Source: Candidatus Omnitrophota bacterium (GTDB lineage: Bacteria > Omnitrophota > Gorgyraeia > Pluralincolimonadales > Pluralincolimonadaceae). From it: DNA of 64,000 nt. The stretch lies in assembly GCA_041653595.1 (NCBI GenBank), contig JBAZFB010000006.1, positions 17,503 to 81,502 on the forward strand, given 5' to 3'. Below the pieces are notes generated by a model. It was not told the origin of the DNA, made no database searches, and saw nothing but the letters and a program-made list of their open reading frames with translations. Positions 1 to 64,000 of the stretch are shown here, one piece after another. Positions within the stretch are counted from its first letter, which is position 1. Every line of letters starts with the position of its first letter. A program made the translations under genes and the position numbers.

Positions 1-464
1 AACAAAAACCCGGACTCGCCGCTCGTATCGAGCATGTAGGCGATCTTGTCTCTGCCGGTCAACCGCCACGCGCCGTTAAAAACGAGGCTGCGCTCCTCTT
101 TCGTCTTGCGGACCAGGTCTGTCTTTTTATACCTGTATAATATCCGGTTATCGTCGCCTATCTCCCAGGCGCCGTCGAGGACAAGGATGTCCCGGCTCCC
201 GTCCTCCTTCGACACGCCGAACGACAGGCGGTTATCCTCGTCGGCCTGCCATTTGCCTTTTAATTTCAGGATGCTCGTGACATCGACATTCCTCTCCTTC
301 TTCGATGTCACGATGCAGGTAAGCTCGTCGGGGGAGATGCCGGCCAGGTCGGCCTTCATGCTGAGGACTTCCCCGCCGTAAGGGTCCGTAGTGTCGGTGA
401 CGACCAGCTCCAGGTCGTGGTTACTGTTGAGGCGCCACCGGCTTTTCTGTTTTAATGAAGGCAT
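1..464 (-). CDS. hypothetical protein, 3'-partial (runs off window start); absent from supplied ORF track
   Basis: Manual minus-strand translation from ATG at 464..462 (or ATG 359..357) down to nt 1 gives an uninterrupted coding-like ORF (MPSLKQKSRWRLNSNHDLELVVTDTTDPYGGEVLSMKADLAGISPDELTCIVTSKKERNVDV...GAWRLTGRDKIAYMLDTSGESGFLF) with no stop before the window edge. The plus-strand ORF 46..381 is its shadow. Confidence 0.4.
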   Translation of the reverse strand, partial: MPSLKQKSRWRLNSNHDLELVVTDTTDPYGGEVLSMKADLAGISPDELTCIVTSKKERNVDVTSILKLKGKWQADEDNRLSFGVSKEDGSRDILVLDGAWEIGDDNRILYRYKKTDLVRKTKEERSLVFNGAWRLTGRDKIAYMLDTSGESGFL

Positions 465-1479
465 ACTGGGGATCCAGTTTTTCGAGGAACTTCAGGCTGT
501 ATGTCCTGAAGAAAACGGCGAACGGCAGGTTAAGCGCCATAAGGCAATATAACAAAAAGAGGCAGACCGGTGTCAACACCACGCCGAAGAATATCCAGTA
601 AGGCAGGATCGAGATGCCCGGGACCGTTTTTTGGATAAGCCATAGCGCGAGGACAAACAGGCCTATCGGTATCGCTACAATGATGAAGCCGGCAATGAAA
701 GCCAAAAGATAGGCTATGCCCGCGGCGATGCCGAGCCCCATTTTTATCAAAATATAGACGATGAAATTCCCGGAATTCTTTTTCACGAGCGCCCAGGCCT
801 TGCCCCACGCGGCGAGGACGCGTATCCTCTCCTTATACATTATCGGGATGACAAGGTCCACTGTTATAAGCGCGACTATTCCTGTTATGATAAAAACTAT
901 AGATCCGATGATAAGGGCCGGCAGCAGCATCAGGATGATCTCGACCACCTGCTTCGGGGTCGGGTCGGAGACGTTGATAAGCCCCGATCTTACCAGGGCC
1001 GCGATGACGAGATATATCAAAAACCCTAATATCGCGAGAAAGGCCGCGGTAAAAACGAGGTTGAAACGGAAAATTGAGTTCCCCGCGTCCGCGTTCGCGC
1101 CGAAAGGCGCCCTGATAGAAGCGTCGTTCTTGATGACGTCCTCCAGGAACACGAAGGAGAACCGCGAGCACAGCCACATCAATACCAGCGCCACCGCGAT
1201 AACGATGACGGCTACGACCGCGACGGCCGCTATTATCATACCTGTCTCTTCAGCCGACTGGGCCTTGGCCGCGGCCTGCGGGCCCGACTCCTGCTGTTCC
1301 TGCTTCTGCTCGTAATGGCTGCCGTTCCCGCCTGAATTAAGATTGCACCCGTTCGACATCGCCCCGGCCATGATCGCGATAAAAGCAAGGACCATCCATT
1401 TCTTGAAATTGAAAGGTTTGAAGAGGACTTGTTTTGTCCATTCCGCGGATCCGCCGATTATCGCGCCGAAGTCGACCAT
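421..1479 (-). CDS. polytopic integral membrane protein, unknown function
   Basis: 352 aa with multiple long hydrophobic helices and a Gln/Glu-rich linker (EQKQEQQESGPQAAAKAQ). No recognisable catalytic motif. Confidence 0.55.
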   Translation of the reverse strand: MVDFGAIIGGSAEWTKQVLFKPFNFKKWMVLAFIAIMAGAMSNGCNLNSGGNGSHYEQKQEQQESGPQAAAKAQSAEETGMIIAAVAVVAVIVIAVALVLMWLCSRFSFVFLEDVIKNDASIRAPFGANADAGNSIFRFNLVFTAAFLAILGFLIYLVIAALVRSGLINVSDPTPKQVVEIILMLLPALIIGSIVFIITGIVALITVDLVIPIMYKERIRVLAAWGKAWALVKKNSGNFIVYILIKMGLGIAAGIAYLLAFIAGFIIVAIPIGLFVLALWLIQKTVPGISILPYWIFFGVVLTPVCLFLLYCLMALNLPFAVFFRTYSLKFLEKLDPQYAFIKTEKPVAPQQ

Positions 1480-1488
1480 TTTTCCCCC

Positions 1489-1785
1489 TTACCTGGTATA
1501 GTGCTTTAAATACCTTTGGAACTCCCTGCCGCTCAGGTACCCGTCATGGTTCGCGTCGAATTTTTTCTGGTTGGTCGTCGTGACTTTGACCGTGACATAG
1601 TTACTAAGCTTGTCTTCCCTTATCATCCGGCTCTCTTCTGCCGCGCTTTGCCTTGCCAGCGGACTGGTAGTCTGGGTCGTATCTGTATCGAGGCGCTTGT
1701 TCACCTCCGTCTGGGAATACGCGGCCGGTAGGAAAAGAATAATTATGGCGACAATACATTTAATTATTGCCGGGATCATCTTCAT
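1489..1785 (-). CDS. small secreted EF-hand calcium-binding protein
   Basis: N-terminal signal peptide (MKMIPAIIKCIVAIIILFLPAAYSQ). C-terminal canonical EF-hand loop DANHDGYLSGRE (DxNxDGxxSxxE). Confidence 0.5.
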   Translation of the reverse strand: MKMIPAIIKCIVAIIILFLPAAYSQTEVNKRLDTDTTQTTSPLARQSAAEESRMIREDKLSNYVTVKVTTTNQKKFDANHDGYLSGREFQRYLKHYTR

Positions 1786-2009
1786 TTCGGCGCCTGTTTC
1801 ATCGCCTGTTTTTTCGCCTTCCGGATCCTATATCGTTTATAGAATACGAGCCCGGTGTGGACGCATGCCAGGACAAATGTCGCGGCGGCCATTATCTCGT
1901 GGACCTCAAAATCTATTCGGGTGATCCCGAGCGCCGCGGTCACGGCAAGGCAGATAAATGCCGCGATGCCGGTATAGATTATCCAATCGTATAATTTGGG
2001 CATACCCAT
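1782..2009 (-). CDS. small membrane protein (2 TM), unknown function
   Basis: 75 aa with two hydrophobic helices and a basic C-terminus. Divergent from the exosortase gene. Confidence 0.3.
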   Translation of the reverse strand: MGMPKLYDWIIYTGIAAFICLAVTAALGITRIDFEVHEIMAAATFVLACVHTGLVFYKRYRIRKAKKQAMKQAPK

Positions 2010-2055
2010 CTCCCTATTTTTGTGTATTATAGCATAATTCTGGTATAATACGCTT

Positions 2056-2883
2056 ATGATAAATTGGATAATTTGGGTATTGGTCGCGGGGCTCTATTCG
2101 CCGGTCATCTCCCAGCTTTACAGGGCGCGATGGGAAAGCATAGACTACACCCACGCCTACTTCATCCTCCCTGTCTTCTTCGCCTTCCTCCTCTTCAAAA
2201 GAAAACAATTCGGGCAAGGTCCCTCCGCAGAGGGAGACACCTCAAATTATAGGACATCGATCATTGCGCTTTTTATTTTAATCGTCGGCCTGTTGATGTT
2301 CATATTCGGCTGGAAGTGGGATTACCTGATGATAACCACAGGCTCGATGATACCGGTGCTCTTCGGGCTGGTTTTGTACCTCTACGGCCCGTCTACGGCG
2401 AAAATAACGGCATTCCCGATATTATACCTGTTATTGCTCGTCCCGCCGCCGCTGGGCGTCCTCGATTCAATAACAATGCCCATGCGCTACGGAATCTCCA
2501 TCGCGACGGAGCACATTTTAAAGGCCTTCTGCATCCCGATAATCCGCGACGGGCTGATGCTCACCGTCGGCGGCCACGAGGTCTACATGGGCGCGCCGTG
2601 CAGCGGTTTCCGCTCGCTCATAACGATGTTCTCGCTCGCCCTTGCCTACGTCTATTTCATAAACGCGCGCCTGCGGAACAAAGTGATCCTCGTCATCTCG
2701 GTCGTCCCGCTCGCGCTTCTCGGTAACCTCATCCGCGTGACAGGGATGTGCCTCGTCACCTATAAATTCGGCGAAGAGACCGGGCACAAATTCCATGACA
2801 CGAGCGGCCTCGTGATATTCGTCGTGCTCATTCTCGGCCTGCTGGGGATAGAATCCCTGCTCGAAAAGAGGCCCAAAAAATGA
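2056..2883 (+). CDS. exosortase (EpsH/XrtA-family transpeptidase)
   Basis: 275 aa with 8 predicted TM helices. Conserved exosortase active-site motifs: Cys in GAPCSGFRS, Asn/Arg in LLGNLIRVTG. Followed by an EpsI gene and convergent with a PEP-CTERM protein gene. Confidence 0.8.
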   Translation: MINWIIWVLVAGLYSPVISQLYRARWESIDYTHAYFILPVFFAFLLFKRKQFGQGPSAEGDTSNYRTSIIALFILIVGLLMFIFGWKWDYLMITTGSMIPVLFGLVLYLYGPSTAKITAFPILYLLLLVPPPLGVLDSITMPMRYGISIATEHILKAFCIPIIRDGLMLTVGGHEVYMGAPCSGFRSLITMFSLALAYVYFINARLRNKVILVISVVPLALLGNLIRVTGMCLVTYKFGEETGHKFHDTSGLVIFVVLILGLLGIESLLEKRPKK

Positions 2884-3539
2884 AGAGCTCAAAAGCGATC
2901 ATTGTAATAACGCTGATCGGCCTGACGATGCTCGTAAGCTTCGCCCTGCCCAGGCCGAAATACGAGAGCCCGGATATCCTCTCAAAGCTCGAGATACCGG
3001 CAAGTTTCGGCGCCTGGCGCTCGCGCGACGCCTCATCGCAGGTCCAGACAGGCGGCGATGTCTATAATTTCGTGAGCCGCGTCTTCGCCCGCGAATACGC
3101 GCGGCCCGCATACATTTCCCTGCTCGATAAGGGCTACGAGGGACTGCTCTTCCTCATCCTGGGCGCCGGGAATTTCCATAACCCGAAAGTCTGCTACGGA
3201 AGTTCCGGCTACAAGACAACGGACCTGCCGGATATCGAATTCGACGCCAACGGCCATAGATTCAAGGCGTCGGCCGTCTTCTTCGACAGGCCGGGCAAAA
3301 GCGTCGTGATCACTTATTGGATAGTTATAGATAAGAAACAGGCGGGCTGGGGCCAGCAGAAGATCATCGAGCTCTGGTCGTCTTTATTAGGAAAGAAAAA
3401 GGCAGGTTTTATGTGCCGGATCGATATCCCGGCCACGGCCGATACGACAGACAAGGCCGTAAATCTCGCGAAAAGCTTCATCTCCGCTATCGCCCCGTTC
3501 ATCCCTCAGGACCAGGCGGAATATCTCTTCGGCAAATAA
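2880..3539 (+). CDS. exosortase-associated EpsI family protein
   Basis: 219 aa with an N-terminal TM anchor and a periplasmic domain. 4-nt overlap with the exosortase stop. Position and architecture are typical of EpsI in PEP-CTERM loci. Confidence 0.65.
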   Translation: MKSSKAIIVITLIGLTMLVSFALPRPKYESPDILSKLEIPASFGAWRSRDASSQVQTGGDVYNFVSRVFAREYARPAYISLLDKGYEGLLFLILGAGNFHNPKVCYGSSGYKTTDLPDIEFDANGHRFKASAVFFDRPGKSVVITYWIVIDKKQAGWGQQKIIELWSSLLGKKKAGFMCRIDIPATADTTDKAVNLAKSFISAIAPFIPQDQAEYLFGK

Positions 3540-3542
3540 AAG

Positions 3543-3580
3543 GAGACGTTTCAAAAAGGGCTACATGAAACGTCCCCGAA
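3543..3580. terminator. bidirectional stem-loop terminator between convergent exosortase operon and PEP-CTERM gene
   Basis: GACGTTTCA-(12 nt loop)-TGAAACGTC, a 9-bp perfect stem. On the minus strand it is followed by TTTTATTTG. It lies just 3' of the EpsI stop. Confidence 0.4.
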
Positions 3581-3656
3581 TTATTACTTCCTGCGCAATC
3601 TCTTTAAGCCAGGAACAAAACTATTATCAATCCCGGAAATGCCGCTTTCCCGTCCT

Positions 3657-4211
3657 TCATTTCCTTAATCCCTTTTTGCGTATACGTCTTATGAATAAAA
3701 TCGTTCCGCCTGTAACAAATAATATAGAAGCCACGGGTTCAGGTACCGCAATGGGATCACCGCCGCCCTGATTATGCCAATCTTGATCGCTACCTATAAA
3801 TTCCGGCCACGTCCACCAATCCTGTTCTGTATAAGTCAGGATCTGCCTTTGGACGACTTGCCCATTTAAGGATGCCTGATAAAGAAATTGGGTCGAGCGC
3901 GACGACACGTCATTATCAAAATTCAGATAGAACCTCAGCCAGTTTGAATCTGGGCCTACAGCATACGCCTCGGTATTTGAAACAGTGAAGTTTTGCCAGT
4001 TAGAATCGGTAAAATTGGTGAAGGTAGGGGTCGTAAATGTATCATCTGCCTGCCAGAAAATCTGCATCTGATCAAATGCGCCTACCGGAGCACTTTTATA
4101 GATTTCCGTGCTCGACTGCTGGAATAACTGGTTCCAGGTGTTGGCTGACGCAGCACCGGTAGCAAACATCGTCAAGATCGCAACAAACATTACCATAATA
4201 ATCTTTTTCAT
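3657..4211 (-). CDS. PEP-CTERM sorting-signal protein (exosortase substrate)
   Basis: N-terminal signal peptide (MKKIIMVMFVAILTMFATGAASA). C-terminus VPEPVASILFVTGGTILFIRRIRKKG is a PEP motif plus TM helix plus Arg/Lys-rich tail. Preceded by a 170-nt AT-rich upstream region. Confidence 0.8.
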   Translation of the reverse strand: MKKIIMVMFVAILTMFATGAASANTWNQLFQQSSTEIYKSAPVGAFDQMQIFWQADDTFTTPTFTNFTDSNWQNFTVSNTEAYAVGPDSNWLRFYLNFDNDVSSRSTQFLYQASLNGQVVQRQILTYTEQDWWTWPEFIGSDQDWHNQGGGDPIAVPEPVASILFVTGGTILFIRRIRKKGLRK

Positions 4212-4380
4212 TTTGCCACCTCACCTTATTTAAATAAGTTATTATTGTTCCTTATTAAGAATATGAAATAACACGGAATTATCCTCAGGAAGGTGTCATT
4301 CAAAGCAACGTGCTTATTTTAACAGATACTAAGATTTTGTCAATTGAAATAATTGCGATTTTTATAGCATTATTTTGCTG

Positions 4381-5493
4381 TTATCCGTTGGAGATTCCAA
4401 CCTCTCCTATCTCCTGATAAACCTTAAGCGTTTCTTCCGCTATCTTATCCCAATCGTATTTCTGTTTCAGCAATTCTATCTGGCGGGATTTCTCTTCTTC
4501 AGTCATCGGTTTTGCAATAAAGTCGTTCATCCTTAAGAATAAACCCTCGACATCACCTGCCATGAAATATCTCTCCTCGGAAAGGCCTACCTCCCTATTG
4601 GCCGGAATATCGCTGACTATGCAGGATAGTCTATAACTCATTGCCTCAAGGAGCGCTATAGGCAGGCCCTCATAATATGAAGGCAGTACAAACAGCCCAG
4701 CATGGCTGTAAAGCTCCTGCAGCGTTTTGCCTGTAATAAATCCGGTCAGGACGATATTCGGATTCTCGGCCGCCTTTCGCTTTAGGTCCAGGCTGTATTT
4801 ATCCTCATGGTCCGACTTCCCTGCAATGACAAGTTTCCATCCACCAGGGAATGTCCTCGCTATAAGGTCATGGAACCCCTTCTCCGGCACAAATCTGCCC
4901 ACTGCGAGAATATATTTGCCTACCCCAAGTCCATATTTATCCAGAGCCTCCCGCGTCTTCGCCGCTTCCGGAATTATGACTCCGTTGGGTATATCGCTTA
5001 TATCCCTCTTGAAATTCTTTCTTAATCTTTCGGCATTTGCTTTAGAAACAGAGATGACCCCATTCGCCCATGTGACCCCAAGATACTCTCCAATCATCAG
5101 TATATATTTTGGCAGTCCGGCCCATTTCTTCCTGAGATGTTCCGGGCCATGGCTCGTCATTACCGCCTTCATACCCAGCATCCTAACCATGGGTACGCAT
5201 AACGACGGCCCGCTAGCATGGATATGGACAATATCAGGTTTTAATCTTATTGCGGCTAGAACACCTTTAAACGTATGGACAAATGCCTCGAGAAATTTAT
5301 TACTCGGGCAGGTAAGGGGAATGAATTTAACGCCTTCGAATTCCTTTATGGAAGGATCAACATACTGTGCTCTCGTAAAAACAACTACTTCACAACCCCT
5401 CGCGGCCAGTCGCGGATAAAGATTCTCGCAGTGCGCTTCTACCCCGCCCTGCACACCGGGAAACCCACGCGTGCCCAAAACTGCGATTTTCAT
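4381..5493 (-). CDS. glycosyltransferase family 4 (DUF1972-type N-terminus)
   Basis: 370 aa. N-terminus MKIAVLGTRGFPGVQGGVE.HCE.L. C-terminal GT-B E-x7-E region YYEGLPIALLEAMSYRLSCIVSD. AT-rich cassette. Confidence 0.7.
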   Translation of the reverse strand: MKIAVLGTRGFPGVQGGVEAHCENLYPRLAARGCEVVVFTRAQYVDPSIKEFEGVKFIPLTCPSNKFLEAFVHTFKGVLAAIRLKPDIVHIHASGPSLCVPMVRMLGMKAVMTSHGPEHLRKKWAGLPKYILMIGEYLGVTWANGVISVSKANAERLRKNFKRDISDIPNGVIIPEAAKTREALDKYGLGVGKYILAVGRFVPEKGFHDLIARTFPGGWKLVIAGKSDHEDKYSLDLKRKAAENPNIVLTGFITGKTLQELYSHAGLFVLPSYYEGLPIALLEAMSYRLSCIVSDIPANREVGLSEERYFMAGDVEGLFLRMNDFIAKPMTEEEKSRQIELLKQKYDWDKIAEETLKVYQEIGEVGISNG

Positions 5494-6452
5494 CGTTTCA
5501 TTATCTTATTCTTTAAAACCCATAGCGCCGGAACAATTATGTTTTTTTTCATCGCCGGAGAGACCGAGCCTATCATCCAGCATTCTTTTTTGCACTCCCT
5601 AACGGCCTCGCGGACTTTCTCGGCTTGTCCGCCATTCCATATCTCGTTAAATGGTTTTTCCCTGATGTTACCCATGCTCATATCCACGCCGTTACACGGC
5701 ATAACATTACCGAAAGGATCTATGAAAAATAGATCCGTGCCAACCTCGCAGGGTAATAACCTTTTGTTGCCATGCGCGTAATTCAAAAGGCCATAATTAA
5801 AATACGCCCTGAACCAATTCTTCGGCCGACCACCCTTCAGTAAATTCGTAATCAACTTTTCCAATTCCCTGTCAAAATCGTCTAATCTGGTTATTTTATT
5901 ATCGAATTTATGGAAATAATACGTATTATGGACCGCGGCAGTCGCAAATTCCAGTCCCATCTCTTCGCTCAACTTATGGAGGTCCATAAGATCAAGTATG
6001 TTTCGGTCGGACAGGGTGATTCCAAAACCTATGTCTTTTAACCCCATTTTTCTGAGCTCTTTCAGGGTCCTTAGCCCATGCTCGAATCCGTCCTTTATTC
6101 CGCGAAGTTCGTCATTGGCCTTCTGAAGGCCTTCCATGCTTACCCTAATACCTATCTTCGGATATTGTCTCGCCAGATCCACTATCTTCTCAGTATAATA
6201 ACCGTTTGTGCTGATAACTATTCTTTTTGCCTTCTTACTCATCACCTCGACAAAACTCTTTATATCTTCCCTTATAAACGGCTCTCCGCCCGTTATATTA
6301 CAGAACCTCACACTTGGCAGAGACTCCAGATCCGAGGGCCTTATCTCTTCCTCGGGTCTCGTGGGATGCATCCATGTGTTACACATGTGGCACTTCGCAT
6401 TGCACCGATAAGTTATGGCTATGAGGGCTTCCTTAGGTTTATTTATCGCCAT
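5490..6452 (-). CDS. radical SAM enzyme with C-terminal SPASM/twitch-like Cys cluster
   Basis: CxxxCxxC motif CNAKCHMC near the N-terminus. C-terminal Cys-rich region (PCEVGTDLFFIDPFGNVMPCNG...CKKECWM). Start codon overlaps the upstream stop (ATGA), embedded between GT4 and GH genes. Confidence 0.75.
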   Translation of the reverse strand: MAINKPKEALIAITYRCNAKCHMCNTWMHPTRPEEEIRPSDLESLPSVRFCNITGGEPFIREDIKSFVEVMSKKAKRIVISTNGYYTEKIVDLARQYPKIGIRVSMEGLQKANDELRGIKDGFEHGLRTLKELRKMGLKDIGFGITLSDRNILDLMDLHKLSEEMGLEFATAAVHNTYYFHKFDNKITRLDDFDRELEKLITNLLKGGRPKNWFRAYFNYGLLNYAHGNKRLLPCEVGTDLFFIDPFGNVMPCNGVDMSMGNIREKPFNEIWNGGQAEKVREAVRECKKECWMIGSVSPAMKKNIIVPALWVLKNKIMKR

Positions 6453-7896
6453 CCGCGCCTCCGCCTCTTTCGATCTCTATCGCCGTAACCGATCTGGGCT
6501 CCAGCAGAATCTGAAATTTATTTGATTTTATTAAAAACTTTCTGCTTTTTATAACTACATCGTTATGCGGCGGCTTTTCGTTTGTTGAATCAATCGATTT
6601 CCCGGTTAAAACCCATTCACCGGCTTGAGACGATGGATTGAACCCGCGCAAATCTATAGTCAGCTTTTCTCTTTCGTTCAGATTCCTGTTTACCAGCATA
6701 ATATAAAGTTTGCTCCTGTCGTTTATTGTGCTTACGTTAACCGATACATATTTGTTTTTACTCAAAGAACATTGTACAAGCTCCTTGCCGAAATGCTTTG
6801 CGTACATTTCGAATACATAGTAGTTCGGTCTCTTAAAATAACTCTTACCAAGCTCGGACTCCCTACCGCTAAAACGGTTCGATACCATGCCCCAATATTC
6901 GTTTATGTAATTCCAATAATTTGCGCACAAAATATTATTCTCCGGTTTCATGAATATTCGCAGGAGCTCGGCATTTACAAGCGCGGTCCCCAGGCAGTGC
7001 CTGTAAGGTACCGGCTTTTGCTGAACAAACCATGCCGTAAATTCCGTGACGGCTATGGGCCTATCTTTCCCTGTGATGGACTTTATTATATTGTGCGTGT
7101 TCTTTATATCCTTCTCGATAGCCATGCCCTTGGTGAAAAGGTTTTCATATATTTTATTGGAATCCTGATTTGGGCTGTTATTTTTGCCGCCGTGAGGATA
7201 ATAATGCTTTACTATAAAATCAAACCTGTCACCGACCATCTTTACCACGCTCTCGTCCCAATCCTTCTCATAGCCGACTATTCCAAGCATGAGATTCGGA
7301 TTGATCGACTTAAACATATCATAATAATGCAGGTACCTATCAACATATTCTTGCGGTTTTAATATGAAGTAACTCTCGTTCCCTATCTCGATATATTTAA
7401 CTTCCGGATAATGCACTTTTAAATACTCCGCCAACCTTTTGTAACTATCTTCAAGCCACAGGTTTTGCAAGCATATAATAGGCTCTGCCCCTATTTCCCT
7501 GCAGAAACCTATCTGATCATCAAGCCCGAACTTATACTCCTTATTCGATAAACTCGGCACACCCTTTTCCCAATCCGTGAATTGTCCACTAAGCCTTATC
7601 ATGCGTATGTCTATGTTTTTTATAAGGGCAAGAGGCTCTTCGCAAAACTTTGTTCCATCCCTGATCCCGTAGCCATAGTCTGCTGCAATTCGATAGTTCG
7701 GGATCTTTTCACGGCCGTTATTCGCCTCCCACCCAAGAATGCTGGTGCCGTAAACCCTGGGGTTTACATTTTGGGTTTTGGCTGAGGCGTCTATGATAAG
7801 AGTTATCGTTTCAACCTTGTCGGCCGGCAGCACGCAAAAAACACATGCGCTCAATATGAATACCAATATTGTGAAAAATAATAGCGTCTTTCTCAC
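6439..7896 (-). CDS. secreted glycoside hydrolase, clan GH-A TIM-barrel (family uncertain)
   Basis: 485 aa with a signal peptide. The IEIGNE motif is consistent with the clan GH-A acid/base NE(P) strand. Embedded in the glycan cassette. Confidence 0.5.
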   Translation of the reverse strand: MRKTLLFFTILVFILSACVFCVLPADKVETITLIIDASAKTQNVNPRVYGTSILGWEANNGREKIPNYRIAADYGYGIRDGTKFCEEPLALIKNIDIRMIRLSGQFTDWEKGVPSLSNKEYKFGLDDQIGFCREIGAEPIICLQNLWLEDSYKRLAEYLKVHYPEVKYIEIGNESYFILKPQEYVDRYLHYYDMFKSINPNLMLGIVGYEKDWDESVVKMVGDRFDFIVKHYYPHGGKNNSPNQDSNKIYENLFTKGMAIEKDIKNTHNIIKSITGKDRPIAVTEFTAWFVQQKPVPYRHCLGTALVNAELLRIFMKPENNILCANYWNYINEYWGMVSNRFSGRESELGKSYFKRPNYYVFEMYAKHFGKELVQCSLSKNKYVSVNVSTINDRSKLYIMLVNRNLNEREKLTIDLRGFNPSSQAGEWVLTGKSIDSTNEKPPHNDVVIKSRKFLIKSNKFQILLEPRSVTAIEIERGGGADGDK

Positions 7897-7902
7897 GATC
7901 GA

Positions 7903-9114
7903 TTATACTCCGTATAGTTCTAGTATCTTTTTTTCCAGAATATCGGCGCCAAATCTCTCGTTAACCAGCTCCACCGCTCTAGCGCCTTTCCTCTCGCGCA
8001 TATCGCCGTCTTCTATAAGTATATTTAATCCGTGCGATATACCGTCAACCATGTGCGAGTAGCTGCCTATCGGCACCTTTATGCCAACTTCGTCATTCAC
8101 GCTGATATCGGGCCCGCCATAAGCGACGCAAACAACCGGCAGACCACTTGCCATAGCGTCCAGCACTACTGTTCCGCCGGGATCCTGAAGGGCCGGAAAC
8201 AGAAAAATATCGTAATCAACGAACATGGCCCTGTATTTTTCTAAAGGCACATGCCCAATAAACTTTATAACCCCCGAGAGGCCTTTTCTGTCGACGTATT
8301 CACGCAAACTTTTACTTAAAGGTCCGCTACCCGCTATATGAAACTCGTATCGCGCGCTAACTGCGTTACCCAGGGCTTCTACGGAATCGATGGCAAGCCA
8401 GACACCTTTATGCGCTGTGAGCCTGCCGGCGAATAAAATTTTAACCGTTCCGTCTTTATTTCCATTTGATCCTTTTGCCCGTTTTTTAATCCTAGTGTCA
8501 ACCATAGTATCGAAAATCTCGAGTATTTTACCTTCGCACCCGGATGGCAACAGTGGCCTCATATATTTTGTACCTATGATAATTTTTGACGCTTTCCTAA
8601 AATATTTCCGCCACCCAGGAATAACCGTTATAAACGATGCGATGAGGGACTTGCCCAGGTACAACAAGACTTGGCCCCTATAGGCGCGAATTGTGCGGAT
8701 ATCTAATTTCAGGCCGCCGCCCACCGGCCCCACATAGACCGGGACTTTGAACTTATATAGATCATTGAAGTAGTATATGCCTTCCGGAGTTAAACAATGT
8801 ATAACATCTATTCCGCCATCCTTTAATATGGCCGCTATTACTCTTCGACAATTTATTATAAATTCCCGATAAAGCATAAGATATCCAAGGCCTATCTTAT
8901 TCCAGGGCTCATACCGGTGCCTCTTTGTATCTACGTAAAAGAATTTTACGTTTCTTAAACTATCACATCTTTCAATATCTTCTTTATGATGATTGTCTAC
9001 TATTGCATATACTTCGCAATATCTTGAAAGCACCTCTACCCACGATGCGGCAACATGGCATTCGGAACCTATAAAGAAATTCAGGTCGTAAGCAACCACG
9101 ATCACTTTTTTCAT
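7903..9114 (-). CDS. glycosyltransferase family 4
   Basis: 403 aa. GT-B C-terminal motif QDPGGTVVLDAMASGLPVV. Confidence 0.7.
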   Translation of the reverse strand: MKKVIVVAYDLNFFIGSECHVAASWVEVLSRYCEVYAIVDNHHKEDIERCDSLRNVKFFYVDTKRHRYEPWNKIGLGYLMLYREFIINCRRVIAAILKDGGIDVIHCLTPEGIYYFNDLYKFKVPVYVGPVGGGLKLDIRTIRAYRGQVLLYLGKSLIASFITVIPGWRKYFRKASKIIIGTKYMRPLLPSGCEGKILEIFDTMVDTRIKKRAKGSNGNKDGTVKILFAGRLTAHKGVWLAIDSVEALGNAVSARYEFHIAGSGPLSKSLREYVDRKGLSGVIKFIGHVPLEKYRAMFVDYDIFLFPALQDPGGTVVLDAMASGLPVVCVAYGGPDISVNDEVGIKVPIGSYSHMVDGISHGLNILIEDGDMRERKGARAVELVNERFGADILEKKILELYGV

Positions 9115-10364
9115 TTAATACTTTCCCGAATTGCCTCATCGTATATCTGCATTAACGAAAGGTAGTGTTTATCTGCATTAAATTCCTGCTCGATAAACTT
9201 TCTCGCTTTTCTGCCCATGGCGGTAGCACTTGCGGCATTACTTGATAAATACTCTATTTTTTTACCGAGGTCTTCTGAATTGCCTGCTTCCGCCGTAAGT
9301 CCAGTTTCGCCATCCATTACCAACTCCGGAATCCCCCCTATGCGCGAAGCTATAACCGGCTTTCCGAGGGCAAAGCTCTCAAGCACGGATAAAGGATTAT
9401 TCTCATACCACTGCGATGGAAGTACCGTGCAGATCGATCTTTTTATTACGGAGTGAAGGTCGGCGCCTTTTAAATGCCCGAAAAACCTGATATTTTTTAT
9501 TCCGTCCAGAAACGCCTCCTTTTCAAGCGTTTCTTTTAACGGTCCATCTCCCACAATATTAACAACTATATTTGGAAGTTTCTTTATAGCCTTAAGTAGC
9601 GTTAGAACTCCTTTTTCTTCGGAGAGCCTTCCGAAGTAAGTAATTTCATTTTCCTTATGATCAAAATCAGGCTGGTATCCATTGGCCGAGATAAAATTCG
9701 GGAGATATACTATTTTACCGCGAAATCCCATTTCATTCATTTTTGTTTTTAGAAATCTGCTCGGGGAGATGAAAACATTTACATCGTCATAGATATGCAT
9801 TACCGTGTGATGAAGGTACATCTCCAGAGTATTGAGAAGGCTCTTAGAAAAAGATCCTTTCACGCATTTTTTTAATGCGCACTGATAGTATGCTCCATTT
9901 TTACAACTATCACAGATATTGTCCCGATTCAGCAGCCTGTACGATGCGCAGACAAGCTTATAGTCATGTAACGTCATGACTATCGGCACCCCGTGTTTTT
10001 TCAATACTCGGATTATGGAAGGCGATATCTGATGGTGTATGTTATGCAAATGCGCAATGTCAGGCTTTTCGGTCTTCAATAAACTGTTGATTTTAGAACT
10101 GGCTTCCCAGGAATAGAGAAGCTTCAGGCCATTAATGGCTTTGGCGCGCCATCCATTTTTGTTATAATCAACATTCGAGACGAAGTACTTACTATTATCC
10201 GATTCAAGATCAAAAGGGTGATGCATAGAGAAATCAAGCACCCTGTGCCCATTAGCCTTTAATAGCTCTCTGGTGGCAAAAAATACTTTTTCCGACCCGC
10301 CTTTTTCATAAAAATATTTATTAACTACCAGAATTTTCATTCGATTCTCGATTAGCGCCGCCAA
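9111..10364 (-). CDS. glycosyltransferase family 4
   Basis: 417 aa. MKILVVNKYFYEKGGSEKV N-terminus. C-terminal motif ENNPLSVLESFALGKPVIASRIGGIPE. The true start is probably the second Met (about 10340). Confidence 0.7.
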   Translation of the reverse strand: MAALIENRMKILVVNKYFYEKGGSEKVFFATRELLKANGHRVLDFSMHHPFDLESDNSKYFVSNVDYNKNGWRAKAINGLKLLYSWEASSKINSLLKTEKPDIAHLHNIHHQISPSIIRVLKKHGVPIVMTLHDYKLVCASYRLLNRDNICDSCKNGAYYQCALKKCVKGSFSKSLLNTLEMYLHHTVMHIYDDVNVFISPSRFLKTKMNEMGFRGKIVYLPNFISANGYQPDFDHKENEITYFGRLSEEKGVLTLLKAIKKLPNIVVNIVGDGPLKETLEKEAFLDGIKNIRFFGHLKGADLHSVIKRSICTVLPSQWYENNPLSVLESFALGKPVIASRIGGIPELVMDGETGLTAEAGNSEDLGKKIEYLSSNAASATAMGRKARKFIEQEFNADKHYLSLMQIYDEAIRESIK

Positions 10365-11823
10365 CCTTCAAATCGTGCTCTCCGCTGCCCTGTTTTACAA
10401 ATGACCATAGTATGCCGAGGCTTCCGAAATAGAAATACGTCCATAATGACGTTTCGTAAAATGTAGCTTTTAGGGACTCTATAAGACTTTCTGTAAACAC
10501 AAGAAACGCACCAAAAGCAAAAATACTGACAATTTGGCTTGTTTTGAGATGGAAACTCTCTCGAAGAATCTTAAAGAATCCAAATATTACCGAAATATAC
10601 AACAATATACCGAAAAAACCCGTTTCGGCCATAACGTGTGGCCAGAATGTATCATTTATAAAACTTGGAGAATCTGGCGTGAACCCCCATATATTGCTCA
10701 ATCCGTACTTGTAATAAAGAGGGCTGTAGTCTGCCCTGTTAATTCCGCTGCCAAAAGTTCCAAAACCGGATCCGAGCGGGAAATTATCAACGGCGATCTT
10801 AACTCCGGTCTTAAACAGGATGCTCCTAGGGGTCTCGCCTGCCGTAATATAATTTTTGTATAGATCCTTGTAAATCGTCATAACAAAACCGGAAAATAAC
10901 AACAATATGATAAGAAGTATTGCTATCGCATTTTTCTTTGCGATTTTTTTAGCGCTAACTTGAGCAGGCCATTTCGAAATAGCCATCAATGTAACCAAAA
11001 CAAATCCAAAAAGAGAGGTCCGGCGAAATGAGAATATAATGCCGACCATAAATACCGCTATGAGTATTGCGTATTTTCTTTTCCCCGTCACCAAAAATGC
11101 CGCCATACTATAACATCCGAGTATTGCCATAAAAGCGCCGAAAGCGCCGGGGTGACCAAACACAGATTGCATTGCAGCAAACCCGAAGCTTGTCGTATTG
11201 GGTAAATACCCCAGTTTTACTAAAAAAGCGTTGGGCCAGATAACAGCTAATACGCCATAAAGCATAACGATGAAACCAACAATCAGAAATCCTTTCATGT
11301 AGTATTTCAGGTGCTTCTCTTTGAAATCGGAATAAGCGAATATGTAGAACAAGAGGAAACCTTTAACAAACAATACGGCGCCGCCTATTGTCGTTTGAAA
11401 CGACACTATCCTATTGGTAATACTGCTCGCGAATCCTAAAAGAATAAGCGCAATAACTGGCATATCAATAGGGGAACCGAAAAATTTTTCTTTCCTTGCG
11501 AGTCTCCTTATAACCATAAGTGTGAACAAAACTATTATGGCAGCTTCGTCCAGATTCTGTATTATCTTAAGGCGAAATACATGCAGCATATACGACTGCA
11601 TAACCAGGAAAAAGCCAAAAAGGAAAATAGCGACCTGCGGCGTGCATAGCGCTAGAACTAGGCCGAATAAGCACAGAAAAAAGAAGGCGGCAATAAACAC
11701 GTCTACGGAAATAATAAACGACAATAGTAGCGTAACAATAATAAGAGCCGTAGCTACTATTAGAAGGAATGGACCGTTATTGAGTTTTTCTCTATCAGGC
11801 ATGGGACACGAAATGGTTATCAA
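10321..11823 (-). CDS. O-antigen ligase/Wzy-like polymerase family membrane protein (PEP-CTERM locus type)
   Basis: 500 aa with about 10-12 TM helices and a large periplasmic loop. Position between GT genes and the flippase. Confidence 0.6.
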   Translation of the reverse strand: MITISCPMPDREKLNNGPFLLIVATALIIVTLLLSFIISVDVFIAAFFFLCLFGLVLALCTPQVAIFLFGFFLVMQSYMLHVFRLKIIQNLDEAAIIVLFTLMVIRRLARKEKFFGSPIDMPVIALILLGFASSITNRIVSFQTTIGGAVLFVKGFLLFYIFAYSDFKEKHLKYYMKGFLIVGFIVMLYGVLAVIWPNAFLVKLGYLPNTTSFGFAAMQSVFGHPGAFGAFMAILGCYSMAAFLVTGKRKYAILIAVFMVGIIFSFRRTSLFGFVLVTLMAISKWPAQVSAKKIAKKNAIAILLIILLLFSGFVMTIYKDLYKNYITAGETPRSILFKTGVKIAVDNFPLGSGFGTFGSGINRADYSPLYYKYGLSNIWGFTPDSPSFINDTFWPHVMAETGFFGILLYISVIFGFFKILRESFHLKTSQIVSIFAFGAFLVFTESLIESLKATFYETSLWTYFYFGSLGILWSFVKQGSGEHDLKVGGANRESNENSGS

Positions 11824-13051
11824 CCTTATTTTTTATATAAATCATTGACACCGCCGAATTCAATATGAAAGTTATGGTTATCGAAATCGCGGCGCCCCAT
11901 ATTCCGTACGAGGGAACCAGCATAAAAAGAAGTATCAGGGCAATCACAAACTTCGACGCCTCTAGCATAAATCTTTGCTTCATCATGCCCAGCGCAAAGA
12001 ATAATGCTGAAAACGGCATATAAACTATCGAAAATAGGTATCCTAAAAGCAATATCCTCATGATCGATCCAGCCGATTCGTAGTCAGGCCCATAAAGCAC
12101 CCTTATAATACTATGCGCGAATATAATTAAAATAACAACAAGAATATTGATTGCGCTGCTTATTATAAATGATTCCTTTATGAATCTAGCATAGGTGGCC
12201 CTTGATTCAAGCGCCTTGCAGCCTTTGGGTAAAAATACGTTCGAAAGCGAACCCGTCATTACCGATATAACCAAAATAAACTGCTGAGCCGAAAAATATA
12301 TACCTACGGATTCAAACTTTACATATCTAGGCAGGAAGAAAAGATCCAGTCGTGTAAAAAGATATCCCAGTGTCATCGTTCCAAATATCCACTTGCCAAA
12401 AGCAAATGACGAATTTAATATTTTTGTATCCAGAGGTAGAAGGTTCCGGATCTTGCGTTTAAATATAAGATAAATGCTTACAGTTCCTATCGCAAGAGAA
12501 ACCGAGGCGTACATTGCTATCGCCATGTTAAACGATGGGCGCATGCCGAATACAACGCTGAGTATTAACATTAAAAATATCGTTACTGTATAAAATGAAT
12601 AGAAAAACGAAAACATCGTAAAGTGCTCTCTCTCCTGGTAGATACTGGCTATGGTCATCAAAAATGACTGAAAAACACCGGATATAACGGCAAGCGTTAT
12701 GACCCATTCGATGCCCGGCTTCTGGAAACAGTATTTTGCCAGAAGAATAGATAGCGGATATGAAATGACTATCGCGATGACCGAATAAATTATCTTCATT
12801 ATCACGGCCATCTTAAAATATTCCCGTTTTTCGTCATCGCTTTCGGCAATAGCAGCGTTGCGAATGAACGTTGCGTCAAATGCCTGAGGGAACAGCCACG
12901 TTAGCACCATAACCGTAAAGAATATTGAAAACTTTCCAAAATCGGCCGGGCCCAGGATGCGGGCAACTATTATCGAATTTAAAAACGATACGCCCCTGGA
13001 GAAACCGGTACCGAAAAGTACTGTAATGTAATCTTTTATTGTCTTTTTCAT
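11795..13051 (-). CDS. Wzx-type oligosaccharide flippase (MOP superfamily)
   Basis: 418 aa with about 12 TM helices. N-terminus ITVLFGTGFSRGVSFLNSIIVARILGPADFGKFS is typical of the polysaccharide biosynthesis protein family. Confidence 0.7.
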   Translation of the reverse strand: MKKTIKDYITVLFGTGFSRGVSFLNSIIVARILGPADFGKFSIFFTVMVLTWLFPQAFDATFIRNAAIAESDDEKREYFKMAVIMKIIYSVIAIVISYPLSILLAKYCFQKPGIEWVITLAVISGVFQSFLMTIASIYQEREHFTMFSFFYSFYTVTIFLMLILSVVFGMRPSFNMAIAMYASVSLAIGTVSIYLIFKRKIRNLLPLDTKILNSSFAFGKWIFGTMTLGYLFTRLDLFFLPRYVKFESVGIYFSAQQFILVISVMTGSLSNVFLPKGCKALESRATYARFIKESFIISSAINILVVILIIFAHSIIRVLYGPDYESAGSIMRILLLGYLFSIVYMPFSALFFALGMMKQRFMLEASKFVIALILLFMLVPSYGIWGAAISITITFILNSAVSMIYIKNKVDNHFVSHA

Positions 13052-13061
13052 AGTGTTATGA

Positions 13062-14051
13062 TCATTTTACTGCAATTGCATCCTTTGGATATTTATCAAT
13101 AGCAGGTATTTTTCTAAAAACGCCGCCTATAAGACATAGCGATATGACGCTTATATTTATAAGACTTAGCACGGCTTGATGAACGCTCCCCTTCTTTATG
13201 CTTATACCTATGAATAAAAGACAGGCTAAAACCGTAAAAACAATGCGGGAATTTCCGCTGTTAATGAAAATACCTGTCGTTATACATACCGCCAGTATTG
13301 TGTAGACAATATACGGCATAAACCTGTCCCAAATAACCCCGAATTCTCCGTTATATAAAACCCAGGAAAACGTATCACCCATACCTTGCCATAAATTGTT
13401 TCTAATACGACGAGTCGTTTCTTTAAATGTTTTTCTTGGAATAGAATAATGATATATGGAATCGTACGGAAGATAATATAACTTGTATCCCAGCTTTTTT
13501 AGGCGCCACGACAATTCCGCCTCTTCCTCTGCCCTTAAGAACGGGTGGAATCCTCCGGCTTCCACAAGATATTTTCTGCGAAAAACAGCGGACTGAAATA
13601 CATAACTTACCTGCCTTTCATATTTAAGCCCTTTGCCATCTCTGGAAACGTGCGGCTCGGAACGCTCACCATCGGCTGTTACATAGATGTCATATTGCTT
13701 ACCCATTACTGCCGCAACATCATTATTAGCTTCAAGAAAACCTATGGCCTCCTCTGCCCATCCATTTACCAGCTCCATATCCCCATCCATAAATAACAGG
13801 TATTCTCCGCAAGCATAATTTGTTCCTGTAAAACGCGCCGCAGAAGGGGACAATTTCCACGAAGGCCTCATTCCAATAATCCTGATCGGGTAACTCTTCG
13901 CAATATCTACTGTATCGTCACTTGAGTATGAGTCTATAAGAATTATTTCGGATTTATCAATATTTTTTATCGTTTGCATAACGGATCCGATACAGCGGCC
14001 TATGTTCTTTCCCTCGTTCCTGGCTATTATTATGCAGCTTAGCTGCGACAC
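13062..14051 (-). CDS. glycosyltransferase family 2 with C-terminal TM helices
   Basis: CIIIARNEGKNIGRCIGSV...LIDSYSSDDT...FMDGDMEL: a GT-A fold with DxD. Confidence 0.75.
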   Translation of the reverse strand: MSQLSCIIIARNEGKNIGRCIGSVMQTIKNIDKSEIILIDSYSSDDTVDIAKSYPIRIIGMRPSWKLSPSAARFTGTNYACGEYLLFMDGDMELVNGWAEEAIGFLEANNDVAAVMGKQYDIYVTADGERSEPHVSRDGKGLKYERQVSYVFQSAVFRRKYLVEAGGFHPFLRAEEEAELSWRLKKLGYKLYYLPYDSIYHYSIPRKTFKETTRRIRNNLWQGMGDTFSWVLYNGEFGVIWDRFMPYIVYTILAVCITTGIFINSGNSRIVFTVLACLLFIGISIKKGSVHQAVLSLINISVISLCLIGGVFRKIPAIDKYPKDAIAVK

Positions 14052-15472
14052 TTTCCCGCCCCTTCCGATTTGCGATTATTTTTTACCGTGATTCCGTGGC
14101 GCGAGATGTCTATGTTGGTAATTTTGCATATCAACTTACGTATATATCTGCGGATAAACATGGAAACGCTTATCACGGCGTAAGTTAGGCTAAGGAACGG
14201 ATCCTCCCATGATAGTACGGCCTCTACTGCCTCTCTTGTTGCCAGAGACCTGATCTGGGTAAAAAAAGGCAAATGATATATGGATTTTTTATCCAGGCTG
14301 TACGCTGCCAGATATTCTAACTCGCCCTTTATATAAAACCATTTTGTTTTTAACTTATTAGCCTTATACTCTCCAATACTGAGTCCGGAATATTCCTGAT
14401 ATTGCATGGCTACAAAATTCATGCCACGAAAAGCCGCAAGTGACATCCAGTGATTGGAGCGCGGATTAAGCTCAAGGAATTTATAGGCGCCGTCCCTTGC
14501 GTCGTATTTAAACTCCGTCTCTCCTATGCCTTTATAGCCTATCGCGCTGACATATGATTTGGTGTACGACTCTATTTCGGGACAATCAATCTTTTCTCCG
14601 AAGGTACATATGCCAAAATCTGCCGGAAATTGCCTGATCTTCTTCGAGGAGAATAAGCGCATGCTGCCCGATTTATCCGAATAGAACTTACACTCAAATA
14701 AAGTTTCACATAGTCCCGGTATCTCTTCCTGGATTATTACCTCAAGCCCTCTACTTAGAACATCTTTAGCCCTGCAAATCAACTCTTCCTGATCGTGGCA
14801 TACAAGCGCCTTGACATATTCATATACATGCATAAACTCATGAATCTTGCTGATCTTTCCACCTTCCATATTAAACCTGGCAATAGGTTTAATTATAACC
14901 GGGAACCGCAGCTTACCCTCCCACGAATCAATATCCGCGATATCCTTCAGAGATAAAGTGCGCGGGACAGGAATCCCGAGGTCCCTAGCTTTCAGATACA
15001 TTTGCCATTTGTCAAATCCCCAGAATAAAGCATCTTTTTCCAGATATGGATACTGATAATATTCCTCAAGCACTTTCTTATTGCTCGATATAAGAAAAAC
15101 GGAAATGTCATCGCATGGAAATAATACGGCTTTTTTAACTTTTTTACCGAGATCAACCAAAAATGATACGAAATGTTCGGGTTCCCTGGCCGGGTCGGGA
15201 CAGCGGCGAGCTTGAAACAGCCGCGATGACGACATGAAACTGTGTCGATGGTTCAGTCCAATTATGGGAACGCTTCTATCCGCCATATAAATACTGCGTA
15301 CCGCGCCGTAACCACATACTGTTTCATATGGATATACTAAAGCCGGGACATTATTTACTTGTTTTTGCAACTCTCTCTCCCGAATGATCGTAGAACCAGA
15401 ACCATAATATCCTAATATTATTGACGTAGCCGCGGTCCTGCGCGCCAAGTTTCTTCGCCATGCTTTTGGCAA
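14039..15472 (-). CDS. ATP-grasp domain protein (carboxylate-amine ligase type)
   Basis: FPVIIKPIARFNMEGG, EEIPG and GIGETEFKYDARDGAYKFLELNPR match ATP-grasp signatures. The annotated start overlaps the upstream gene by 120 nt, so an alternative start near 15286 (MADRS) is possible. Confidence 0.6.
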   Translation of the reverse strand: MPKAWRRNLARRTAATSIILGYYGSGSTIIRERELQKQVNNVPALVYPYETVCGYGAVRSIYMADRSVPIIGLNHRHSFMSSSRLFQARRCPDPAREPEHFVSFLVDLGKKVKKAVLFPCDDISVFLISSNKKVLEEYYQYPYLEKDALFWGFDKWQMYLKARDLGIPVPRTLSLKDIADIDSWEGKLRFPVIIKPIARFNMEGGKISKIHEFMHVYEYVKALVCHDQEELICRAKDVLSRGLEVIIQEEIPGLCETLFECKFYSDKSGSMRLFSSKKIRQFPADFGICTFGEKIDCPEIESYTKSYVSAIGYKGIGETEFKYDARDGAYKFLELNPRSNHWMSLAAFRGMNFVAMQYQEYSGLSIGEYKANKLKTKWFYIKGELEYLAAYSLDKKSIYHLPFFTQIRSLATREAVEAVLSWEDPFLSLTYAVISVSMFIRRYIRKLICKITNIDISRHGITVKNNRKSEGAGKCRS

Positions 15473-16019
15473 ATCTGTTATCGGTCTTAACGTACCATCT
15501 CACTCCCTTATACCCCCTATCGCACAGAACAGCAAAGCCCGATAGGTAGGAATTCATTGTTATACTTCTCTTCACGATAAAGTCCCTGTCTATAAGCAGG
15601 CCATAAAGATACGGGACTTCATTAAGCATATCGCCTCGGGCGATTTTTGGATAGATGTGATCTCTGGAATTATCACTGCACCATGAAATAGCCACCAATT
15701 TACCTGATAAGAGCATGGCAAAACATAGCTGTTTCTCTTTAAATCTTATTTTCACGTCGTCAATAAGCAGCCTGTCCCAGAAAGCCTCTGTCCTTATGAG
15801 CTCAACTAATTCATCATAGCTTCCTATAATCACGAATTTCTGATCTGCTGGAAGGATAACTTGCGATACGGGAGATTTAAAATCCTTGAAGTAATAAGTG
15901 GACTTGCTGAAAGAAACCGGAGGAAAAAGAAACCAGAAGAACGCCTTGATATTTTTAGTGACCGCGGCAATCAGTGGATATCTCTTCCTTAGGCTGTTAT
16001 TTATTTGAAAGCTTATCAT
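15351..16019 (-). CDS. putative acyltransferase (GNAT/FemAB-like fold)
   Basis: 222 aa. A weak GNAT-like motif around RFAKSMAKKLGA. First gene after a stem-loop and an A/T-rich upstream region. Confidence 0.35.
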   Translation of the reverse strand: MISFQINNSLRKRYPLIAAVTKNIKAFFWFLFPPVSFSKSTYYFKDFKSPVSQVILPADQKFVIIGSYDELVELIRTEAFWDRLLIDDVKIRFKEKQLCFAMLLSGKLVAISWCSDNSRDHIYPKIARGDMLNEVPYLYGLLIDRDFIVKRSITMNSYLSGFAVLCDRGYKGVRWYVKTDNRFAKSMAKKLGAQDRGYVNNIRILWFWFYDHSGERVAKTSK

Positions 16020-16103
16020 AAATCATTTTGGGTATAACATACCTTTTATTGTTAATAATTGCATCAATAACGCTATGACGGTATCCGCATATTCTGTAGT
16101 CAT

Positions 16104-16143
16104 GGGACGTCCCCCGTCAGAAGCGGGCATTGGGGGACATCCT
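16104..16143 (-). other. stem-loop between BY-kinase-like gene and downstream cassette
   Basis: GGACGTCCCCC-(16 nt)-GGGGGACATCC, an 11-bp stem with one G-T pair. No U-tract follows, so it is not a classic terminator. Confidence 0.35.
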
Positions 16144-16150
16144 ATGCGCT

Positions 16151-17731
16151 CTACACCCTCTCGTATATGGCCTTCGGAATGGCGAAGGTGCGGCTGCCCA
16201 AGATTGCTCCGAGGAAAACGACTTTCCTCTTAGAGATTGCTTCAAGCGCTTCGCTCCCTCGCAATGACTCTACGGCCTTCTGCGCGGCCTGGCGGCGGGT
16301 GCGGCCTTCCTCGACTATGAACACCACGCTGTCGACGTGCTGGCTTAATACGATGGCATCCTTCGCTTCCCTAAGGTTTGCGCAATCCACAAATACCACC
16401 TCGTATTTTTCCTTGGCATGGTCTATGAGCACGCCCATTTTCTGGGATTCCAGCAGGGTGCCCGGGTTCATGTTTATTTTGCCGCTGGTCAGGACGGCGA
16501 GGTTTTCGGTAATGTTATTGACCGCCTCGTCAAATGAGACCTTTCCTTCGAGCACATCCACAAGGCCTTCTTTGTTGGCGATCTTAAAAGCTGTATGGAT
16601 GGCGGGTTTACGCAGATTGGCGTCAATGACAAGGACCTTCGGCCTGCATTTATTGGAGATGCTTTTCGCGATGTTCATTATGGCCATAGTGACCCCTTCT
16701 TTCGGATAAGCGGCGGCTATTATAACCGACTTTAACTTCCTGTCCTTCAATTCAAAGCAAAGTTGGTCCGATATATGCTCGTAATCGTTCGGCTTTGGTT
16801 TCTTCGGGATAGAGCCGAGGAAAGCCACATTCAACGTCCGCTCGATATCTTCCGGGCATTTGAATGTCTGGTCCATATAATCAAAACCAAACGCGAGCAT
16901 GACGCCGAGGAATATGCTCATAAAGAACGCTAGGATAAGCATAAGAACCTTTGGCAGGCCGGTCGGCTTTATCGGCGGTATCGCCTGCTCGATTACCTTT
17001 ACGCTTGCCGGGCCGATAGCCTCGATGTTTGGCAGCGTCTGGCCGTTTAAGCTCTTCTCCATCTGCGCTATACTGTCTCTAAGCTGCATGACCGCTAGGT
17101 TCTTCTCTCCGTATTTCATCTGCATCTCAGCTAACTGCTGTTCGAGGTCGAATATGACATACGAGCGGCTAATGATATTGGCAATAGCCGCGGCGATGCC
17201 CGGGTCGAAATCCTGGTAGGATATCGTAAAGAGGTTTGTGTCGCGGATCGGCTCAACATTGACGTTTTCTTTTAGCTCCTCGATGGCAAGGCGGAATAGG
17301 ATGCTTTGTTTCTGCTGTTCGGCCACCTTTGGGTCGGTGGTCTTCGCGGTTATCTCAGCGAGCTGCTTATTTAATAAGGCGACCTTCAAATCAATAATGG
17401 CTTTGCATGGCGGGCTGGCAAATTTCTTTTCGAAATCGAGCGGCTTGAGGCCGATTGCTTTAAGCGTGCGCTCGAGAACAGGCATTGACTTGACTATCTC
17501 GCTCTGGGTAAGGGCAACCTGTATGTTCTGCATACCGATGAGCGGGATGTAATATGGCGACTCTACTCCCTTCTGCGCAGTTACGGACATCTTGACCGTC
17601 GCCTGATACGTCGGTGTCTTTATCCACAACCCAAGTGCCATGACAGCCGTAACAGTGATGATGGCCATGATAATGACCCATTTCTGCCTGAAGATAACTT
17701 TCAGGTAATCTCTTAAAGTTAATTCGTCCAT
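16151..17731 (-). CDS. polysaccharide co-polymerase (Wzz domain) fused to BY-kinase-like P-loop domain, possibly catalytically degenerate
   Basis: N-terminal TM plus Wzz/periplasmic coiled-coil region plus second TM. C-terminal VLVIDANLRKP (Walker A') and VVFVDCANL (Walker B-like). The Walker A reads YPKEGVT with Val where Lys is expected. There is no C-terminal Tyr cluster. Confidence 0.7.
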   Translation of the reverse strand: MDELTLRDYLKVIFRQKWVIIMAIITVTAVMALGLWIKTPTYQATVKMSVTAQKGVESPYYIPLIGMQNIQVALTQSEIVKSMPVLERTLKAIGLKPLDFEKKFASPPCKAIIDLKVALLNKQLAEITAKTTDPKVAEQQKQSILFRLAIEELKENVNVEPIRDTNLFTISYQDFDPGIAAAIANIISRSYVIFDLEQQLAEMQMKYGEKNLAVMQLRDSIAQMEKSLNGQTLPNIEAIGPASVKVIEQAIPPIKPTGLPKVLMLILAFFMSIFLGVMLAFGFDYMDQTFKCPEDIERTLNVAFLGSIPKKPKPNDYEHISDQLCFELKDRKLKSVIIAAAYPKEGVTMAIMNIAKSISNKCRPKVLVIDANLRKPAIHTAFKIANKEGLVDVLEGKVSFDEAVNNITENLAVLTSGKINMNPGTLLESQKMGVLIDHAKEKYEVVFVDCANLREAKDAIVLSQHVDSVVFIVEEGRTRRQAAQKAVESLRGSEALEAISKRKVVFLGAILGSRTFAIPKAIYERV

Positions 17732-18447
17732 TAGAATACCCCCTCTTCGACCTGCACGATGTCGCCGGGTTCGAGGACGACGTCGTTAGCGAGGCCGTTC
17801 ATTATGAGTTTCATGTTGACCTTTATCATATCGTAACCCGCGCCTTTGACTTTAGGACGAAGGACCTTTACGCGGCTTGAGGAGCCGTATCTGGTGAAGC
17901 CGCCGGCGCTTGAGATCGCCTTGAGGACCGTCATATTATCCTCGAGCAGGTATGTGCCGGGCTTTAAGACCTCGCCATAGACATAAAATTTTTTGCTTTG
18001 GGATTGCTTGAGCGCTACCGAAACGACCGGGTATTTCAGGTAGCCGTCGGCGAGGCGACTCTGTATCTCATCCTGGATTTCAGCCGGCGTCTTGCCTTTT
18101 ACCTCCACCCTGCCGATATACGGGAACGTTATCGAGCCGTCCGGCGATACCGTTACCGTAAGCGCCATCTGCTCCGGCTGGAGGACGTTTATATCGAGGA
18201 TGTCGTCAACGCCGACTTTGTATTCTTTGGGGCGTGCGGGCTGAGGCGTTACTGCCTCAGCGATGGGGGCAGAGTTAACAAGAGATGGACCTGTCCCCTC
18301 CTGTGCAACGGGGATAGTCCCGGCGCGTGGAGTCGCCGCCTGCGGGATGGCTGCCTTCGGCTGGGCGAAATCTGACCGTTTTATCGTTTCGTCAGCGAAT
18401 GCCACGCTTGCGATAAACAAAAACACGAGTATTGCGTACCTCATCAC
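17731..18447 (-). CDS. polysaccharide export periplasmic protein (Wza/EpsE family, short form)
   Basis: Signal peptide. Poly_export motif PGDIL.I.V....L plus an SLBB-like region. ATGA overlap with the downstream gene. Confidence 0.8.
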   Translation of the reverse strand: MMRYAILVFLFIASVAFADETIKRSDFAQPKAAIPQAATPRAGTIPVAQEGTGPSLVNSAPIAEAVTPQPARPKEYKVGVDDILDINVLQPEQMALTVTVSPDGSITFPYIGRVEVKGKTPAEIQDEIQSRLADGYLKYPVVSVALKQSQSKKFYVYGEVLKPGTYLLEDNMTVLKAISSAGGFTRYGSSSRVKVLRPKVKGAGYDMIKVNMKLIMNGLANDVVLEPGDIVQVEEGVF

Positions 18448-19805
18448 TTCGCTCCTTTCGCTAATAAGACTACGGGGATTGTTTTAAAAAATACTTTCAG
18501 GTCCAGCCAAATGGACCAGTTGTCGATGTATTGCAGGTCGAGTTTCATCCATTGGTTGAAATCTTTTATCTCGTTGCGGCCGCTCGTCTGCCAGAGACAG
18601 GTAAGCCCGGGCCTCATGCTCAGGCGCCGCCTCTGCCAATTATCATATTTATCGACCTCGTTAGGGATAGGCGGCCTCGGGCCCACGACGCTCATATCTC
18701 CACTGAGGATATTCCACAATTGCGGCAACTCATCGAGACTGAACTTCCTGAGGAGCCGGCCAATCGCCGTAATACGAGGATCGTTTTGCATCTTGAAGAC
18801 CGGCCCACCCATCTCATTATATTTCTGCAGTTCCGCGAGTTTCTCTTCCGCGTCGCTGACCATCGTCCTGAATTTATAAAAAATAAATCTCCTGCCGTTC
18901 AGCCCGCAACGCTTCTGCTTAAAGAAGACCGGCCCCGAAGAAGTCGCTTTTATCGCGAGCGCGATTCCCAAGAATACCGGCAATAAAATTATAAGCGCCA
19001 AGCCCGAGACGACTATATCAAAGGCCCTTTTTACGAATAATTCTCCAGCCTTGTCAGGCGCGCTCTCGAACGTCAGCATCGGTATGCCGAAAAACTCGGT
19101 CTGCTTCGCTTTCGCGAGTTTCAATTCATACAGGTCGACGACTACGCTCGCGGGTATACCTTCTATCTCGCACATGCGTATGAGGTCCTCTATCTTCTCG
19201 AACCAGAGCCGCGGCACGACGAATACAACGTGATCTATGACGTTGCGGTGCAGGATGTTCGCCATGTCGCCGAACTCGTCCTCATCTATCATCCGAGTAA
19301 TCTTAAAACCCCATTCGCCGTGCTGTCCGACAAGTTCGGCAAAATTCTTCGCCCTCCTGCCCGTCCCGACGATGAGGATGTTCCTAGTGTTGTATCCCTT
19401 GCTCCTAAGGAACCTGAAAAACATTACTATGACTACCTTCTCAGCCGCGAACAGGACGAGCGAAACGCCGATTATCAAAAATAAGAACGTCCTGCTTACG
19501 TCGTGGAGCTTTACCACGTATACGACACTGCTGAACACCACGAAACCGAAGAACGCTGCCTCGAAAACTATCGAAATCACGTCGCCGATCGGCTTGGTCC
19601 GGAACGAATTATACATTCCGAGGAAATGCATAAGCCCCACCCATACCACGACAAAATACGGCAGGAGGCGAAGGTAATCCTCGAGCGGATATAGCTGTTT
19701 CATTTCATTACTCAAAAAATACGCAAGGATAAATGATGCGGCCGCCAGCACCAGGTCCGCGAAGATCATTAATTTCCTGAATATGTCCGCGTGTTGTTTA
19801 AGCAT
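18444..19805 (-). CDS. undecaprenyl-phosphate sugar phosphotransferase (priming glycosyltransferase, WbaP/EpsB-like)
   Basis: N-terminal TM bundle. C-terminal bacterial sugar transferase motif DELPQLWNILSGDMSVVGPRP. Confidence 0.85.
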   Translation of the reverse strand: MLKQHADIFRKLMIFADLVLAAASFILAYFLSNEMKQLYPLEDYLRLLPYFVVVWVGLMHFLGMYNSFRTKPIGDVISIVFEAAFFGFVVFSSVVYVVKLHDVSRTFLFLIIGVSLVLFAAEKVVIVMFFRFLRSKGYNTRNILIVGTGRRAKNFAELVGQHGEWGFKITRMIDEDEFGDMANILHRNVIDHVVFVVPRLWFEKIEDLIRMCEIEGIPASVVVDLYELKLAKAKQTEFFGIPMLTFESAPDKAGELFVKRAFDIVVSGLALIILLPVFLGIALAIKATSSGPVFFKQKRCGLNGRRFIFYKFRTMVSDAEEKLAELQKYNEMGGPVFKMQNDPRITAIGRLLRKFSLDELPQLWNILSGDMSVVGPRPPIPNEVDKYDNWQRRRLSMRPGLTCLWQTSGRNEIKDFNQWMKLDLQYIDNWSIWLDLKVFFKTIPVVLLAKGAK

Positions 19806-20929
19806 TAAAATTCAGCGGCCAGCCCGAGAGTGACACGATTTTTCAAATATCCGCCGAGCGGGACGGACGATGTCTCATGTGTGTATGAATAATCGGCGGT
19901 TGCCTTCCAATGGTCGTTGATGTCATAAGTCAATCCTGCGCTGGACCCGATGAGATGCGTCACGCTTGACGCCCCGATATATTCGCCGCGGCCGTAAAAA
20001 GCCGAAAGCGTCCCGCGCAATTTCTGGAAAATTTCGTGCGAGAGCGCGCCCGAAACCCGCCACTGATCGAAAAGGTCCTGCGAGTACGAAACCGTATCAA
20101 ACCGTTTGCTGAAATAGAGCGACGCGCGTGTGCGCTCGCTGAAGTCGTCGGAAAGCGAGACTTGCACCATCGGCTTCGTATATCTCCTGCCGCTGAAAGA
20201 ATTAATGAAATCCACTCCGCCCACACCGTCGAAATACAACTGTTTCGTGATGTATTTGCGCAGGCCGCCGCTCAGCGTATTGACCCTGGTGTTCGCACCC
20301 GGGCTGAAGTCACGGGCAGTAAAATCATACGCCCCGATGAAAGTCAGGTCCGAGCCGACGATATATGCGCCTTCGACTCCGGCCGTATTTAAATATGATT
20401 TCGGGATGTCGGTGCGCGAATATGTGTTGTATTCGTTCGAATACCGCAATGAAGCGCCGAAATGCTCCGAAATATCGCGCGCATAGCCGAGGTTCACGCG
20501 GTTCCTCGTCGAACTGTATCGCCCGCCCGTCCTCCCGAACACATCCTCGAAACTGCGCGGCTCTTCCGTGCGCGAAAACGAGTCGGAAACGCTTATCCTG
20601 TCGAACTTCGACAGCTCGGAGTTGACAGACGCGGTAAAATCGCCGCCGTTGTTGTTGAAACCGTGCTTGTTGGCGTAAAATTCGTGGTAATAGCGGCCGC
20701 TCGCCGTGAAAACCGTGGTCTTGTTGTCGTAAGAGGCGCTGAGGCCGACCCACGGCCTGGTGATATAATCTTTGATCTTGCCGACCTTTACGTAGGTGAC
20801 ATTATCATCGTAGGTTTCGGAGACTCCACCCCTTAACATAACGTCAATATTACTAAGGCGGTATGCCCACGCATTGCCCGAAATCAGGCAAATAACCATC
20901 ATCACTGCGAAAACGGCACTCTTTTTCAT
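19805..20929 (-). CDS. outer-membrane beta-barrel protein, PEP-CTERM locus EpsL-like
   Basis: Signal peptide (AWA). Alternating beta-strand pattern rich in Y/S/T/G. C-terminal ...TLGLAAEF ends in Phe as in OMPs. First gene of the export block. Confidence 0.5.
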   Translation of the reverse strand: MKKSAVFAVMMVICLISGNAWAYRLSNIDVMLRGGVSETYDDNVTYVKVGKIKDYITRPWVGLSASYDNKTTVFTASGRYYHEFYANKHGFNNNGGDFTASVNSELSKFDRISVSDSFSRTEEPRSFEDVFGRTGGRYSSTRNRVNLGYARDISEHFGASLRYSNEYNTYSRTDIPKSYLNTAGVEGAYIVGSDLTFIGAYDFTARDFSPGANTRVNTLSGGLRKYITKQLYFDGVGGVDFINSFSGRRYTKPMVQVSLSDDFSERTRASLYFSKRFDTVSYSQDLFDQWRVSGALSHEIFQKLRGTLSAFYGRGEYIGASSVTHLIGSSAGLTYDINDHWKATADYSYTHETSSVPLGGYLKNRVTLGLAAEF

Positions 20930-20977
20930 AGGTAGTTTATAAATTATCTATAAAGGCAAGCAAGGAAATAGTTTACA

Positions 20978-22180
20978 CTAGCGGCGGGGGTTAGTCAAGC
21001 GGTAAAAAACGAACGTGGCGAAGAGGCAGAGCGCGCCGCCGAGCATCAGGGCGTCCGGAGCGCCCATTTTACTGGCGAGGGCGCCGGCAAGCAGGCTTCC
21101 GATGGGCGCCATGCCCATAAAAGCCATGGTGTAGAAGCTCATTACGCGGCCGCGCTTGTCATCGTCTACGATGGTCTGGATGATAGTGTTGCTTGAGGCG
21201 GTCGTCGCGAGGAATCCGAAGCCGGTCACGACAAGCAAAATTATCGAAACCCATAAAACGCGCGAGAGAGCGAATAAGATCACGCCGCCCGCGAATATCG
21301 CGGCGGCAATAGGTATTCCCCTTTCAAGGGTCGGCGGTGTTTTGCGCGACGCGAGATAAAGTGTCGCGATGAGCGCCCCGACGCCGATGGCGGCCATCAG
21401 CACGCCGAGCGTAAGCGGCCCGCCGCGGTGGATATCCGCGGCGAAAACCGGCATCAGCACGACATACGACATGCCGAGCATGCTGATCACGCTTAACAGG
21501 AATAATATCATCCTGATAGGCCTCGAGCCGAACGCGTAAATCACGCCCTCTTTGATCTCATCCAGGACGCGCGTCTCCTTCCCCTTCTCTTCCTTCGGCG
21601 TCAATCTCATCATCAAAAGGCTCGCGATGACGGCAAGGAAAGTTATCGCGTTGATAAGGAAACATACCCCTTCCCCGACCAGCGCGACGAGGATCCCCGC
21701 GACCGTCGGCCCGATGAGCCGTGCCCCATTAAATATGGCAGAGTTAAGGGCAATGGCGTTGCCGAGCATATCTTTCCGCTCGACCATGTCTATTAAAAAT
21801 GACTGGCGCGTCGGGATATCGACCGCGTTGATGCAGCCGAGGAACAGGCCTAAAACGATTATCTGCCAGACCTGGATATGTCCTGCAAGCGTAAGCGCCG
21901 CGAGGATAAGCGCCTGTATCATCGCCAGTACCTGGGTCACGATAACTATCCGGTGGCGGTTATACCTGTCGGCGAAAACGCCGGCGAACGGGCTTAAAAT
22001 AAATGTGGGGATCTGCGAGGAGAAAGCGACGATACCGAGGAGCAATGCCGAGCCGGTCATCCGGTAAACGAGCCAGCTCATCGCTATCGACTGCATCCAT
22101 GTGCCGATGAGTGAGACGCTCTGCCCGATGAAAAAGAGGCGGAAGTTCCTGTATCTCAGCGAGCGGAATATACTATTCAT
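20978..22180 (-). CDS. MFS transporter (EntS/MFS_3-like)
   Basis: 400 aa with 12 TM helices. N-terminus RNFRLFFIGQSVSLIGTWMQ. Confidence 0.75.
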   Translation of the reverse strand: MNSIFRSLRYRNFRLFFIGQSVSLIGTWMQSIAMSWLVYRMTGSALLLGIVAFSSQIPTFILSPFAGVFADRYNRHRIVIVTQVLAMIQALILAALTLAGHIQVWQIIVLGLFLGCINAVDIPTRQSFLIDMVERKDMLGNAIALNSAIFNGARLIGPTVAGILVALVGEGVCFLINAITFLAVIASLLMMRLTPKEEKGKETRVLDEIKEGVIYAFGSRPIRMILFLLSVISMLGMSYVVLMPVFAADIHRGGPLTLGVLMAAIGVGALIATLYLASRKTPPTLERGIPIAAAIFAGGVILFALSRVLWVSIILLVVTGFGFLATTASSNTIIQTIVDDDKRGRVMSFYTMAFMGMAPIGSLLAGALASKMGAPDALMLGGALCLFATFVFYRLTNPRR

Positions 22181-24140
22181 ACCTTAAAGCTTCGATGGGA
22201 TTCAGTTGGGCGGCCTGGTGCGCGGGCCAGCTGCCGAAGACAATGCCTACGAGCAAAGAGAAACCCGTCGCCAAAATTATCGAGAACGCGGAAAGTTTCA
22301 CCGCCCACCCGGCTATCATCGCTATCAAACTCGATATGCCCGCGCCGAGCGCGATGCCGCAGACGCCGCCGATAAACGATATCAGCGCGGCTTCGATCAA
22401 AAACTGGATCATGATGTCCGTATTGCGCGCGCCTATCGCTTTGCGCAGCCCTATCTCGCGCGTGCGCTCTGTCACCGATACGAGCATGATATTCATGATG
22501 CCGATGCCGCCGACGAGCAAAGATATCGCCGCGATCGAGCCCAATAATAACGCCATAGTCCTGGTCGTCGTCTCGAGCATCTGTTTGATCTCAGCCATGT
22601 TCCTTATCTGGAATGTGTCCTCGTTATCCTTGCTGAGGCGGTGCTGTTTTATGATTAGTTTGGTTATCGCGTCCTGCGTCTCCTCTATCAGGTCCGGCGA
22701 TTTTACCTCGACAAATATCGCGTCGATATAATCCTTGCCGAAGACGCGGTACATCGCGGTCGTGACCGGGATGATCACGATGTCGTCCTGGTCGTGCCAG
22801 CCGCTGGCCCCTTTCGTCGGGAGGACGCCTACCACCTTGAAATTTATGAGGTTTATTTTTATCGTCTTTCCGACGGGATTCGAGTCGCCGAAAAGTTCGC
22901 GCGCGACCGTAAAGCCGATCACCGCGACTTTATCGCGCAATTTCACTTCCTCTTCGGTGAAGAACCTGCCGACGACCGGGACCGAGTTTCGCACCTCGGC
23001 GTAACCCGGGCCGTCGCCTTCTACCGTCGTGCTCCAGTTCTTGTTCCCGTAGACGATCTGGCCCCTGCCCTGGACGTTAGCATATATCCGGCTTATCTCC
23101 TCGCTCATTTTTGATATCGCGGCCACGTCCTGGAAAGTAAACCTGGTTACCGTGCCTGTGCCCATCGCCACGCCGTGGACCTTCGCCGAGCCGGGCATGA
23201 CCACCAGGAGGTTCGAGCCCAGCGACGACAATTGTTTGGATATCGTCTCCTGCGCCCCCTGGCCCAGCGCGAGCATCGCGATCACCGCCGCGACGCCTAT
23301 CAGTATGCCGAGCACCGACAAAAATGTGCGCATCTTGTGCGACCACATCGCGCTGGCCGCCTGGCGGATGTAATCGATGAACTCGGCCTGGCGCGAGAAT
23401 TTCTGCTCTTTAGAGAACGCCTCCCTTATTTTTTCCGCCTCCGGTGAGGGCGCGCATTTATCCTTATTTTCGCAATTGGGCTCGTCCGAGATTATCTCGC
23501 CGTCCCGCATTTTTATTATGCGCTTCGCGTGGACCGCGATCTCATTCTCGTGCGTTACGATGATGAGCGTCTTGCCTTTTTCATTTAATTGCTTCAATAC
23601 CGCGAGGATCTCTTCCTTGCTTTTTGAGTCGAGGTTGCCGGTCGGCTCGTCGGCCAAAATTATCAGCGGGTCATTTACCAGCGAACGGGCTATCGCGACT
23701 CGCTGCTGCTGGCCGCCCGAGAGTTCGTTCGGCTCATGCGTCATACGGTCGCCGAGGCCGACTTCCTGCATCCTCTTGCGCGCGAGTTCTTTCAGGTGGC
23801 GCTTGCCCGCGTAAATAAGCGGCAGTTCGGCGTTCTCGAGCGCGGTCATCCTCGGCAAAAGGAAAAACTGCTGGAATACAAAACCTACAAGCCGGTTTCG
23901 CGTAGCGGCGAGTTCATCGTCGGAGAGTTTCGTGACGTCTTTGCCGTCGAGTAGATATGAGCCGGAATCCGGCCTGTCCAAAAGGCCCAACAGGTGCATC
24001 AGCGTAGACTTGCCCGAGCCCGACGCGCCCATGATGGCGACAAATTCTCCCGCCTCTATCTTCAGGGATACATTATTGAGCGCGTGCACCTCGGCCGCGC
24101 CCATGGAATACGACTTTTTTAAATTTTTTATTTCTATCAT
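22173..24140 (-). CDS. macB: MacB-type ABC transporter, fused ATPase-permease
   Basis: Walker A GASGSGKST, signature LSGGQQQRVAIARS, Walker B ILADEPTGNLD, then an FtsX-like 4-TM permease with a large periplasmic domain. Confidence 0.85.
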   Translation of the reverse strand: MIEIKNLKKSYSMGAAEVHALNNVSLKIEAGEFVAIMGASGSGKSTLMHLLGLLDRPDSGSYLLDGKDVTKLSDDELAATRNRLVGFVFQQFFLLPRMTALENAELPLIYAGKRHLKELARKRMQEVGLGDRMTHEPNELSGGQQQRVAIARSLVNDPLIILADEPTGNLDSKSKEEILAVLKQLNEKGKTLIIVTHENEIAVHAKRIIKMRDGEIISDEPNCENKDKCAPSPEAEKIREAFSKEQKFSRQAEFIDYIRQAASAMWSHKMRTFLSVLGILIGVAAVIAMLALGQGAQETISKQLSSLGSNLLVVMPGSAKVHGVAMGTGTVTRFTFQDVAAISKMSEEISRIYANVQGRGQIVYGNKNWSTTVEGDGPGYAEVRNSVPVVGRFFTEEEVKLRDKVAVIGFTVARELFGDSNPVGKTIKINLINFKVVGVLPTKGASGWHDQDDIVIIPVTTAMYRVFGKDYIDAIFVEVKSPDLIEETQDAITKLIIKQHRLSKDNEDTFQIRNMAEIKQMLETTTRTMALLLGSIAAISLLVGGIGIMNIMLVSVTERTREIGLRKAIGARNTDIMIQFLIEAALISFIGGVCGIALGAGISSLIAMIAGWAVKLSAFSIILATGFSLLVGIVFGSWPAHQAAQLNPIEALRYE

Positions 24141-25114
24141 TTTTTGTTGGAACTCTTGCTCCTTGACGGCATGAACGGGTTTGTCGCGGTGTCGGCGGTG
24201 GGAAGCGCGTATTTCTGCGCCTTAACGACTATCTTCTCGGCCGCGGTGATACCCGATAATATCTCGGTGTTGAGGTCGTCGGAGATCCCGGTCGTGACGG
24301 CCTGCCTTACCGGCTCCTTCTCCGGGCCCCGGCTCAACAGGACATAACTTCCCTCTTTATCCTTATGCACCGCCTCGTTCGGCAGGAGCAGGGCGTCTTC
24401 TTTCTTCTGTTCCAGGAAATCTATGTTCGCGTTCATTCCCGAACGGAAGAAGGCAGGGACGCTCTCCGGGACCAGGTCGACATTATATATCGTGACATTA
24501 TTTACCGTCTGGGACTCGTAATATATATGCCCCACCGTAGTATTGACTTTCGATTCGGGGAACGCGTCTAGGCTCACGGTCGCGGGCTGGCCGAGCTTTA
24601 TCTTGCCGATATCGGTCTCGTCGACCTGCGCCCTGACTATCAGGCGGTCCGACAGGACCAGCACGGCGTCGGCGGTTGTCAGTGTCTGCCCCGGCTGGAC
24701 CGTCGCGACGATGATCTCGCCGTCGATAGGCGCCAATAACGGTATGGCTTTATAAGCGTCTTCCCAATATTTCAGTTCGGCTTCCCCCTTGCCTCTCGCC
24801 GCGTCCAATACCGCCGCCCTCTCGGTCGAGCTCATCCACGCCAGCGTCTGGCCGGTTTTTACCATATCGCCTTCGCGCACCAATATCTTCTCGACGCGGA
24901 CGGCCACCGGCGGCTTAAGCCCAAGGCGGTTCTGCGGGAGGACCGTGCCTGTGGTCGATATAAAACTCTGGATCGGGCCTATTGCGGCCGTTATCTCGCT
25001 GGTCGTCTCCTTGACCGCTGAGCCGCCCTTCGACTTCATAAAGAAGAACGCCGCGATACCGATAACGATAATTATGACGAGGAACACCTTCCATTTTTTA
25101 TTCGATGCTTTCAA
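24137..25114 (-). CDS. HlyD/MacA-family periplasmic adaptor
   Basis: TM anchor. Lipoyl/hairpin/beta-barrel order. Overlaps macB. Confidence 0.8.
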   Translation of the reverse strand: MKASNKKWKVFLVIIIVIGIAAFFFMKSKGGSAVKETTSEITAAIGPIQSFISTTGTVLPQNRLGLKPPVAVRVEKILVREGDMVKTGQTLAWMSSTERAAVLDAARGKGEAELKYWEDAYKAIPLLAPIDGEIIVATVQPGQTLTTADAVLVLSDRLIVRAQVDETDIGKIKLGQPATVSLDAFPESKVNTTVGHIYYESQTVNNVTIYNVDLVPESVPAFFRSGMNANIDFLEQKKEDALLLPNEAVHKDKEGSYVLLSRGPEKEPVRQAVTTGISDDLNTEILSGITAAEKIVVKAQKYALPTADTATNPFMPSRSKSSNKK

Positions 25115-26426
25115 GAGTTTCTCCTTTCGCCTGTATCCAGTTGGCTTCGGTTGTCAGGGCCTGGGCCTGGGCGTTTAGATATGATTGCTTCGCCGCAACA
25201 AGATTATTCTCGATTATTATCCAGTCGTTGAACGACACAAATCCTATGGAATATTGCGCCTCGGTTATCTTGGCGCGCTCTTCGCTCGCGGTTAAAAATT
25301 GGTCTTGGACCTCGACATTTTCCAGGGCGTTCTGCAGGCTCGTCCACGCGTCGGTGAGGGTCTGTATTATACCGTCCCTGGAGTTCCTTTCATCCGCTTC
25401 CGCTTTTGCCAGCAGGGCGTTCGCCTTTGAGACATCCGCTATGCGCAAGCCGCCCTCGAATATGGGTAATGATACCGAGGCGCCTATCGACCACTGGTTG
25501 CCTTTGGGCGGCCACTGCGAATCATTTTTATTGGCGCTGCCCTGCGCGGTTATCGTCGGGAAAAATTCGCCTTTGGCCGTTTTCACGTTATAAGCCGCGG
25601 CGTTCTTCTGCGCTATAAGCTGCTGGAGCGAGGGGTGGTTCACGGAGAGCGCGATGAAATCCGGTTTCTCGCGCGCGGGATCCTTAACGATAAAATCGCC
25701 TTTCGCTTCCACAGGCACAAGCTGCAGGAGGCCCATCTCTTTTGTCAACTGGCGCCGCGCGAGGTCGATATTCCTTTTCGCCACGGAGATGTCATACCGG
25801 GCCTGCCTGACGTTCGCCCCCTCGGTAAGGAGAGAACCTTTATTTTCCCTGCCGCTCTCATAGCGCAGGGTAACCAGCTCATAATTCTGCCGGCGGCGCT
25901 CGTAGATCTGCTGGCTTATCTTTACCGATTCCTGAGCCTTGAGCAGGTTGACAAAAGCCGCCCTGAGGCGCTGCCTGACCTGCGAGGACGTAAAATTATA
26001 GCTCTGCTGGGCGGCTTTGATATTTTCCCCGGCCGCGTTTACCTTATTTATCGTCTGGAAACCGTCAAAGAGCAGCTGGTTGCCGGTGACGCCGTAATTA
26101 TAATTATTTACCGCGCCGGTTGAGCCGCCTGATGTGCCGCCTGATGAGCCCGGTGAGGTGCCGCCTGAGCTTTTCGACCTGGTGGCGTTAAGGTCCGTGC
26201 TTATCTGCGGGAAGAGGCCGCTCGCGGATATCGTCTTGTCGGCCTTGGAACTCTTTATGGACTGCTGGGCCGAGACAAGGCCGGGATTATTCTTCGCGGA
26301 TTCCTTGACGCAATCGTCCCACGTCATGGGAGTTACGGAGTCAGGCACCGCCGTTTCTTCCGCCGGAGCCGGTGCGCTCAGCAGCAGGATAGAACAAAAA
26401 GCATATATGAAAATATTCTTGTTCAC
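25098..26426 (-). CDS. TolC-family outer membrane efflux protein
   Basis: Signal peptide and two OEP repeats. Gly/Ser-rich insert (GGTSPGSSGGTSGGSTG). Confidence 0.8.
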   Translation of the reverse strand: MNKNIFIYAFCSILLLSAPAPAEETAVPDSVTPMTWDDCVKESAKNNPGLVSAQQSIKSSKADKTISASGLFPQISTDLNATRSKSSGGTSPGSSGGTSGGSTGAVNNYNYGVTGNQLLFDGFQTINKVNAAGENIKAAQQSYNFTSSQVRQRLRAAFVNLLKAQESVKISQQIYERRRQNYELVTLRYESGRENKGSLLTEGANVRQARYDISVAKRNIDLARRQLTKEMGLLQLVPVEAKGDFIVKDPAREKPDFIALSVNHPSLQQLIAQKNAAAYNVKTAKGEFFPTITAQGSANKNDSQWPPKGNQWSIGASVSLPIFEGGLRIADVSKANALLAKAEADERNSRDGIIQTLTDAWTSLQNALENVEVQDQFLTASEERAKITEAQYSIGFVSFNDWIIIENNLVAAKQSYLNAQAQALTTEANWIQAKGETLESIE

Positions 26427-26430
26427 AGTG

Positions 26431-26670
26431 TCAGAATTTGCCCTTTAGTTTGGAAAGTACTTTTGTCGCCTCGTTAAGGAAACGGTTGAACTCTTCGGCC
26501 TGTATAAGCCCGATCATGCCGTCCGGCTTGGCGAAGACGACAAGCTTATCGCCGGACTTTATCTTGAACGTCTTCCTTATGTCCGCGGGAACCACCACTT
26601 GTCCCCTCTCACCTACAGTCACCACGCTGTGGAACCCGCCGCCCGGGCCGCCCTTGAATTCAGTTTTCAT
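26431..26670 (-). CDS. AbrB/MazE/SpoVT-family swapped-hairpin DNA-binding protein
   Basis: GERGQVVVPADIRKTFKIKSGDKLVV is a swapped-hairpin motif. Perfect SD GGAGG 8 nt upstream. Leads the efflux operon. Confidence 0.65.
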   Translation of the reverse strand: MKTEFKGGPGGGFHSVVTVGERGQVVVPADIRKTFKIKSGDKLVVFAKPDGMIGLIQAEEFNRFLNEATKVLSKLKGKF

Positions 26671-26689
26671 CTTAACCTCCGTAATGTGT

Positions 26690-26745
26690 TATTGTATGAA
26701 TTGTATGATTTGTATGATATATCATACATACGGAGATGTCAATAT
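26690..26745 (-). promoter_or_regulatory. promoter plus operator of the AbrB-like/efflux operon
   Basis: On the minus strand: TTGACA (26742..26737), 17 nt, TATCAT (26719..26714). Three tandem TTGTATGA units (26692, 26701, 26710; period 9) overlap a perfect 16-bp palindrome GTATGATATATCATAC (26712..26727). Confidence 0.55.
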
Positions 26746-26799
26746 ATTTATTTATGTTTATTACTATAGTTAGACGCGCCTCCACCCAAAAGGTTTACA

Positions 26800-26842
26800 C
26801 GCAAAACGCCCCGCTCCAAAAGAGCGGGGCGTCTGTAATTGA
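26800..26842 (-). terminator. rho-independent terminator after the Met-rich small protein gene
   Basis: ACGCCCCGCTC-CAAAAG-GAGCGGGGCGT, an 11-bp GC-rich stem. On the minus strand it is followed by TTTTGCG. Confidence 0.6.
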
Positions 26843-26854
26843 GGATATACTTAA

Positions 26855-27157
26855 TTATTTTCCGACTGGCATCTTTCCGGGCATACCTTTTTCCATGCCC
26901 ATGCCGCCCATTCCTTTACCCATCATCGGGCACATCCCCTGCATATCCCCCATCATCGGGCATTTGCCTGTCGCGATGGTATAAATGCCTTTCGCATATA
27001 ACAGCACGGACACGACGATCAAGACAACGGCGACTACTTTGCCGAAGTTCTTCAAGCCCTTCTCTTTCGCTCTTTCGAGCGCGAACAATACAAAAAAACT
27101 TGCTGTAAGCAACGCGGATGCAGGGATCAGAACCAGCACACCCATCATTCTCATCAT
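26855..27157 (-). CDS. small 2-TM membrane protein with Met/Cys-rich C-terminal tail (putative metal-binding)
   Basis: Two hydrophobic helices, then GKCPMMGDMQGMCPMMGKGMGGMGMEKGMPGKMP with CPMMG x2 and many M-x-x-M spacings. Good SD AGGAGG. Lies between hcp and the efflux operon. Confidence 0.5.
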   Translation of the reverse strand: MMRMMGVLVLIPASALLTASFFVLFALERAKEKGLKNFGKVVAVVLIVVSVLLYAKGIYTIATGKCPMMGDMQGMCPMMGKGMGGMGMEKGMPGKMPVGK

Positions 27158-27184
27158 GGTACACGCCCTCCTATTTTTCGTTTT

Positions 27185-27250
27185 CCATTATGTCATACCC
27201 ACAAATAATGTAAATTGGCGGATTCCGCTTTCTTTTGACCTTTTTCACCC
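27185..27250 (-). promoter_or_regulatory. promoter cassette copy A (TTTACA-16-CATAAT plus conserved A-tract block)
   Basis: Minus strand: TTTACA (27214..27209), 16 nt, CATAAT (27192..27187). Upstream block GTGAAAAAGGTCAAAAGAAAGCGGAAT. Confidence 0.5.
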
Positions 27251-27276
27251 CCTGCCAAAAACGGCAGGGACTGCGG

Positions 27277-28944
27277 CTACCCTAAGATCGCCTTCAGGTC
27301 TTCGTCGGGCGTGGTAATGGGTTTCACGCCGAAATTATTAACGAGGACTTTGAGGACGTTCGGCGACACGAATGCCGGGAGCGACGGGCCTATCCTTATG
27401 TTCTTCACGCCCAGCGAAAGGAGCGTAATGAGGATGCAAACCGCCTTCTGCTCATACCAGGAAAGGATGATGGATAACGGCAGGTCGTTCACGCCGCAGC
27501 CGAACGCGCCGGCAAGCGCCAGCGCTATCTTTATCGCCGAATATGAGTCGTTGCACTGGCCCAGGTCAAGCAGGCGCGGGATGCCGCCGATATCTCCGAA
27601 TTCAAGCGTGTTGAAGCGGAATTTCCCGCAGGCGAGCGTAAGTATCACGCAATCTTTGGGGACCTTTTCGGCGAACTCGGTGTAATAATTCCTGCCCGGC
27701 TTCGCGCCGTCGCATCCGCCTATGAGGAAGAAATGGCGTATCCTGTTCTCTTTTACGGATCCGACGATCCTGTCGGCGACGCCCAAAACCGCGTTGTGGC
27801 CGAAGCCGACGACTATTTCTTTTTCGATCTTATCCGCCTTGAGCCAGTCGAGCTCGAGCGCCTTCCTAATCACCGGCGAAAAGTCTTTATCGTCGAACCC
27901 CGGGATATGGGTGACTCCCGGCCACGCGACCATCCCGGTCGTGAATACCCGCGCCTTATAGGAGTCGCGCGGCTTCTGGATGCAGTTTGTCGTGAACAGG
28001 AACGCGGCAGGCACGCCGTCGAATTCCTTCTGCTGGTTCTGCCACGCGGTGCCGAAATGCCCGGCGAAGTGTTTATATTTATGGAAAGCGAGATATCCGT
28101 GCGCCGGCAGCATCTCGCCGTGCGTGTAAACATTTATCCCCTTCCCTTCGGTCTGGTCCAACAGCATTTCGAGGTCGAGGAGATCGTGGCCCGAGACGAT
28201 TATCGCAGGGCCCTTCTTCAGGCCCAATTTCACCCTCGTCGGGGACGGGTTGCCGAAATGTTCCGTATTCGCTTTATCGAGGAGCTCGAGGCATTTGAAA
28301 TTCACCTTCCCGAACTCCATATTCATCGCGAGGGCCTCTTCGACCGAGAGGTTGTCTTCGGCGAGTTTCGAGAGCGCCTTGTGGAAATACGCGTCCACTT
28401 CCTCGTCTTCAAGGCCGAGGACCGCGGCGTGGTCGGCGTAGGCCGCCATGCCTTTAAGGCCTAAAAGCAGGAGTTCCTGCAGGCTGCGCGAATCCTCATC
28501 CATCGCGGGCCATGAAAGGACGCCTACCTGCCTGCCCTGGTCGACCAGCCCTTCTATGCTGTTCGCGGGCTTCCAATCGGTCGCGTCTGGGAGGCGTGTC
28601 GCGAAATCCTTGTCGTATTTCTTCTTATATTCCCGAAGGAAGAGCCCTTTCATTTTTTCCTTGACCTCATACGCGCGCGTCAAAAATTCTTTGAGCCGCC
28701 CCGGGTCGAAATCAACGTTCGTTATCGTGGTAAAAAGCCCTTCTTTCAGGAAAAGGTCGGCCTCTTTATCCTTTATGCCGAGCTCGCGCGCCATATTCCC
28801 GTAAACGGCGATGCCCTTCATAGCGTATATAAGAAGGTCCTGGAGTGTCGCTGTGACCGGGTCTTTCCCGCAAACGCCCTGCATAGTGCATCCGGTACCC
28901 TGCGCGGTCTGCTCGCATTGCCTACAGAACATCTTTGTTTCCAT
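27277..28944 (-). CDS. hcp: hybrid-cluster protein / hydroxylamine reductase
   Basis: N-terminal CRQCEQTAQGTGCTMQGVCGK Cys cluster. 555 aa, typical Hcp length. Confidence 0.9.
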   Translation of the reverse strand: METKMFCRQCEQTAQGTGCTMQGVCGKDPVTATLQDLLIYAMKGIAVYGNMARELGIKDKEADLFLKEGLFTTITNVDFDPGRLKEFLTRAYEVKEKMKGLFLREYKKKYDKDFATRLPDATDWKPANSIEGLVDQGRQVGVLSWPAMDEDSRSLQELLLLGLKGMAAYADHAAVLGLEDEEVDAYFHKALSKLAEDNLSVEEALAMNMEFGKVNFKCLELLDKANTEHFGNPSPTRVKLGLKKGPAIIVSGHDLLDLEMLLDQTEGKGINVYTHGEMLPAHGYLAFHKYKHFAGHFGTAWQNQQKEFDGVPAAFLFTTNCIQKPRDSYKARVFTTGMVAWPGVTHIPGFDDKDFSPVIRKALELDWLKADKIEKEIVVGFGHNAVLGVADRIVGSVKENRIRHFFLIGGCDGAKPGRNYYTEFAEKVPKDCVILTLACGKFRFNTLEFGDIGGIPRLLDLGQCNDSYSAIKIALALAGAFGCGVNDLPLSIILSWYEQKAVCILITLLSLGVKNIRIGPSLPAFVSPNVLKVLVNNFGVKPITTPDEDLKAILG

Positions 28945-29344
28945 GGATCATCCCCTCAATTGTTATCGGTTTCAGTTGGATGTTTATGAACTGCTCTATT
29001 GTACCTAACCGCCTCCTTAAAAAACAAGATTTTTTATTGGGGCAAGCTTCCTTTTGAAGCACGCACTCGCTCAATTTGATGGGGCCCTGGAACACTTTGA
29101 CGACCTCTAGTAAGGATATCTTCTTCGGCCCGCGCGCCAGTTTGAACCCCCCGCCGGCGCCTTTCTGGGAAATAAGGAGCCCTTTAGCGTTCAGGGTCTG
29201 CAGTATCTTCCTGAGGAACGGCCGCGGTATCCTGAGGCTCCGGACAAGCTCCGGCACCGACGTCAGACCCTCTTGCTTCTTCGCCATGTAGCAGAGCGCC
29301 CTCACGGCGTAATCCGTATTCCTGTTTATCAGTCTTATGCTCAT
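28922..29344 (-). CDS. Rrf2-family transcriptional regulator (NsrR/IscR-like)
   Basis: N-terminal wHTH (DYAVRALCYMA). Three clustered Cys (CVLQKEACPNKKSC) for an Fe-S cluster. Directly upstream of hcp. Confidence 0.8.
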   Translation of the reverse strand: MSIRLINRNTDYAVRALCYMAKKQEGLTSVPELVRSLRIPRPFLRKILQTLNAKGLLISQKGAGGGFKLARGPKKISLLEVVKVFQGPIKLSECVLQKEACPNKKSCFLRRRLGTIEQFINIQLKPITIEGMIHGNKDVL

Positions 29345-29351
29345 GGCAGTA

Positions 29352-29372
29352 ATGATACCACAATGGTATCAT
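29352..29372 (-). promoter_or_regulatory. candidate Rrf2 operator, 9-3-9 perfect palindrome overlapping promoter spacer
   Basis: ATGATACCA-caa-TGGTATCAT. On the minus strand a TTGACA hexamer (29379..29374) sits immediately 5' of it. Confidence 0.45.
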
Positions 29373-29483
29373 TTGTCAAGTTAAATTTTGCAGCGCGCGG
29401 AACGCATGCTGCAAAATAATCCCGCGCCTGCGCAGAAAATCCCTAAGAGATTTTCAAGCGATTAGGCGCGGGGAAAAAATTAT

Positions 29484-29879
29484 TTAATTTTTCTCGAGCT
29501 TGCGGCTGAGGTAGCCCCCCGTGAGGCCGTCAATGCTAGCGGTGAGCTCCTCTATCCTGAGCTCTCTTTCCGTGTAAGCCGGGCTTTCCTTGTCGGTTAT
29601 CCTGATAAGTTGCTTCTGTAGCTTCTTCCTCTCGAAGTAAACGGTGTTGAGTGCCTCCATAATATCGTTCCTTAGCTCCACCATAAGCTTCGAGCGCGAG
29701 TCTATCGAGGTCTGGGCAGTATTATATACAAGGTCACCCAAATCCCATTTGGCCGTGAAATCCCAGCCGGAACTTGTGTCGTCCGGACCTACCCAGAAGT
29801 TCGTCCTACCGTTTGATGTGGCGGTCGATATCGTAGTATCTAGATCATTGTTATAACCTACGCTTACTTCGGGCATCAA
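29484..29879 (-). CDS. hypothetical protein (TTG start)
   Basis: 131 aa with a Thr/Ser-rich N-half and a coiled-coil-like C-half. No signal peptide. Confidence 0.3.
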   Translation of the reverse strand: MMPEVSVGYNNDLDTTISTATSNGRTNFWVGPDDTSSGWDFTAKWDLGDLVYNTAQTSIDSRSKLMVELRNDIMEALNTVYFERKKLQKQLIRITDKESPAYTERELRIEELTASIDGLTGGYLSRKLEKN

Positions 29880-29926
29880 GGCCCTTACGGCAGCCTGGTG
29901 CCTCCAGTTGGATATCTTATCGGGAT

Positions 29927-30199
29927 TTACCTCAGCGTATCTGATCGCGGCGCGCTGGGCTCGGGAATGGTTGGTTCGTTAGGGTCGGGGGTTTTGTTCT
30001 GGAGGGAAACTGTTTCAGTTGCAATTGGCTTCTTTTCTTCTTGCGCAAGCACGGTTTCTTCTTTTGAGGCCGGGATTTCTTGGTTAGCAACGGAAGCCGG
30101 CTTTAATGAAGTTTGCTTTGATTTTTCCCGCGCACAACCGCTTACCAACGGCACAGTCATACACAATACCAAAATAACACCTAGCTTATCATGACGCAT
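29927..30199 (-). CDS. small lipoprotein, low-complexity
   Basis: Lipobox LVSGC after a signal peptide. Pro/Glu/Thr-rich mature region. Confidence 0.4.
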   Translation of the reverse strand: MRHDKLGVILVLCMTVPLVSGCAREKSKQTSLKPASVANQEIPASKEETVLAQEEKKPIATETVSLQNKTPDPNEPTIPEPSAPRSDTLR

Positions 30200-30262
30200 T
30201 TGTCTGTGTCTCCTTTCTGCTATAATAGACGTAAAGCGGAAGGAAAAACTTTCAAAAATATT

Positions 30263-31168
30263 TTATCTCGCCCATCCTTCCCATTCGGCTTCAATTGGAT
30301 TAATTGGCCCTACTTCATCCACCTCCCCCGCTTCGAGGTTGCGCGAGCCGTCGGGTTGTATGTAGTAGTCAAAATCTCCACTAAGTGCGATTTTCCCGTA
30401 TTTCCCATCTGGAGTTTTGAAATAAAAACAATAACCCCCTGTTGATTCAGGGCAGACAGATTGGACGTAACCATCCTCAGGTGCTTGAGGCATCCATTCA
30501 AATTTGGCGAAAAGCTTATCCAGAGTACTTTCTCTCATTGGATATCCCGGGAAGCAAACAAATCCGCCCGGTTCTTTCATCGTATAAATCGCTCTACCTT
30601 CTTCGTCGTAAGACCTCGTTAGCCAGACGGTCTCTTCTTCAACCACAGGGAAGTACCATAATTTAATAAAGGACCAACCGCATTCCTTACCTTTGGATTC
30701 CTTATCTTCTATATCGGGAATATGTGCATTATGAACATACTCAAGCTTGGAAGGCGATCCTTTTTTTATAAGGTGAATTGTCAAATCATTTATGATTATC
30801 TTATCATCTGTCGGTTCCTTATAATCTGCAAGGACTATAGCATTTCCGTGATAGCCGTCTTTTTCTACCTTAATATCACAAAAAGTGGCGTCCGGCAATT
30901 TCCAAGAAAACGTACCACCATAAATTTTCTTTTCGAGTATTTTAGTCTCGGATTTGATCTCATCGTAAAACTTGCTTTTAACCACATCAGGATACGTTAC
31001 AGTCTCAAGTTCTGCCGTAAGGACCACTTCGTCCGTAATCAAGGTGCCATCCTGATCGATTATTTTACCGGCGATTTCGAATTTATCCAAAGATTGATAG
31101 CCATTACAAATGTTACTTAAACACAACAACATAACAACAAATAAAGATTTAGACATCAGTACCCCCAT
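30263..31168 (-). CDS. secreted hypothetical protein, co-transcribed partner of the large lipase-like protein
   Basis: Signal peptide (MGVLMSKSLFVVMLLCLSNICNG). 301 aa with 6 Cys. The start overlaps the upstream gene's stop by 13 nt. AT-rich composition. Confidence 0.5.
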   Translation of the reverse strand: MGVLMSKSLFVVMLLCLSNICNGYQSLDKFEIAGKIIDQDGTLITDEVVLTAELETVTYPDVVKSKFYDEIKSETKILEKKIYGGTFSWKLPDATFCDIKVEKDGYHGNAIVLADYKEPTDDKIIINDLTIHLIKKGSPSKLEYVHNAHIPDIEDKESKGKECGWSFIKLWYFPVVEEETVWLTRSYDEEGRAIYTMKEPGGFVCFPGYPMRESTLDKLFAKFEWMPQAPEDGYVQSVCPESTGGYCFYFKTPDGKYGKIALSGDFDYYIQPDGSRNLEAGEVDEVGPINPIEAEWEGWAR

Positions 31169-34100
31169 TTTTCTAAGTTTTTTGGATTTAAAAATCCTCC
31201 AAAATATTCTTGAACATCATAATAACACTCCGTTCCAAAACTTAAATGATCTCGAATCCCGAATGGCCGAATATTTCCCCTAAAATATGAACGACTCATA
31301 AAATTCGACAATTTTGACTCTAAATTCTGATTTCCCAATCCTCCCGACATACTCTTTTCATGTCTATAAAGACCTACATCACAAAAACCATACATTCGAT
31401 TTGAAGGGAGGACCTCATAATTATTGTCCAGCGGAACCGGCAATCCATAGTCCAGGTTACCTATTAAACCCGACCACCAAACTCCGATTAGGTTATCGGA
31501 AAAATTGCGTATTAATTTGTCTTTGCTATAATACAAATTATACACTTTTCCAGTAATATTATTTGCCGCAGCTGATACATACATATCTTTATAATAGTCA
31601 TTCTCCTGTCTAGTGGCGTAAGTGTTACCAGAAACGGCTACCTGAACTAAGAATACGTTATTTACGATCTTTCTCTTGTCCTGAATTGCAAGTAATTTCA
31701 AAGCATATGAAGTAAGATTGCCTCCTAATGAATGTGCAACCAGGTTTATTTTAGCATTTTTAAATTCATTTTTGGTATTTTCTATTACATCAGCCAAAAC
31801 CTGACCAGTCTGGAAAGAGTTTACCCATTGGTTGTCGAAAACCGTCTTGAAATTGTTACTTCCAATAAGCGGTATCGGATCGTATATCCCCTCTGCAGTA
31901 TCCCACGAGAACCCAATAAAACCGCCTCTATAGCCGCTCCTATATAAACGTTTATATACGGTATTGCTCCATGTCACAGCATCACTCTTTGGGGTCCAGG
32001 CGCCATGGATAAACATAAATACTTTGCTCGGATCTTGTATAAACATATTTTTATTTTCAACATTAATTGTCCTATATCTAAGCTTGCCATCACTCCCGTC
32101 GGAAGGAGCGCCCCTGACATCCACAAATCTATACATATCCCTTATGCTTTTTAAAGTTACATAAGCTTCGTCCAATATCGCTTCTGTCTTATTTTCGCCT
32201 AGCTCGACTATCAGAGATAACTCAAGCACCCCTTGCTCGATGCCTTCGAAGATGGCACGGAAGTTGCCATTATCATCGAAATATTTTGACTCGAGTTCTT
32301 TCTTGTCACCTGAAGCCAGATTTATTATGATTGGTTTGGTGAATTGGGCGATGGAGCTGTTGATATCCTTTAGATATGTGAATGAGCCAATTTTCTTAAT
32401 ATCCTTTACCCTTTCAAATATCTTAATCCTGCCCGAGCCTTCCGCCTTTAGATAGAACTTTACATTTTGGTTGGTGGTCCATTCCTTAATGTTGGGTATT
32501 GTTAGATTTATCGGCATAAAATCCTCAAGGTCTCTTATACCGTTTATATTCCCGTCATAGCCATCGTTCCCGTTGCTGTTTACCGCGCAGGCATCATCCG
32601 AATGTATATTTGACTCATCATAATCGTCGTCATTATTGACCCAATTTACGCACCCCGGCGCGACCTGTTCGACGGCATTGTCATCGCCGCCCAGAAAACC
32701 GTCGTTATTGGAGTCAACGAGGATGTCGCCGCTCAGAGTTTGCATATTATAACAAGAAAAAAACTTATTGCAGTAGCCTGGGCTATAGCCAAACCCGTCG
32801 CCGTATGAGGGCGCCTCCATAGTTATATCGATATCTGTGTCAGGATTAGGATTCTCCATAATAATATAGGCCGATCTATTTAAATTGTATGTCCTGTCTG
32901 CCGGGTCAAAGAGGGGATTTAGCGGGTATTTGCCGTTTATTTTGTATTTTGAAGGATCTAAGGGTTGTTCATAATATAGAAAGGGGCCGAATGTCTCAAT
33001 AAAATCACAGTTCTTGAATATGACTATAAAAGGATTATCTTTTACCGGCGGGGAATGAAGGGTCGTGACCGTCATGCCCCATAACCTTCCGGGACTCTCT
33101 TTATATTCCCAATTAATATCGGAACAACTATCGAAAGGATTGCTAAGCCAGGGATAATTTGAGACGGTACAAGACGGAAGGCCGTACGAGGGAACGTAAT
33201 AACAAAAACCCATAGAATCTACCGAGCTTAGCATTATCCAGCCAGAGCTAAAAGGCGGTCCATAAGGGAAATACGTCCGCATGTTAGACTTTATATCCGA
33301 CCAATTCGCGAAAGGAGACTCGGAGAAGAGATCGCGATTGAACATCTGGTTATAATTGATCTCAAGCTTTATCTGTTTTTCCTGGCCAAAGTAATTGATA
33401 TTCTTCCTGCGATGCCTCCCATTCTCAATATAATCAACATAAATTGGCGGAAACACATAATTTTCACCCGTCGACTGCATCTTCACAAACAACTGATAAT
33501 AATAAAATGTTATCTTCTCTTCTTTAACATGCCCTGCGTCATCGGTTACCTGCGCCGTAAGGATGTTTTTGCCGGAGTGCGTTACCGGATCGACCTTCAT
33601 AATGATATACTCGGGAGAATCGGCTACAATATTCCTGCGGCGCGCCTCTCCCGGGGAAAGAAGCGTCGGACCCGTAAAAGTAAAACTGGCTGGGCTTATC
33701 GTGCACTCCCGGCCGCCTATAGTTATGCTTTTTACATGGGCGAACTCATTAAACCTGCCGCCTATCTGAAGGGCATTTTCGGTTATAATTTGGTCTTTAT
33801 AAGGAGAGGAAAAAGACAGCATCGGCTCTTCTTTATTATCAAGAACCGGCATTTGGACAGGATCAGTTCGAGGATTTGAGTTATTGGTACTACCGGCTCC
33901 GCCGGTAACGCCGCCTGTTATCTGTTGGACAACGGAAATGACTTGAGGATCATCGTTCTTGATCCTATAACCCGAAGTTGACGGCGTTGAGACAGGCGTA
34001 ACAGGCGAACTCTTAGATGCGATAAGCGCCGGCGTAAAACCCTCTGGCGCGATGTTAGTATCTATTGACAAAACTTTTTTAGTTTCTGTCTCATGCGATC

Positions 34101-34491
34101 CCGTCGCTTCGGGAAGCGGTCCGGCCTCTTCCTCTAATTCCTCTTTACGATATAGCGTGTAAGAATAGAACTTCCTTTTGCCTGTCGAATCAAAGATCTC
34201 AAATATGAAGACATTTTTTCCTACCGATAACGGCAAACTAGATATCATGAACTTGGATCCGCTAAATTTGACCGGCTTGCCGTCTATCCGTAAGGATAAG
34301 ATCTTCGATTCGGTCAGTATATGGCCGCTGATATCCACCGTTTCGGTATCTATTATAGAGAAAGCTGGCGGAAGTATCGAATCCAACGTTGGTAAGCGAT
34401 AATTAATGCCCTTGTGGGCATACAAAGGCGTAAAAAATAGCGTCGATGACGCTAACGCGATAAATAAAACCGCGGATAATTTCTTGTGCAT
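31156..34491 (-). CDS. large secreted protein with C-terminal lipase/esterase-type alpha/beta-hydrolase domain
   Basis: 1111 aa with a signal peptide (MHKKLSAVLFIALASSTLFFTPLYA). D/N-rich segment DSNNDGFLGGDDN...NNDDDYDESNIHSDD...SNGNDGYDGNINGIRD. C-terminal FMFIHGAW ... VAHSLGGN, a nucleophile-elbow A-H-S-L-G. Visibly AT-rich relative to the flanks. Confidence 0.6.
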   Translation of the reverse strand: MHKKLSAVLFIALASSTLFFTPLYAHKGINYRLPTLDSILPPAFSIIDTETVDISGHILTESKILSLRIDGKPVKFSGSKFMISSLPLSVGKNVFIFEIFDSTGKRKFYSYTLYRKEELEEEAGPLPEATGSHETETKKVLSIDTNIAPEGFTPALIASKSSPVTPVSTPSTSGYRIKNDDPQVISVVQQITGGVTGGAGSTNNSNPRTDPVQMPVLDNKEEPMLSFSSPYKDQIITENALQIGGRFNEFAHVKSITIGGRECTISPASFTFTGPTLLSPGEARRRNIVADSPEYIIMKVDPVTHSGKNILTAQVTDDAGHVKEEKITFYYYQLFVKMQSTGENYVFPPIYVDYIENGRHRRKNINYFGQEKQIKLEINYNQMFNRDLFSESPFANWSDIKSNMRTYFPYGPPFSSGWIMLSSVDSMGFCYYVPSYGLPSCTVSNYPWLSNPFDSCSDINWEYKESPGRLWGMTVTTLHSPPVKDNPFIVIFKNCDFIETFGPFLYYEQPLDPSKYKINGKYPLNPLFDPADRTYNLNRSAYIIMENPNPDTDIDITMEAPSYGDGFGYSPGYCNKFFSCYNMQTLSGDILVDSNNDGFLGGDDNAVEQVAPGCVNWVNNDDDYDESNIHSDDACAVNSNGNDGYDGNINGIRDLEDFMPINLTIPNIKEWTTNQNVKFYLKAEGSGRIKIFERVKDIKKIGSFTYLKDINSSIAQFTKPIIINLASGDKKELESKYFDDNGNFRAIFEGIEQGVLELSLIVELGENKTEAILDEAYVTLKSIRDMYRFVDVRGAPSDGSDGKLRYRTINVENKNMFIQDPSKVFMFIHGAWTPKSDAVTWSNTVYKRLYRSGYRGGFIGFSWDTAEGIYDPIPLIGSNNFKTVFDNQWVNSFQTGQVLADVIENTKNEFKNAKINLVAHSLGGNLTSYALKLLAIQDKRKIVNNVFLVQVAVSGNTYATRQENDYYKDMYVSAAANNITGKVYNLYYSKDKLIRNFSDNLIGVWWSGLIGNLDYGLPVPLDNNYEVLPSNRMYGFCDVGLYRHEKSMSGGLGNQNLESKLSNFMSRSYFRGNIRPFGIRDHLSFGTECYYDVQEYFGGFLNPKNLEKWGY

Positions 34492-34597
34492 AATTTATTA
34501 CTCTACCTCCAATCAAAGCAAGAATGAGTAATTAATATACAATATTCCACCTTCCTTGTCTAGTAAATTAAATTGCTTATTTAGGGTAATGTGGGAT

Positions 34598-34680
34598 AAA
34601 TTCAGGGACGTTTCATAAAGGGACAGTTCATTTTATAGGACGATAAGTGAAGTGCCCCCGAATAAAGCGTCCCTGAATTT
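34598..34680. repeat. perfect 13-bp inverted repeat with 57-nt spacer at island/operon boundary
   Basis: AAATTCAGGGACG (34598..34610) and CGTCCCTGAATTT (34668..34680). Lies between the start of the large AT-rich gene and the stop of the downstream higher-GC gene. May act as a long-loop terminator. Confidence 0.45.
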
Positions 34681-34683
34681 TAA

Positions 34684-35316
34684 TTACGGCATATCGACTA
34701 TCTTAAGGTCGTCGATGTATATTATCACGGAATCCTTGCCCGCGTTATATTTGGGTCCCACGGCGAATTTTATTTCTTTGAGTTCCGCGGGATTGAATTT
34801 GACGTCCGTGACCATCTTGGCCGAGGTGTTGTCCCAATACTGCCCTTTCTTGGGATACACATTAAAGGGTATGGCCACCTTCTGCCATTCTTTGGTGGTC
34901 TTGACGTAGGCAGGTGTGGCCATCACGCCTACTTCGGTCTTGTTGCCGTCGTTATCATCGGCATCGATCAATAATACCTCGAAATTCTCTCCGCCTGCGG
35001 CGCCCTTGACCCAGAACTCGACCGCGGGTTTATTGAACTTTGTCAGGTCAACCGGGGGGATCAGGGGATTCCGCCCTACTACCGCGCCCGACCATTGCGT
35101 GCTATCGAAATCCGCCTTCAGGCACCCCTCGCCCGAGTGAGAGCCCGTCTTCTCGATCTCGAAAGTCGTCCCGCCGCCATAGGCATACATATACTGGCCG
35201 TTAGTTTCATCTATGATGTCCGTGAAAAAATCCGCTGATGCGGCGCGCGCTACGCCGGCCGCGCAGATCAGCGCCAAACCGCACAAAAACACCGCGACAA
35301 ACACCGCCCTCTTCAT
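34684..35316 (-). CDS. secreted beta-sandwich (carbohydrate-binding-module-like) protein
   Basis: A signal peptide MKRAVFVAVFLCGLALICAAGVARA begins at an internal Met. The ORF-track start at 35469 overlaps hydE and is probably wrong. About 210 aa. Confidence 0.4.
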   Translation of the reverse strand: MKRAVFVAVFLCGLALICAAGVARAASADFFTDIIDETNGQYMYAYGGGTTFEIEKTGSHSGEGCLKADFDSTQWSGAVVGRNPLIPPVDLTKFNKPAVEFWVKGAAGGENFEVLLIDADDNDGNKTEVGVMATPAYVKTTKEWQKVAIPFNVYPKKGQYWDNTSAKMVTDVKFNPAELKEIKFAVGPKYNAGKDSVIIYIDDLKIVDMP

Positions 35317-35390
35317 TTTGCTACCTCCTGTATTTATGGATAGATTATAACTCCGGCAGGACATTACTTCAATAAGATTAACGTCCCCGA

Positions 35391-36362
35391 TCAGGCGATG
35401 GTGCGGCCTATCGAGGCGGCGAGGGACTCCATGCACGGGGCGCAGGAACCGGTAGATTCGCTGATGCATCTTTTGTTGGGATAGATCTCGTATAATTTCT
35501 TGTAAGGCGCGGGCGTGAAGTTGGGCATAAGGACGTTGGCGCCCGCCATCAGCCCCTCTACCCTGAAATCCTTGCCTAAACTGCCGAGGGCGGTGGTCGC
35601 CGGGAGGTTTGCCCTTTTCGTGACGATACGGGTGAGCGCCAGCGTTTTAAGGACGAGGTTTACATCGCCGGCGGTGTTATCCGCCAGGGGCGTCTTGCCG
35701 TGCGGGATGAACGGCCCGATGCCTATCATATCAAAATCCCATTCTTTGAAAAACAAAATGTCGGCGGCGATGGAGCGTAAAGTCTGGCCGGGGAGGCCGA
35801 CCATTATACCCGAGCCGGTCTCGTAACCAAGGCCTTTCAGGTCGCGCAGGCAGCGCAGGCGGTTCTCGAAATCCATTCCGTAGTGGAGCGAGTCGTAGAG
35901 TTTTTTGTCAGAAGTTTCGATCTTAAGGAGATACCTGTCCGCGCCGGCGTCCTTCCATAATTTATAGTCTTCGCGCGGCCTCTCGCCTACGGACAGGGTC
36001 ACCGCGATCTCATATCTTAATTTTATATCTTTAATGAGGCCGGCAAGCCACTCGGGCTTCAGCATGGGATTCTCGCCCGACTGCAGGACGACGGTTTTGA
36101 TATTTGCGGCGGCGATCTGCTTGACGCTCTCGAGTATCTCCTCTTTTGTCAGGCGGTATCTCTCGAGAGACCTGTTCGTCGCGTTGAGCCCGCAATAGTA
36201 ACAATGTTTTCCGCAAAAATTTGAGAACTCGACAAGCCCGCGCAGGAGGATCGCGTCGCCGGCGTATTCATGGCGGACTTTATCGGCACGTTCATAAAGC
36301 TCGACGAGCGCCTTCTCATCCTCGAGCGAAAGCAGGCGTTCGATCTCTCTCAGATCATACAT
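35391..36362 (-). CDS. hydE: [FeFe]-hydrogenase maturase HydE (radical SAM, BioB-like)
   Basis: CGKHCYYC radical-SAM motif. Biotin-synthase-like length. Immediately after hydG and hydF. Confidence 0.8.
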   Translation of the reverse strand: MYDLREIERLLSLEDEKALVELYERADKVRHEYAGDAILLRGLVEFSNFCGKHCYYCGLNATNRSLERYRLTKEEILESVKQIAAANIKTVVLQSGENPMLKPEWLAGLIKDIKLRYEIAVTLSVGERPREDYKLWKDAGADRYLLKIETSDKKLYDSLHYGMDFENRLRCLRDLKGLGYETGSGIMVGLPGQTLRSIAADILFFKEWDFDMIGIGPFIPHGKTPLADNTAGDVNLVLKTLALTRIVTKRANLPATTALGSLGKDFRVEGLMAGANVLMPNFTPAPYKKLYEIYPNKRCISESTGSCAPCMESLAASIGRTIA

Positions 36363-37737
36363 ATTCGTCGCGGAGGCCGGAGTCGACGGCGGCGAAGAGT
36401 TTCGAGACCTGGGCGCGGGATTTCTCGTCGAGTTTCGCGGTTTCGCGCTCGATAAGTTTATGGCCTTCCTGTTTTATTTTGGGCGAGGCGAAGTCGTCTA
36501 GGTATTCTTTGAATGTGACGAGAGCGTTGACGCTGCACATGCCCTTGATGAGGCCGGGCTTCGCCAGGCCCATGAACTTCTCCCCTGTCCTCTCCCTGCG
36601 GTAGCAGGCGGCGCAGAAACTCGGGATGTAATTTTTCCCGATGAGCATGCCTACGAGCTCTTCAAGGCTGCGTTTGTCGCTCGTGGTGAACTGGCCGTCC
36701 CACTTCTCGCTGTCGGAATATCCGCCCGGCGAGGTCTTCGACTCGGCGCTTATCTGCGAAATGCCCAGGCTTATGACCTCATCCCTCATCTGCGCCGTCT
36801 CCCTGGTCGTAAGGATCATTCCCGTATACGGCACAGAAAGGCGTATCACCGCGACGAGTTTTTTGAAATCATCATCAGAGACCTGGTAAGGCGGGTGGAG
36901 CGAGAACTCCGAACCGACCGCCGGCTCGATGCGCGGCACCGATATCGTGTGCGGGCCGACGTTGAATTTTTTCTCGAGATGCTCGATGTGCATCATCATC
37001 GCCAGCGTCTCGAACCTGTAATCGTAGAGCCCGTAAAGCGGCCCTATGCCGACGTCGTCGATCCCGGCAGCGAAAGCGCGGTCGATGGCGTCGAGCCGGT
37101 TGTCCGGGTCGCTCTTCGGCCCTTTAAGGTGGCATTTCCTGTAGGTCTCGTCGTGGTATGTCTCCTGGAACAACTGGAATGTGCCGATGCTCGCGGCCTT
37201 GAGTTTTTTGAAATCCTCGACCGAGAGCGGCGCGCAGTTTATATTCACCCTCTTTATATAATGCGGGCCGACGCGCGCCGAATACGCGGCCTCGACCGCC
37301 TCTGTATAATATTCAATGGCTGACTTGCCGGGGACGCCGGATTCGCCGGCGACGACGAGGATGCGCTTGTGCCCCCTCTTGAGCAGCCACTCTACCTGCT
37401 CGCGGATCTCGGCGGCATCAAGGTATTTCCTTTTCAATTCGGAATTGCCGGACTGGAACGCGCAATAAACGCACTTGTTCGCGCAGAAATTCGAAATATA
37501 TAACGGCGCGAAAAGGACAACGCGGTTGCCGTAGATGGCGTTCTTGACGTATGCCGCGGCCTCGAATATCTTTTTTACCAGTCGCGGGTCTTCGACCGCC
37601 AAAAGCGCGGCCGTCTCTTCGAGCGCGAGGCGCTTGAGCGAGCGCGACTTATCCAATATCGCGTCGATCTTGTCCCCGCCGGCTTTGCCCGCGCTGTTGA
37701 GCAGGTCCTGTATCTTGTTTTCGTCGATATATTTCAT
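36355..37737 (-). CDS. hydG: [FeFe]-hydrogenase maturase HydG (radical SAM, ThiH-like)
   Basis: CANKCVYC motif. C-terminal CAACYRRERTGEKFMGLAKPGLIKGMC (the CX2CX22C auxiliary cluster). Confidence 0.85.
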   Translation of the reverse strand: MKYIDENKIQDLLNSAGKAGGDKIDAILDKSRSLKRLALEETAALLAVEDPRLVKKIFEAAAYVKNAIYGNRVVLFAPLYISNFCANKCVYCAFQSGNSELKRKYLDAAEIREQVEWLLKRGHKRILVVAGESGVPGKSAIEYYTEAVEAAYSARVGPHYIKRVNINCAPLSVEDFKKLKAASIGTFQLFQETYHDETYRKCHLKGPKSDPDNRLDAIDRAFAAGIDDVGIGPLYGLYDYRFETLAMMMHIEHLEKKFNVGPHTISVPRIEPAVGSEFSLHPPYQVSDDDFKKLVAVIRLSVPYTGMILTTRETAQMRDEVISLGISQISAESKTSPGGYSDSEKWDGQFTTSDKRSLEELVGMLIGKNYIPSFCAACYRRERTGEKFMGLAKPGLIKGMCSVNALVTFKEYLDDFASPKIKQEGHKLIERETAKLDEKSRAQVSKLFAAVDSGLRDEYV

Positions 37738-39023
37738 TGGCTGGCCCCCTTGACCGATCTTTCCCTTTCATTTATGAATGCCTCCAGGGACGCGGGGAAA
37801 GGAGACAAGACCCTTTCCAGCACTCCCTGTGAAAGCGATATCGCGAGGCCGTAATTGGTTATCGGCACGCCAGCCTCCTTCGCCTTCTCTATCCTCGTGA
37901 GCATCTCGCGGCGCGTTATCATGCACGACCCGCAATGTATTATCAGTTTATATTCTTTGAGGTCGTCGGGATAATCGCGCCCCGAGCAGACCTTGAATAA
38001 AATTTCGCCGCCTGCGAATTTATTCAGCCAGCGCGGTATCTTTACTCGGCCGATATCGTCCTCTATCGCGTGGTGGCTGCACGCCTCGGCGATGAGCACC
38101 TTGTCGCCCGGCTTGAGCCGCTCTATTGCCGCGGCGCCCTTTGCCATCTCGACGAGGTCGCCCTTATATCTTATGAATATTATCGAGAACGTAGTGCATT
38201 TAACCTGCGGAGGGGTCTCTTTCACCATCCTTAAGACCACCTGTGAGTCGCAGACGACGATATCCGGCGGGGCCTTGAGATTCTTGAGCGACGCGAGGTA
38301 TTCGGTCTCCTTCACCACTACCGAGATGCCGTCGTTATCGAGGACATCGCGTATCGTCTGGACCTGCGGAAGTATGAGCCGGCCCTTCGGCGCTTCCTTG
38401 TCTATCGGCATTATCAATACCGCGATGCCGCCTTTCGGCATGAGGTCCCCGGTCAAAAGCGGCGGTTTCAGGAAATCATCGGGGCATATTTCGAGGAGAA
38501 ATCTTTTGTATTTTTCGACGCTCGCGTCGCGCGTATTCCCGGCGTCCAGTATCGTCTCGTTGTAGCCGAGGGATGAGCACGCCATTACGCGCGGCGTCAC
38601 CGCGGACATCTTCGCCAGGAAGTCGTCCGACGGCTTCTTCAGGTCCGCCTTGTTTATCACTATTATCAGCGGGATCTCCCTCTTGCGCGCCTCTTCAACG
38701 GTCTTCTCCTCGTATCCGGTCCAGGCGCCGGCCTCGGTTATAAGAGTTATGATATCTGCCCTGTCGAATATTTTTTCCGTCTTCTTAAGGCGCAGGTCGG
38801 AAAGCTTAGATATATCATCGAGCCCGGCGGTATCGAGGAATACGACTGGCCCCACAGGGAGGAGCTCCATCGATTTCTCGACGACATCCGTGGTGGTGCC
38901 GGCGACCGGCGACGTTATGGCCACGTCCTGCCCGGCCACGAAATTAAGGAAGCTGGATTTGCCCACGTTTGTCCTGCCGAACAGGCCTATCTGCAAACGT
39001 AATGATTTCGGGGTCTTTATCAT
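37734..39023 (-). CDS. hydF: [FeFe]-hydrogenase maturation GTPase HydF
   Basis: G1 motif GRTNVGKSS and DTAG. C-terminal Cys motifs. Confidence 0.85.
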   Translation of the reverse strand: MIKTPKSLRLQIGLFGRTNVGKSSFLNFVAGQDVAITSPVAGTTTDVVEKSMELLPVGPVVFLDTAGLDDISKLSDLRLKKTEKIFDRADIITLITEAGAWTGYEEKTVEEARKREIPLIIVINKADLKKPSDDFLAKMSAVTPRVMACSSLGYNETILDAGNTRDASVEKYKRFLLEICPDDFLKPPLLTGDLMPKGGIAVLIMPIDKEAPKGRLILPQVQTIRDVLDNDGISVVVKETEYLASLKNLKAPPDIVVCDSQVVLRMVKETPPQVKCTTFSIIFIRYKGDLVEMAKGAAAIERLKPGDKVLIAEACSHHAIEDDIGRVKIPRWLNKFAGGEILFKVCSGRDYPDDLKEYKLIIHCGSCMITRREMLTRIEKAKEAGVPITNYGLAISLSQGVLERVLSPFPASLEAFINERERSVKGASQ

Positions 39024-39274
39024 TTATTTCCTTTACTGAGCGCGGATTTTACCGAAACGCCGGGTATCAGCCCGAGCCTTCCGGTCAGCGCGCCGACATC
39101 GTCGGTCGTCGCGTCGACTATGAGCGTTATTATCGAACAATTCCTCTCTTTGTATGGAATGCCCATTCTCCCCTGGATGATATTCCCGAACTCGGACAGG
39201 ATCTTGTTGACCTCGCCCGCCTGCCTGTTCCTGTCCGTCACTATTATCCCCATAAATCCCAGTCTCTTGTTCAT
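39020..39274 (-). CDS. small ACT-fold protein, TM1266-like putative iron-only hydrogenase system regulator
   Basis: 84 aa with a strong SD AGGAGG. Located between hydA and hydF, which is the characteristic position of this family. Confidence 0.5.
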   Translation of the reverse strand: MNKRLGFMGIIVTDRNRQAGEVNKILSEFGNIIQGRMGIPYKERNCSIITLIVDATTDDVGALTGRLGLIPGVSVKSALSKGNK

Positions 39275-39292
39275 TTTCCCTCCTAATTAGAA

Positions 39293-39321
39293 AGCCCGGA
39301 CTGCGAAGCGCAAGCCGGGCT
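39293..39321 (-). other. intra-operon stem-loop downstream of hydA (possible attenuating terminator)
   Basis: AGCCCGG-(15 nt)-CCGGGCT. On the minus strand it is followed by TTCTAATT. Confidence 0.3.
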
Positions 39322-39388
39322 AAAGATGTTACTTTCAGCCCCTTGGCCTCAGAGTCGCCTCCTCGCCGCAGGTATGTCTGGTTACCGC

Positions 39389-41140
39389 CTACCTCTTGTA
39401 GATAGGCCTTCCTTTATATGTCGTGTGGAGAAGTTTCTCGGATTTCTCGCTCAAGGGCTTCTCCAGGAATTCCTTGTATAATCTCTTTACATACGGGTTC
39501 TGGTGCGAGCACCGGACCGCTTTGGTCTTGTCGTCTTCATATAGAGCCGCGGCCCTGAACGCCCTGACTTCGTCTGTGACCATGTAGGGCTGGCCGCCGC
39601 CGCCGACGCATCCGCCCGGGCATGCCATTACCTCGATGAAATGGTACGGCAGTTCCTTGCCCGCCTTCTTCGCCTCTCTTACTTTATTCAAGACGTATTC
39701 GACGTTCGCCATCCCGTGCGCGACAGCGACGCGGACTTTCTTGCCGCCGACTTCGATCTCGCCCTCTTTGACCCTCTTCAGGCCGCGGACGACATCGAGG
39801 TCGACTTTCTTTAATTCTTCGCCGGTTATGAAATAATTCGCGGTCCTTAACGCGGCTTCCATTACACCGCCGGTCGAGCCGAAGATGACTCCGGCGCCCG
39901 CGTATTCGCCGAGTATCGTGTCCGACTCTTCGTCAGGGAGGTTCATGAAATCTATGCCCGCCTGCTTTATCATCAGGGAGAGTTCCCTCGTCGTCAGGAC
40001 GATATCTATATCCTGGTAACCCGAGGCGGACATCTCATCGCTCCTGGTTATCTCGTATTTCTTCGCGGTGCAGGGCATTATCGATACCATCACTATCTTC
40101 GACGGGTCGATGTTGTTCTTCTGCGCGTAATATGTCTTCGAAAGGACGCCCAATATCTCGTGCGGCGATTTGCAGGACGAGAAATGCTCTATCATATCCG
40201 TGTGGAACTTCTCCATGAAATCCACCCACGACGGGCAGCAGGTCGTGATCAAAGGAAGCGGCTTCGTGCCCTTGACGAACCTCTGCTCGAACTCGCTCGC
40301 CTCTTCCATTATGGTGACATCGGCCGCGAAACTCGTATCGAATACCGCCTTGAAACCTAATCTCCTTAACAGGGCGTATAATTTCCCTGCGAAATTCTTT
40401 CCCGCGAACCCGAACGCCTCGCCTATGGAGGCCCTCACCGCGGGCGCTATCTGGACAACGCAATATTTGTCGGCATTCTCGAGCGCCTTCCAGACCTTCG
40501 GCACGTCGAAGTATTCGACGATAGCGCCGGTCGGGCAATGCGCCGAGCACTGGCCGCATTTTATGCACGGCGACTCGGCCAACGTTATATCGCCGGCCGG
40601 GGAGAACCTCGTCTTTATGCCGCGTTGGAGGAACGAGAGCGCCCATACATCCTGCATCTCCTGGCAAACGTAGATGCACCTGCCGCACAAAATACATTTT
40701 TCCGGCTCGAGGACAACGGCCTTGGTCGACTCATCCCTCGGCAGGTCGCGCCTTATCTTCGGGAAATATTCCTCGGAGATGCCGAAGTCCGCGACTATCT
40801 TCTGGAGTTCGCAGTTATTGTTGCGTCCGCAGATAAGGCAGTCGTTGGGGTGGTTCGAGAGTATCAGTTCGAGGACGCTGCGCCTTATCGCGACTATCTC
40901 GGGATCGTGGGTCGTTATCTCCATCCCCTCTTCCAGCGGGGTGCAGCAGGCCCTGAGCATCTTGTTCGAGCCCTTCGCCTTGACCACGCAGATGCCGCAC
41001 GAAGCTGACGGCGGCAGGTCCGGGTGCTTGCAGAGCGTCGGTATCTTTATCTGGACGCTCTTGGCCGCCTCGAGGATCGTCGTCCCCTCGGGGACCTTGA
41101 TGAATATATCATTTATCTTCGCCTGTATGGATTTTGCCAT
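39389..41140 (-). CDS. hydA: [FeFe]-hydrogenase catalytic subunit (HydA/HndD)
   Basis: N-terminal 2Fe-2S plus 4Fe-4S ferredoxin domains. H-cluster motifs L1 TTCCPSW, L2 MPCTAKKYE, L3 EVMACPGGCVGGGGQP. Confidence 0.9.
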   Translation of the reverse strand: MAKSIQAKINDIFIKVPEGTTILEAAKSVQIKIPTLCKHPDLPPSASCGICVVKAKGSNKMLRACCTPLEEGMEITTHDPEIVAIRRSVLELILSNHPNDCLICGRNNNCELQKIVADFGISEEYFPKIRRDLPRDESTKAVVLEPEKCILCGRCIYVCQEMQDVWALSFLQRGIKTRFSPAGDITLAESPCIKCGQCSAHCPTGAIVEYFDVPKVWKALENADKYCVVQIAPAVRASIGEAFGFAGKNFAGKLYALLRRLGFKAVFDTSFAADVTIMEEASEFEQRFVKGTKPLPLITTCCPSWVDFMEKFHTDMIEHFSSCKSPHEILGVLSKTYYAQKNNIDPSKIVMVSIMPCTAKKYEITRSDEMSASGYQDIDIVLTTRELSLMIKQAGIDFMNLPDEESDTILGEYAGAGVIFGSTGGVMEAALRTANYFITGEELKKVDLDVVRGLKRVKEGEIEVGGKKVRVAVAHGMANVEYVLNKVREAKKAGKELPYHFIEVMACPGGCVGGGGQPYMVTDEVRAFRAAALYEDDKTKAVRCSHQNPYVKRLYKEFLEKPLSEKSEKLLHTTYKGRPIYKR

Positions 41141-41141
41141 A

Positions 41142-42881
41142 TTATTCCTTTGATACCGCCTTGAACTTGCAGACCTCGAAACATTTGCCGCAGCGGACGC
41201 ATTTGTCCATGTTAATGACGTAGCCGTCGTCTTTGTTCCCGGTTATCGCCTTCGCCTCGCAGTTCATCATGCAGACCGAGCACCTCTTGCATTTCTCCGG
41301 GATTATCTTATAGCTCAAAAGGTTGCGGCATTTCTTCGACGGGCATTTCTTATTAATTATATGGACTTCGTATTCGTCCTGGTAATACCTGAGCGTCGAT
41401 ACGACCGGGTTCGGCGCGGTCTGGCCGAGGCCGCAGAGCGCGGCTTTCTGCATCGCCTGCGAGATCCTCCGTAAATTATCGAGGTCGCTCAGCTCCCCCA
41501 TCCCCTCCGCGATCTTGCTCAAAGTGTTAAGCATCTGGGCGGTGCCGATCCTGCACGGCGAACATTTTCCGCACGACTCTTCAAAGCAGAACCTCTGGTA
41601 GAACCTCGCGATATCTACCATACAGTCGTCTTCGTCCATGACTATCATGCCGCCCGAGCCCATTATCGAGCCGAGCTTCTGGAGGTTCTCGTAATCTACC
41701 GGCGTATCGAGGAAATCCTTTGGTATGACTCCGCCTGACGGGCCGCCTGTCTGTATCGCCTTGATCGCCTTGTTATTGAATATGCCGCCGCCAACATCAA
41801 AGACTATCTCCCGGATAGTGGTGCCCATCGGGACCTCGACGAGCCCGGAATTCTTTATCTTGCCTGTGAGCGCGAAAACTTTTGTGCCTTTCGATGTCGC
41901 CGTGCCGACGCGGGCGAAGACATCGCCGCCTTTTAATATGATATAAGGGACGTTGGCGAGGGTCTCGACGTTATTTATTACCGTCGGCTTCTCCCAGAGC
42001 CCCTTTACCGAAGGATAAGGAGGACGCGGATGCGGCGTTCCTCTCCTCCCCTCGATAGACGCTATGAGCGCCGTCTCCTCGCCGCATACGAAAGCGCCTG
42101 CGCCGAGCCTTATCTCGAGGTCGAAGTTAAAATTGCCTCCCAATATATTTTTGCCCAGAAGGCCGCGCTCGTAACAGCGGTCGATGGCGTTCTGGACCCT
42201 GTCGACGGCGAGCGGGTATTCGGCCCTTATGTAAAAATATCCCATTGTGGCCCCGACGGAAAAACCAGCTATCATCATACCCTCGACGACCGAGTACGGG
42301 TCGCCCTCGAGCACGCTCCTGTCCATGTAAGCGCCCGGGTCGCCCTCGTCGCCGTTGCAGATGACGTATTTCTGGTCTGAGACCATCTGTTTCGCGAAAT
42401 TCCACTTCATCCAGGTCGGGTATCCGGCGCCGCCCCTTCCGCGCAGGCCGCTCTTCTTTATCTCGTCTATCACTTTTTCCGGGGTCTTCAGGTCGAAGAG
42501 GACTTTCTTTAGCGCCTGGTAACCGTCCCTCGCGAGATAATCGTCGATATTATCCGGGTCGACAACGCCGCAGTTCCTGAGGACTATCCTTAATTGCTTG
42601 GCCTCTTTGCGCGTGGCGAGGTCCTGGGCTATCTTGCCCTCTTTTATGGAATCTATGATGCGGTTAATGTCCCCGTCTTTGACGTTATAATAAGTCGTGT
42701 CCGGAAGGACCTTTATCACAATACCCTGGTTATAGGCGCCGATGTCGGCGACGCGGACGGCCATTACCGAATCCTGCATGCCGCGGTCGCGGAGGCCGTT
42801 AAGGAATGCCGCGTAGACGTCCTTTGTCCTCTCCGGCAGCGATATCCCCGTATCCTTTATATATACTATCTTCTTATCCAT
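41142..42881 (-). CDS. hndC: NAD(P)-binding flavoprotein subunit (NuoF-like, HndC/HydB) with C-terminal 2x[4Fe-4S]
   Basis: [25 protein letters not shown](P)H motif. C-terminal CxxCxxCxxxCP ferredoxin motifs. Confidence 0.9.
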
Positions 42882-43236
42882 TCGGTTTCTTTACCTGTAT
42901 ATCGTAAATGTGGTCGTTGACCAGCCTGTGGTTGTGTATGTGGTCGTCCAGGATCTGTATCGCGACGTCCTTGTCCACCTTGCCGTAGGTGACCTGGGGC
43001 ATCCCCTCGACGTTAACCTCGACGAGCGGCTCGACCGAACACATCCCGGCGCAGCCGCATTTTTTTATCGCGACCTTGATATTCCTCTTCTTCACCTCTT
43101 CGGTGAGCGTCTTGAAGACCTCTTCGGCGCCGGCCGCGACGCCGCAGCTCGACATCCCGACCTTTATCCAGTCCTTATCTTCTTTTCCCGGCTGCTTCGC
43201 TATATTATCAAGTTCTTCTTTTGTTATCTTGCTCAT
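42874..43236 (-). CDS. hndB: thioredoxin-like [2Fe-2S] ferredoxin subunit (HndB-like)
   Basis: 120 aa. Cys-containing segment [20 protein letters not shown]. Confidence 0.65.
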
Positions 43237-43715
43237 TTGACTACCTGTTCCTGTTCATATTCGGAGAGTATATCAGCAACGCGGTCCTTCGTGACCTTGC
43301 TGTAGACCTTGCTGTCGACCTTCACGACCGGGGCAAGCCCGCAGCAGCCGAGGCACCTTACGACTTCGAGGCGGAAAAGCCCGTCTTTGGTGGTAGCCCC
43401 TTCCCTGACGCCGAGTATATCGCGCAGTTCATGGAGCAGGTCTGAGGCGCCTTTGAGGTAGCAGGCGGTGCCCATGCAGACCTGGATAAGGTGCTTGCCG
43501 GGCGGCTCAAGCTTGAAGAAATGGTAAAATGTTATGACTTCGTATATCCTCGCGAGCGGGACTTCCATGTAGTTCGACAGCTGGAGAGAGGTCGCGCGCG
43601 GGACATATCCGTAAAGATTCTGGATATCGTGCAGGATCATGATCAGGCTGCCCTTCTTGCCCTCCCATTTCTTGACGATATTCTCGATATCGGCGGATAA
43701 TTTTTCTTCGCGGTG
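43233..43715 (-). CDS. hndA: NuoE-like [2Fe-2S] subunit (HndA/HydC)
   Basis: CMGTACYLKG...RCLGCCGLAP motif. Start placed at MHREE (43715) because the promoter -10 lies at 43782..43777. The ORF-track start at 43805 would sit inside the promoter. Confidence 0.75.
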   Translation of the reverse strand, partial: HREEKLSADIENIVKKWEGKKGSLIMILHDIQNLYGYVPRATSLQLSNYMEVPLARIYEVITFYHFFKLEPPGKHLIQVCMGTACYLKGASDLLHELRDILGVREGATTKDGLFRLEVVRCLGCCGLAPVVKVDSKVYSKVTKDRVADILSEYEQEQVVK

Positions 43716-43776
43716 CATCTTGGTCTTGTTCTCCGAAGTTTGATTAAAGGTTCCCGGTGGGGAGACTAGTGATGTT

Positions 43777-43805
43777 AATATATCATACCGGCAGATAACT
43801 GTCAA
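43777..43805 (-). promoter_or_regulatory. near-consensus sigma70-type promoter of the hydrogenase operon
   Basis: Minus strand: TTGACA (43805..43800), 17 nt, TATATT (43782..43777). Confidence 0.55.
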
Positions 43806-43835
43806 CCCCGCGCCTTAATAAAGGCGCGGGGTAAA
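43806..43835 (-). terminator. GC-rich hairpin after TPR gene, abutting hyd promoter
   Basis: CCCCGCGCC-(8 nt)-GGCGCGGGG, a perfect 9-bp stem. On the minus strand it is followed by TTGACAGTTAT. Confidence 0.45.
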
Positions 43836-43839
43836 GCCG

Positions 43840-44325
43840 CTACGGGGCGGCGAGCCCTTTTTCCTTTTTCGCGATGATCTCCAGCATCATCTTGGCGGAT
43901 CTTGTGTAAAACTTATAATTCTGGTCGGTGACATTCGGGCTTTTCCCCGCGGAGGCCGCTTTAGAGAAATATTCCTTTGCCGTTTTGATATCTCCCCCTT
44001 TTTTATACATCATTCCCACGTCAAAAAGGGCGACGGCGTTGTCGGGGTCCAACTCTATCGCCTTCTTGTATTCGATGAGGGCCTTGTCGTCGCGGCCCAT
44101 GAGGCTGTAACAATACGCCAGCCAGTTCCTCGAGTCGACGTCCTTTCCGTTAAAGGCAAGCGTCTTCTCGTAAGTCCTCGCGGCGTCGGGGACTATCCTC
44201 GCGCTCATGTAATCCCCTGCGCGCCTGTAGAGCAGATACGCCAGGGCCGGCCTCAGGGCGATAAACGATATCGCGATGAGTATCGCGCTTATGATATAAT
44301 TTCGTTTTTTTCCTATCTCTATCAT
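43840..44325 (-). CDS. TPR-repeat protein with N-terminal membrane anchor
   Basis: A start at MIEIG avoids overlap with ccdA. TPR-like repeats (AYCYSLMGRDDKALIEYKKAIELDPDNAVALFDVGMMY). Confidence 0.5.
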   Translation of the reverse strand: MIEIGKKRNYIISAILIAISFIALRPALAYLLYRRAGDYMSARIVPDAARTYEKTLAFNGKDVDSRNWLAYCYSLMGRDDKALIEYKKAIELDPDNAVALFDVGMMYKKGGDIKTAKEYFSKAASAGKSPNVTDQNYKFYTRSAKMMLEIIAKKEKGLAAP

Positions 44326-44327
44326 TG

Positions 44328-45038
44328 TCACCCCAGAATAAATAAGGATATTGCCAGCAGTATGAGTATGTTGCCGCCTATTATAGGGGCGACCTTTTCC
44401 ACCATCTCCACCTTGGGGTAAATATACTTGACGATGCCGCTGAAGACCCCGACCAGTATTATCGGGAACGCCTGGCCGAGCGCGTAGGTGAAAAATAACA
44501 GGATGCAATAGAGGAGGTTCTGTTTAAGGATTCCGAGGCTCGCGATGACCAAAAGGAACGGGCCGCAGACCGGGCATGTAGGGGCCTCAAAGAGGACAAA
44601 GACGAACCCGAACAGGAAAGCGCCCAGCATCCCGCCGTGCCGTATCTGTAAGACGCGCGATACGGTATCCTCAAAGAACCTGAACCTGACAAGCCCCGCC
44701 ATCTGAAGTCCGACCGGCAGGACGATGATGGCAACGAGATAATAAAAGTACCTGCTTAATCTCATCATATGGCCGGCAAGGGAGCCAATAAGCGAGAACA
44801 TGACGCCCATAAGCGTATAGCTCAGGACGAGGGCGGATACGAAAGAAAGGGTCAGCAAAAATGCCCTCTTCTTGGACGTGGATACGCCGCCGATAAGGCC
44901 GACTATCACAGGTATCCTGATGATGGTGCAGGAGGCGAGGCTGAGGACCGCGGCCGCCCAGAATACGACGACGAAAGTCCAGGGCGAGCCTTCTTTTATT
45001 ATATTCGTAATTGCGGCGACATCAAAAGTCATGGTCAT
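44328..45038 (-). CDS. ccdA: cytochrome c biogenesis/thiol-disulfide transporter CcdA (DsbD TM domain family)
   Basis: 6 TM helices. Conserved Cys in TM1 (LASCTIIRIP) and TM4 (APTCPVCGP). Confidence 0.7.
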   Translation of the reverse strand: MTMTFDVAAITNIIKEGSPWTFVVVFWAAAVLSLASCTIIRIPVIVGLIGGVSTSKKRAFLLTLSFVSALVLSYTLMGVMFSLIGSLAGHMMRLSRYFYYLVAIIVLPVGLQMAGLVRFRFFEDTVSRVLQIRHGGMLGAFLFGFVFVLFEAPTCPVCGPFLLVIASLGILKQNLLYCILLFFTYALGQAFPIILVGVFSGIVKYIYPKVEMVEKVAPIIGGNILILLAISLFILG

Positions 45039-45050
45039 GGGTCCGTATCC

Positions 45051-45590
45051 CTACAAGGCGAAGGTATAGCCGGCCATGTCCAGGTACCTCATCGGCAGGT
45101 TTGTGGGTTCGCTCACGAAAAAGATGGACGGCCTGCCCCTGCCCGGCTCCGACATCTCGCAGTGCGGCGTGTCCTTAAGCATCGTGAAGACGCAGGTCTT
45201 GTGGTCGTTGTATTTGAGGCGCAGGAGAAGGAAATCCTTTGAGGCCAGCCTCCCTTTCCTTGCCTTCCTCTCTATATCCCTGTATTTGGACAGGGCTATG
45301 GCCATCAACACCGGTTTTAGCTTCAGGCCCGTATTGTTTATCACTATGAATTCCTCGTTGTGGGGATGCGAGTTGAGGGCGATCCTGCCGCCGTTATCCG
45401 ACCTGACGCAGATCAGCTTGTGGGTGCCGTGCTCGACCGGCGAAGAATAGATGGTATCGACAAGGCCGTTTTTTGCCGTCCTGCGCAATATCTTTGCCGT
45501 CGGCTTAAGCGTCCTTATCAGCCCCTTCTTCTCGAGGCGCAGGAGTATCTTACCGGTGATGTTCATCGGTTTGAGCCTTATCGTTTTCAC
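45051..45590 (-). CDS. hypothetical protein
   Basis: 179 aa, basic, no recognisable motifs. Translationally coupled to the LOG gene. Confidence 0.35.
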   Translation of the reverse strand: MKTIRLKPMNITGKILLRLEKKGLIRTLKPTAKILRRTAKNGLVDTIYSSPVEHGTHKLICVRSDNGGRIALNSHPHNEEFIVINNTGLKLKPVLMAIALSKYRDIERKARKGRLASKDFLLLRLKYNDHKTCVFTMLKDTPHCEMSEPGRGRPSIFFVSEPTNLPMRYLDMAGYTFAL

Positions 45591-46276
45591 GCTGATTTTT
45601 CTCTCGCCTGCTTATTGTAAAATTTCTTTATCACACCGACAACGTCTTTCGGCTCATCCACGATCGTGAAGAGCTTAAGGTCTTCTTTGGATATTGCCCC
45701 GCTCTTAAGGACCGTCGACTTGAGCCAGTCGATCATCCCCTTCCAGTACCCGCTTCCCATCATGACCACCGGGAATTTCTGGATGCGCTGGGTCTGGATA
45801 AGGTTGATGGCCTCGAAGAATTCGTCGAGCGTGCCGTACCCTCCGGGCATTATCACGAAGGCCTTCGCGTATTTAACGAACATGACTTTCCTGACGAAGA
45901 AATAGCGAAAATCGAGGAGGGTGTCCACGTATTTATTGGCTTCTTGTTCGAGAGGTATCTGGATATTCAGGCCTATCGAGTGGCCTTTCGCCCTCTTCGC
46001 GCCCTTATTTGCGGCCTCCATGATCGCGGGGCCGCTGCCGGTTATGATGGCGTATCCTTCCTTGGCGAGCAGGTAAGCGGTCTCCTCGGCCATCTTGTAA
46101 TATTTAGTGCCGGGCTTGAAACGGCTGGAGCCGAATATCGACACGGCCTGGCCGGCCTTGGAAAGCGTCTCGAACCCGTCGACGAACTCGGACATTATCC
46201 TGAATATCCGCCAGGTGTCCTCCTGCGTGAAATCATTTACGATGGCGACATCCTTGCGCATGGCGTGCCTCCTCAT
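45587..46276 (-). CDS. LOG-family nucleotide 5'-monophosphate nucleosidase (TIGR00730)
   Basis: PGGYGTLDEFFEA (PGGxGTxxE) and GSGPAIMEAANKGA motifs. Confidence 0.8.
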   Translation of the reverse strand: MRRHAMRKDVAIVNDFTQEDTWRIFRIMSEFVDGFETLSKAGQAVSIFGSSRFKPGTKYYKMAEETAYLLAKEGYAIITGSGPAIMEAANKGAKRAKGHSIGLNIQIPLEQEANKYVDTLLDFRYFFVRKVMFVKYAKAFVIMPGGYGTLDEFFEAINLIQTQRIQKFPVVMMGSGYWKGMIDWLKSTVLKSGAISKEDLKLFTIVDEPKDVVGVIKKFYNKQAREKSA

Positions 46277-46356
46277 TAAGGAAAGGGTGGATTCTGTTGA
46301 TTTATTGTATCAAAGAGTAGTAAAATAGGCAAACCAAAAACAGAAAGGGTTCTACG

Positions 46357-47835
46357 ATGAAAGAACTGAAATTCGATTTCAATAACATGTTCGGTTTCAA
46401 TGTCGGAAAAGAGAATGGCGTCGAGGAAACGGAATTAAACGCCCTCTCCTACTCCGTAAAAGAGGCGCATGAACACCTGGCCTCTGTCCTGGCCGACAGC
46501 CGCAACAGGGTAAAATTGGGCCTTGAATGGACGCGCCTGCCTTTCCAGGATAAAAAGGAAATAAAAAATATCCGGAAGCTGGGGAACGAGATAGCGAAAA
46601 AATACGAGAACGTGATATCCCTGGGCATAGGCGGTTCGTATCTCGGCCTGAAGGCGGCGCAGGACGCCCTTTGTCCTCCTTATTATAACGAATTCGCCGG
46701 CGCCAGGAAGAAACGGCCGAGGGTATATTTCGAGGGGAATAACCTCGACCCGGACACGCTGTCTGTGCTGCTGAAAAATTTAAATCCGAAAAAGACATTT
46801 GTGGTAGTCATCTCCAAATCAGGCGAGACGACCGAGACTAAGACCGCCTTTATCGCCGTCGAGAACTGGCTTAAGAAAGGCGCGGGCAAGGACTACGGCA
46901 GGCAGATATTCGCGATAACCGACCCCGAATCCGGGAGCCTGCGCAAGATCGTAGACCGGCACCGGGAGAAGGACAAGCTGAGTTTCAGGAACCTCCCGCT
47001 GATGAAAGGCGTGGGCGGAAGGTTCTCGGAATTCAATATGGGCCTCCTTCATCTCGCGATAATCGGCATCGACATAGAGAAAGTCCTCGAGGGCGCCGCT
47101 GATATGTGCAAAAGGTGCGGGACGATCGACCTCTACAGGAACCCCGCATACATGTACGCGGCCCTGCACACGATACTCTACAGGATGAAAGGCAAGGATA
47201 TAGCCATAATCATGCCTTTCTCCGAGACTTTGAAATCCACTGCCGACTGGTACGTCCAGATGCTCGCCGAGAGCCTGGGGAAGAAATATGCCAGGAAGAT
47301 AAACAAGGCGCGGGACGGGCGCGAGGAATGGGTAAACGACACCGGCCGCGTAGTAAACGCCGGGCGCACTCCTATCTCCGCGCGCGGGACGAACGACCTG
47401 CATTCCATCCAGCAGAACAACATCGAGGGGATGAATAATAAGGTCGTGACCTTCATCCGCGTCGAAAAATTTAACAATGAGATCAAGGTCCCCTCGGGCC
47501 CGGAAAGCGGCATCCTCGCAGGAAAAAAGTTCTCGGAGATGATAACGCTCGCCCAGGAGGCGACGGAGTGGGCTCTAGTGCGGGAATCGAGGCCGAACTG
47601 CACGATAATGATGCGCGAGGCCTCGGCTTATAATTGGGGCGCCCTTCTCTTCTTCTTCGAGATGGCAACGGCTTTCGAGGGGGAACTGCTGGGAGTCAAC
47701 GCCTTCGACCAGCCCGGCGTGGAGGGATATAAGAACTATATGTATTATAAGCTCGGCAAACCCGGCCTTTCCGAGAAGGTCGCCGACGAAATAAAGAACA
47801 ATCCTCTCCTCAAAAACCCCAAATTCATCCTATAA
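46357..47835 (+). CDS. pgi: glucose-6-phosphate isomerase
   Basis: SLGIGGSYLGLKAAQDAL sugar-isomerase signature. 492 aa. The only large plus-strand gene besides exosortase/EpsI. Confidence 0.85.
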   Translation: MKELKFDFNNMFGFNVGKENGVEETELNALSYSVKEAHEHLASVLADSRNRVKLGLEWTRLPFQDKKEIKNIRKLGNEIAKKYENVISLGIGGSYLGLKAAQDALCPPYYNEFAGARKKRPRVYFEGNNLDPDTLSVLLKNLNPKKTFVVVISKSGETTETKTAFIAVENWLKKGAGKDYGRQIFAITDPESGSLRKIVDRHREKDKLSFRNLPLMKGVGGRFSEFNMGLLHLAIIGIDIEKVLEGAADMCKRCGTIDLYRNPAYMYAALHTILYRMKGKDIAIIMPFSETLKSTADWYVQMLAESLGKKYARKINKARDGREEWVNDTGRVVNAGRTPISARGTNDLHSIQQNNIEGMNNKVVTFIRVEKFNNEIKVPSGPESGILAGKKFSEMITLAQEATEWALVRESRPNCTIMMREASAYNWGALLFFFEMATAFEGELLGVNAFDQPGVEGYKNYMYYKLGKPGLSEKVADEIKNNPLLKNPKFIL

Positions 47836-47848
47836 GGAATTATGGTGA

Positions 47849-48835
47849 TTATTCTTTAGGGATGATAATTTTGGTCCCGGCTTTCAATTTGTTCGGGTCC
47901 TTGATTTTTTCCTTGTTGACCTCATAGAGATATTTCCACTTCGCGGGATTCCCGAGTTCCTTCTTCGCGATGGAAGAAAGAGTATCGCCTTTCTGCACTA
48001 CATACTCTCTTTTGGAGACCTTTATCTTGCTCTCGACATTCTTCTCTTCCTCGATGACATATTTTCCCTCTTCAACCTTCGTGGCCTGTTCGAGCTGCGC
48101 CTCGCCCGGGGCCGGGATCATTACCTCCTCGACCTCGGCTATCATGAACTGGGCGTTGCGGTCCTTCTGCATCCCGACCAGGTCTGTGACCGGCGCGATG
48201 GCGTCGAGCTTTCCGCGGCTTACTATCTTGATACGGCTATTCGGTATACCGTTCTTGAGCATGAAATCTTTCACCGCGTCGGCGCGCTGCCTTCCGAGTT
48301 TTTCATTGTATTTTTCCGTTCCGCGGATGTCGCAGTTACCTGTTATAAGGATGCTGCAGTCGGGATTATGCTTTAAAGTCCAGACGGCCTCATCGAGGAT
48401 CTTCTTGACGTCAACGCGCAAATAGGATTTGTTATAATCAAAGTAGATCTTGACGTTCTTTTTTATGTTCTTGATGAGCAGCGACGGCCTCAATTCCTGC
48501 GGCTTGGGGGGAGGCAATTCTTCCGATTTATAATCGAATATTATCTTATACATGTATATGTAACCCCTGTTCCCCCACAGCGCGGTCGTGCCGGGCGCAG
48601 CAGTGCCGGGCTCCTTCGGCCACCACCAGTATCCGCCCATATCCGCGTCCTTTATGGGAGCCGGTTGAGCGTCGGTAGGCCACCATTGGAATTGTTTCTG
48701 TAATTCCTGCATTTCGGTTTCGCGGTTGGCCTTTTTCTCCTCTTTGCTCATGAAAAGGCTTGTGGCAAACAGGTTCGGCGCGGTCAAAATGATCAGGCCG
48801 ATTAATGCGTATCTCACGATCGTCCTTTTCGACAT
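47849..48835 (-). CDS. OmpA-family peptidoglycan-binding protein with C-terminal LysM
   Basis: Signal peptide. OmpA_C motif (ITGNCDIRGTEKYNEKLGRQRADAV). C-terminal LysM (YVVQKGDTLSSIAKKELG...). Confidence 0.7.
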   Translation of the reverse strand: MSKRTIVRYALIGLIILTAPNLFATSLFMSKEEKKANRETEMQELQKQFQWWPTDAQPAPIKDADMGGYWWWPKEPGTAAPGTTALWGNRGYIYMYKIIFDYKSEELPPPKPQELRPSLLIKNIKKNVKIYFDYNKSYLRVDVKKILDEAVWTLKHNPDCSILITGNCDIRGTEKYNEKLGRQRADAVKDFMLKNGIPNSRIKIVSRGKLDAIAPVTDLVGMQKDRNAQFMIAEVEEVMIPAPGEAQLEQATKVEEGKYVIEEEKNVESKIKVSKREYVVQKGDTLSSIAKKELGNPAKWKYLYEVNKEKIKDPNKLKAGTKIIIPKE

Positions 48836-48849
48836 TCTAGGTCCCTCCT

Positions 48850-49761
48850 TTAAAGGGTTTTAGGTAAAATTTTTATGCCGCGGAATAAGACCAGGTGATC
48901 CTGCAATTGGATGAGAGGCTTCTTCGGAAGCCAGAATTTCCTATATACGAACTCGGTGATCTCCTCTCTCTGCGCAACGCTGTAGTTATGGACGTTGGGA
49001 TAGAGCATTATCATCCAGATCACCGCCATGAATTCCCCGAAATCATCGACGAAGAAATTTACGCGGCTCCTTTTCATCAGGACCTTCGCCTTCCGGAATA
49101 CGGGGTCCTTATCGAGCTCCCTCCTGAAATGCCGGAGATCCTGGTCGTTATGGCAGCCGAAGAATTTTCCGGCGAAATGGCCGTAGAGCCAGCTGGTCGT
49201 GGATTCACCGCCGCTCTTCGACGCCATCATTATAGCATGGATGGCCCCCCGCGGAGCAAGTATTCCGCGGTAAAGGTTATCGAAGAGCCGGTCCCATCCG
49301 GGCTCCTGGCAATAATAGAGCGAATGGTGAAGCATGATGAGGTCCATCCTTCTTCCGCCAAGGCGGCCATTCAAAAAACGGCCGGCGCCGCCGGGGCCTG
49401 AAAAGATCCTGTTGTAATCGCCGACGATGGTCTTGACGTGGTCAAGCGACTGCCTCTTGATGCGCTCGTCAACCAGGCCGAGCGATTTCTTTTCTATGTC
49501 CAAAAGATAGAGGCCTCCGCGGAAGACGGCCTCGAGTATCCTGAACTGGGGCTCGTTGCTGGAGCCGACCGAAAGGGCGGTAAGAGGTTTATCCGGCGGG
49601 AACTCCTTGCAGAGGGCCCTGATCACCGCGGCAAGTTTCTCGCCGCTGTCGACCTTATCCTTGCTGTATTTGGCCCAGATCTTGTCCTCTTCGAACATCT
49701 TCGAATCGGAGATCCTGACCCCTTTTTCTATCAACCTCATTCCCGCGGGACCGATACCCAT
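48850..49761 (-). CDS. hypothetical protein (possible degenerate methyltransferase fold)
   Basis: 303 aa. No clear SAM motif I. Weak similarity pattern only. Confidence 0.3.
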   Translation of the reverse strand: MGIGPAGMRLIEKGVRISDSKMFEEDKIWAKYSKDKVDSGEKLAAVIRALCKEFPPDKPLTALSVGSSNEPQFRILEAVFRGGLYLLDIEKKSLGLVDERIKRQSLDHVKTIVGDYNRIFSGPGGAGRFLNGRLGGRRMDLIMLHHSLYYCQEPGWDRLFDNLYRGILAPRGAIHAIMMASKSGGESTTSWLYGHFAGKFFGCHNDQDLRHFRRELDKDPVFRKAKVLMKRSRVNFFVDDFGEFMAVIWMIMLYPNVHNYSVAQREEITEFVYRKFWLPKKPLIQLQDHLVLFRGIKILPKTL

Positions 49762-49765
49762 CTTC

Positions 49766-50719
49766 TTACTGCGTCTCTCCGCTTCCTATCAGGCTCTCGT
49801 AAAACTCCCTGTAATCCTCTTTTTTGTCGCTTCCGCGCAGGGCCATCGCGGCGCGCGGATGTTCGTCAAGCATGCCGGTTATCGCGTACGGTATTATATA
49901 ACCCCATTCCATTTTTTCCCTCAGGGGGATAAATTCCTTCGATATCAGGTCGAGCACCGGACGTATATCGAACTTGGGGTTCTTGAGGAACCCGAGTATA
50001 AGCTCGAGCGGGCAGTTGCCCGCGGCCCTTCCCAGGCCGTAAACAGTCCCGTCGACGTAATTCGCGTTGTGGATTATCGCCTCTATCGTGTTGCCGAAGG
50101 CGAGCTGCTGGTTGTTGTGGGCGTGTATCCCGATCTCCTTGTCCTTTATTATGCCCTTTGCCTTCTTTACCAGCAGTTCGGTCGTCTCCTGGTACAGCGC
50201 TCCGTTGCTGTCCACGATATAGATGACGCCGGCCTTGCACTCTTCGTTAAGCTGGTGGAAAGCCTCGGTTAGCTCGTTGTCAGGCGCCCTGGAAATGGCC
50301 ATTATATTGACCGTCGTCTCATAACCCTTGTCCGCGAACCGGTTGGCGAGGAATATCGCCTTGTCTATGTCTTTGACATAACACGCGACCCGGACCATCG
50401 ACACCGGGCTCTCCTTCCGCGGTTTTACGTCTTCTACGTCCACGCGGTCGACATCGACCATGACCGAGATCTTCGTCTTCGATTCGATGCCGTCTATGAC
50501 CCTCTTTATCTGTTCATCGTCGCAGAATTTCCACTGGCCGTATTCCTTCTCCGAGAAGAGTTTCTTCGAGTTCTTATATCCTATCTCCATATAATCTATC
50601 CTGGCTTCCGAGAGCGCCTTATAGACCGCCCGGACGAACTTGAAGTCGAAGTCGTGTTTATTTATGAGCCCGCCGTCCCTTATCGTGCAGTCCAGCACCT
50701 TTATCTTTTCTCTGAACAC
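49766..50719 (-). CDS. DRE-TIM metallolyase (HMGL-like / pyruvate carboxyltransferase domain) protein
   Basis: LDCTIRDGG N-terminal motif and HAHNN (HxH) metal-binding motif. Confidence 0.6.
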   Translation of the reverse strand: MFREKIKVLDCTIRDGGLINKHDFDFKFVRAVYKALSEARIDYMEIGYKNSKKLFSEKEYGQWKFCDDEQIKRVIDGIESKTKISVMVDVDRVDVEDVKPRKESPVSMVRVACYVKDIDKAIFLANRFADKGYETTVNIMAISRAPDNELTEAFHQLNEECKAGVIYIVDSNGALYQETTELLVKKAKGIIKDKEIGIHAHNNQQLAFGNTIEAIIHNANYVDGTVYGLGRAAGNCPLELILGFLKNPKFDIRPVLDLISKEFIPLREKMEWGYIIPYAITGMLDEHPRAAMALRGSDKKEDYREFYESLIGSGETQ

Positions 50720-50749
50720 TTTATTGGTCTCCTCCTCTTAAGGTCATGC

Positions 50750-52159
50750 TCAAGCATCCTTACCTTCCCTGCTCAATACCCTGAGGAAGGCATCGACTAA
50801 TAGCGGGTTGAACTGCGTCCCGCTGTGCTTTTTTAATTCTTCTATGGCAACCTCTTTAGTCAGCGGTCCCCTGTAGGCGCGGGTAGTGGTCATGGCGTCA
50901 TAAGCGTCGGCGACCGAGACGATCTGGGCTAACATATCTATCTCATCGCCTTTAAGGCCGTCAGGATAACCCGAACCGTCGTACCGTTCGTGATGCGACC
51001 TGACGATGGAGAGCATACGCTTATCCAGGAAGACAGGTCCCAATATCTCCTCTCCCGTAACCGGATGTTGCTTGACCGTCCTCCATTCTTCATCGGTCAG
51101 TTTTTCCACCTTGTTCAATACCCTCTCGTCGATGCCTAATTTTCCTATATCATGGAGCTCGGCCACTTCTTTCAGCATGTCGGCGTCTTTTACGGAAAGT
51201 CCCGTCTCGAGGGCGAGCGCGCGCGAATACTCGGAGACCCTGTCAGAGTGGCCGCTCGTGTAACTGTCTTTCGCTTCAAGCCCGCGCACTAACGATTGGA
51301 CGATGCGGTAGAAATAATCCCGTAAGGCCTCTTTTGACGCGACGAGGCTCTCTGCCATTTTATTAAAGGACTCGCCCAACCTGCCGATCTCATCTCTTCC
51401 TTTTATGTGGACCCTGTATTGGAGGTCTCCCGTCGCGAAGTGCCTGGTAGCTTCCTCGAGTTCCTTGACCGGATCGGTCGCCCTCTTTGAGACCAGGAGC
51501 CCTAAGGCTACGGAGATCAGCATGCCCGCGCCCAATACCAAAATAGCGCGCCGTAAGAGTTCCCTCTGTGTCCCGTAAACATTTTGCGCGCTGATATCTA
51601 TCCCGAGTATGGCTACCGCCTTGCCGTCCTTGCCGCGGATGGGAGCGTAGCCCGAGAGGGTGGCCCCCCATTCGTCGATCATGAGTTTACTATCGGCGGA
51701 AGGGCCCGATAGCGCTTTTAACATCTCAGGGAACCTCGAGGCGTCATACTTATCCCCCGGGTACGAGGTGGCCCCCGACTCCCCCTTGGTCTGGACCCTG
51801 GGTTCGGGATCGACTATAAACTGCCATACGCCCTTGTCGGTCCGGTCCATGGTGTATATGAAAAGTATCTGGGGGTTCGCTTTTTTTATCTGTGATAATT
51901 TTTCGGCGATGGTATTGTATTGCGAGCTTTTTACGCCGGCGCGGTCAAGCGGGACCTGCATAAGGAGATCGGGATCCACGGTAAAGGCCGCCGTCTGCGC
52001 GACCATCTTGAGGTGTTCCCTGAACTGCTCGAATTGCGCTCTATAGCTGAATTGGTATAAGAGCAGGCTGCTGATCGCGGCCACCAAAAACAGTGAAAGG
52101 ACGAGGGCCACCGTGATCTTCGAACGAAAACTCCCGAAAAAGAATTGGTTATTGTTCAT
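50750..52159 (-). CDS. HD-GYP c-di-GMP phosphodiesterase with periplasmic Cache-like sensor and HAMP
   Basis: Two TM helices flanking a periplasmic domain. HAMP (DEIGRLGESFNKMAESL). HD motif HDIGK and GYP motif GSGYPDGLKG. Confidence 0.8.
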   Translation of the reverse strand: MNNNQFFFGSFRSKITVALVLSLFLVAAISSLLLYQFSYRAQFEQFREHLKMVAQTAAFTVDPDLLMQVPLDRAGVKSSQYNTIAEKLSQIKKANPQILFIYTMDRTDKGVWQFIVDPEPRVQTKGESGATSYPGDKYDASRFPEMLKALSGPSADSKLMIDEWGATLSGYAPIRGKDGKAVAILGIDISAQNVYGTQRELLRRAILVLGAGMLISVALGLLVSKRATDPVKELEEATRHFATGDLQYRVHIKGRDEIGRLGESFNKMAESLVASKEALRDYFYRIVQSLVRGLEAKDSYTSGHSDRVSEYSRALALETGLSVKDADMLKEVAELHDIGKLGIDERVLNKVEKLTDEEWRTVKQHPVTGEEILGPVFLDKRMLSIVRSHHERYDGSGYPDGLKGDEIDMLAQIVSVADAYDAMTTTRAYRGPLTKEVAIEELKKHSGTQFNPLLVDAFLRVLSREGKDA

Positions 52160-52245
52160 ATGGGCCTGCCGTTGCCTCCATCGGTATAGTAGATATTATA
52201 CGTATATACCGCCGTAAATCAAGATGGCACTTGTGATAACAATAT

Positions 52246-52989
52246 TCATCGGATCGATCGGGAAACCTTTTTCCCCGCAGAAAGCCGCAAGGCATAACCG
52301 ATGACTTTGATGTAGCTCCAGCCTACCGCGAAGAGGCGGAACTTTGACTTTCCCATCCCGGCCCCCCTCTGTATCCATGATACCGGGACTTCCGCGATAT
52401 TATATCCCGCAACGATGGGGAATATGCCTGTCTCCGCATTTATGGCGAAATCACCGCTCCTCCACGGCAGGCCGCGTATTATCTCCGCCTTATAAAGTTT
52501 AAAATTATTGGTGAGGTCTTTCTGCCTTATATTGAAAAGCGCCCTGACGATAAAATGGAACGAGCGGTTCATTATCTTCTTCATGGGCGGATAATTGACC
52601 AGCTTCCCGCCTTCCATATACCGCGAGCCTATCGCCCCGTCGAACCCTTTCCGCTCCGCTGCCGCGATAAGCGACCGCACCTCCTTGATATTCTCTATAA
52701 AATCCGAATCCATCGTAAGGACATAATCGGCCTTGGGGCTGACGTTCCTGAAACCGGTCTTTAACGCGAGCCCGGCCCCGCTCGGCCGGCCTTTTTCTAT
52801 CAGCCTGACTTTGCTGTCGCGGCCCATCCAGGCCCGGACGATATCTGACGTCCTGTCCGTGCTGGAGTCGCTGACCACAAGGACCTCGAGAAGCTCGTCC
52901 GGATAATTACCCAGCAGGCCTTCAAGCATCCCGCCGATATTCTCTTCTTCGTTATGGGCGATCAAGACAGCCGAGAGGTTGCCTTTCAT
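52246..52989 (-). CDS. GT2 polyprenyl-phosphate sugar synthase (DPM1/ArnC-like)
   Basis: AVLIAHNEEENIGGML...VVSDSSTDRTSDI...DSDF. About 250 aa, a soluble GT-A fold. Confidence 0.7.
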   Translation of the reverse strand: MKGNLSAVLIAHNEEENIGGMLEGLLGNYPDELLEVLVVSDSSTDRTSDIVRAWMGRDSKVRLIEKGRPSGAGLALKTGFRNVSPKADYVLTMDSDFIENIKEVRSLIAAAERKGFDGAIGSRYMEGGKLVNYPPMKKIMNRSFHFIVRALFNIRQKDLTNNFKLYKAEIIRGLPWRSGDFAINAETGIFPIVAGYNIAEVPVSWIQRGAGMGKSKFRLFAVGWSYIKVIGYALRLSAGKKVSRSIR

Positions 52990-54245
52990 CGCGGACCGGC
53001 CTTTTTAAGCAGCGGGGTCCCGATAATGGCCTTCACCATCGCCGCCCACAAGAACAGGGTGGCCCACGAAATAAGGGAAATACTTTTGAAAACAGGCACG
53101 AACACCAGGCAGGTGGAAATAAATAAGGCCGAAGCGGCCGCAAGCAGGAATTTTTTCCCGGCCGGCGGGGTTTCCGCGCGCGCGGCATAGTTAAGGACGG
53201 CGAAATAAATGACAAACGTCCAACCCCAGGTGTAATAAATGCAATACTGGGGAAGCAAGAGCGCGAGCATTAAAAAGACCGGATAGAGCAGCCCCTGCGA
53301 GGATTCTTCCCTGTTCTTCCAGGCCGCGATGCATGACAACAGGACGATCACCGCCGAAAGGCCCCTGATAAGCAGATGGATCAATTCCGGAGAAACGAGA
53401 TAACGGAAATTATTGGTCCCGCCCGGCGCCAATAGCCTTCCGACGGCCCCGGGAAGCGATTGGTTGCTTACCCTCAGGTCGAGGTAGTTCACGTAAGAGG
53501 CCGCGGCAGAGAACGGCTTGATGGCGCGGTCGAACCATTCTCCCAGCAGGTAATTATTGAACCCTATGCCGAATACCGCGGAAGGGACCAGGAAAAAAAT
53601 GACAAAAAAGCCCGCGATGAAGCTAAGGATGAACCTCCCCCTGCTTTTTAATACAAAATAAAGGATAAAGACCAGCAAAGGGCTGTATACGGTCAGGGCG
53701 AGGCAGAAGTATACGGCCGAAAAGAACATCCTTCTTTCCTTGAACAATAAAAGGGCCGTCAGAAGGAAAAATAGGGCGACGAGCTTGTTCTGGCTGTTGG
53801 ACAATTCATATAACAGGAAAGGCAAAGCCAAGAGGAGGCTTATCTTCAGGTTCAGCAAACCCTCCTCTTTAGTGCGCGACCGGATGAGCCGGAGCAATAT
53901 CAACCCGCTGAGCGCTACCGCGGCGAGCTCGGCCAGGTACCATGCGAATATGGAGGGCAACATGCCTTTGAAAGTCAAGGGTTCCGCGGCCGAGAATTCG
54001 GCCATTTCGCTTCCCAGCATAAAGGGATATTGGAGTATCGTCATCCCCGGCGCGTAACGGAAGAGCGGACGGTTTACGTCGGAAATATTATCATACGGCG
54101 ACTTGCCGTGCAATACCTGGTTGACTCCATACAACCCCACCTTCAGGTCCCTGCCGCCCCTCATGGAAAGCGAGATGCCTGTGACTATGACTGCTATAGA
54201 GACGGCCGACCAGAAAAAAATATTAAAGACCCTGTATCTTTTCAT
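52986..54245 (-). CDS. polytopic membrane glycosyltransferase, GT87/DUF2029-like (GT-C fold) candidate
   Basis: 419 aa with more than 10 TM helices. N-terminal loop ...[15 protein letters not shown]. Translationally coupled between the GT2 and the epimerase. Confidence 0.4.
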
Positions 54246-55306
54246 TTATTTCCGGACAATTCTTTCTGTTGTTTGAATATGTCCCCGATCAGGCCGCGGG
54301 CATCGTAGGAGATCTTCCAGCCGGGATAATGGGACTTGAATTTTGAGAGCCCGGATATCCACCATATGTGGTCCCCTATCCTGTTCCGGTCGACGTAATC
54401 GTAAGGCATCTTCCTGCCGGAGACCTCCTCGCAAAGCCCTATCGCCTCAAGGACAGAAACGCTGGTGCTCCTGCCCCCGCCCATATTATAGACCTCTCCG
54501 GAGCGGGGTTTTAGATAGAATTGGTGGAAGGCCTCGACGAGGTCGCGGGAATGGATGTTATCGCGCACCTGTTTTCCCTTATAGCCGATGATAGTATACT
54601 TCTTCCCGGAGACGCAGCATTTCACCAGGTAGGACAGGAAACCGTGAAGCTCGGCCCCGGAATGATACGGTCCTGTTATGCAGCCGCACCTGAATGCCGC
54701 GGTCTTGAGGCCGAAATACCTGCCGTATTCCTGGACGAGTATATCGGCGGCGGCCTTTGAGGCGCCGAAGAGGCTGTGGAGGCAGTTATCTATGCTGAAG
54801 GATTCGTCTATACCGCCGAAAAATTTGTGGTCCTCGGGCAGCTCGAACCTCTTCCCGAGCTCCACCAGGGGAAGCCTGTTGGGATTGTCACCGTAGACCT
54901 TGTTCGTCGAAAGGAAGATGAAGACCGCCTTTGGGGCGCGCAGCCTGAAATTTTCCAGGAGAGCCTGCGTCCCCCCGGCGTTTATATCGAAATCCGTGGA
55001 AGGTTCCCTGGCCGCCCAGTCATGCGAGGGCTGGGCCGCTGCGTGGATTATAAGGTCGAAATCGTATTTTGCGAAAAGGCCTTCGACAGCGGCCTTATCC
55101 CGTATATCGAAGTCATGATGGACATAATCCGGGGCGGTCTTGAGGAGAAGGTCTTTGTTCCATTCCACCGAACCCGCGTCGCCGAAGAATTTCTTCCTCA
55201 TGTTGTTGTCGACGCCGATGACGCCGAAACCCTTGTGAGAAAAAAATCTGACACACTCAGAACCTACGAGACCGGCAGAACCGGTCACAAGGACTAATTT
55301 CTTCAT
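54242..55306 (-). CDS. NAD-dependent sugar-nucleotide epimerase (extended SDR, CDP-paratose 2-epimerase-like)
   Basis: [10 protein letters not shown] Rossmann motif and an SDR-type YxxxK equivalent (SKAAAD) region. Confidence 0.75.
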
Positions 55307-55338
55307 GTGTCATATTATAGCAGAATTTACGAAATACG

Positions 55339-55527
55339 CTATTCTGTTATTATGATCGCCGTCACGGGGCATTCATCCGCTGCCTGCTTGCAGGCGGCCT
55401 CGACGGCTTTAGGGACGGCGGCGACATAAACCACCGCCTTCTCTCCCTCCATTTTATAGACATCCGGACAGGTCTGCACGCACAATGTGCAGCCTATGCA
55501 GATATCCGGGTCGATTTTCACCTTCAT
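55339..55527 (-). CDS. small [4Fe-4S] ferredoxin
   Basis: CIGCTLCVQTCP ... C ... CP. Start taken at MKVKI. Confidence 0.6.
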   Translation of the reverse strand: MKVKIDPDICIGCTLCVQTCPDVYKMEGEKAVVYVAAVPKAVEAACKQAADECPVTAIIITE

Positions 55528-55563
55528 CCGATCTTCCCCTTCTTCTTTAAGCATTCTATTATC

Positions 55564-55932
55564 TTATCCGATAGCGGCTTCCACCGCGTTGATCACATCC
55601 AGGGGCTTAAACGGCTTCTTGAGGCATTTCTTGATACCGAATATGCTCAGGAGGAACGCGTATTCCTCCTTAAAGAACGACGACATCGCGATTATCGGGG
55701 TCTTTTCCAATTCCGGGAGCCGCCTTATCTCCTCGGCCAGCTGGAACCCGCTCCTCCCTGGCATCTTAAGATCGAGTATTATGAGATCCGGTTTTGTGCG
55801 GGACGCTATTTCCACCGCGGCGACGGAATCGTTGACGGGGATTATCTCATAGCCGCTCATAGACATCGTCTCGTTCAGCTCCTCGAGAAATTCCGTGTCG
55901 TCATCGACTATCATCACTTTTTTACCGGCCAT
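55564..55932 (-). CDS. single-domain response regulator (CheY-like receiver)
   Basis: KKVMIVDDD...DLIILDLKMPG...K receiver motifs. Start reassigned to MAGKK (55932) with an AAAGAG/GAGG SD, because the promoter B -10 lies at 55964..55959. Confidence 0.65.
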   Translation of the reverse strand: MAGKKVMIVDDDTEFLEELNETMSMSGYEIIPVNDSVAAVEIASRTKPDLIILDLKMPGRSGFQLAEEIRRLPELEKTPIIAMSSFFKEEYAFLLSIFGIKKCLKKPFKPLDVINAVEAAIG

Positions 55933-55954
55933 CTCTTTATGCCTCGTTTGATAC

Positions 55955-56030
55955 ATAGATATTATCTTATCGCGGTAAAAGTGTAAACAGGCTGTTTCCC
56001 CTTTTTATTGATATTTTTCTACTGAGGGCT
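55955..56030 (-). promoter_or_regulatory. promoter cassette copy B
   Basis: Minus strand: TTTACA (55987..55982), 17 nt, TAATAT (55964..55959). Upstream block GTAGAAAAATATCAATAAAAAGGGGAAA. Confidence 0.5.
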
Positions 56031-56047
56031 TACGGGTCAAAACGCGG

Positions 56048-56804
56048 TTACCGCTTCCGTTTAGCGGTTTTGGCCCGCTTGCCGGGGCTTTTGCCCGGCC
56101 TTACCTTCTTCCTGTATTCCGTCGGGGTGTATCCCGCTAACTTCTTGAACTGCCTTATGAACGACTCCGTGTTTTCGTAACCCATCCTCTCGGAGATCTG
56201 GTTTACATTGTAGTCGCCCTTTTTCAGGAGCTCTTTGGCCTTGCCTATCTTCAACTCCAATTTATAGTCGCTGAAACCTTTCTTTATGTTCTCTTTGAAT
56301 ATCCTGCTAAGGTATTTCGGGCTAAGGCAGACCGCGCCAGCGGCCTCGTTCAAGGTTATCTTCTTGTACCAGTTCCTTTCCATGAACCGTTTGACCTTCT
56401 CTATCTTCCCCTTTAAACCTTGTTCGTTCACTCCGCCTTCGCCGCGCCTGGCCTCCAGCAGGCCTTCTACCGTCTCTTTGAGCCTTGCGATGCCTACCGG
56501 CTTTTCCATATAATCGTCCGCGCGGGCCTTCAGGGCTTCGATCGCCATCTTTTGAACTATGCCCGGTCAGGATAATGATCTTTAGGTGCGGGTCCGTTTT
56601 TTTGATCTCAGCCAGGACGTCGAGGCCGTTCACTCCCGGCATCTTGACATCCAGGATCACCAGGCCGATCTCGTTCGCCCTGCCCAATAATTTCAGGGCC
56701 GCTTCCCCGTCAGGGACCTCGACCACATCGTATCCTTCCAGGAAGTCCCTGAGCTCGCTCCTCAGCCCTTCATCGTCATCCACTATCAAGATCTTATCAA
56801 CCAT
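56048..56804 (-). pseudogene. REC-AraC response regulator interrupted by a frameshift (or sequencing error) near 56546..56552
   Basis: The N-terminal receiver ORF (56322..56804) ends its real sequence at IIILTGHSSKD. The C-terminal ORF (56048..56548) begins MAIEALKARADDYMEKP, the expected continuation of a receiver domain, then an AraC HTH. The two frames are offset by 1 nt at a TTTT run. Confidence 0.55.
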
Positions 56805-56826
56805 GGGCTTCCTCTCTTTCCTTTTT

Positions 56827-57687
56827 TTACGCGTATTCTTTTAAGATGCCTGTTATGTCGATATCATCTATCTTCTCTTCGACCAAAGGCGGACGCTTAT
56901 TTAATCCGCTCTTTTCCTCGTAGCTCGCCTTCTCGGCCTTATAAATTATCCCTATGGGGATCCTGTCGCCCCATTCCGAAGCCTTTTGGAGCGCGGCAAC
57001 ATAATTTCCGGGATCATATGCGGGATCGTCGTTTGCTTTGTATATCCTCTTTGAATACCATTCGTAAGTGTTCTTCTTGTTGAACGAAACGCACGGCTGC
57101 AGGACCTCGACGAGAGAGAACCCCTTGTGTTCTATCCCTTCGAGAATCAGCCACGAGAGATGCTCCATATCTGCGGAATAACCCCGCGCCACAAAACCCG
57201 CGCCGAGGACTATCGCCATCTCCAGCGCGCGGATAGGCTCTGAGATGACGCCTTGCGTCTGGACTTTCGTTACATACCCCTCATCGGTCGAGGGCGAGGC
57301 CTGGCCTTTCGTCAGCGCGTAGATCTGGTTATTATGGACTATCACGGTAATATCCGTATTGCGCCTGATGTTGTGTATGAAATGGTTGCCGCCTTCACCG
57401 TAACAGTCGCCGTCGCCTGTGGTGACGAGGACGGTCAATTCGCGGTTGGCGATCTTGACCGCGGACGCGTATGAGAGAGACCTGCCGTGGAGCCCGTTTA
57501 TGCAGTTGCATTTTATATAGTGGGGCAATTTCGCGGCCTGGCCTATCCCCGAGGCGATGACTATATCCTTGGGCTTCCGCCCCAGTTTTACGAGCGCCGC
57601 TTTCAATGCGTTGAGGATGCCGAAGTCCCCGCACCCAGGGCACCATGCTATCGGATCGTTGCTTATGAAATCTTTAACGTCTGCCAT
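56827..57687 (-). CDS. 2-oxoacid:ferredoxin oxidoreductase beta subunit (TPP-binding)
   Basis: CPGCGDFGIL and GDGDCYGEGGNHF motifs. Confidence 0.85.
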   Translation of the reverse strand: MADVKDFISNDPIAWCPGCGDFGILNALKAALVKLGRKPKDIVIASGIGQAAKLPHYIKCNCINGLHGRSLSYASAVKIANRELTVLVTTGDGDCYGEGGNHFIHNIRRNTDITVIVHNNQIYALTKGQASPSTDEGYVTKVQTQGVISEPIRALEMAIVLGAGFVARGYSADMEHLSWLILEGIEHKGFSLVEVLQPCVSFNKKNTYEWYSKRIYKANDDPAYDPGNYVAALQKASEWGDRIPIGIIYKAEKASYEEKSGLNKRPPLVEEKIDDIDITGILKEYA

Positions 57688-59401
57688 TGTTCACCGCCTC
57701 GGAGGCCTTTTCTTTCAGGAAGTCCGCGTTAAAAGGCCTGCCGTCATATTTTAATATGGAACCGTCGACTTCGATGCCGGTCGAGCGCCGGATGAGTTTC
57801 GCCAGTTGGGCCCCGGCATTGTTTTCAACGGTAACGGCCTTTTTTGCCCGCTTCAATAATCCGGCTATATGATCCGAGGGGAACGGCCATACCTGGGATA
57901 GGTGTATAAAACCCAGCTTCTTCCCTTGCGTCGCTTCGCAGGCCTCCTTCATAACCCCGTAGGTCGAACCAAAACCTACCAAAACCATGTCGGCGCCGCT
58001 CAGGTTATAAGCCGTCGGCTCCTCGACCTCGCGCGAGAGAAGCGCCATCTTCTTATAGAACCGCTTATCGACCATCGACATCCTGATCTTCCCGTCTTCG
58101 GTGATATGCCCTTCTTCGGTATGCTCGTCGCTATCGGCGTAAATTACATCCTCGATCCACGAGGGCACGGCCATAGGCGATACGCCTGTTTCGGTGAGCT
58201 GATAACGCTTATACCCGGTGACCTTCTTCGAATCCTCTTTTGATATTATGTGGCGCTCTACCTTCGCCTTATCCATATCGAACGGGTCAATGTCGCGGGA
58301 GGAATCGGCCAGATGCTGGTCTGTCATTATCAGGACCGGTATCTGGTACTTTTCCGCGAGATTAAATGCTTTTACCGTAAGGTAGAACGCCTCTTCGACC
58401 GTCCCGGGGGCAAATACCGCCCTCGCGAATTCGCCGTGGCCCGCATGTATAAGAAAATCCAGGTCAGCCTGTTCGGTGCGGGTCGGGAATCCTGTCGCCG
58501 GGGCCGGCCTCTGAGCATCCACCGCGACGATAGGCGTCTCGAGCATCCCGGCAAGGCTTAACCCCTCGACCATCAGGGCGAATCCGCCGCCGGATGTGGC
58601 GCACATCGACCGAACGCCCGCAAAAGACGCCCCTATTATCATATTTATCGCGGCGATCTCATCCTCGGCCTGTTCGACGATGATATTGAAATCCTTCGCG
58701 TAGCGGCTCAGGTTCTCCATTATGCTCGTCGAGGGCGACATCGGATACGCGGAATAAAATTTGCATCCTCCCCTGATCGCGCCCAGGGTTATCGCCTCAT
58801 TGCCGTTCATCAAAAGGTTTCCGGCCGCCGCGCCTTCCTTGACGGCGAAGGCGTCGGATCGGAAATATTTCGCCGAGAAATCATATCCCAGTTTCGCCGC
58901 GGCTATATTTATCTTTATGACATCCGCGGGCTTATCCGCGAATATCTCCTTTAACGCCTCCTCCACGAGACGGAAGCTGATCTTTGTGATCCCGGCCGCC
59001 ACGCCGCACGCCGCGGAATTCGCGAAGAGCTCGCTTCCTCCTGCTTTTTTGGCCATATCATAAAAAGGCGCGTCGAAAAAACCCGGGCCTGTTTCCTCGG
59101 TGCCGAATTTCTGCCTGTCGGTTATCATAATGCCTTTTTCCGCCATATCCGGCTTATGTATGCTTATGCTTCCCTTATCCAGGCAGACGGTGATATCGCT
59201 TTTCCCTTTTAGCGTAAAGACGGGCCTCTCCGAGACCCGCAACTGCGAAAAATTATTCCCGCCGCGGATGCGCGACATAAAGTCCTGGTTCATGAATATA
59301 TGCAGCCCGGCTTTTTTGAAGACTTTCGCCAGCGCCGTGCTTATAGCCTGCATCCCCTGGCCCGCTTCTCCGGAGATCTTTATCGTCAATTCATCCCGCA
59401 A
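57674..59401 (-). CDS. 2-oxoacid:ferredoxin oxidoreductase fused gamma-alpha subunit
   Basis: N-terminal gamma-like domain (ISGEAGQGMQ) followed by the alpha domain. 575 aa. Overlaps the beta gene. Confidence 0.85.
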   Translation of the reverse strand: MRDELTIKISGEAGQGMQAISTALAKVFKKAGLHIFMNQDFMSRIRGGNNFSQLRVSERPVFTLKGKSDITVCLDKGSISIHKPDMAEKGIMITDRQKFGTEETGPGFFDAPFYDMAKKAGGSELFANSAACGVAAGITKISFRLVEEALKEIFADKPADVIKINIAAAKLGYDFSAKYFRSDAFAVKEGAAAGNLLMNGNEAITLGAIRGGCKFYSAYPMSPSTSIMENLSRYAKDFNIIVEQAEDEIAAINMIIGASFAGVRSMCATSGGGFALMVEGLSLAGMLETPIVAVDAQRPAPATGFPTRTEQADLDFLIHAGHGEFARAVFAPGTVEEAFYLTVKAFNLAEKYQIPVLIMTDQHLADSSRDIDPFDMDKAKVERHIISKEDSKKVTGYKRYQLTETGVSPMAVPSWIEDVIYADSDEHTEEGHITEDGKIRMSMVDKRFYKKMALLSREVEEPTAYNLSGADMVLVGFGSTYGVMKEACEATQGKKLGFIHLSQVWPFPSDHIAGLLKRAKKAVTVENNAGAQLAKLIRRSTGIEVDGSILKYDGRPFNADFLKEKASEAVNNGRR

Positions 59402-59417
59402 TGGACCTTCTCCTTAG

Positions 59418-60041
59418 TCAGAATTTTGCGGCCGTTATCCTGGCGGCCTGCTGCGCTTCGTTTATCTTCTGTTTCTGCAGCTCGGGCCCCATATCCATAG
59501 GCTGGGCGACGACAAACGTGATATCCGTGATGCCGCATAACCCGAATATTCTACGGAGATAGGGCTCCTGGAAATCGGCGGCGCGCATCTCCTTGGAGCT
59601 GTAATCGCCTCCCCTGCTGGCGACAACAACCATCTTTTTGTTCTTCACCAGCCCCTCGGCGCCGGTCGCCGTATAACGGAAGAGGTACTTCGGCTGGACT
59701 ATGACATCGATATAATGCTTGAGCGTGTACGGGACGCTGAAATTCCACATCGGCGTGCTTATCAGGTAGCCGTCCGCCGACATAAACCTCTCGATATGCC
59801 TGACTATCTCTTCCCAGGCCTCCTTCAGGTCGCCGGTGAGGTCCTTGCCCGACAAAAGGACATATTTACCGTCTACCCTCTTTAATGTAAGCGAGGGAAG
59901 GTCCTCCTTCGAAAGGTCCAGTTCCTCCACCGTCCAGTCGGGATGGCCTGTCTTGAAGGCCTCAAGGAAGGCGCCGGATACCGCCAATGTCCTGGATTCT
60001 TCCCCTCTCGGCGTGGCTATTATGTGCAGTAATTTTTTCAT
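59418..60041 (-). CDS. azoR: FMN-dependent NADH-azoreductase / flavodoxin-like quinone reductase
   Basis: MKKLLHIIATPRGEESRT N-terminus typical of AzoR/ACP phosphodiesterase-like flavoproteins. Confidence 0.75.
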   Translation of the reverse strand: MKKLLHIIATPRGEESRTLAVSGAFLEAFKTGHPDWTVEELDLSKEDLPSLTLKRVDGKYVLLSGKDLTGDLKEAWEEIVRHIERFMSADGYLISTPMWNFSVPYTLKHYIDVIVQPKYLFRYTATGAEGLVKNKKMVVVASRGGDYSSKEMRAADFQEPYLRRIFGLCGITDITFVVAQPMDMGPELQKQKINEAQQAARITAAKF

Positions 60042-60058
60042 TTTGCTCCTTTCCGGTA

Positions 60059-60472
60059 TTATTTTTTTATGACCCTGAATGAGCTGTAACTATAATCGCT
60101 TTTTTTGCCGCCCAGGAATACCTGCCTCAAACTCCATGTATAGACCCGGCCTTCACTGAATGTAGCAGCCGGGATTTTTGCGGGACTGGTGGAGATATTG
60201 TGTTTCATTATAAACCCTGTGACCGTGGTGTCGTAACCGTTATACAACCTTAACTCGTAATGGTCGGTCTCGGCAATATCGGTCGTCTCCCACCGGAAGA
60301 CAAGGATATCTTTTCCCTCAAGGTTGATGTCGTTTGTCGTCGGATAAAGGAGCGTCGGAGGGACGGACCGGCCGGATCTTAAAAAAAATTTGGGCATTGC
60401 ATAGGAATACGGCGAAAAGCAAGCGAGGCATAACAGCAGAGCTAAACTCGTAAATAACCTCATGGGCCTCAT
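60059..60472 (-). CDS. small secreted hypothetical protein, probably leaderless mRNA
   Basis: Signal peptide (MRPMRLFTSLALLLCLACFSPYSYA). The promoter C -10 ends 7 nt upstream of the ATG. Confidence 0.45.
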   Translation of the reverse strand: MRPMRLFTSLALLLCLACFSPYSYAMPKFFLRSGRSVPPTLLYPTTNDINLEGKDILVFRWETTDIAETDHYELRLYNGYDTTVTGFIMKHNISTSPAKIPAATFSEGRVYTWSLRQVFLGGKKSDYSYSSFRVIKK

Positions 60473-60474
60473 AA

Positions 60475-60545
60475 AATAATTATAAGGGATGGCGGAGATA
60501 TGTAAATTGCCGCATTCCGCTTTTTATTGACTTTTTTCTACCTTA
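60475..60545 (-). promoter_or_regulatory. promoter cassette copy C
   Basis: Minus strand: TTTACA (60506..60501), 16 nt, TATAAT (60484..60479). Upstream block GTAGAAAAAAGTCAATAAAAAGCGGAAT. Confidence 0.55.
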
Positions 60546-60571
60546 CGGGCTGCGGCGGGAGGGAATCCTAT

Positions 60572-60997
60572 TTATCTATCGGCCTCTCTTTCGCTTATCG
60601 CCCCTATGCTCAACCTGTTCACGCCCAGTTCGTTCAAGACGTCGAGGACGCTGACCACATCCTTGAACGGCGTCAGCCTGTCCGAATGGACGACGACGCT
60701 TATATCCGGGGTCTTCCTGTGCAGGGCGTCTATCTTCGCCCTCAATTCCTTTTTCGTCACCCGGTCCTGGTCGACATAGGTCGAGCCGTCCTTCATTATG
60801 CTGACATATACCTGCGCCTTCTTCGGCGCCTCGAGGGGCTGTCCGCTCTTGGCCTCGGGAAGCTTTATATCAAGGCTCGTCTGGGATATCAGCGGGGTCG
60901 CTATCATGAATATGACCAGCAGGACGAGGATAACGTCGGTGAAGGGCGTTATATTTATCTCCGCGACCAGCCTTTGCCTTCTGGATTCTCTTTTCAT
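60572..60997 (-). CDS. exbD: biopolymer transport protein ExbD/TolR
   Basis: Single TM (INITPFTDVILVLLVIFMIATPLI) plus a periplasmic domain. Start taken at MKRESRR to give a 4-nt overlap with exbB. Confidence 0.8.
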   Translation of the reverse strand: MKRESRRQRLVAEINITPFTDVILVLLVIFMIATPLISQTSLDIKLPEAKSGQPLEAPKKAQVYVSIMKDGSTYVDQDRVTKKELRAKIDALHRKTPDISVVVHSDRLTPFKDVVSVLDVLNELGVNRLSIGAISEREADR

Positions 60998-61614
60998 CTG
61001 TGTTTGGTGGCGATCAGGTCCATGGTTTCGGAAACGCACAATTCCATATCTACGACGAACTTATCTATCCTCTTGATGAAATAATTATACGCGATGACTG
61101 CCGGGACGGCGACGCAGAGGCCGGCCGCGGTGCATATCAGCGCCTCGGCTATGCCGTTAATGACGACGTTTATCCCGCCGGAACCGGCGCTCTGGGCGAT
61201 ATCGTGGAAAGCCCTTATTATGCCCAGGACGGTCCCGAAGAGGCCGATATAAACGGCGGTGCTTGCGATCGTGCCGACCACGCTGGTATATTGCTCCAAT
61301 TTGGTGGTCTCTATCGTCACTTCCCTCTCCATCGCGTTTGATATCACGGACTCATTGTGGCCGAAGAGCTTCAGTCCGGCATGGACGACGCCGGAGAAAG
61401 GCGTCTTGGTGTTTTCGCAGATATCCAGAGCGTTCATGAGGCGGTCCCTCTTCAATTCCGCGCTTATCTCATCCATAAAGTCCCTTCTCTTCACCCTGGA
61501 CCTGCTTTTGTAATAAAAACACCTCTCTATTATTATCGCGAGCGACAAGATAGAGCAGCCGACAAGGATTAATATGACAAAACCTCCGCCGATGACCCCC
61601 TGGAACAATGACAT
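60994..61614 (-). CDS. exbB: MotA/TolQ/ExbB proton-channel protein
   Basis: 3 TM helices. Conserved C-terminal TM2-TM3 region (GLFGTVLGII..F). Confidence 0.8.
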   Translation of the reverse strand: MSLFQGVIGGGFVILILVGCSILSLAIIIERCFYYKSRSRVKRRDFMDEISAELKRDRLMNALDICENTKTPFSGVVHAGLKLFGHNESVISNAMEREVTIETTKLEQYTSVVGTIASTAVYIGLFGTVLGIIRAFHDIAQSAGSGGINVVINGIAEALICTAAGLCVAVPAVIAYNYFIKRIDKFVVDMELCVSETMDLIATKHR

Positions 61615-61667
61615 AAAAGTTGCCTCCTTAATATTCCTATTTTATTGGATTTCGAACTCGAATATCT

Positions 61668-62447
61668 TTAATCCAACAGCATCTCTTTAAACGGCTCCGG
61701 GGATATCGAGACCGAGCCGGTGAAAGGGAAATCCAGCTCCATGATAGTGAACAGGATCAACGATATCATCGCCGAAAGTATAATTACCATTATGATCTGG
61801 GCTTTTATGCTTTCCGCGCCGAATAAAAATGTAAAGGAGATGGTGCCGAGCGCCCCTCCTATCAGGACAAACCATAGCAAGGATTGGATCCCGGACCTCG
61901 AATCCATCAGCCGTTGCCTCCTTAATTCCCGGAACGAATTCAATTTCCTGACCGATTCATCGAAAAACGATTGCTCTGTAGAGGTCTTCGGCTGGTAAGA
62001 AGTATAAAGCGTCCAGATCTGCCGCATTATCTTTTCCACCCTGGGGCTCATCTCCCCCTTCCGCATCGACTTCCATTCGTCGTCGACCACAGCCTGCCGG
62101 TATTCCCGGAGTAGATCGCCCACCTTCTGCCTGAAACCCGGGGAAAAGGCCTCTGCGTCCCTGTAAATGTCGGCCATGTAATTAGCTTCCATCTCCACAT
62201 TGCAGTTCGATTTGTCATAATTCTGCCAGACGGTTACCACGACAAACGCTATAAGCACGGCATAAACGGCGCCGACCGCGCCGAGGATCGGGTCGGCTAC
62301 GTCATGATGGGTCCTTAACCTGCTATGCGGCACGAAACGGCGGACTATCAGCAGCCCCACTATTGAAAATAAAGTAAATCCCCCTATTACGAACGGGCCT
62401 AAAAGCCAAGCCGGGAACCAGAACATTACTTTTTGTATCGTAGGCAC
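61668..62447 (-). CDS. membrane protein (DUF4239-like topology), unknown function
   Basis: 259 aa. TM pairs at both ends with a soluble central region. Confidence 0.35.
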   Translation of the reverse strand: MPTIQKVMFWFPAWLLGPFVIGGFTLFSIVGLLIVRRFVPHSRLRTHHDVADPILGAVGAVYAVLIAFVVVTVWQNYDKSNCNVEMEANYMADIYRDAEAFSPGFRQKVGDLLREYRQAVVDDEWKSMRKGEMSPRVEKIMRQIWTLYTSYQPKTSTEQSFFDESVRKLNSFRELRRQRLMDSRSGIQSLLWFVLIGGALGTISFTFLFGAESIKAQIIMVIILSAMISLILFTIMELDFPFTGSVSISPEPFKEMLLD

Positions 62448-62460
62448 TTCTACCCCTTTT

Positions 62461-63372
62461 TTAAAAGCTCCGGTAATAATTATACGTCAATAACGCGATA
62501 TCCGAAATAAGTTTCTTCGCGGGCATCGCGAACCTGTTCTCGTGCTTGACCAGGACGCATATCAGGAAATCGCCGTTATCGGTGAATACGATCCCCACAT
62601 CGTGGCAGATATGCCTTTCCAGGCCCGTCTTATGGGCGATCGACGTACCGTCCCTGGGAAGCTTCCTGGGGATCCTGTCGTTTATCTTCTGCTGTCCCAG
62701 TAACTCGAGGCATTTGCCGGATATCTCATCGCTTAAGAATTCCTTACGATACAATTCCTCCAGGAGGCCGGCCATATCCGCCGCGGTCGTATAGTTCTCC
62801 TCACCCGCCCTCCTCTCCTTGAAATCCATCATCTTGCGCGCCAAATTGGTGTCCCTTAAGCCCATCTTCCTGAAATACGAGTTCAAGGTGTCGAACCCCA
62901 TGAAATCGATAATGACGTTCGCGGCGGCGTTATCGCTCTGCGTTATCATAGGATGGAACAACTCCTCTACGGTAAAGACCGAGCCGACCGGCTTGTTGCC
63001 CAACACCTTAGAACCGCTTACCCTATCGGCGTAGCTGAGCCTCACAGGGTCGTTTAAATGTATCTTCCCGTCCTGCGCGGCGTAAAAACAGGAGAGCATG
63101 ATGGGTATCTTGACCAGGCTCGCGGAGGGTATGGGGGTATTTTTGTTGAGGTCGATCTCACGGCCTGTATCCAGGTCCTTTATCACAAGGCCGACCGTGC
63201 CTTTGAAATGCGCGACTTTATTCTTCAGGTCCCTCTTTAGCCCCGCCCATGCCTTCTCCCTGGCCCTTGAGGATACACTCTCCGGGGAACCGGCATAATT
63301 CCTGTACGCGATAAATAGACCTGCGCCCAGGAAGATAAAAGCGGCGGCTATCAATACCGTCTTCGTCTTCAT
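62461..63372 (-). CDS. class A beta-lactamase-family serine hydrolase
   Basis: Signal peptide beginning at MKTKTVLIAAAFIFLGAG. Motifs SLVK (SxxK), SDN and KTG in canonical order. Confidence 0.65.
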   Translation of the reverse strand: MKTKTVLIAAAFIFLGAGLFIAYRNYAGSPESVSSRAREKAWAGLKRDLKNKVAHFKGTVGLVIKDLDTGREIDLNKNTPIPSASLVKIPIMLSCFYAAQDGKIHLNDPVRLSYADRVSGSKVLGNKPVGSVFTVEELFHPMITQSDNAAANVIIDFMGFDTLNSYFRKMGLRDTNLARKMMDFKERRAGEENYTTAADMAGLLEELYRKEFLSDEISGKCLELLGQQKINDRIPRKLPRDGTSIAHKTGLERHICHDVGIVFTDNGDFLICVLVKHENRFAMPAKKLISDIALLTYNYYRSF

Positions 63373-63428
63373 GTTTGATATTATAGAGGATAATGCCTTG
63401 TTATGACAAGGACTTTGATGGCCCGGTG

Positions 63429-64000
63429 TCAAAAGGTGAGGTATTGGCCGGCCTTGACGAGGAGTTTGCTGCGCCTTCCCAGGTTTTCGATAGAACTGAT
63501 CCTCGCCCCGCTCTCCCGCAATGAAAGTATCTTCTCGACCATCACGTGTCCCAGTCCGGGAACGCGCAGCAGCCGGTCCTTGTCATCTTTATTTACATAT
63601 ACGGGAAAAAATTCGGGATGAGACTTCGCCCACATCTCTTTCGGGTCCGTCCCCAGGGAGAGGTTGCCGTCCCGGTCGAGAGGGATCTCGTCCGCCCTGA
63701 AGCCGTACTTGCGGATGAGCCAATCCGTCTGGTAAAGGCGGTGCTCCCTCGCCAAAAGGTCGCTATTGGTGAGGTCCGAACGTTCGCCGGGGAGTTCCGG
63801 CGAACCCGCGCCGCGCTGGTAAGCGCTGAAATAGACGCGGCTGAGGCCCAACTCCCTGTACAGTTTCCAGGAATAGCCGATGATCTCCTTGTCGGTCTCC
63901 CCGGAAGCTCCGACGACAAATTGGGTGGTCTGCTTGATCCCCGCATAAGGAGAACCTTTCGCTGTGAGGCGGCTTATCAATTCTATCGGCCGTATGATGT
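63429..64000 (-). CDS. HhH-motif protein, 5'-partial (continues beyond window end)
   Basis: The ORF is open to the window edge. C-terminal helix-hairpin-helix LLRVPGLGHVMVEKIL. Resembles the C-terminal part of HhH-containing DNA repair/modification proteins. Confidence 0.35.
   Translation of the reverse strand, partial: IIRPIELISRLTAKGSPYAGIKQTTQFVVGASGETDKEIIGYSWKLYRELGLSRVYFSAYQRGAGSPELPGERSDLTNSDLLAREHRLYQTDWLIRKYGFRADEIPLDRDGNLSLGTDPKEMWAKSHPEFFPVYVNKDDKDRLLRVPGLGHVMVEKILSLRESGARISSIENLGRRSKLLVKAGQYLTF

Follow-up and report, generated by a model that had tools for sequence, protein, structure and literature searches.

An exosortase, EpsI and PEP-CTERM substrate beside a Wzx/Wzy-type polysaccharide locus with an exchangeable low-GC block in an Omnitrophota genome

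Within a 64-kb stretch of DNA from an uncultured Candidatus Omnitrophota genome (the whole stretch being referred to here as the window) lies a bacterial locus, of ordinary type but well preserved, for the synthesis and export of a surface polysaccharide. The features that a first-pass annotation had reported between positions 2056 and 20929 were confirmed, and every open reading frame (ORF) that it named was recovered at the stated coordinates when the ORFs of the window were checked (Table 1). Its core reading, of an exosortase, EpsI and a PEP-CTERM substrate adjoining a Wzx/Wzy-dependent polysaccharide locus with a central cassette of foreign composition, is correct; its interpretation as a whole is partly supported. 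Beyond the exosortase lies a DUF7544 gene, a conserved neighbour transcribed divergently from it that occupies the same position in four related loci (L002, L010, L020 and L081) and in sister contigs. The two small ORFs in between encode 98 aa (1489-1785) and 75 aa (1782-2009, with two hydrophobic helices); in relatives, genes of 96-101 aa and 73 aa are called at the same spot, and the L002 counterpart of the 98-aa ORF is 61% identical to it.

Table 1. Features of the locus, with window coordinates; paired scores are bits and model cut-off.
Feature	Position	Strand	Evidence
DUF7544 polytopic membrane protein	421..1479	-	PF24400 E 1e-53
Two small ORFs between DUF7544 and exosortase	1489..2009	-	ORF list
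Exosortase, unnamed subtype, predicted Cys transpeptidase	2056..2883	+	PF09721 E 1e-52; TIGR02602 130.6/105.55
EpsI, exosortase-associated, N-terminal membrane anchor	2880..3539	+	TIGR02914 55.7/42.8; PF11984 64.2 bits
PEP-CTERM substrate, 184 aa	3657..4211	-	Translation; TIGR02595 16.6/16; clade tail HMM 36 bits
Low-GC replaceable block: substrate gene and 10 biosynthesis genes	3657..16150		GC3; DNA homology break; relatives' cassettes
Sorting signal VPEPVASILFVTGGTILFIRRIRKKGLRK: PEP motif, hydrophobic helix, basic cluster	3660..3746	-	Clade consensus match
Sigma-70-like promoter candidate, TTGACA-16-TG-TAAAAT	4316..4343	-	170-nt gap upstream of PEP-CTERM gene
GT4 glycosyltransferase (GT4c), triad member	4381..5493	-	PF00534/PF13439
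Radical SAM/SPASM enzyme	5490..6452	-	PF04055 and PF13186
GH51-like glycoside hydrolase, secreted or membrane-anchored	6439..7896	-	PF06964 55.7 bits
GT4 glycosyltransferase (GT4b)	7903..9114	-	PF00534 85 bits
GT4 glycosyltransferase (GT4a), triad member	9111..10364	-	PF00534 126 bits
Polytopic membrane protein, candidate Wzy (Wzy_C/O-antigen-ligase superfamily)	10321..11823	-	About 11 hydrophobic segments
Wzx-type (MOP) flippase	11795..13051	-	PF01943 84 bits; PF13440 74 bits
GT2 glycosyltransferase	13062..14051	-	PF00535 82 bits
ATP-grasp-like ligase	14039..15472	-	PF02786 21.6/19.8
222-aa ORF	15351..16019	-	ORF list; AF2 pLDDT 42
PCP-2a-type co-polymerase fused to BY-kinase-like domain	16151..17731	-	PF02706; TIGR01007 111.6/108.05
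Short OPX, 238 aa, Poly_export and SLBB only	17731..18447	-	PF02563, PF10531, PF22461
Priming polyprenyl-phosphate glycosyl-1-phosphate transferase (PGT)	18444..19805	-	TIGR03025 420.3/295.55; PF02397 239 bits
Outer-membrane beta-barrel (OMP), BBP2_2 family	19805..20929	-	PF10082 42.1/23.7; signal peptide, C-terminal Phe

The 275-aa exosortase has about seven hydrophobic segments and passes the generic family models. The active-site Cys, Arg and Asn motifs attributed to it are present, with C182 and R186 (in PCSGFRS), N224 and R227 (in GNLxR) and H247 invariant among 22 homologues. It scores under the cut-offs of all named subtypes (XrtB 163/275, XrtV 153/313 and XrtA 120/208), of which XrtB and XrtV would be the nearest, and it belongs to an unnamed clade common to Omnitrophota, Brocadiaceae and Nitrospirota. 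The adjacent gene, whose ORF shares its first 4 nt with the end of the exosortase gene, stop codon included, was rightly called EpsI; its product scores under the cut-offs of the type-B and type-V EpsI models. Among 77 related loci, 71 have an EpsI homologue after the exosortase, and EpsI together with tandem small PEP-CTERM genes are the constant partners of the exosortase across the clade. In one related locus, L001, no exopolysaccharide (EPS) export genes flank the exosortase; its neighbours encode an acyl-CoA ligase, a carrier protein and an oxidoreductase.

Convergent with this pair is the gene for the 184-aa substrate, which carries a Sec signal peptide (…GAASA/NTW), a core that is probably beta-rich and a C-terminal sorting tail ending in …RKKGLRK, and not in …RKKG. 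The annotated PEP-CTERM signal holds up, only marginally by TIGR02595 (16.6 bits against a cut-off of 16 for the whole protein, 21.6 bits for the tail alone) and clearly by an independent HMM trained on 90 tails from proteins neighbouring related exosortases (E 1.8e-10); the Pfam model PF07589 gave no match to the protein. Related loci (39 of them) hold 91 PEP-CTERM genes, 85 of which lie within 5 kb of the exosortase, and their tails share one consensus, [VT][TVA]PEP[IVL]S[ST]xLF[LI]xGG...R+K, that the signal in Table 1 fits. A full-length homologue of the protein is encoded beside the exosortase of locus L028 (E 3.8e-36). As the first-pass annotation had noted, this is the only such substrate in the window: no second ORF scored when the clade tail HMM was run over all ORFs and a regular-expression scan was made. 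The gene may have its own sigma-70-like promoter, suggested by the top-scoring site of the region, which matches 11 of 12 positions and has an extended -10 element, in a region where the overall count of such sites is not above chance. The system had also been called complete. Exosortase, EpsI and substrate are indeed in place, but completeness is not demonstrable because no named subtype model passed, none of PrsK, PrsR and PrsT is found in the window and one substrate is visible; the system has been scored as present only in genomes with more than two substrates (Haft 2006; PMC1569441).

At the other end of the locus, four genes make up the export core, in an order (OMP-PGT-OPX-PCP) that recurs in sister contigs and in locus L037. 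The priming transferase was correctly identified. The protein named as Wza/EpsE does have the Poly_export and SLBB domains of an outer-membrane polysaccharide export (OPX) protein, but it is a short OPX that falls under the cut-offs of EpsE (101.9/262.65), of the XrtA-associated export model TIGR03027 (117.9/180) and of EpsY (103/320). The outer-membrane protein described as EpsL-like gave no EpsL match in profile searches; it is a beta-barrel that also reaches 35.3 bits against TIGR03016, whose cut-off is 90.85, and the short OPX probably works with it as an outer-membrane conduit. In the polysaccharide co-polymerase (PCP) the Wzz domain stands and the kinase does not. The BY-kinase fold can be detected by sequence (CapB, E 3e-20), but relative to CapB the Walker A motif PGAGKS has become PKEGVT, A' has changed from DGDMR to DANLR and Walker B from DTPP to DCAN. 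The fused domain is a pseudokinase, since the Walker A Lys is replaced by Val and the Tyr-rich tail is missing; the degenerate motifs are retained in 12 homologues.

Between the two lie the biosynthesis genes, among which the Wzx, GT2, radical SAM and three GT4 assignments were confirmed by their Pfam domains. The 'Wzy-like' protein has no direct HMM match, but 27 of 40 remote homologues match PF04932 (Wzy_C), making it, transitively, a candidate Wzy polymerase. The glycoside hydrolase can be placed more precisely as a distant relative of GH51-like arabinofuranosidases, judging by PF06964 and by the match of residues 120-476 to alpha-L-arabinofuranosidases in the PDB (E 4e-10); its homologues are found close to an exosortase in six loci. 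The ATP-grasp assignment passes PF02786 but is weak, with PRK06849 and PRK12767 (E 1e-11 to 1e-8) all under their cut-offs, and the gene probably starts further downstream than the listed TTG. The ORF labelled GNAT has no Pfam or NCBIfam match even at E 10 and no homologue in 85 loci, and that label is not confirmed. The radical SAM/SPASM enzyme matches no NCBIfam family at cut-off and among PDB entries resembles SkfB, cytosylglucuronate decarboxylase and BtrN only weakly; it probably acts in glycan or sugar tailoring. Its homologues at 60-78% identity are very widespread, and include one in a polysaccharide locus of Ruminiclostridium josui. With GT4a, GT4c and the GH51-like gene it forms a conserved module that, in 8 of the 44 loci with enough flanking sequence, is found downstream of a related exosortase and convergent with it (GT4a orthologues 42-59% and GT4c orthologues 55-63% identical) and that also occurs in exosortase-free genomes. 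Since this GT4-rSAM-GT4 set recurs in both settings, it is not a random assortment but a widely conserved triad.

Each of the 11 genes between 3657 and 16019 has a GC3 of 0.39-0.52, against 0.65-0.77 for all flanking genes. The mosaic composition reported earlier is thus real and sharper than described, but the block starts at 3657 and not at 4.4 kb; the substrate gene is therefore inside it. That such cassettes are swapped is borne out by relatives. DNA homology to loci L082 and L083 (PCP 79% and 75% identical) does not extend past the PCP stop codon; these loci carry two further cassettes, in which GC3 falls in the same way close behind PCP, after one small high-GC ORF. A different cassette follows each of the orthologous PCP genes of three relatives, one of which has both flanks in common with the window. 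Sister genomes (exosortase 82-84% and PCP 80% identical to those of the window) keep one flank as MacB-MFS-OMP-PGT-OPX-PCP and the opposite flank as EpsI-exosortase-small ORFs-DUF7544, around a wholly different cassette that encodes Wzx, a methyltransferase, four GT2 enzymes, WsaF, a Wzy_C protein, WecG and other small proteins. We consider it likely, with a probability of about 0.78, that the locus has three compartments, a native sorting module and a native export core with an acquired low-GC block between them, and that this 12.5-kb block (3657-16150) entered by recombination from a donor of lower GC. No donor was identified, the best non-self homologue of the radical SAM enzyme being 78% identical.

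What would join the exosortase functionally to the polysaccharide is their adjacency. The sorting module and the polysaccharide locus might instead be independent neighbours that share a recombination hot spot, the exosortase sorting small surface proteins for reasons that have nothing to do with the polymer. Of the 31 clade loci that extend 8 kb or more to each side, only 5 have a PGT, OPX or PCP gene no further than 10 kb from the exosortase, and both the invariant partners of the exosortase and its surroundings in L001 fit such a picture. We nevertheless regard it as unlikely: the arrangement of exosortase-EpsI at one end and PCP-OPX-PGT-OMP at the other survives cassette replacement in sister genomes, the export core also stands beside the exosortase in L037, L048 and L079, and in L010 a single deletion, with its ends inside EpsI and the OMP gene, took the substrate and EPS genes together. 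Furthermore, epsH is nearly always found among EPS genes (Haft 2006; PMC1569441).

Quite improbable is a second alternative, in which the glycan is joined to the PEP-CTERM protein(s) and not free, the Wzy_C-family protein being an O-antigen-ligase-like oligosaccharyltransferase and the exosortase completing glycoprotein maturation. A putative O-glycosylation ligase (TIGR03097) is known from XrtA systems, PF04932 spans ligases and polymerases with the protein here directly matching neither, and the substrate gene shares the low-GC block with the glycan genes. Against this, TIGR03097 was not matched, the train of PCP-2, OPX and barrel indicates secretion of a high-molecular-weight polymer, and the triad is present in a Gram-positive polysaccharide locus that has no exosortase. 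That the low GC reflects local drift or selection on native genes (through low expression or membrane-protein bias) is hardly credible. Polysaccharide cassettes are generally AT-rich, in L020, L071 and L008 too the module genes fall below the exosortase in GC3, and no donor emerged; yet the shift, which lies largely at third codon positions, is abrupt at the PCP stop codon and the EpsI/substrate gap, affects soluble enzymes and membrane proteins equally, and coincides with non-homologous gene sets at the same site in relatives whose flanking genes are 75-82% identical.

On the three-compartment reading, the block would encode the chemistry of the repeat unit (GT2, three GT4 enzymes, the radical SAM/SPASM enzyme, the GH51-like hydrolase, the ATP-grasp ligase and the 222-aa ORF) and supply the flippase, the Wzy_C-like polymerase and the one PEP-CTERM protein to be sorted. 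What is known of these protein families (Haft 2006, PMC1569441; PMC9601211; PMC12004946) suggests how the parts may work together. Repeat units carried on undecaprenyl phosphate would be flipped by Wzx and polymerised by the Wzy-like protein under the control of PCP, its pseudokinase domain acting as a scaffold, and the polymer would leave through the OPX/beta-barrel pair, in which the barrel is probably the pore and the OPX periplasmic. Sec would export the 184-aa protein, whose C-terminal helix and basic cluster would keep it anchored in the inner membrane until the exosortase Cys cuts it at VPEP or close by and passes it on to a putative acceptor; its final site would be the cell surface or the polysaccharide layer.

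In O-antigen and capsule loci such as cps and rfb of E. coli and Klebsiella, conserved flanks enclose low-GC central cassettes that are exchanged. The locus described here resembles them in its conserved export and flanking genes and in a lower-GC centre of glycosyltransferases, Wzx and Wzy that varies between close relatives; unlike them, its exchanged block carries an exosortase substrate gene and a GT4-rSAM/SPASM-GT4 triad conserved across phyla. The 238-aa OPX, encoded two genes from a beta-barrel protein in a Wzx/Wzy locus and with EpsY among its best named matches, recalls the short-OPX/beta-barrel translocons EpsY/EpsX of M. xanthus and VpsN/VpsM of V. cholerae (PMC9601211, PMC9603273, PMC12819527), whereas its EpsY score is far below the cut-off and the barrel is a 374-aa PF10082 protein. 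With its degenerate Walker motifs and no Tyr-rich tail, the PCP is like the phosphorylation-independent PCP-2 proteins with BY pseudokinases (EcpK/EpsV, HfsB/HfsA and the fused SMc01795 of S. meliloti; PMC12004946); in contrast to the stand-alone EcpK, the domain forms one chain with the PCP (PCP-2a architecture), and because the aspartates of Walker A' and B have been kept in part, residual nucleotide binding is possible. The sorting module is like the PEP-CTERM/EpsH system (Haft 2006; PMC1569441), of which XrtA and the XrtB of the Methylobacillus Eps locus are types: a polytopic EpsH-family protein with conserved Cys and Arg, EpsI immediately downstream, a substrate with signal peptide, PEP motif, helix and basic cluster, and a substrate gene standing alone after a sizeable intergenic gap, all among EPS genes. 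It differs from the XrtA, XrtB and XrtV types in the subtype scores of exosortase and EpsI and in having no Prs genes in the window, and from the wider system in belonging to the phylum Omnitrophota, with relatives whose substrates form tandem arrays of small proteins beside the exosortase.

The exosortase/PEP-CTERM and polysaccharide locus described in the first-pass annotation is real, its interpretation was mostly correct and the kind of system is already known; all of the genes that had been listed were found in the ORF map (see the table). The 275-aa protein assigned as an exosortase passes the generic model TIGR02602 (130.6 bits, cut-off 105.55) and the TIGR04178 signature (68.3, cut-off 23), and with approximately seven hydrophobic segments it is a polytopic membrane protein. 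The Cys/Arg/Asn motifs ascribed to it are genuinely present, because C182 (PCSGFRS), R186, N224 and R227 (GNLxR) and H247 show no variation across 22 aligned homologues. The adjoining gene, whose start overlaps the exosortase stop codon, passes the cut-offs of both EpsI models, as had been proposed. The exosortase does not reach the models for XrtA (TIGR03109; 119.6 against a cut-off of 208), XrtB (TIGR03113; 163 against 275) or XrtV (NF035943; 152.7 against 313), EpsI does not reach those for type B (NF045609; 52.9 against 220) or type V (NF045608; 44.1 against 228), and the PrsK, PrsR and PrsT regulators of the XrtA system were not found among the scanned ORFs of the 64-kb window. Because these XrtA/XrtB/XrtV and EpsI type models all failed, and because the NCBI label for an identical exosortase protein is only ‘exosortase/archaeosortase family protein’, the exosortase clade is, on profile scores, an unnamed subtype within a known family.

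Features of the exosortase and polysaccharide locus, with window coordinates and supporting matches
Feature	Position	Strand	Support
Exosortase	2056-2883	+	275 aa; PF09721 E 1e-52, 179.5 vs cut-off 25.7
EpsI	2880-3539	+	TIGR02914 55.7 vs 42.8; PF11984 64.2 vs 26.1
PEP-CTERM protein	3657-4211	-	184 aa; convergent to EpsI; MKKIIMVMFVAILTMFATGAASA/NTW ... AVPEPVASILFVTGGTILFIRRIRKKGLRK
GT4 (GT4c)	4381-5493	-	curated model match
Radical SAM/SPASM (rSAM)	5490-6452	-	curated model match
GH51-like	6439-7896	-	Alpha-L-AF_C domain; residues 120-476 align with solved GH51 arabinofuranosidases, E 4e-10
GT4 (GT4b)	7903-9114	-	curated model match
GT4 (GT4a)	9111-10364	-	curated model match
Wzx flippase	11795-13051	-	PF01943 84 bits
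GT2	13062-14051	-	curated model match
PCP, Wzz domain	16151-17731	-	PF02706 40 bits; TIGR01007 111.6 vs 108.05 (just above)
Short OPX	17731-18447	-	238 aa; Poly_export + SLBB; PF02563 83 bits
Priming transferase (PGT)	18444-19805	-	TIGR03025 420 vs 295.6
OMP beta-barrel	19805-20929	-	PF10082 42 bits; two genes from OPX

The 184-aa protein carries an N-terminal Sec signal peptide (MKK...GAASA/N) and ends in VPEP-VASILFVTGGTILFI-RRIRKKGLRK, in which the PEP motif is followed by a hydrophobic helix and, at the very end, by a cluster of basic residues. TIGR02595 gives the whole protein 16.6 bits, just over the cut-off of 16, and the isolated tail 21.6 bits, whilst PF07589 matched neither at E values up to 10, in a search whose HMMER filters may lose short matches. 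Since the pass on the whole protein was marginal, an independent HMM was made from 90 tails of proteins encoded beside related exosortases in other genomes; this clade tail HMM scored the 184-aa protein at 36 bits (E 1.8e-10, 795 stop-to-stop ORFs), and no second ORF in the 64-kb window scored with it (a regex scan was also run). The 184-aa protein is thus the only PEP-CTERM substrate seen in the window, as the first-pass annotation had stated. That annotation had named two results that would count against it, failure of the 275-aa protein on the exosortase models and failure of the C-terminal tail on the PEP-CTERM model; neither occurred, since the former passes TIGR02602 and the latter both TIGR02595 and the clade tail HMM. 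Completeness of the system, which had also been claimed, cannot be demonstrated with the window, where the scanned ORFs gave no Prs regulators and one substrate; the published threshold of more than two PEP-CTERM proteins is set per genome (Haft 2006; PMC1569441), and the count of one covers the window. Promoter and terminator scans gave overall counts not above chance. The best-scoring sigma-70-like site of the region, a candidate, falls within the 170 nt that precede the substrate gene, in agreement with the observation that PEP-CTERM genes are mostly monocistronic and preceded by long intergenic regions (Haft 2006; PMC1569441). A single-sequence AlphaFold2 model of the substrate was unusable (pLDDT 44).

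A family-profile scan of GTDB species representatives recovered 80 loci with exosortases of 40-81% identity, hosted by Omnitrophota, Brocadiaceae and other Planctomycetota-labelled MAGs, Nitrospirota/Thermodesulfovibrionia and a few others. The exosortase is followed by EpsI in 71 of 77 loci. In total 91 PEP-CTERM ORFs (median 210 aa) are spread over 39 loci, mostly in tandem arrays of 2-7, at a median of 1.3 kb from the exosortase and within 5 kb of it in 85 cases. Their tails follow a tight consensus, [VT][TVA]PEP[IVL]S[ST]xLF[LI]xGG(G/A)xLAxRRxR+K, to which the window substrate conforms, and at one of these loci (L028; such handles denote related loci fetched from other genomes) the exosortase has as its neighbour a full-length homologue of that substrate (E 3.8e-36). 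Literature searches on exosortases together with Omnitrophota, radical SAM or anammox found nothing specific. A DUF7544 membrane protein and ORFs of 98 and 75 aa, encoded divergently from the exosortase (421-2009), are retained in L002, L010, L020, L081 and the sister contigs that are the closest relatives of the window locus (ERZ1426817, ERZ1426832, ERZ1426844), and this trio may belong to the sorting module as an accessory. Of the 31 loci with full flanks (at least 8 kb on both sides), only 5 have exopolysaccharide export genes (PGT, OPX or PCP) within 10 kb of the exosortase, and on this count the coupling of exosortase and polysaccharide locus is lineage-specific, not a property of the clade.

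The same count favours the reading that the sorting module and the polysaccharide locus are independent neighbours, which we consider rather unlikely; against that reading stand the retention of exosortase-EpsI and PCP-OPX-PGT-OMP in the sister contigs despite their different cassette, described below, and the locus L010, from a related Omnitrophota MAG, which is without substrate, cassette, PCP, OPX and PGT. The gene order of L010 is DUF7544, exosortase, truncated EpsI, truncated OMP gene, MFS and MacB, the last two being 74% and 72% identical to those of the window; the EpsI (~122 aa) and OMP (~132 aa) remnants, at 10827-11591, overlap head-on, with MFS-MacB directly after. This looks like one deletion that took substrate, cassette and export core together, or else an assembly artefact. 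Beyond the OMP gene of the window (20978-26426) lie an MFS transporter, a MacB-type ABC transporter, an HlyD-family adaptor and a TolC-like OEP; the MFS-MacB-adaptor synteny recurs in the sister contigs, and MFS-MacB in L010. The best-supported reading is the standard account of a combined polysaccharide and sorting locus.

The description of a Wzx/Wzy-type pathway was upheld by curated models for the priming PGT, Wzx, PCP and OPX, as were the GT2, the three GT4 and the rSAM gene, and the product listed simply as ‘GH’ proved to be arabinofuranosidase-like by its domain and by alignment with solved enzymes. The ATP-grasp assignment was weakly supported by HMM scans. The ‘GNAT’ acetyltransferase was not recovered: the 222-aa ORF at 15351-16019 has no match in Pfam (E up to 1) or NCBIfam (E up to 10) and no homologue in the 85 fetched loci, and its AF2 model (pLDDT 42) was too poor for a fold search. 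The 500-aa ‘Wzy-like’ protein, with approximately 11 hydrophobic segments, has no direct HMM match, but 27 of 40 remote homologues (full-library phmmer followed by a Pfam scan) match PF04932 (Wzy_C), and it is only through transitive homology that the Wzy assignment is supported. PF04932 spans both polymerases and ligases; that a ligase-like Wzy_C protein joins the glycan to the PEP-CTERM protein is nevertheless very improbable in our estimation. In the standard account, the PGT and four GTs would assemble repeat units on Und-P, which the rSAM, ATP-grasp and GH-like enzymes would tailor and Wzx would flip. The Wzy_C-like protein would polymerize them together with a PCP-2 that works independently of phosphorylation, and the polymer would leave via the short OPX and the beta-barrel. 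The 184-aa protein would be exported by Sec and anchored by its tail, and would then undergo cleavage and transfer by the exosortase; we infer the cleavage step and the acceptor, as well as whatever physical link there may be between protein and polysaccharide.

The GC mosaic reported for the locus stands in so far as the cassette is of lower GC than the export genes, but its left edge does not lie at 4.4 kb. GC3 is 0.65-0.77 in every flanking gene (including exosortase, EpsI, PCP, OPX, PGT, OMP, MFS and MacB) and 0.39-0.52 in eleven genes from 3657 to 16019, so that the low-GC block begins at the PEP-CTERM gene. A Candidatus Omnitrophota MAG has proteins that match those of the window at 100% identity. 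In the closest relatives, in which exosortase (82-84% identical) and PCP (80%) lie on one 54-kb contig, both flanks are kept: the cassette is bordered at one end by RND-MFP, MacB, MFS, OMP, PGT, OPX and PCP, and at the opposite end by EpsI, exosortase, 73-aa, 96-aa and DUF7544. The cassette itself is wholly different, and comprises Wzx, a methyltransferase, four GT2, a WsaF-like protein, Wzy_C and WecG, along with toxin-antitoxin genes and small proteins, CBM96 and Peptidase_C1 among them. Two further cassettes, different from each other and from that of the window, are found in the related loci L082 and L083, whose PCPs are 79% and 75% identical to that of the window: GC3 is 0.65-0.75 up to PCP and a 133-aa ORF, past which it falls to 0.37-0.53 (L082) and 0.23-0.38 (L083), and nucleotide homology with the window ends exactly at the PCP stop codon. 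The idea of a swappable cassette thus has direct comparative support, with the further point that the substrate protein is swapped together with the glycan genes; beside these exchanged cassettes, a cause of the low GC other than horizontal transfer is hardly credible. A tRNA scan found no tRNA genes within the window, and hence no tRNA-linked island boundary. Two of the sister contigs (ERZ1426817 and ERZ1426844) carry ORF6N, Fic, Zeta toxin and 23S_rRNA_IVP/bAvd-like genes that interrupt the core export genes, and have a ParE toxin-antitoxin pair beside EpsI; these selfish or defence-type insertions and the ParE pair are absent from the window. A second low-GC island (30263-34491; GC 0.41-0.42, GC3 0.40-0.45) is bordered by native-GC genes for a hybrid cluster protein and a CBM30 protein, and encodes a 301-aa ORF without matches and a protein of 1111 aa whose sole match, to the DUF900 alpha/beta-hydrolases, is weak.

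Comparison with other loci shows that the genes of the cassette have not been thrown together at random. The GT4-rSAM/SPASM-GT4 module (4381-10364) is also found in L008, L015, L018, L020, L032, L062, L064, L071, L084 and L085, at 42-71% identity over Omnitrophota, Nitrospirota and one unassigned GC-0.34 contig, and its gene order is repeated in L020 and L071. Orthologues at exosortase loci (GT4c 55-63%, rSAM/SPASM 43-58% and GT4a 42-54% identical) lie convergent and downstream of exosortase-EpsI in 8 of the 44 loci whose downstream sequence extends for 8 kb or more. The pattern, which recurs in several shorter loci, spans Omnitrophota and Nitrospirota; several loci have a GH51-like gene inside the module. 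Thousands of rSAM homologues are found at 60-78% identity, including those of Ruminiclostridium josui, Pseudodesulfovibrio, Actinobacteria and Woesearchaeota. The R. josui rSAM (62% identical) is flanked by GT4 genes of 37-41% identity within a locus of polysaccharide genes (Wzz/kinase, CpsB phosphatase, priming transferase and Wzx) that has no exosortase. An exosortase-specific triad is ruled out by this locus, and is also contradicted by the 60-65% identical rSAM homologues of Firmicutes, Actinobacteria, Desulfobacterota and archaea. A role as PEP-CTERM peptide maturase, raised by SkfB being the best PDB match, was likewise rejected as the main reading on the R. josui triad. Because the triad occurs in a polysaccharide locus there, the rSAM most likely tailors glycans or sugars and is not a peptide maturase; it reaches the cut-off of no NCBIfam family, and its chemistry in polysaccharide synthesis, on which literature searches found nothing, appears undescribed. 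Within the exosortase clade the module repeatedly lies in convergent orientation immediately beyond exosortase-EpsI and the array of PEP-CTERM genes. It is a long shot that the module is an uncharacterised, phylum-spanning glycan-tailoring unit building the acceptor glycan, or glycan end group, for the exosortase's PEP-CTERM proteins; if true, it would provide the long-missing acceptor in exosortase transpeptidation.

To our knowledge, the cell-surface biology of the Omnitrophota, an uncultured phylum, is essentially unknown, and the locus provides a clean, syntenically anchored exosortase/PEP-CTERM example for it. Current understanding is not overturned, and the novelty is modest. It includes an exosortase clade without a name but of wide distribution, common to Omnitrophota, anammox Brocadiaceae and Nitrospirota, with a tight, defined tail consensus and tandem small substrates, and a recombination hot spot that exchanges glycan chemistry and sorted protein jointly, which would make the cell surface more diverse in the face of, for instance, phage or predators. 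The PCP with its fused pseudokinase, the probable composite of OPX and barrel, and a very widespread, uncharacterised rSAM/SPASM-GT4 triad are the other new points; the rSAM/SPASM enzyme of the triad is thereby brought to attention as a component of polysaccharide loci. The practical gain lies in annotation (an exosortase subtype model, the pseudokinase PCP and the composite OPX/barrel). Elsewhere in the window (35391-42881), genes for HydE/HydG-like radical SAM proteins, for HydF and for the large subunit of an [FeFe]-hydrogenase, together with one for a NuoF-like subunit, indicate, as far as gene content goes, that this Omnitrophota genome supports a fermentative, hydrogen-evolving metabolism.

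The export machinery departs from the first-pass annotation at two points. The C-terminal domain of the PCP, called a BY-kinase, is indeed BY-kinase-like (CapB, E ~3e-20), but relative to CapB its Walker A motif is changed from PGAGKS to PKEGVT, with Lys replaced by Val, its Walker A' from DGDMR to DANLR and its Walker B from DTPP to DCAN, and the C-terminus (...IPKAIYERV) has a single Tyr without a tyrosine cluster. The same motif losses are seen in 11 of 11 aligned homologues (Omnitrophota, Brocadia and others), and the domain fits a fused BY pseudokinase. Close to its C-terminal end (around ESLRGSEAL) the PCP carries 9 inserted residues that L082 and L083 lack. The OMP, described as EpsL-like, does not match the EpsL model (TIGR03014), scores 35.3 with TIGR03016 against a cut-off of 90.85 and is matched instead by PF10082. 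The size and domain content of the 238-aa OPX, which has Myxococcus xanthus EpsY among its best named relatives, fit a short OPX, the type defined by lack of the D4 helix that spans the outer membrane and by a coupled beta-barrel gene; the PF10082 barrel is two genes off, and a composite OPX/barrel translocon is probable at the window locus. Both features have known counterparts: fused PCP-pseudokinase variants have been described already, and the PCP domain resembles the BY pseudokinase class of EcpK and HfsB (PMC12004946), whilst the layout of the OPX and barrel genes is that of the composite short-OPX/beta-barrel translocon (PMC9601211).

Follow-up and report, generated by a model that had tools for sequence, protein, structure and literature searches.

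In this study we characterise a recurrent module of Wzx/Wzy-type polysaccharide loci, GT4c-rSAM-GT4a, with a radical SAM enzyme (rSAM) at its centre and a GT4 glycosyltransferase on either side. The rSAM family is tightly conserved and very widespread. We give a probability of roughly one half to the reading, drawn from sequence, that rSAM is the core of a mobile glycan-building module and radically tailors a diphosphate-linked sugar of the repeat unit. Its target would probably be a sugar of the surface polymer rather than the PEP-CTERM protein encoded nearby. The family is a promising starting point for new glycan enzymology and is not specific to exosortase loci. The window, a stretch of 64,000 nucleotides from a Candidatus Omnitrophota bacterium, contains the following features:

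2056-2883 (+): exosortase EpsH (TIGR02602, 130.6 bits, cut-off 105.6)
2880-3539 (+): EpsI (TIGR02914, 55.7 bits, cut-off 42.8)
3657-4211 (-): PEP-CTERM protein, 184 aa, ending in VPEPVASILFVTGGTILFIRRIRKKGLRK (VPEP, transmembrane segment and basic tail)
4381-5493 (-): GT4a, DUF1972/WchF-Cps2T-like GT4 glycosyltransferase, 370 aa (Pfam GT4 domains)
5490-5493 (-): ATGA overlap of rSAM stop and GT4a start (sequence)
5490-6452 (-): rSAM, radical SAM/truncated-SPASM (twitch-like) enzyme, module core, 320 aa, ATG start
5580-5750 (-): auxiliary-cluster codons, C235-X12-G-X4-C253 ... C287-X3-C291, four Cys only
6381-6404 (-): CNAKCHMC codons (residues 17-24; C17, C21, C24), ligands of the radical SAM [4Fe-4S] cluster (translation)
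6439-7896 (-): exported GH51-like retaining glycoside hydrolase (clan GH-A), 485 aa, GTG start
7822-7896 (-): N-terminal signal-like hydrophobic segment of the hydrolase, MRKTLLFFTILVFILSACVFCVLPA (translation)
7903-9114 (-): GT4b, extra GT4 glycosyltransferase, 403 aa (Pfam)
9111-10364 (-): GT4c, GT4 glycosyltransferase, 417 aa, second module partner (homologues across rSAM loci)
10321-11823 (-): polytopic membrane protein, 500 aa, candidate Wzy-type polymerase (hydrophobic sequence)
11795-13051 (-): Wzx-type (MOP family) flippase (PF01943, 84 bits; PF13440, 74 bits)
13062-14051 (-): GT2 glycosyltransferase (PF00535, 82 bits)
16151-19805 (-): conserved export and priming genes (NCBIfam), namely the next three
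16151-17731 (-): PCP/tyrosine kinase (TIGR01007, 111.6 bits, cut-off 108)
17731-18447 (-): Wza-like exporter (TIGR03027, 117.9 bits, below the cut-off of 180)
18444-19805 (-): priming polyprenyl glycosylphosphotransferase (TIGR03025, 420 bits, cut-off 295.6)

The radical SAM enzyme and its family

The initial annotation had described rSAM as a radical SAM protein with a CNAKCHMC motif and a C-terminal SPASM- or twitch-like set of cysteines, and both Pfam domains indeed score above their cut-offs (Radical_SAM PF04055, 59.0 bits against 29.5; SPASM PF13186, 44.8 bits against 21.5). The SPASM profile that it had proposed as a check, TIGR04085, matches the C-terminal 96 aa with 27.6 bits at a cut-off of 27, over profile positions 1-65 of 93 only. 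Across 64 homologues the cysteines C17, C21 and C24 of CNAKCHMC are invariant, as are C235, C253, C287 and C291, and these seven (3 + 4) are the only invariant cysteines of the family. The four C-terminal ones suffice for one auxiliary cluster (twitch-like) and not for a full 7-Cys SPASM. Other invariant positions include many Arg/Lys residues and an aromatic HNxYYFHKFDN loop, which might bind a diphosphate and a sugar. An RRE/PqqD domain is absent from rSAM: Pfam gives two domains only, and CX3CX2C begins at residue 17. The AF2 model has a pLDDT of 93.3. The gene is tightly packed into its operon, with the ATGA overlap to the GT4 gene that had been annotated and a 14-nt overlap of hydrolase stop and rSAM start (6439-6452), leaving no room between the genes for one encoding a precursor peptide.

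A 'radical SAM protein' from a Candidatus Omnitrophota MAG matches rSAM with 100% identity. Family members are spread over at least 583 bacterial and archaeal species genomes, some of the carriers bearing Firmicutes or Archaea names. rSAM is an oxygen-sensitive radical enzyme, and the carriers apparently are mostly anaerobes. We found no curated model for the family in NCBIfam and no description in the literature searched, in agreement with the earlier remark that neither role envisaged for such an enzyme had been described in an exosortase locus. Its best NCBIfam match is the archaeal PTO1314 family (78 bits; cut-off 306).

A recurrent glycosyltransferase module

We surveyed 83 rSAM loci from species-representative genomes, 77 of which had room downstream; ORFs were clustered for 75. 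The most constant partner is GT4a. In 49 of the 77 loci with room, rSAM is followed within 400 nt by a full-length GT4a homologue, a recurrence that puts the arrangement far from chance. In the remaining loci GT4a is mostly found elsewhere on the same strand as rSAM. By ORF clustering it is present in 61 of 75 loci, with another 8 containing a WecG-fused form. Homologues of GT4a carry PF09314, and there is no conserved Cys in GT4a. GT4c is present in 55 of 75 loci, immediately upstream of rSAM in 30, and has a conserved insertion with four cysteines (C139, C151, C154, C167). About a quarter of the loci have no GT4c and a few lack GT4a. Every other gene family was limited to at most 13 loci, and genes of nucleotide-sugar pathways showed no enrichment. 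All neighbourhoods inspected are polysaccharide loci, and the loci examined contain Wzx, Wzy, PCP and priming transferases. The glycan context given by the initial annotation thus held up in the neighbourhood check, while the conserved GT4-rSAM-GT4 core had been missed. In the window the module is split by a third GT4 gene (GT4b, which is not part of the canonical order seen in other loci) and the hydrolase gene. The 500-aa polytopic protein matched no Pfam or NCBIfam family and has homologues in 9 of 83 rSAM loci; it is a candidate for the Wzy-type polymerase.

Natural fusions also join rSAM to other enzymes: GT4c::rSAM, rSAM::GT4a (for example P0241), GT4a::rSAM, rSAM::LicD and rSAM::FNR-like reductase. 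Among the best 120 protein clusters matched by a fused query, 54 were GT4c::rSAM, 10 rSAM::GT4a and 7 GT4a::rSAM. In another 32, rSAM was extended at its C-terminus by over 200 aa; one of these extensions is LicD, and in many of them Pfam finds FNR-type FAD/NAD-binding domains. The locus of P0313, named for Coprococcus sp., has the order PGT - GT4a - acyltransferase - GT4c::rSAM - ... - Wzx, and its fused form keeps the four GT4c cysteines. Around relatives fused to FNR the context is looser and the two GT4s are missing: one such relative has genes for a PIG-L deacetylase and for a DMT_6 protein beside it, and another has GT9, MBOAT and AlgX-like genes.

The hydrolase gene is inserted between the GT4c and rSAM genes. 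Its annotation as a clan GH-A enzyme with a signal-like segment and an IEIGNE motif was borne out and can be sharpened to GH51-like by PF06964 and Foldseek. Alpha-L-AF_C (PF06964) scores 55.7 bits (cut-off 27), PF22848 is found in homologues, and the top 43 Foldseek matches of the AF2 model (pLDDT 90.6) are all GH51 (TM 0.71-0.76). In the HMMER alignment E174 of IEIGNE (residues 169-174) and E285 of AVTEF align with the two Glu of Thermotoga GH51 that we take to be acid/base and nucleophile; both are invariant in 60 homologues. A possible lipobox, LSAC, lies inside the signal-like segment, and an N-terminal basic and hydrophobic segment is present in 20 of 20 aligned homologues. Of the 64 hydrolase homologues followed by at least 1.1 kb of sequence, 27 have a same-strand rSAM gene downstream, mostly within 250 nt. 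These rSAM-linked hydrolases are nearly all the closer relatives, and their usual order is GT4c-GH-rSAM-GT4a (27 metagenomic contigs), seen also in loci L005 and L027. Viewed from the rSAM side the hydrolase occurs in only about 4 of 83 loci, hence it is an accessory and not a core part.

Possible substrates of rSAM

The module would be horizontally mobile and occupy the variable, low-GC stretch of an exopolysaccharide locus of the Wzx/Wzy type. The repeat unit would be assembled on undecaprenyl diphosphate by the priming transferase together with the GT4s, on the cytoplasmic side of the membrane. rSAM would reductively cleave SAM at its CX3CX2C cluster, and the 5'-deoxyadenosyl radical would take a ring hydrogen from one sugar of the diphosphate-linked intermediate. 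The substrate radical might then yield a tailored residue, for example an epimer, a deoxy sugar, a keto sugar or one with a rearranged ring, with the single, fully Cys-ligated auxiliary [4Fe-4S] cluster as putative electron conduit. The partner GT4 would extend the modified residue, and Wzx would flip the unit before polymerisation and export. Judged by its position and signal peptide, the GH51-like enzyme probably hydrolyses or trims the exported polymer outside the cytoplasm, and it probably recognises the structure made by the module.

As substrate class we favour a lipid-linked over a nucleotide-linked sugar. The GT4s use NDP-sugars as donors and LicD uses CDP-alcohols; fusion of rSAM to transferases with different donors points to a shared lipid-linked acceptor rather than a shared donor. 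The radical SAM enzymes Cds and HpnJ remodel a sugar after a glycosyltransferase has placed it on a lipid (PMC13459092). A less likely alternative is that rSAM epimerises, deoxygenates, decarboxylates or rearranges a common NDP-sugar (e.g. UDP-Glc, UDP-GlcNAc or GDP-Man) and so produces a rare one, which GT4a would use while GT4c makes or needs the matching acceptor. Mean pairwise identity is 56% in the rSAM family against 42% and 36% in its GT partners, which favours this alternative and argues against a lipid-linked substrate. In O-antigen and capsule loci, sugar-synthesis genes are usually more conserved than transferase genes. The lack of any other enriched nucleotide-sugar gene would fit as well, in that a common precursor would serve, and so would the many invariant basic residues and the FNR-fused relatives found without the GT4 pair; fusion to FNR-like reductases recalls E1/E3, which supply electrons in CDP-3,6-dideoxyhexose synthesis. 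However, one common donor is unlikely for three fused transferases (GT4c, GT4a in both orders, LicD), and a nucleotide-sugar substrate alone leaves the two conserved GT4s around rSAM unexplained. Structural neighbours that modify peptides or proteins, loci without GT4c or GT4a and FNR-fused relatives free of GT4s are other points against the lipid-linked reading.

Proteins as targets seem less plausible. It is unlikely that rSAM matures a neighbour in the manner of anSME, QhpD or SkfB, either at the four-Cys insertion of GT4c or on the hydrolase, even though its near neighbours in structure and sequence (SkfB, E 2.4e-15; SuiB, CteB, anSME) modify proteins or peptides, its gene is tightly linked and fused to those of its partners, and the four GT4c cysteines are conserved also in the fused P0313. 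GT4c is missing from about a quarter of the rSAM loci and the hydrolase from about 95%. GT4a lacks a conserved Cys, no GT4 gene adjoins the FNR-fused members, an RRE domain is absent, and the Cys4 motif of GT4c would more simply be a structural zinc site. Modification of the PEP-CTERM protein, or of another ribosomal peptide, ahead of exosortase sorting is very improbable. Many SPASM enzymes are peptide maturases, and the window does contain a PEP-CTERM gene, with the only such tail, near rSAM together with exosortase and EpsI genes; it lies downstream as annotated, with its start 1279 bp and not 1.1 kb from the rSAM stop. However, none of the 83 rSAM loci has a homologue of this protein, exosortase-like ORFs are seen in few, some carriers bear Firmicutes or Archaea names, the gene stands at the edge of a low-GC variable block, and rSAM offers neither an RRE nor space for a precursor gene. 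The protein contains no Cys, which excludes the thioether or Cys-to-formylglycine chemistry that had been considered. We therefore judge the PEP-CTERM protein to be a neighbour and not the substrate, and the proposed tie to the exosortase system was not upheld; in the lipid-linked reading this neighbourhood is incidental. Between the two roles first envisaged, comparative genomics favours sugar chemistry over PEP-CTERM modification. Hardly credible at all is a misplaced housekeeping cofactor maturase (AhbD/NirJ, MoaA, PqqE or MftC type) unrelated to glycans, although automated annotation in some sources gives 'Fe-coproporphyrin III synthase' or 'MoaA/NifB/PqqE/SkfB family' and a Lactococcus gene table in one paper lists a 'putative mycofactocin maturase MftC', possibly a member of this family. 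With 50-78 bits, the curated AhbD, NirJ, MoaA, PqqE and MftC models stay far below their cut-offs of 265-650, as the initial annotation would lead one to expect; together with the polysaccharide neighbourhoods containing GT4s and the fusions to glycosyltransferases, this effectively refutes such an identity.

Comparison with known systems

The closest structural neighbour of rSAM is BlsE (PDB 7VOB), with an identity of only 17% and a HMMER match limited to the N-terminal core. BlsE is the cytosylglucuronate decarboxylase of blasticidin S biosynthesis, a Streptomyces antibiotic pathway and no surface-polysaccharide locus, and is not known to have a glycosyltransferase partner; near the rSAM family no uronic-acid gene is enriched. 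SkfB, SuiB, CteB and anSME follow as structural neighbours and have the overall fold in common with rSAM, SkfB being also its best PDB sequence match (6EFN, E 2.4e-15, full length). Unlike these enzymes, rSAM has no RRE or leader-binding domain, only four auxiliary cysteines and no precursor peptide gene, and its conserved partners are glycosyltransferases and not peptides, proteases or transporters. BtrN, SpeY and HygY resemble rSAM in having a single auxiliary [4Fe-4S] site after the core, and their substrates are carbohydrates. These dehydrogenases and epimerase of aminoglycoside pathways have a CX(n)GX4C element and a second Cys pair. The twitch region of BtrN, whose auxiliary cluster has four Cys ligands, aligns to rSAM residues 219-282.

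The hydrolase resembles GH51 alpha-L-arabinofuranosidases (Thermotoga maritima, PDB 3UG3) in its TIM barrel, C-terminal beta-sandwich and both catalytic Glu, at an identity of about 15-21%; from the family's RFPGGCG motif, four residues are missing in the window protein. The arabinofuranosidases belong to plant-cell-wall utilisation loci, whereas the hydrolase is exported and encoded beside rSAM in polysaccharide biosynthesis loci. As such it is similar to PslG (GH39) and BcsZ (GH8), periplasmic or secreted glycoside hydrolases encoded within a polymer biosynthetic operon, and differs from them in CAZy family. PslG, a clan GH-A enzyme with a beta-sandwich, and BcsZ cleave the polymer of their own operon.

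GT4a and its homologues have the DUF1972 and GT4 domains of WchF, Cps2T and GacB. The match to the Cps2T NCBIfam model is weak and end to end, and with 50 bits against a cut-off of 500 GT4a is not a Cps2T equivalog. In the Coprococcus-type locus GT4a directly follows the priming transferase, a position consistent with an enzyme of the second step, which would act on the first, lipid-linked sugar; this presumably is the role of WchF/Cps2T/GacB-type transferases as well.

An FNR-fused relative beside a PIG-L-type deacetylase recalls the HpnI/K/J pathway, which has the order GT-deacetylase-rSAM. We liken rSAM to HpnJ and to the calditol synthase Cds by pathway logic and not by sequence: a glycosyltransferase adds a hexose to a lipid, and the radical SAM enzyme then rearranges the sugar in place (PMC13459092). 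The lipids in those cases are GDGT and a hopanoid; that of rSAM would be a polyprenyl diphosphate.

The polysaccharide locus of the window

From the PEP-CTERM protein through the priming transferase, the genes of the polysaccharide region lie on the minus strand throughout, and the 320-aa radical SAM protein (rSAM) studied here is encoded among them.

Genes of the polysaccharide region in transcription order, followed by the exosortase genes
18444-19805, minus strand: priming polyprenyl glycosylphosphotransferase, first in transcription order (TIGR03025, 420 bits against a cut-off of 296)
17731-18447, minus strand: Wza-like exporter
16151-17731, minus strand: PCP/tyrosine kinase, followed by two ORFs without assignment and an ATP-grasp protein
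13062-14051, minus strand: GT2 glycosyltransferase
11795-13051, minus strand: Wzx-type flippase
10321-11823, minus strand: polytopic protein of 500 aa without family match
9111-10364, minus strand: GT4 glycosyltransferase GT4c
7903-9114, minus strand: GT4 glycosyltransferase GT4b
6439-7896, minus strand: hydrolase
5490-6452, minus strand: radical SAM protein
4381-5493, minus strand: GT4 glycosyltransferase GT4a
3657-4211, minus strand: PEP-CTERM protein, last in transcription order
2056-2883, plus strand: exosortase EpsH, just beyond the PEP-CTERM gene (TIGR02602, 130.6 bits against 105.6)
2880-3539, plus strand: EpsI (TIGR02914, 55.7 bits against 42.8)

The genes from 4381 to 10364 overlap or abut and leave no room for a precursor gene. 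The ATGA stop/start overlap coupling rSAM to GT4a, pointed out in the initial annotation, is found in the sequence, and the stop of the hydrolase gene overlaps the start of rSAM by 14 nt. The exosortase/PEP-CTERM system described there was recovered as well, with EpsH and EpsI above their cut-offs and the tail VPEP...RRIRKKGLRK present. G+C content is 40-47% in the block 3657-16019, compared with 50-55% in the flanking machinery genes; this block holds the PEP-CTERM gene, all glycosyltransferases, rSAM, the hydrolase, Wzx, a Wzy-like protein and the ATP-grasp protein. A low-G+C centre is the usual signature of the exchangeable, structure-specifying part of a polysaccharide locus.

The ATP-grasp protein (14039-16019 region, minus strand) has 477 aa when read from a TTG start and overlaps a 222-aa ORF (15351-16019) that has no family match; in reality the ATP-grasp gene probably starts more downstream. 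Its presence in the cassette hints at amidation of a uronic acid by an amino acid. Elsewhere in the window we noted a second low-GC stretch at about 30000-34000, which includes a 1111-aa ORF (31156-34491, minus strand), and a set of unrelated neighbours (20978-28944, minus strand) with an MFS transporter and a MacB-MacA-TolC-type efflux set (22173-26426). A hydroxylamine reductase/hybrid-cluster protein (27277-28944, minus strand, 815 bits) is consistent with an anaerobic host.

A twitch-type radical SAM protein and a GH51-like hydrolase

The radical SAM motif CNAKCHMC occupies residues 17-24, and its C17-X3-C21-X2-C24 pattern is unchanged across 64 homologues. The protein belongs to the radical SAM superfamily (PF04055, 59.0 bits, cut-off 29.5) and also scores above the gathering score of PF13186 (SPASM, 44.8 bits), in agreement with the domains first assigned to it; TIGR04085 is passed narrowly (27.6 bits against 27), with a match confined to profile positions 1-65 of 93, about its first two thirds. 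Its C-terminal region has four cysteines (C235-X12-G248-X4-C253 and C287-X3-C291), which together with the three SAM-cluster cysteines are the only seven invariant ones in the 64 homologues. The proposed SPASM/twitch cysteine cluster can thus be kept as regards the auxiliary cysteines, which are present and invariant. The protein does not have a full SPASM domain (seven cysteines and two auxiliary clusters; CX9-15GX4C - gap - CX2CX5CX3C - gap - C), since only four cysteines are present and conserved. The CX9-15GX4C element and the further cysteines are those of a twitch domain and are predicted to suffice for one auxiliary [4Fe-4S] cluster. Because no other cysteines are invariant, we assign the domain from its sequence as a truncated SPASM of the twitch type, with putative ligands for one auxiliary cluster. 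The AlphaFold model (pLDDT 93.3) places the family in the SPASM/twitch group and leaves the substrate undecided. Since CX3CX2C begins at residue 17 there is no N-terminal domain, and no RRE/PqqD-like leader-binding domain was found, Pfam giving PF04055 and PF13186 only. An amphipathic membrane anchor at the C-terminal helix was considered and rejected, the hydrophobic moment being low (0.22).

The rSAM protein falls outside the RiPP/peptide maturases (AlbA, SkfB, CteB, PqqE and MftC types), whose equivalog models score far under their cut-offs, and outside the anaerobic sulfatase-maturating class, which has a full SPASM domain, two auxiliary clusters and a sulfatase substrate gene. The cofactor models are similarly distant (AhbD 77.5 bits against 500, NirJ 66.8 against 515, MoaA 51.1 against 284, PqqE 50.1 against 381, MftC 60.6 against 265), so the protein does not cluster with a housekeeping cofactor-maturase family; such clustering is what the initial annotation had held incompatible with its proposal. 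The best NCBIfam match, the PTO1314 family (TIGR03961), aligns end-to-end at 78.4 bits, below its cut-off of 306, and no NCBIfam model claims the rSAM family.

The family itself is very wide-spread. A Candidatus Omnitrophota MAG encodes a protein 100% identical to that of the window, and of the 8,000 candidates scored in a word-indexed search 7,512 matched. Among these, the top 120 are 60-100% identical to the window protein, with Omnitrophota, Actinobacteria, Caloramator, Pseudodesulfovibrio, Ruminiclostridium, Sumerlaeota and Woesearchaeota among the named sources. We confirmed rSAM in at least 583 species-representative genomes from many bacterial phyla and from Methanosarcinales, nearly all of them anaerobic lineages as judged from names, and phmmer, run exhaustively over 1.84 billion cluster representatives, returned 270 at E <= 1e-30. 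A search of plasmids retrieved two records only, with the RefSeq label 'radical SAM protein': those of Segatella copri DSM 18205 (L084, 11974-13185) and of Pseudobutyrivibrio xylanivorans pNP95 (L085, 11974-13146). These two proteins, from Bacteroidota and Bacillota, are 82% identical, a level that suggests recent transfer between phyla. Both have a common C-terminal extension of about 80 aa and an active-site loop reading HNSFYFVEAKN instead of HNxYYFHKFDN, and they possibly form a subfamily with different specificity. Two IMG/VR contigs classed as viral (L174 and L175) also carry rSAM, and L174 has a GT4a homologue 1.1 kb downstream. Term matching in open-access full text retrieved no paper on the rSAM family or its coupling to GT4 enzymes, and we met with no curated family or annotation for either; subscription journals may differ.

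The neighbouring hydrolase (485 aa, GTG start) has a basic and hydrophobic N-terminal segment, signal-like in 20 of 20 aligned homologues, and an IEIGNE motif. It scores 55.7 bits against PF06964 (Alpha-L-AF_C, cut-off 27), and PF22848 is precomputed for an identical protein, P0121, in line with the clan GH-A hydrolase of the initial annotation. When searched with HMMER against PDB sequences it retrieved GH51 arabinofuranosidases alone at E <= 1e-6, two cellulase chains coming next at E 0.15. E174 (in IEIGNE) and E285 (in AVTEF) align to the acid/base and nucleophile glutamates of 3S2C/3UG3 and are unchanged in 60 homologues. For the AlphaFold model (pLDDT 90.6) the top 43 Foldseek matches are all GH51 (TM 0.71-0.76), followed by a GH44-like enzyme and then GH79 enzymes. 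On Pfam, catalytic-glutamate and Foldseek evidence the protein is GH51-like (clan GH-A), a family defined by a (beta/alpha)8 barrel with C-terminal beta-sandwich, the acid/base glutamate in GNE after strand 4 and the nucleophile after strand 7. An alpha-L-arabinofuranosidase specificity would call for the entire arabinofuranose-binding -1 subsite; the equivalents of H231-x-Y233 and R101 are conserved, the sequence alignment to GH51 beginning only at residue 120. Since identity to solved GH51 enzymes is only 15-21%, their substrate specificity is not transferable. The signal segment contains LSAC at residues 15-18 (7843-7854, minus strand), which fits a lipobox, so that the hydrolase may be a lipoprotein; the homologues do not conserve LSAC.

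The GT4c-rSAM-GT4a module and its natural fusions

We called and clustered ORFs in 83 related loci plus the window, with cluster counts given per 75 loci. The genes around rSAM are Wzx/Wzy-type polysaccharide synthesis genes, and its consistent companions among the clustered ORFs are two families only, GT4a and GT4c. GT4a (about 370 aa, DUF1972 type) occurs in 61 of 75 loci, and another 8 loci of Lachnospiraceae type have it in an apparently WecG-fused form. Of the 77 loci with room, tblastn places its start less than 400 nt from the end of rSAM in 49, and most others have it on the same strand elsewhere. GT4c (about 408 aa) was found in 55 of 75 loci, immediately upstream of rSAM in 30. None of the remaining gene families is present in more than 13 loci, and nucleotide-sugar pathway genes are not enriched across the 83. 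The canonical order is GT4c-rSAM-GT4a, and the version in the window is interrupted by GT4b and the hydrolase. Compared pairwise over these loci, rSAM proteins are on average 56% identical, GT4a proteins 42% and GT4c proteins 36%. Four of the 83 rSAM loci have hydrolase homologues. None has a homologue of the PEP-CTERM protein, and a specific tie of rSAM to the exosortase system is not supported.

GT4a aligns end to end with NF046071 (WchF/Cps2T/GacB rhamnosyltransferase) at 50.4 bits, far below the cut-off of 500; PF09314 (DUF1972) is present in GT4a homologues, and the window GT4a has no match to it at E <= 0.01. PDB sequence searches with GT4a and GT4c gave generic GT4 matches only. The N-terminal domain of GT4c contains a Cys-rich insertion at residues 139-167, VCASYRLLNRDNICDSCKNGAYYQCALKKC, which is unusual for a GT4 enzyme. 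Across 55 homologues, conservation of its cysteines C139, C151, C154 and C167 is 95% or higher, and the GT4c::rSAM fusion P0313 has the motif too; the insertion could bind zinc or an iron-sulfur cluster. In eight Lachnospiraceae loci, L059 and L052 among them, the GT4a homologue (ORF cluster 6, about 640-660 aa) appears by eye to carry an N-terminal WecG/TagA-like domain; such a putative fusion would fit an enzyme of reducing-end steps on the lipid carrier.

Members of the module are also found joined in one protein. GT4c and rSAM form one ORF of 814 aa in a Desulfovibrio MAG (L013), and rSAM and GT4a one of 734 aa in a Zixibacteria MAG (L014). The L014 fusion also served as query against a protein collection. 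Of the 120 top-ranking clusters, 54 were GT4c::rSAM, 10 rSAM::GT4a and 7 GT4a::rSAM; in 32 an rSAM protein was extended by more than 200 aa at its C-terminus, and the other 17 either had no rSAM domain or were rSAM proteins that stood alone or bore an N-terminal or short extension. A single GT4c::rSAM cluster comprises 1,075 member sequences, and a second one bears the name of Coprococcus sp. OM04-5BH. In the Coprococcus-type locus the genes follow one another as priming transferase - GT4a - acyltransferase - GT4c::rSAM - acyltransferase - GT2 ... pyruvyl transferase - Wzx. Pfam bore out the architectures and identified one fusion to a LicD-family transferase domain (P0360, 696 aa) and one to an additional rSAM domain of BioB/ThiH-like type plus a BATS domain (P0317, 801 aa), each a single case. 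An apparent 603-aa fusion in locus L022 was discarded as an artefact of longest-ORF choice in high-GC DNA.

Outside the GT4 triad there is a large subgroup (P0263-P0303, e.g. P0270 and P0272; loci L169, L172 and L173) in which rSAM is fused at its C-terminus to a reductase; in P0270, Pfam identifies the extension as an FNR-type FAD/NAD-binding module. The contexts of these proteins are looser, yet glycan-related in the three examined: one (Kiritimatiellae contig) adjoins a PIG-L-family deacetylase of 557 aa and a small membrane protein of the DMT_6 kind, another adjoins GT9, MBOAT and an AlgX-like protein, and the third is near a glycosyltransferase and a Wza-like exporter.

The association was also followed from the hydrolase side. 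Three hydrolase homologues on long contigs all lie in polysaccharide loci and have a GT4c-like gene as neighbour; in two, rSAM and a DUF1972 GT4 come next, and the third contig stops at the hydrolase. Scanning metagenome contigs with the hydrolase family alignment gave 80 loci; including the three look-up loci, 64 have at least 1.1 kb downstream, and in 27 of these rSAM follows on the same strand, mostly within 250 nt. These 27 are concentrated in closer relatives of the window hydrolase, with the order GT4c-GH-rSAM-GT4a that is also seen in genome loci of Omnitrophota (L005) and Planctomycetia (L027); distant forms are mostly without the module. The pairing of rSAM and hydrolase noticed in the initial annotation is thus real and repeated, and optional from the rSAM side. 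In contig L101 (4191-4286) the hydrolase is followed by only a 32-aa rSAM remnant with about 1.9 kb of sequence after it, which may be a decayed module.

Possible substrates and comparison with known radical SAM enzymes

The initial annotation had considered the PEP-CTERM protein as a substrate of rSAM. Such a peptide or PEP-CTERM substrate is very unlikely, because the PEP-CTERM protein has no cysteine and is absent from all the related loci, rSAM lacks a leader-binding domain and the operon is too tightly packed for a precursor gene. Model scores and genomic context exclude a cofactor role. Rather, since the triad is conserved and rSAM is found fused to transferases of three kinds, rSAM would seem to work together with the glycosyltransferases on a growing glycan. 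Judged from gene order and fusions, we favour a lipid-linked (polyprenyl-diphosphate) sugar as the probable substrate, since a sequence of glycosyltransferase, tailoring and glycosyltransferase would explain the conservation of both GT4 enzymes, and since the fusion partners use different donors and a common acceptor. The main rival is that rSAM acts on a nucleotide sugar, for which its high conservation and its resemblance to BlsE speak. BlsE-like decarboxylation of a uronic acid was entertained when a UDP-glucose dehydrogenase gene was found near rSAM in the first two loci, and was dropped as a general rule when no such gene family proved enriched across the 83.

The predicted, fully Cys-ligated auxiliary cluster suggests a role in electron transfer, and NAD(P)H may be the source of the electrons that rSAM receives, as the FNR-type fusions suggest. 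This supply would fit epimerisation, reductive deoxygenation or rearrangement at least as well as BtrN-type dehydrogenation. The exported GH51-like hydrolase most likely trims or releases the polymer; hydrolases are encoded in other exopolysaccharide operons as well. That it is nearly dedicated to the module suggests that it recognises a residue or linkage made by the module. A bolder reading, to which we give a probability of only about one in eight, is that rSAM, by radical chemistry, rearranges or contracts the ring of a hexopyranose newly placed by a GT4 enzyme on the polyprenyl-diphosphate-linked repeat unit. This would yield a five-membered (furanose-like or carbocyclic) residue in capsules and exopolysaccharides, with the GH51-like enzyme, whose fold is otherwise reserved for furanosides, as the matching hydrolase. 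The residue would then be spread over Bacteria and Archaea, apparently mostly anaerobes, including gut organisms such as Segatella, Coprococcus and others named as Lachnospiraceae and Bacteroidales.

Sugar tailoring by radical SAM enzymes is familiar from antibiotic pathways and a few lipid head groups. To our knowledge, and in the literature that could be searched, none is known from the Wzx/Wzy assembly of capsules, O-antigens or exopolysaccharides. The rSAM family is large (thousands of proteins), highly conserved, exchanged between phyla and present in prominent gut organisms. If rSAM installs a new sugar residue, many surface glycans of anaerobes would hold structure missed by composition analyses and gene-based predictions, which would matter for glycan-degrading enzymes, for immune recognition and for phage receptors. 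For experiments, the natural GT4::rSAM fusions and the GH51-like hydrolase dedicated to the module can serve as direct handles. As a warning for annotation, such rSAM/SPASM genes should not be named RiPP maturases or cofactor synthases.

The ring-rearrangement reading takes calditol synthase and HpnJ, which act on lipid head groups, as its analogues. These two are also a published precedent for the favoured reading of a lipid-linked substrate: according to the 2026 review PMC13459092, they are radical SAM enzymes that remodel a sugar after its attachment by a glycosyltransferase. The pathway logic is alike although the lipids are different, and the likeness is meant as one of logic, leaving homology aside. 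A twitch-type radical SAM enzyme acting on carbohydrates is of an already known kind; what appears to be new is that such an enzyme is built into the glycosyltransferase machinery of surface-polysaccharide assembly and fused with it.

Follow-up and report, generated by a model that had tools for sequence, protein, structure and literature searches.

A co-polymerase fused to a degenerate BY-kinase domain, probably a pseudokinase scaffold, in an exopolysaccharide locus of Candidatus Omnitrophota

The question raised by this locus is whether a protein that carries the fold and the name of a tyrosine kinase is in fact a kinase. The NCBI pipeline PGAP names the 526-residue product of the gene "polysaccharide biosynthesis tyrosine autokinase", and the original prediction, made from the DNA letters, suggested that it may be a pseudokinase-type co-polymerase that does without autophosphorylation. 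This view is supported by the missing lysine, aspartate, arginines and tyrosine cluster described below, by the kept fold and by the lack of a partner enzyme nearby. We estimate a probability of roughly 70% that the protein (the PCP protein in the following) is a phosphorylation-independent PCP-2a in which the co-polymerase is fused to a BY pseudokinase acting as a scaffold. The label "tyrosine autokinase" is probably wrong for it.

Domain layout, fold and kinase motifs

The reading frame of the PCP protein starts with an ATG that shares one base with the stop codon of the OPX gene before it (TAATG), and a 100% identical protein (P0001) is present in public databases. Its position in the window, which is the whole 64-kb stretch of DNA analyzed here, is given in Table 1 together with the other features. 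Pfam, AF2 and hydrophobicity agree on a PCP-2a architecture with two transmembrane helices around a helical periplasmic domain of the Wzz type, to which a BY-kinase-like cytoplasmic domain (residues 296-526) is fused in the same polypeptide. The Pfam model Wzz matches residues 2-91 with 40.2 bits (cutoff 25.5), a GNVR match at residues 229-281 lies below the Pfam threshold, and the NCBIfam BY-kinase domain TIGR01007 matches residues 317-493 with 111.6 bits (cutoff 108.05). In phmmer searches the cytoplasmic domain matches CapAB, VpsO, Etk and Wzc, the best match by sequence being S. aureus CapAB with an E-value of 6e-20. The fusion of Wzz and kinase-like parts in one protein, as originally proposed, is therefore borne out by Pfam, NCBIfam and Foldseek.

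Table 1 Features of the PCP gene and its surroundings in the window.
Feature	Positions	Strand	Basis
PCP-2a-like protein gene with degenerate BY-kinase domain	16151..17731	-	ORF, Wzz Pfam and BY-kinase-domain NCBIfam matches, AF2, Foldseek
Transmembrane helix 1, residues 17-37	17621..17683	-	AF2 helix 17-37 and hydrophobic segment
Short periplasmic domain, mostly alpha-helical, residues ~38-260	16952..17620	-	AF2 secondary structure, Pfam Wzz/GNVR
Transmembrane helix 2, residues 261-286	16874..16951	-	AF2 helix 261-286 and hydrophobic segment
Cytoplasmic BY-kinase-like (pseudokinase) domain, residues 296-526	16154..16846	-	phmmer, Foldseek
Helix alpha2 region expected to hold the EX2RX2R oligomerisation motif; reads NDYEHISDQLCFE, both Arg missing	16751..16789	-	MAFFT, family columns
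Degenerate Walker A AAYPKEGVTM, Val347 in place of the catalytic Lys	16685..16714	-	phmmer, MAFFT, family alignments
Degenerate Walker A' VLVIDANLRKP, with Asp370 retained and Asn372 for the second Asp	16604..16636	-	phmmer, MAFFT, family alignments
Walker B-like VVFVDCANL, Asp449 kept	16373..16399	-	phmmer, family alignments
Conserved C-terminal tail LGSRTFAIPKAIYERV, replaces the Tyr cluster, modelled as ordered helix	16154..16201	-	family alignments, AF2, MAFFT
Gene of a short OPX export protein (Wza/EpsY-like), with translational coupling to the PCP gene	17731..18447	-	NCBIfam
Initiating polyprenyl glycosylphosphotransferase (PGT), EpsZ/WcaJ-like	18444..19805	-	TIGR03025 above its cutoff
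Outer-membrane beta-barrel protein (BBP2_2), likely short-OPX partner	19805..20929	-	profile match; related loci
Variable cassette of low GC (40-44%): GT4/GT2 glycosyltransferases, ATP-grasp protein, MOP-flippase-like Wzx, 12-TM candidate Wzy, radical-SAM enzyme	4381..16019	-	

A structure prediction was among the checks that had been suggested, and AF2 returned the complete Wzc/CapAB fold, including a full BY-kinase domain, with a pLDDT of 94.3. The best Foldseek match of this model is full-length Wzc (E~1e-25, TM~0.6), and the best match at the domain level is CapA1B1 4JLV with a TM score of 0.88 and an rmsd of 2.4 Å. The P-loop/Rossmann-like fold of BY-kinases is kept, as seen from TM scores of 0.77-0.88 to the kinase domains of CapAB, Wzc, Etk and BceF.

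Within this fold the motifs are degenerate. In the phmmer alignment with S. aureus CapAB (3BFV) the segment "aaypkeGVTma" falls on "seapgaGKSti", and with the K55M mutant (2VED) the P-loop of the query falls on "gaGMS"; in a MAFFT alignment with canonical long relatives V347 lies under the K of GK[ST], i.e. at the position of CapB K55. Since the two registers agree, the Walker A lysine is replaced by Val347 and the first glycine of GxxxxGK by Lys344, and the P-loop register that had been read by eye was correct. The Walker A' motif had been taken as intact, which does not hold, as DxD has become DAN with Arg374 kept, and the second aspartate, replaced here by Asn372, is the proposed catalytic base of BY-kinases. 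In Walker B, DTPP has become DCAN, and the aspartate of the motif, Asp449, is present as originally read. Wzc, VpsO and ExoP lose their kinase or ATPase activity when the Walker A lysine is changed to M, A or I (Hajredini et al. 2022, Tables 2-3). The EX2RX2R motif, as defined in the same paper and required for autophosphorylation in trans within the ring, is represented by NDYEHIS in the MAFFT alignment with canonical relatives, with neither arginine there, and the two arginine columns hold H/Q/E and A/S in the family. Gly346, Thr348, Asp370, Arg374 and Asp449 are all retained in the PCP protein and are common among its 120 nearest homologues, which counts against the reading of a dead scaffold.

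Conservation of the motifs and of the C-terminal tail

Homologues had been proposed as a further check of the lysine substitution, and it is clear that they share it. Among the 120 nearest homologues the column of the Walker A lysine holds V in 72, T in 24, A in 14 and S in 5 proteins, and Lys in none (0/120), so the motif losses are a trait of the family and not an accident; in an alignment of 126 representatives K or R is found there in only 8. The second aspartate of Walker A' is Asn in 118/120 of the nearest homologues. The P-loop pair of Gly and Ser/Thr is kept in 69 and lost in 57 of the 126 representatives, and the Walker B aspartate is kept in 81 and lost in 45. Seven distant members (P0218, P0236, P0239, P0253, P0257, P0263 and P0266) retain GKS or GKT together with the same C-terminal tail. 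The cytoplasmic domain is full length in all members, with a mean identity of 49% vs 60% for the periplasmic part; the kinase-like domain is maintained and is not decaying.

Members of the family are found in Omnitrophota, in anammox Planctomycetota (Brocadiales) and in a few other candidate phyla, and the complete genomes that carry it include Ca. Brocadia pituitae AP021856.1, Ca. Brocadia CP091279.1 and Kuenenia. We estimated the size of the family from 818 clusters at E<=1e-30 in a representative library, a number that includes some canonical relatives; the best 150 of these 818 clusters are nearly all family members. Hundreds of homologues from several phyla show the same architecture and the same end point.

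The retained residues would be explained if the domain were a switch rather than a scaffold, with ATP/ADP-Mg bound through backbone amides, Thr348, Asp370 and Asp449 toggling it between open and closed forms and hence setting the oligomeric state in the absence of kinase activity. Such a switch would have to manage without the Walker A lysine, which is normally the main phosphate ligand, and the loss of the P-loop pair and of the Walker B aspartate in a large part of a family whose tail is invariant suggests that nucleotide binding is not the conserved function. Structures of Wzc K540M and CapAB K55M do exist, several of the Wzc K540M entries with MgADP according to their titles, and Mg/nucleotide drives Wzc K540M into a closed, oligomer-competent state (Hajredini et al. 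2022). On balance we regard the switch as improbable, although it is the strongest competitor of the scaffold. The original prediction had offered ATP binding or scaffolding as the mode of regulation; the ATP option is the weaker of the two, with the P-loop pair gone in these 57 representatives.

The absence of a C-terminal tyrosine cluster, also part of the original prediction, was confirmed, with the addition of one tail tyrosine that had passed unremarked. The PCP protein ends in ...IPKAIYERV followed by the stop codon, and Y523 is the sole tyrosine in the last 80 residues. Translation of the three minus-strand frames across 15950-16290 gave no Tyr-rich continuation, and the homologues stop at the same position. 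Within the cytoplasmic domain the tail (R514...P519...Y523, IPxxIYxR) is under the strongest constraint, with Pro519 and Tyr523 invariant in 126/126 representatives, and its blocks are modelled by AF2 with pLDDT values of 91-96. In the MAFFT alignment Y523 is in register with the first tyrosine of the Y-clusters of canonical relatives. A single invariant tyrosine at roughly the point where the canonical cluster starts is an argument against the scaffold, as it could be a phosphorylation site for a kinase encoded elsewhere.

Two tentative readings take this tyrosine as their starting point. In the first, which we put forward as an unlikely idea, the Pro519/Tyr523 tail would be a "frozen substrate" plugged into the dead active site of the neighbouring subunit, or Tyr523 would be the one-site phospho-switch of a distant kinase, and the family would represent a gradual passage from active kinases with a single Tyr, the members that retain GKS or GKT with the same tail, to dead scaffolds. 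As a frozen substrate the single tyrosine may have descended from the Y-cluster and may lock the co-polymerase ring in its assembled form with no phosphorylation cycle, and Asn372, in place of the supposed catalytic-base aspartate, may hydrogen-bond the tyrosine rather than deprotonate it.

In the second, the dead domain would offer Tyr523 as a substrate to a tyrosine kinase encoded elsewhere in the genome, either a canonical BY-kinase or one of another kind, and phosphorylation of this residue would regulate the complex. The invariance and the register of Y523 are in line with this, and since the members that retain GKS or GKT share the tail, the tyrosine may once have been an autophosphorylation site. 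In the AF2 model, however, the tail is an ordered helix (pLDDT >90) and not a flexible acceptor loop, and the equal invariance of Pro519 fits a structural motif. From the genetics of the pseudokinase EcpK it has been argued that such proteins work independently of active BY-kinases (PMC12004946). Together with the results for the gene neighbourhood given below, this makes phosphorylation in trans quite unlikely.

Gene neighbourhood

In the window the genes for the beta-barrel protein, the PGT, the OPX protein and the PCP protein form a tightly coupled operon, and the best models for the neighbours are the Myxococcus proteins EpsZ (PGT) and EpsY (short OPX). The MOP-flippase-like protein, the candidate Wzy and the glycosyltransferases of the variable cassette follow downstream of the PCP gene. 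This arrangement recurs in related loci, where an OPX homologue lies directly upstream of the family gene in 62/75 cases, and a PGT and a beta-barrel protein are found in 57/80 and 53/80, respectively; Wzy_C and Polysacc_synt genes (Pfam) occur there as well.

We searched for a partner enzyme that could act on Tyr523. Among all ORFs of the 64-kb window neither a second BY-kinase-like domain (phmmer with the cytoplasmic domain) nor the LMW-phosphatase signature CxGNxCRS was found. The same negative result was obtained for 84 related loci with flanks of up to 10 kb (~20 kb per genome), a search directed at BY-kinase-like domains and, for phosphatases, at the LMW signature CxGNxCRS, and the Pfam-annotated neighbourhoods concur in showing no partner kinase or phosphatase.

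The lack of a phosphatase in the locus also bears on the possibility that the PCP protein is still an active autokinase in which Lys344, three residues before the missing lysine, substitutes for it and supports phosphorylation of Tyr523. Some kinases have moved their catalytic lysine, and both the NCBI name and the TIGR01007 score above cutoff speak for a kinase. Position 344 is, however, not conserved (K42 G21 R15 E12 Q11 in the 120 homologues; K25 R18 G18 S14 in the 126 representatives), and with the nearly universal asparagine in Walker A' and the missing motif for trans-autophosphorylation in the ring we find a relocated lysine very improbable. An artefact, be it a pseudogene in decay or a normal kinase masked by a frameshift or an error of sequencing, found no supporting point and can be dismissed, as the ORF is unbroken, the public databases contain an identical protein, hundreds of homologues look alike, there is no Tyr-rich alternative frame, and conservation across the family rules out decay.

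The fused protein had further been contrasted with the split EpsF/EpsG arrangement of PEP-CTERM loci, and an exosortase and EpsI are indeed encoded in the window, 13 kb from the PCP gene. However, the exosortase scores under the XrtA NCBIfam cutoff and the PCP protein falls far below the XrtA/PEP-CTERM models (TIGR03007, 59.2 vs cutoff 278.85; TIGR03018, 109.2 vs 230.65) and the EpsF/EpsG models (TIGR03017, 60 vs 423; TIGR03029, 76 vs 314). Only 2/80 other genomes have an exosortase near the family gene. The similarity to the determinant and autokinase pairs of XrtA/PEP-CTERM systems is weak for all four models, and those systems consist of two split proteins. Most XrtA/PEP-CTERM and EpsG-type autokinases have Tyr-rich ends. 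A literature search for anammox with Wzc or Omnitrophota with exosortase gave nothing relevant.

A proposed scaffold without a phosphorylation cycle

As mentioned above we favour a scaffold. The gene product would be the PCP-2a co-polymerase of a Wzx/Wzy-dependent exopolysaccharide pathway in Candidatus Omnitrophota, predicted to span the inner membrane twice, with a short helical periplasmic domain that presumably contacts the beta-barrel and the OPX protein of the short type, whose genes lie immediately upstream. Its cytoplasmic domain, which we infer to be catalytically dead, would be a structural platform on which the co-polymerase oligomer is stabilised or put in order, along with the contacts it makes to the proteins for polymerisation and export, and this would happen without the cycle of phosphorylation and dephosphorylation that drives Wzc. 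The ordered tail, which stands in place of a flexible Tyr-rich one, is most likely a rigid element that docks in a fixed position. Candidate sites are a neighbouring subunit and the cytoplasmic base of the transmembrane helices, where helix alpha11 of Wzc and the C-terminal helix of HfsB have been reported to dock.

E. coli Wzc, a PCP-2a BY-kinase (PDB 7NHR, 3LA6), shares with the PCP protein the N-terminal transmembrane helix, the helical periplasmic domain, the second transmembrane helix and the fused cytoplasmic P-loop domain, and its gene likewise lies beside that of an OPX protein and belongs to a Wzx/Wzy pathway. The differences are the valine for the Walker A lysine, DxN for DxD, the absence of EX2RX2R, a single ordered tyrosine instead of a flexible tail with 5-7 tyrosines, the lack of a Wzb phosphatase gene near the PCP gene, and an OPX partner of the short type with a separate beta-barrel. 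The periplasmic domain of Wzc is about twice that of the PCP protein (~220 aa), and the short extracytoplasmic domain of CapA is closer in size. S. aureus CapA/CapB (3BFV, 2VED, 4JLV), a PCP-2b with its BY-kinase, are two proteins where the PCP protein is one, and CapB has GKS, DGD, EX2RX2R and a Tyr tail, of the YYAYY type, all four of which are absent from the PCP protein.

The closest parallels in mechanism are EcpK/EpsV of Myxococcus xanthus and HfsB/HfsA of Caulobacter crescentus, which are BY pseudokinase/PCP pairs working by direct interaction (Blocher et al. 2025, PMC12004946). By their published description EcpK and HfsB have a BY-kinase-like fold without catalytic residues or Tyr tail and act in Wzx/Wzy EPS pathways; a beta-barrel gene, EpsX, is likewise present with EcpK/EpsV, for which the same scaffold mechanism is proposed. 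Compared by description, EcpK and HfsB stand alone and end in a Lys/Arg helix tail, whereas the domain of the PCP protein is fused, complete in its fold and furnished with the conserved Pro/Tyr motif of its family. In EcpK all Walker motifs are missing, as are several elements of secondary structure (PMC12004946), whereas D370, D449 and G346/T348 are kept here.

Fused PCP-pseudokinases have been listed after Cuthbertson et al. 2009, namely S. meliloti SMc01795, V. vulnificus VV1_2305, M. japonicum Mlr8439 and B. ceti BCETI_6000729, as relayed in PMC12004946, and Xanthomonas GumC has been called a "pseudo-BY-kinase" (Hajredini et al. 2022). By description these proteins combine a transmembrane/periplasmic PCP part in one polypeptide with a BY-kinase-like domain devoid of catalytic residues, of the Y-cluster or of both, and the PCP protein belongs to this class of fused variants. 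The likeness is one of description, and the known variants and GumC are proteobacterial, whereas the present family comes from Omnitrophota, from Brocadiales and from further candidate phyla. With HfsB, EcpK in 2025, GumC and the fused variants of 2009 already published, the pseudokinase concept as such is not new.

What the family adds to the phosphorylation-independent PCP-2 proteins is a large and phylogenetically distant group, and it suggests that tyrosine phospho-cycling in the style of Wzc is not universal for capsule and EPS export. Names such as "tyrosine autokinase", given by automated pipelines on a borderline domain score, are probably wrong for these proteins and would inflate the number of bacterial tyrosine kinases that metagenome surveys report. 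The natural series within the family, with the P-loop lysine present in some members and lost from most but one tail invariant throughout, could show which parts of a BY-kinase domain a co-polymerase needs for its function aside from catalysis. Since EPS of anammox bacteria drives granule formation, the family may also be relevant to anammox biotechnology.

Catalytic motifs of the PCP protein

The start ATG of the PCP gene overlaps by one base with the stop of the gene upstream of it (TAATG). The BY-kinase assignment of the 526 aa product comes from TIGR01007, which at 111.6 bits is barely above its cutoff of 108.05; the full-length or system-specific NCBIfam models (TIGR01005, Wzc, Etk, EpsG, TIGR03018, TIGR03007, and EpsF) are all far below theirs. 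Among PDB sequences, phmmer matched CapAB, VpsO, Etk, Wzc, and BceF with E values from 6e-20 to 3e-11. An identical protein from a Candidatus Omnitrophota MAG is present in public databases, where NCBI labels it "polysaccharide biosynthesis tyrosine autokinase".

The original prediction was that valine replaces the Walker A lysine. In the phmmer alignment "aaypkeGVTma" is placed opposite "seapgaGKSti" of CapB and "gaGMS" of the K55M mutant, and MAFFT alignment with canonical relatives of 750-790 aa from the same search gave an identical P-loop register. Since the two registers agree, Val347 does occupy the lysine position, with no lysine there, and Lys344 the first glycine position. The Walker A' motif, first read as that of a BY-kinase (VLVIDANLRKP), stands only in part: Asp370 is kept, as in 119 of the 120 nearest homologues, but the second Asp is Asn372, giving DAN instead of DxD. 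Neither this change nor the state of the EX2RX2R oligomerisation motif (O-motif), which reads NDYEHIS and lacks both arginines, had been remarked upon. Asp449 of Walker B is retained. The protein ends in LGSRTFAIPKAIYERV, its final two tyrosines are Y443 and Y523, and none of the other frames at the 3' end contains a Tyr-rich stretch, in agreement with the predicted absence of a C-terminal tyrosine cluster. The protein does not qualify as an active BY-kinase, since Walker A, Walker A', the O-motif, and the Y-cluster were all examined and none is intact. It has the architecture of a PCP-2a and the structural traits of the fused-pseudokinase class, which supports the proposal of a pseudokinase-type co-polymerase.

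BY pseudokinases are an established class, in which HfsB/HfsA and EcpK/EpsV act through direct interaction (Blocher et al. 2025, PMC12004946, who also report Cuthbertson et al. 2009 on fused variants), and the label "pseudo-BY-kinase" has been applied to GumC (Hajredini et al. 2022). The PCP protein is of this known kind. Its complete fold, in which the Walker motifs survive in part, the invariant Pro/Tyr tail of its family, and the taxonomic range of the family are not described for the known examples, and our literature searches found no paper on the family. The finding is of use mainly for correcting the annotation and as a large set of sequences for comparing how pseudokinases evolve.

Features of the window and of the PCP protein
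Feature	Position	Strand	Remarks
Exosortase and EpsI-family protein	2056-3539	+	PF09721, 179 bits (exosortase)
Low-GC cassette	4381-16019	-	GT4/GT2 glycosyltransferases, ATP-grasp protein, MOP-flippase-like protein, radical-SAM enzyme
500-aa ORF in cassette	10321-11823		no Pfam or NCBIfam match
222-aa ORF in cassette	15351-16019		no Pfam or NCBIfam match
Orphan tail fragment	16009-16071	-	
PCP gene	16151-17731	-	
Short OPX	17731-18447	-	pepcterm_export/EpsY/EpsE-like, all under cutoff
Polyprenyl glycosylphosphotransferase	18444-19805	-	EpsZ/WcaJ-like; TIGR03025 above cutoff
Beta-barrel protein	19805-20929	-	BBP2_2, weak TIGR03016
MFS transporter, ABC transporter set, and hybrid-cluster protein	20978-28944	-	
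MacB-type ABC transporter, MacA-like adaptor, TolC-family channel	22173-26426	-	
Hybrid-cluster protein/hydroxylamine reductase	27277-28944	-	815 bits
Second low-GC island	30263-34491	-	
[FeFe]-hydrogenase cluster	35391-43805	-	
Two radical-SAM proteins	35391-37737	-	consistent with HydE/HydG
Maturase HydF	37734-39023	-	
Hydrogenase large subunit	39389-41140	-	NuoG-like N-terminus
NuoF-like protein	41142-42881	-	
NuoE-like 2Fe-2S protein	43233-43805	-	
PCP, Wzz domain	residues 2-91		Pfam
PCP, TM1	residues 17-37		AlphaFold2
PCP, GNVR match	residues 229-281		Pfam, weak
PCP, TM2	residues 261-286		AlphaFold2
PCP, BY-kinase domain	residues 317-493		NCBIfam
PCP, last strand	residues 505-514		AlphaFold2
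PCP, terminal helix	residues 520-525		AlphaFold2

Family conservation and predicted structure

The Walker A lysine is absent in 120/120 nearest homologues (46-82% identity, 490-560 aa), where its column holds V72 T24 A14 S5, and Asn372 is found in 118. When 1.84 billion cluster representatives were searched exhaustively with HMMER, 818 clusters reached E<=1e-30. The family accounts for nearly all of the best 150, and canonical long Wzc-like proteins (GK[ST], DxDxR, EX2RX2R, Tyr-rich tails) come up only near E~1e-50, bar two outliers. In the 126-sequence representative alignment A1, K or R occupies the lysine column in 8 sequences, the P-loop Gly and Ser/Thr are both retained in 69, and the Walker B Asp in 81, as against Asp370 in 120, Gly508 in 122, Arg514 in 117, and both Pro519 and Tyr523 in all 126. 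From these counts constraint is relaxed at the active-site pocket, and within the cytoplasmic part it is strongest on the C-terminal tail. GKS/GKT is still found in a few distant members that share the IPxxIYxR tail (P0218, P0236, P0239, P0253, P0257, P0263, and P0266), so on sequence grounds the loss of the lysine looks secondary, within a clade whose tail had already shrunk to one Tyr. Mean identity is somewhat lower in the cytoplasmic domain (49%) than in the periplasmic domain (60%), and every family member has the cytoplasmic domain at full length.

The AlphaFold2 model based on A1 (mean pLDDT 94.3, pTM 0.82) places a periplasmic domain, helical and about 220 residues long, after TM1 and a Rossmann-like cytoplasmic domain after TM2. 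Its top Foldseek matches in the PDB are protomers of the full-length Wzc K540M octamer (E~1e-25, TM~0.6), followed by isolated kinase domains, CapA1B1 (TM 0.88, rmsd 2.4 A) and then CapAB, Wzc, Etk, and BceF. The BY-kinase fold is complete in the model, whereas EcpK reportedly lacks several helices and strands (Blocher et al., PMC12004946). The tail is predicted with confidence to be ordered (block means 91-96), in contrast to the Tyr-rich C-terminus of Wzc, which is described as unstructured. The sole low-confidence stretch of the cytoplasmic domain (block pLDDT 62) is an insertion, GSEALEAISKRK, at residues ~492-503, where it separates the last helix of the domain from its last strand. The insertion is specific to the lineage of the identical database protein P0001 and its nearest relatives and absent from most of the family.

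Gene neighbourhood and mode of action

The PCP gene is the final member of a tightly overlapping four-gene unit. Among 80 species-representative genomes with the family, from Omnitrophota, Brocadia, Kuenenia, Jettenia, other Planctomycetota, Auribacterota, Desantisbacteria, Eisenbacteria, and one Elulimicrobium MAG, an OPX homologue is present in 73, a PGT in 57, a beta-barrel in 53, and an exosortase within 10 kb of the family gene in 2. The OPX homologue lies immediately upstream in 62 of 75 informative loci; it does not precede the family gene in L055, L084, L005/L006, and L026. In some genomes the family is present as two paralogues on separate contigs (L016 and L055 in Ca. Brocadia sp. 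MAG_8, L080 and L084 in a Planctomycetales MAG), both copies without the Walker A lysine. Neither the 64-kb window nor any of 84 related loci, with flanks of up to 10 kb, contains a second BYK-like domain or LMW-PTP signature. Pfam-annotated neighbourhoods of the homologues P0007 and P0104 (Brocadia) contain Wzy_C, Polysacc_synt, and glycosyltransferases, and no kinase or phosphatase.

The PCP protein is most likely a phosphorylation-independent PCP-2a, because the lysine is gone, the O-motif of the trans-phosphorylating ring is absent, and there is neither a multi-Tyr acceptor nor, in the window and the 84 loci, an LMW-PTP signature. Wzc, VpsO, and ExoP all lose their activity when this lysine is mutated (reviewed by Hajredini et al. 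2022). The co-polymerase part would act with Wzy and the OPX/beta-barrel translocon, and the fused, presumably dead kinase domain would serve as a cytoplasmic scaffold. The tail, being invariant and ordered, is probably a fixed docking element. Helix alpha11 of Wzc packs on the base of TM1, as does the C-terminal helix of HfsB (Blocher et al., PMC12004946); R7/D8/F14, nearly invariant at the N-terminus in A1, are a candidate partner site for the tail.

A rival reading is a nucleotide-driven switch: several PDB entries of Wzc K540M contain MgADP, so absence of the lysine is by itself compatible with nucleotide binding, to be weighed against the relaxed pocket. Alternatively Tyr523 could be phosphorylated in trans; a short, low-confidence MAFFT alignment matches it to the beginning of canonical Y-clusters, to be set beside the window and the 84 loci, in which no second BYK-like domain occurs. 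A relocated catalytic lysine at position 344 finds little favour in a column as variable as K42 G21 R15 E12 Q11 among the 120 homologues.

Flanking regions

Downstream of the PCP gene, a block of ~12 kb with the variable glycan genes has a GC content of 40-44% compared with 50-55% on both sides, and resembles a serotype-type cassette that has been exchanged horizontally. It also encodes a 12-TM protein without family match, which is taken as a candidate Wzy, and a 485-aa protein whose end is weakly arabinofuranosidase-like. The gap that separates the PCP stop (16151) from the following ORF contains an orphan fragment that encodes VIDAIINNKRYVIPKMIYDKL(SNK*). The fragment is a second copy of the tail motif of the family; it comes after a stop codon and has no gene body. 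It and the real PCP end are the only two motif matches in the window (0.04 expected from shuffles). Because this copy lies exactly at the border between core genes of ~50% GC and the glycosyltransferase cassette, the sequence suggests an exchange that brought in the cassette, with recombination at a donor PCP gene's 3' end.

The exosortase exceeds the generic TIGR02602 cutoff and is nearest to XrtB/XrtV; as every subtype cutoff is missed (XrtA/XrtB/XrtV), it may represent an unclassified type. The MFS transporter and the MacB-type transporter with its adaptor and channel lie immediately upstream of the EPS core, and the hybrid-cluster protein comes after them. The second island (about 40-43% GC) encodes a 301-aa protein without family match and a 1111-aa protein that has a single hydrophobic segment at its N-terminus and whose only matches, to DUF900/DUF676 alpha/beta-hydrolases, are weak. 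From its gene content, the hydrogenase cluster looks like an electron-bifurcating-type enzyme with its maturases.
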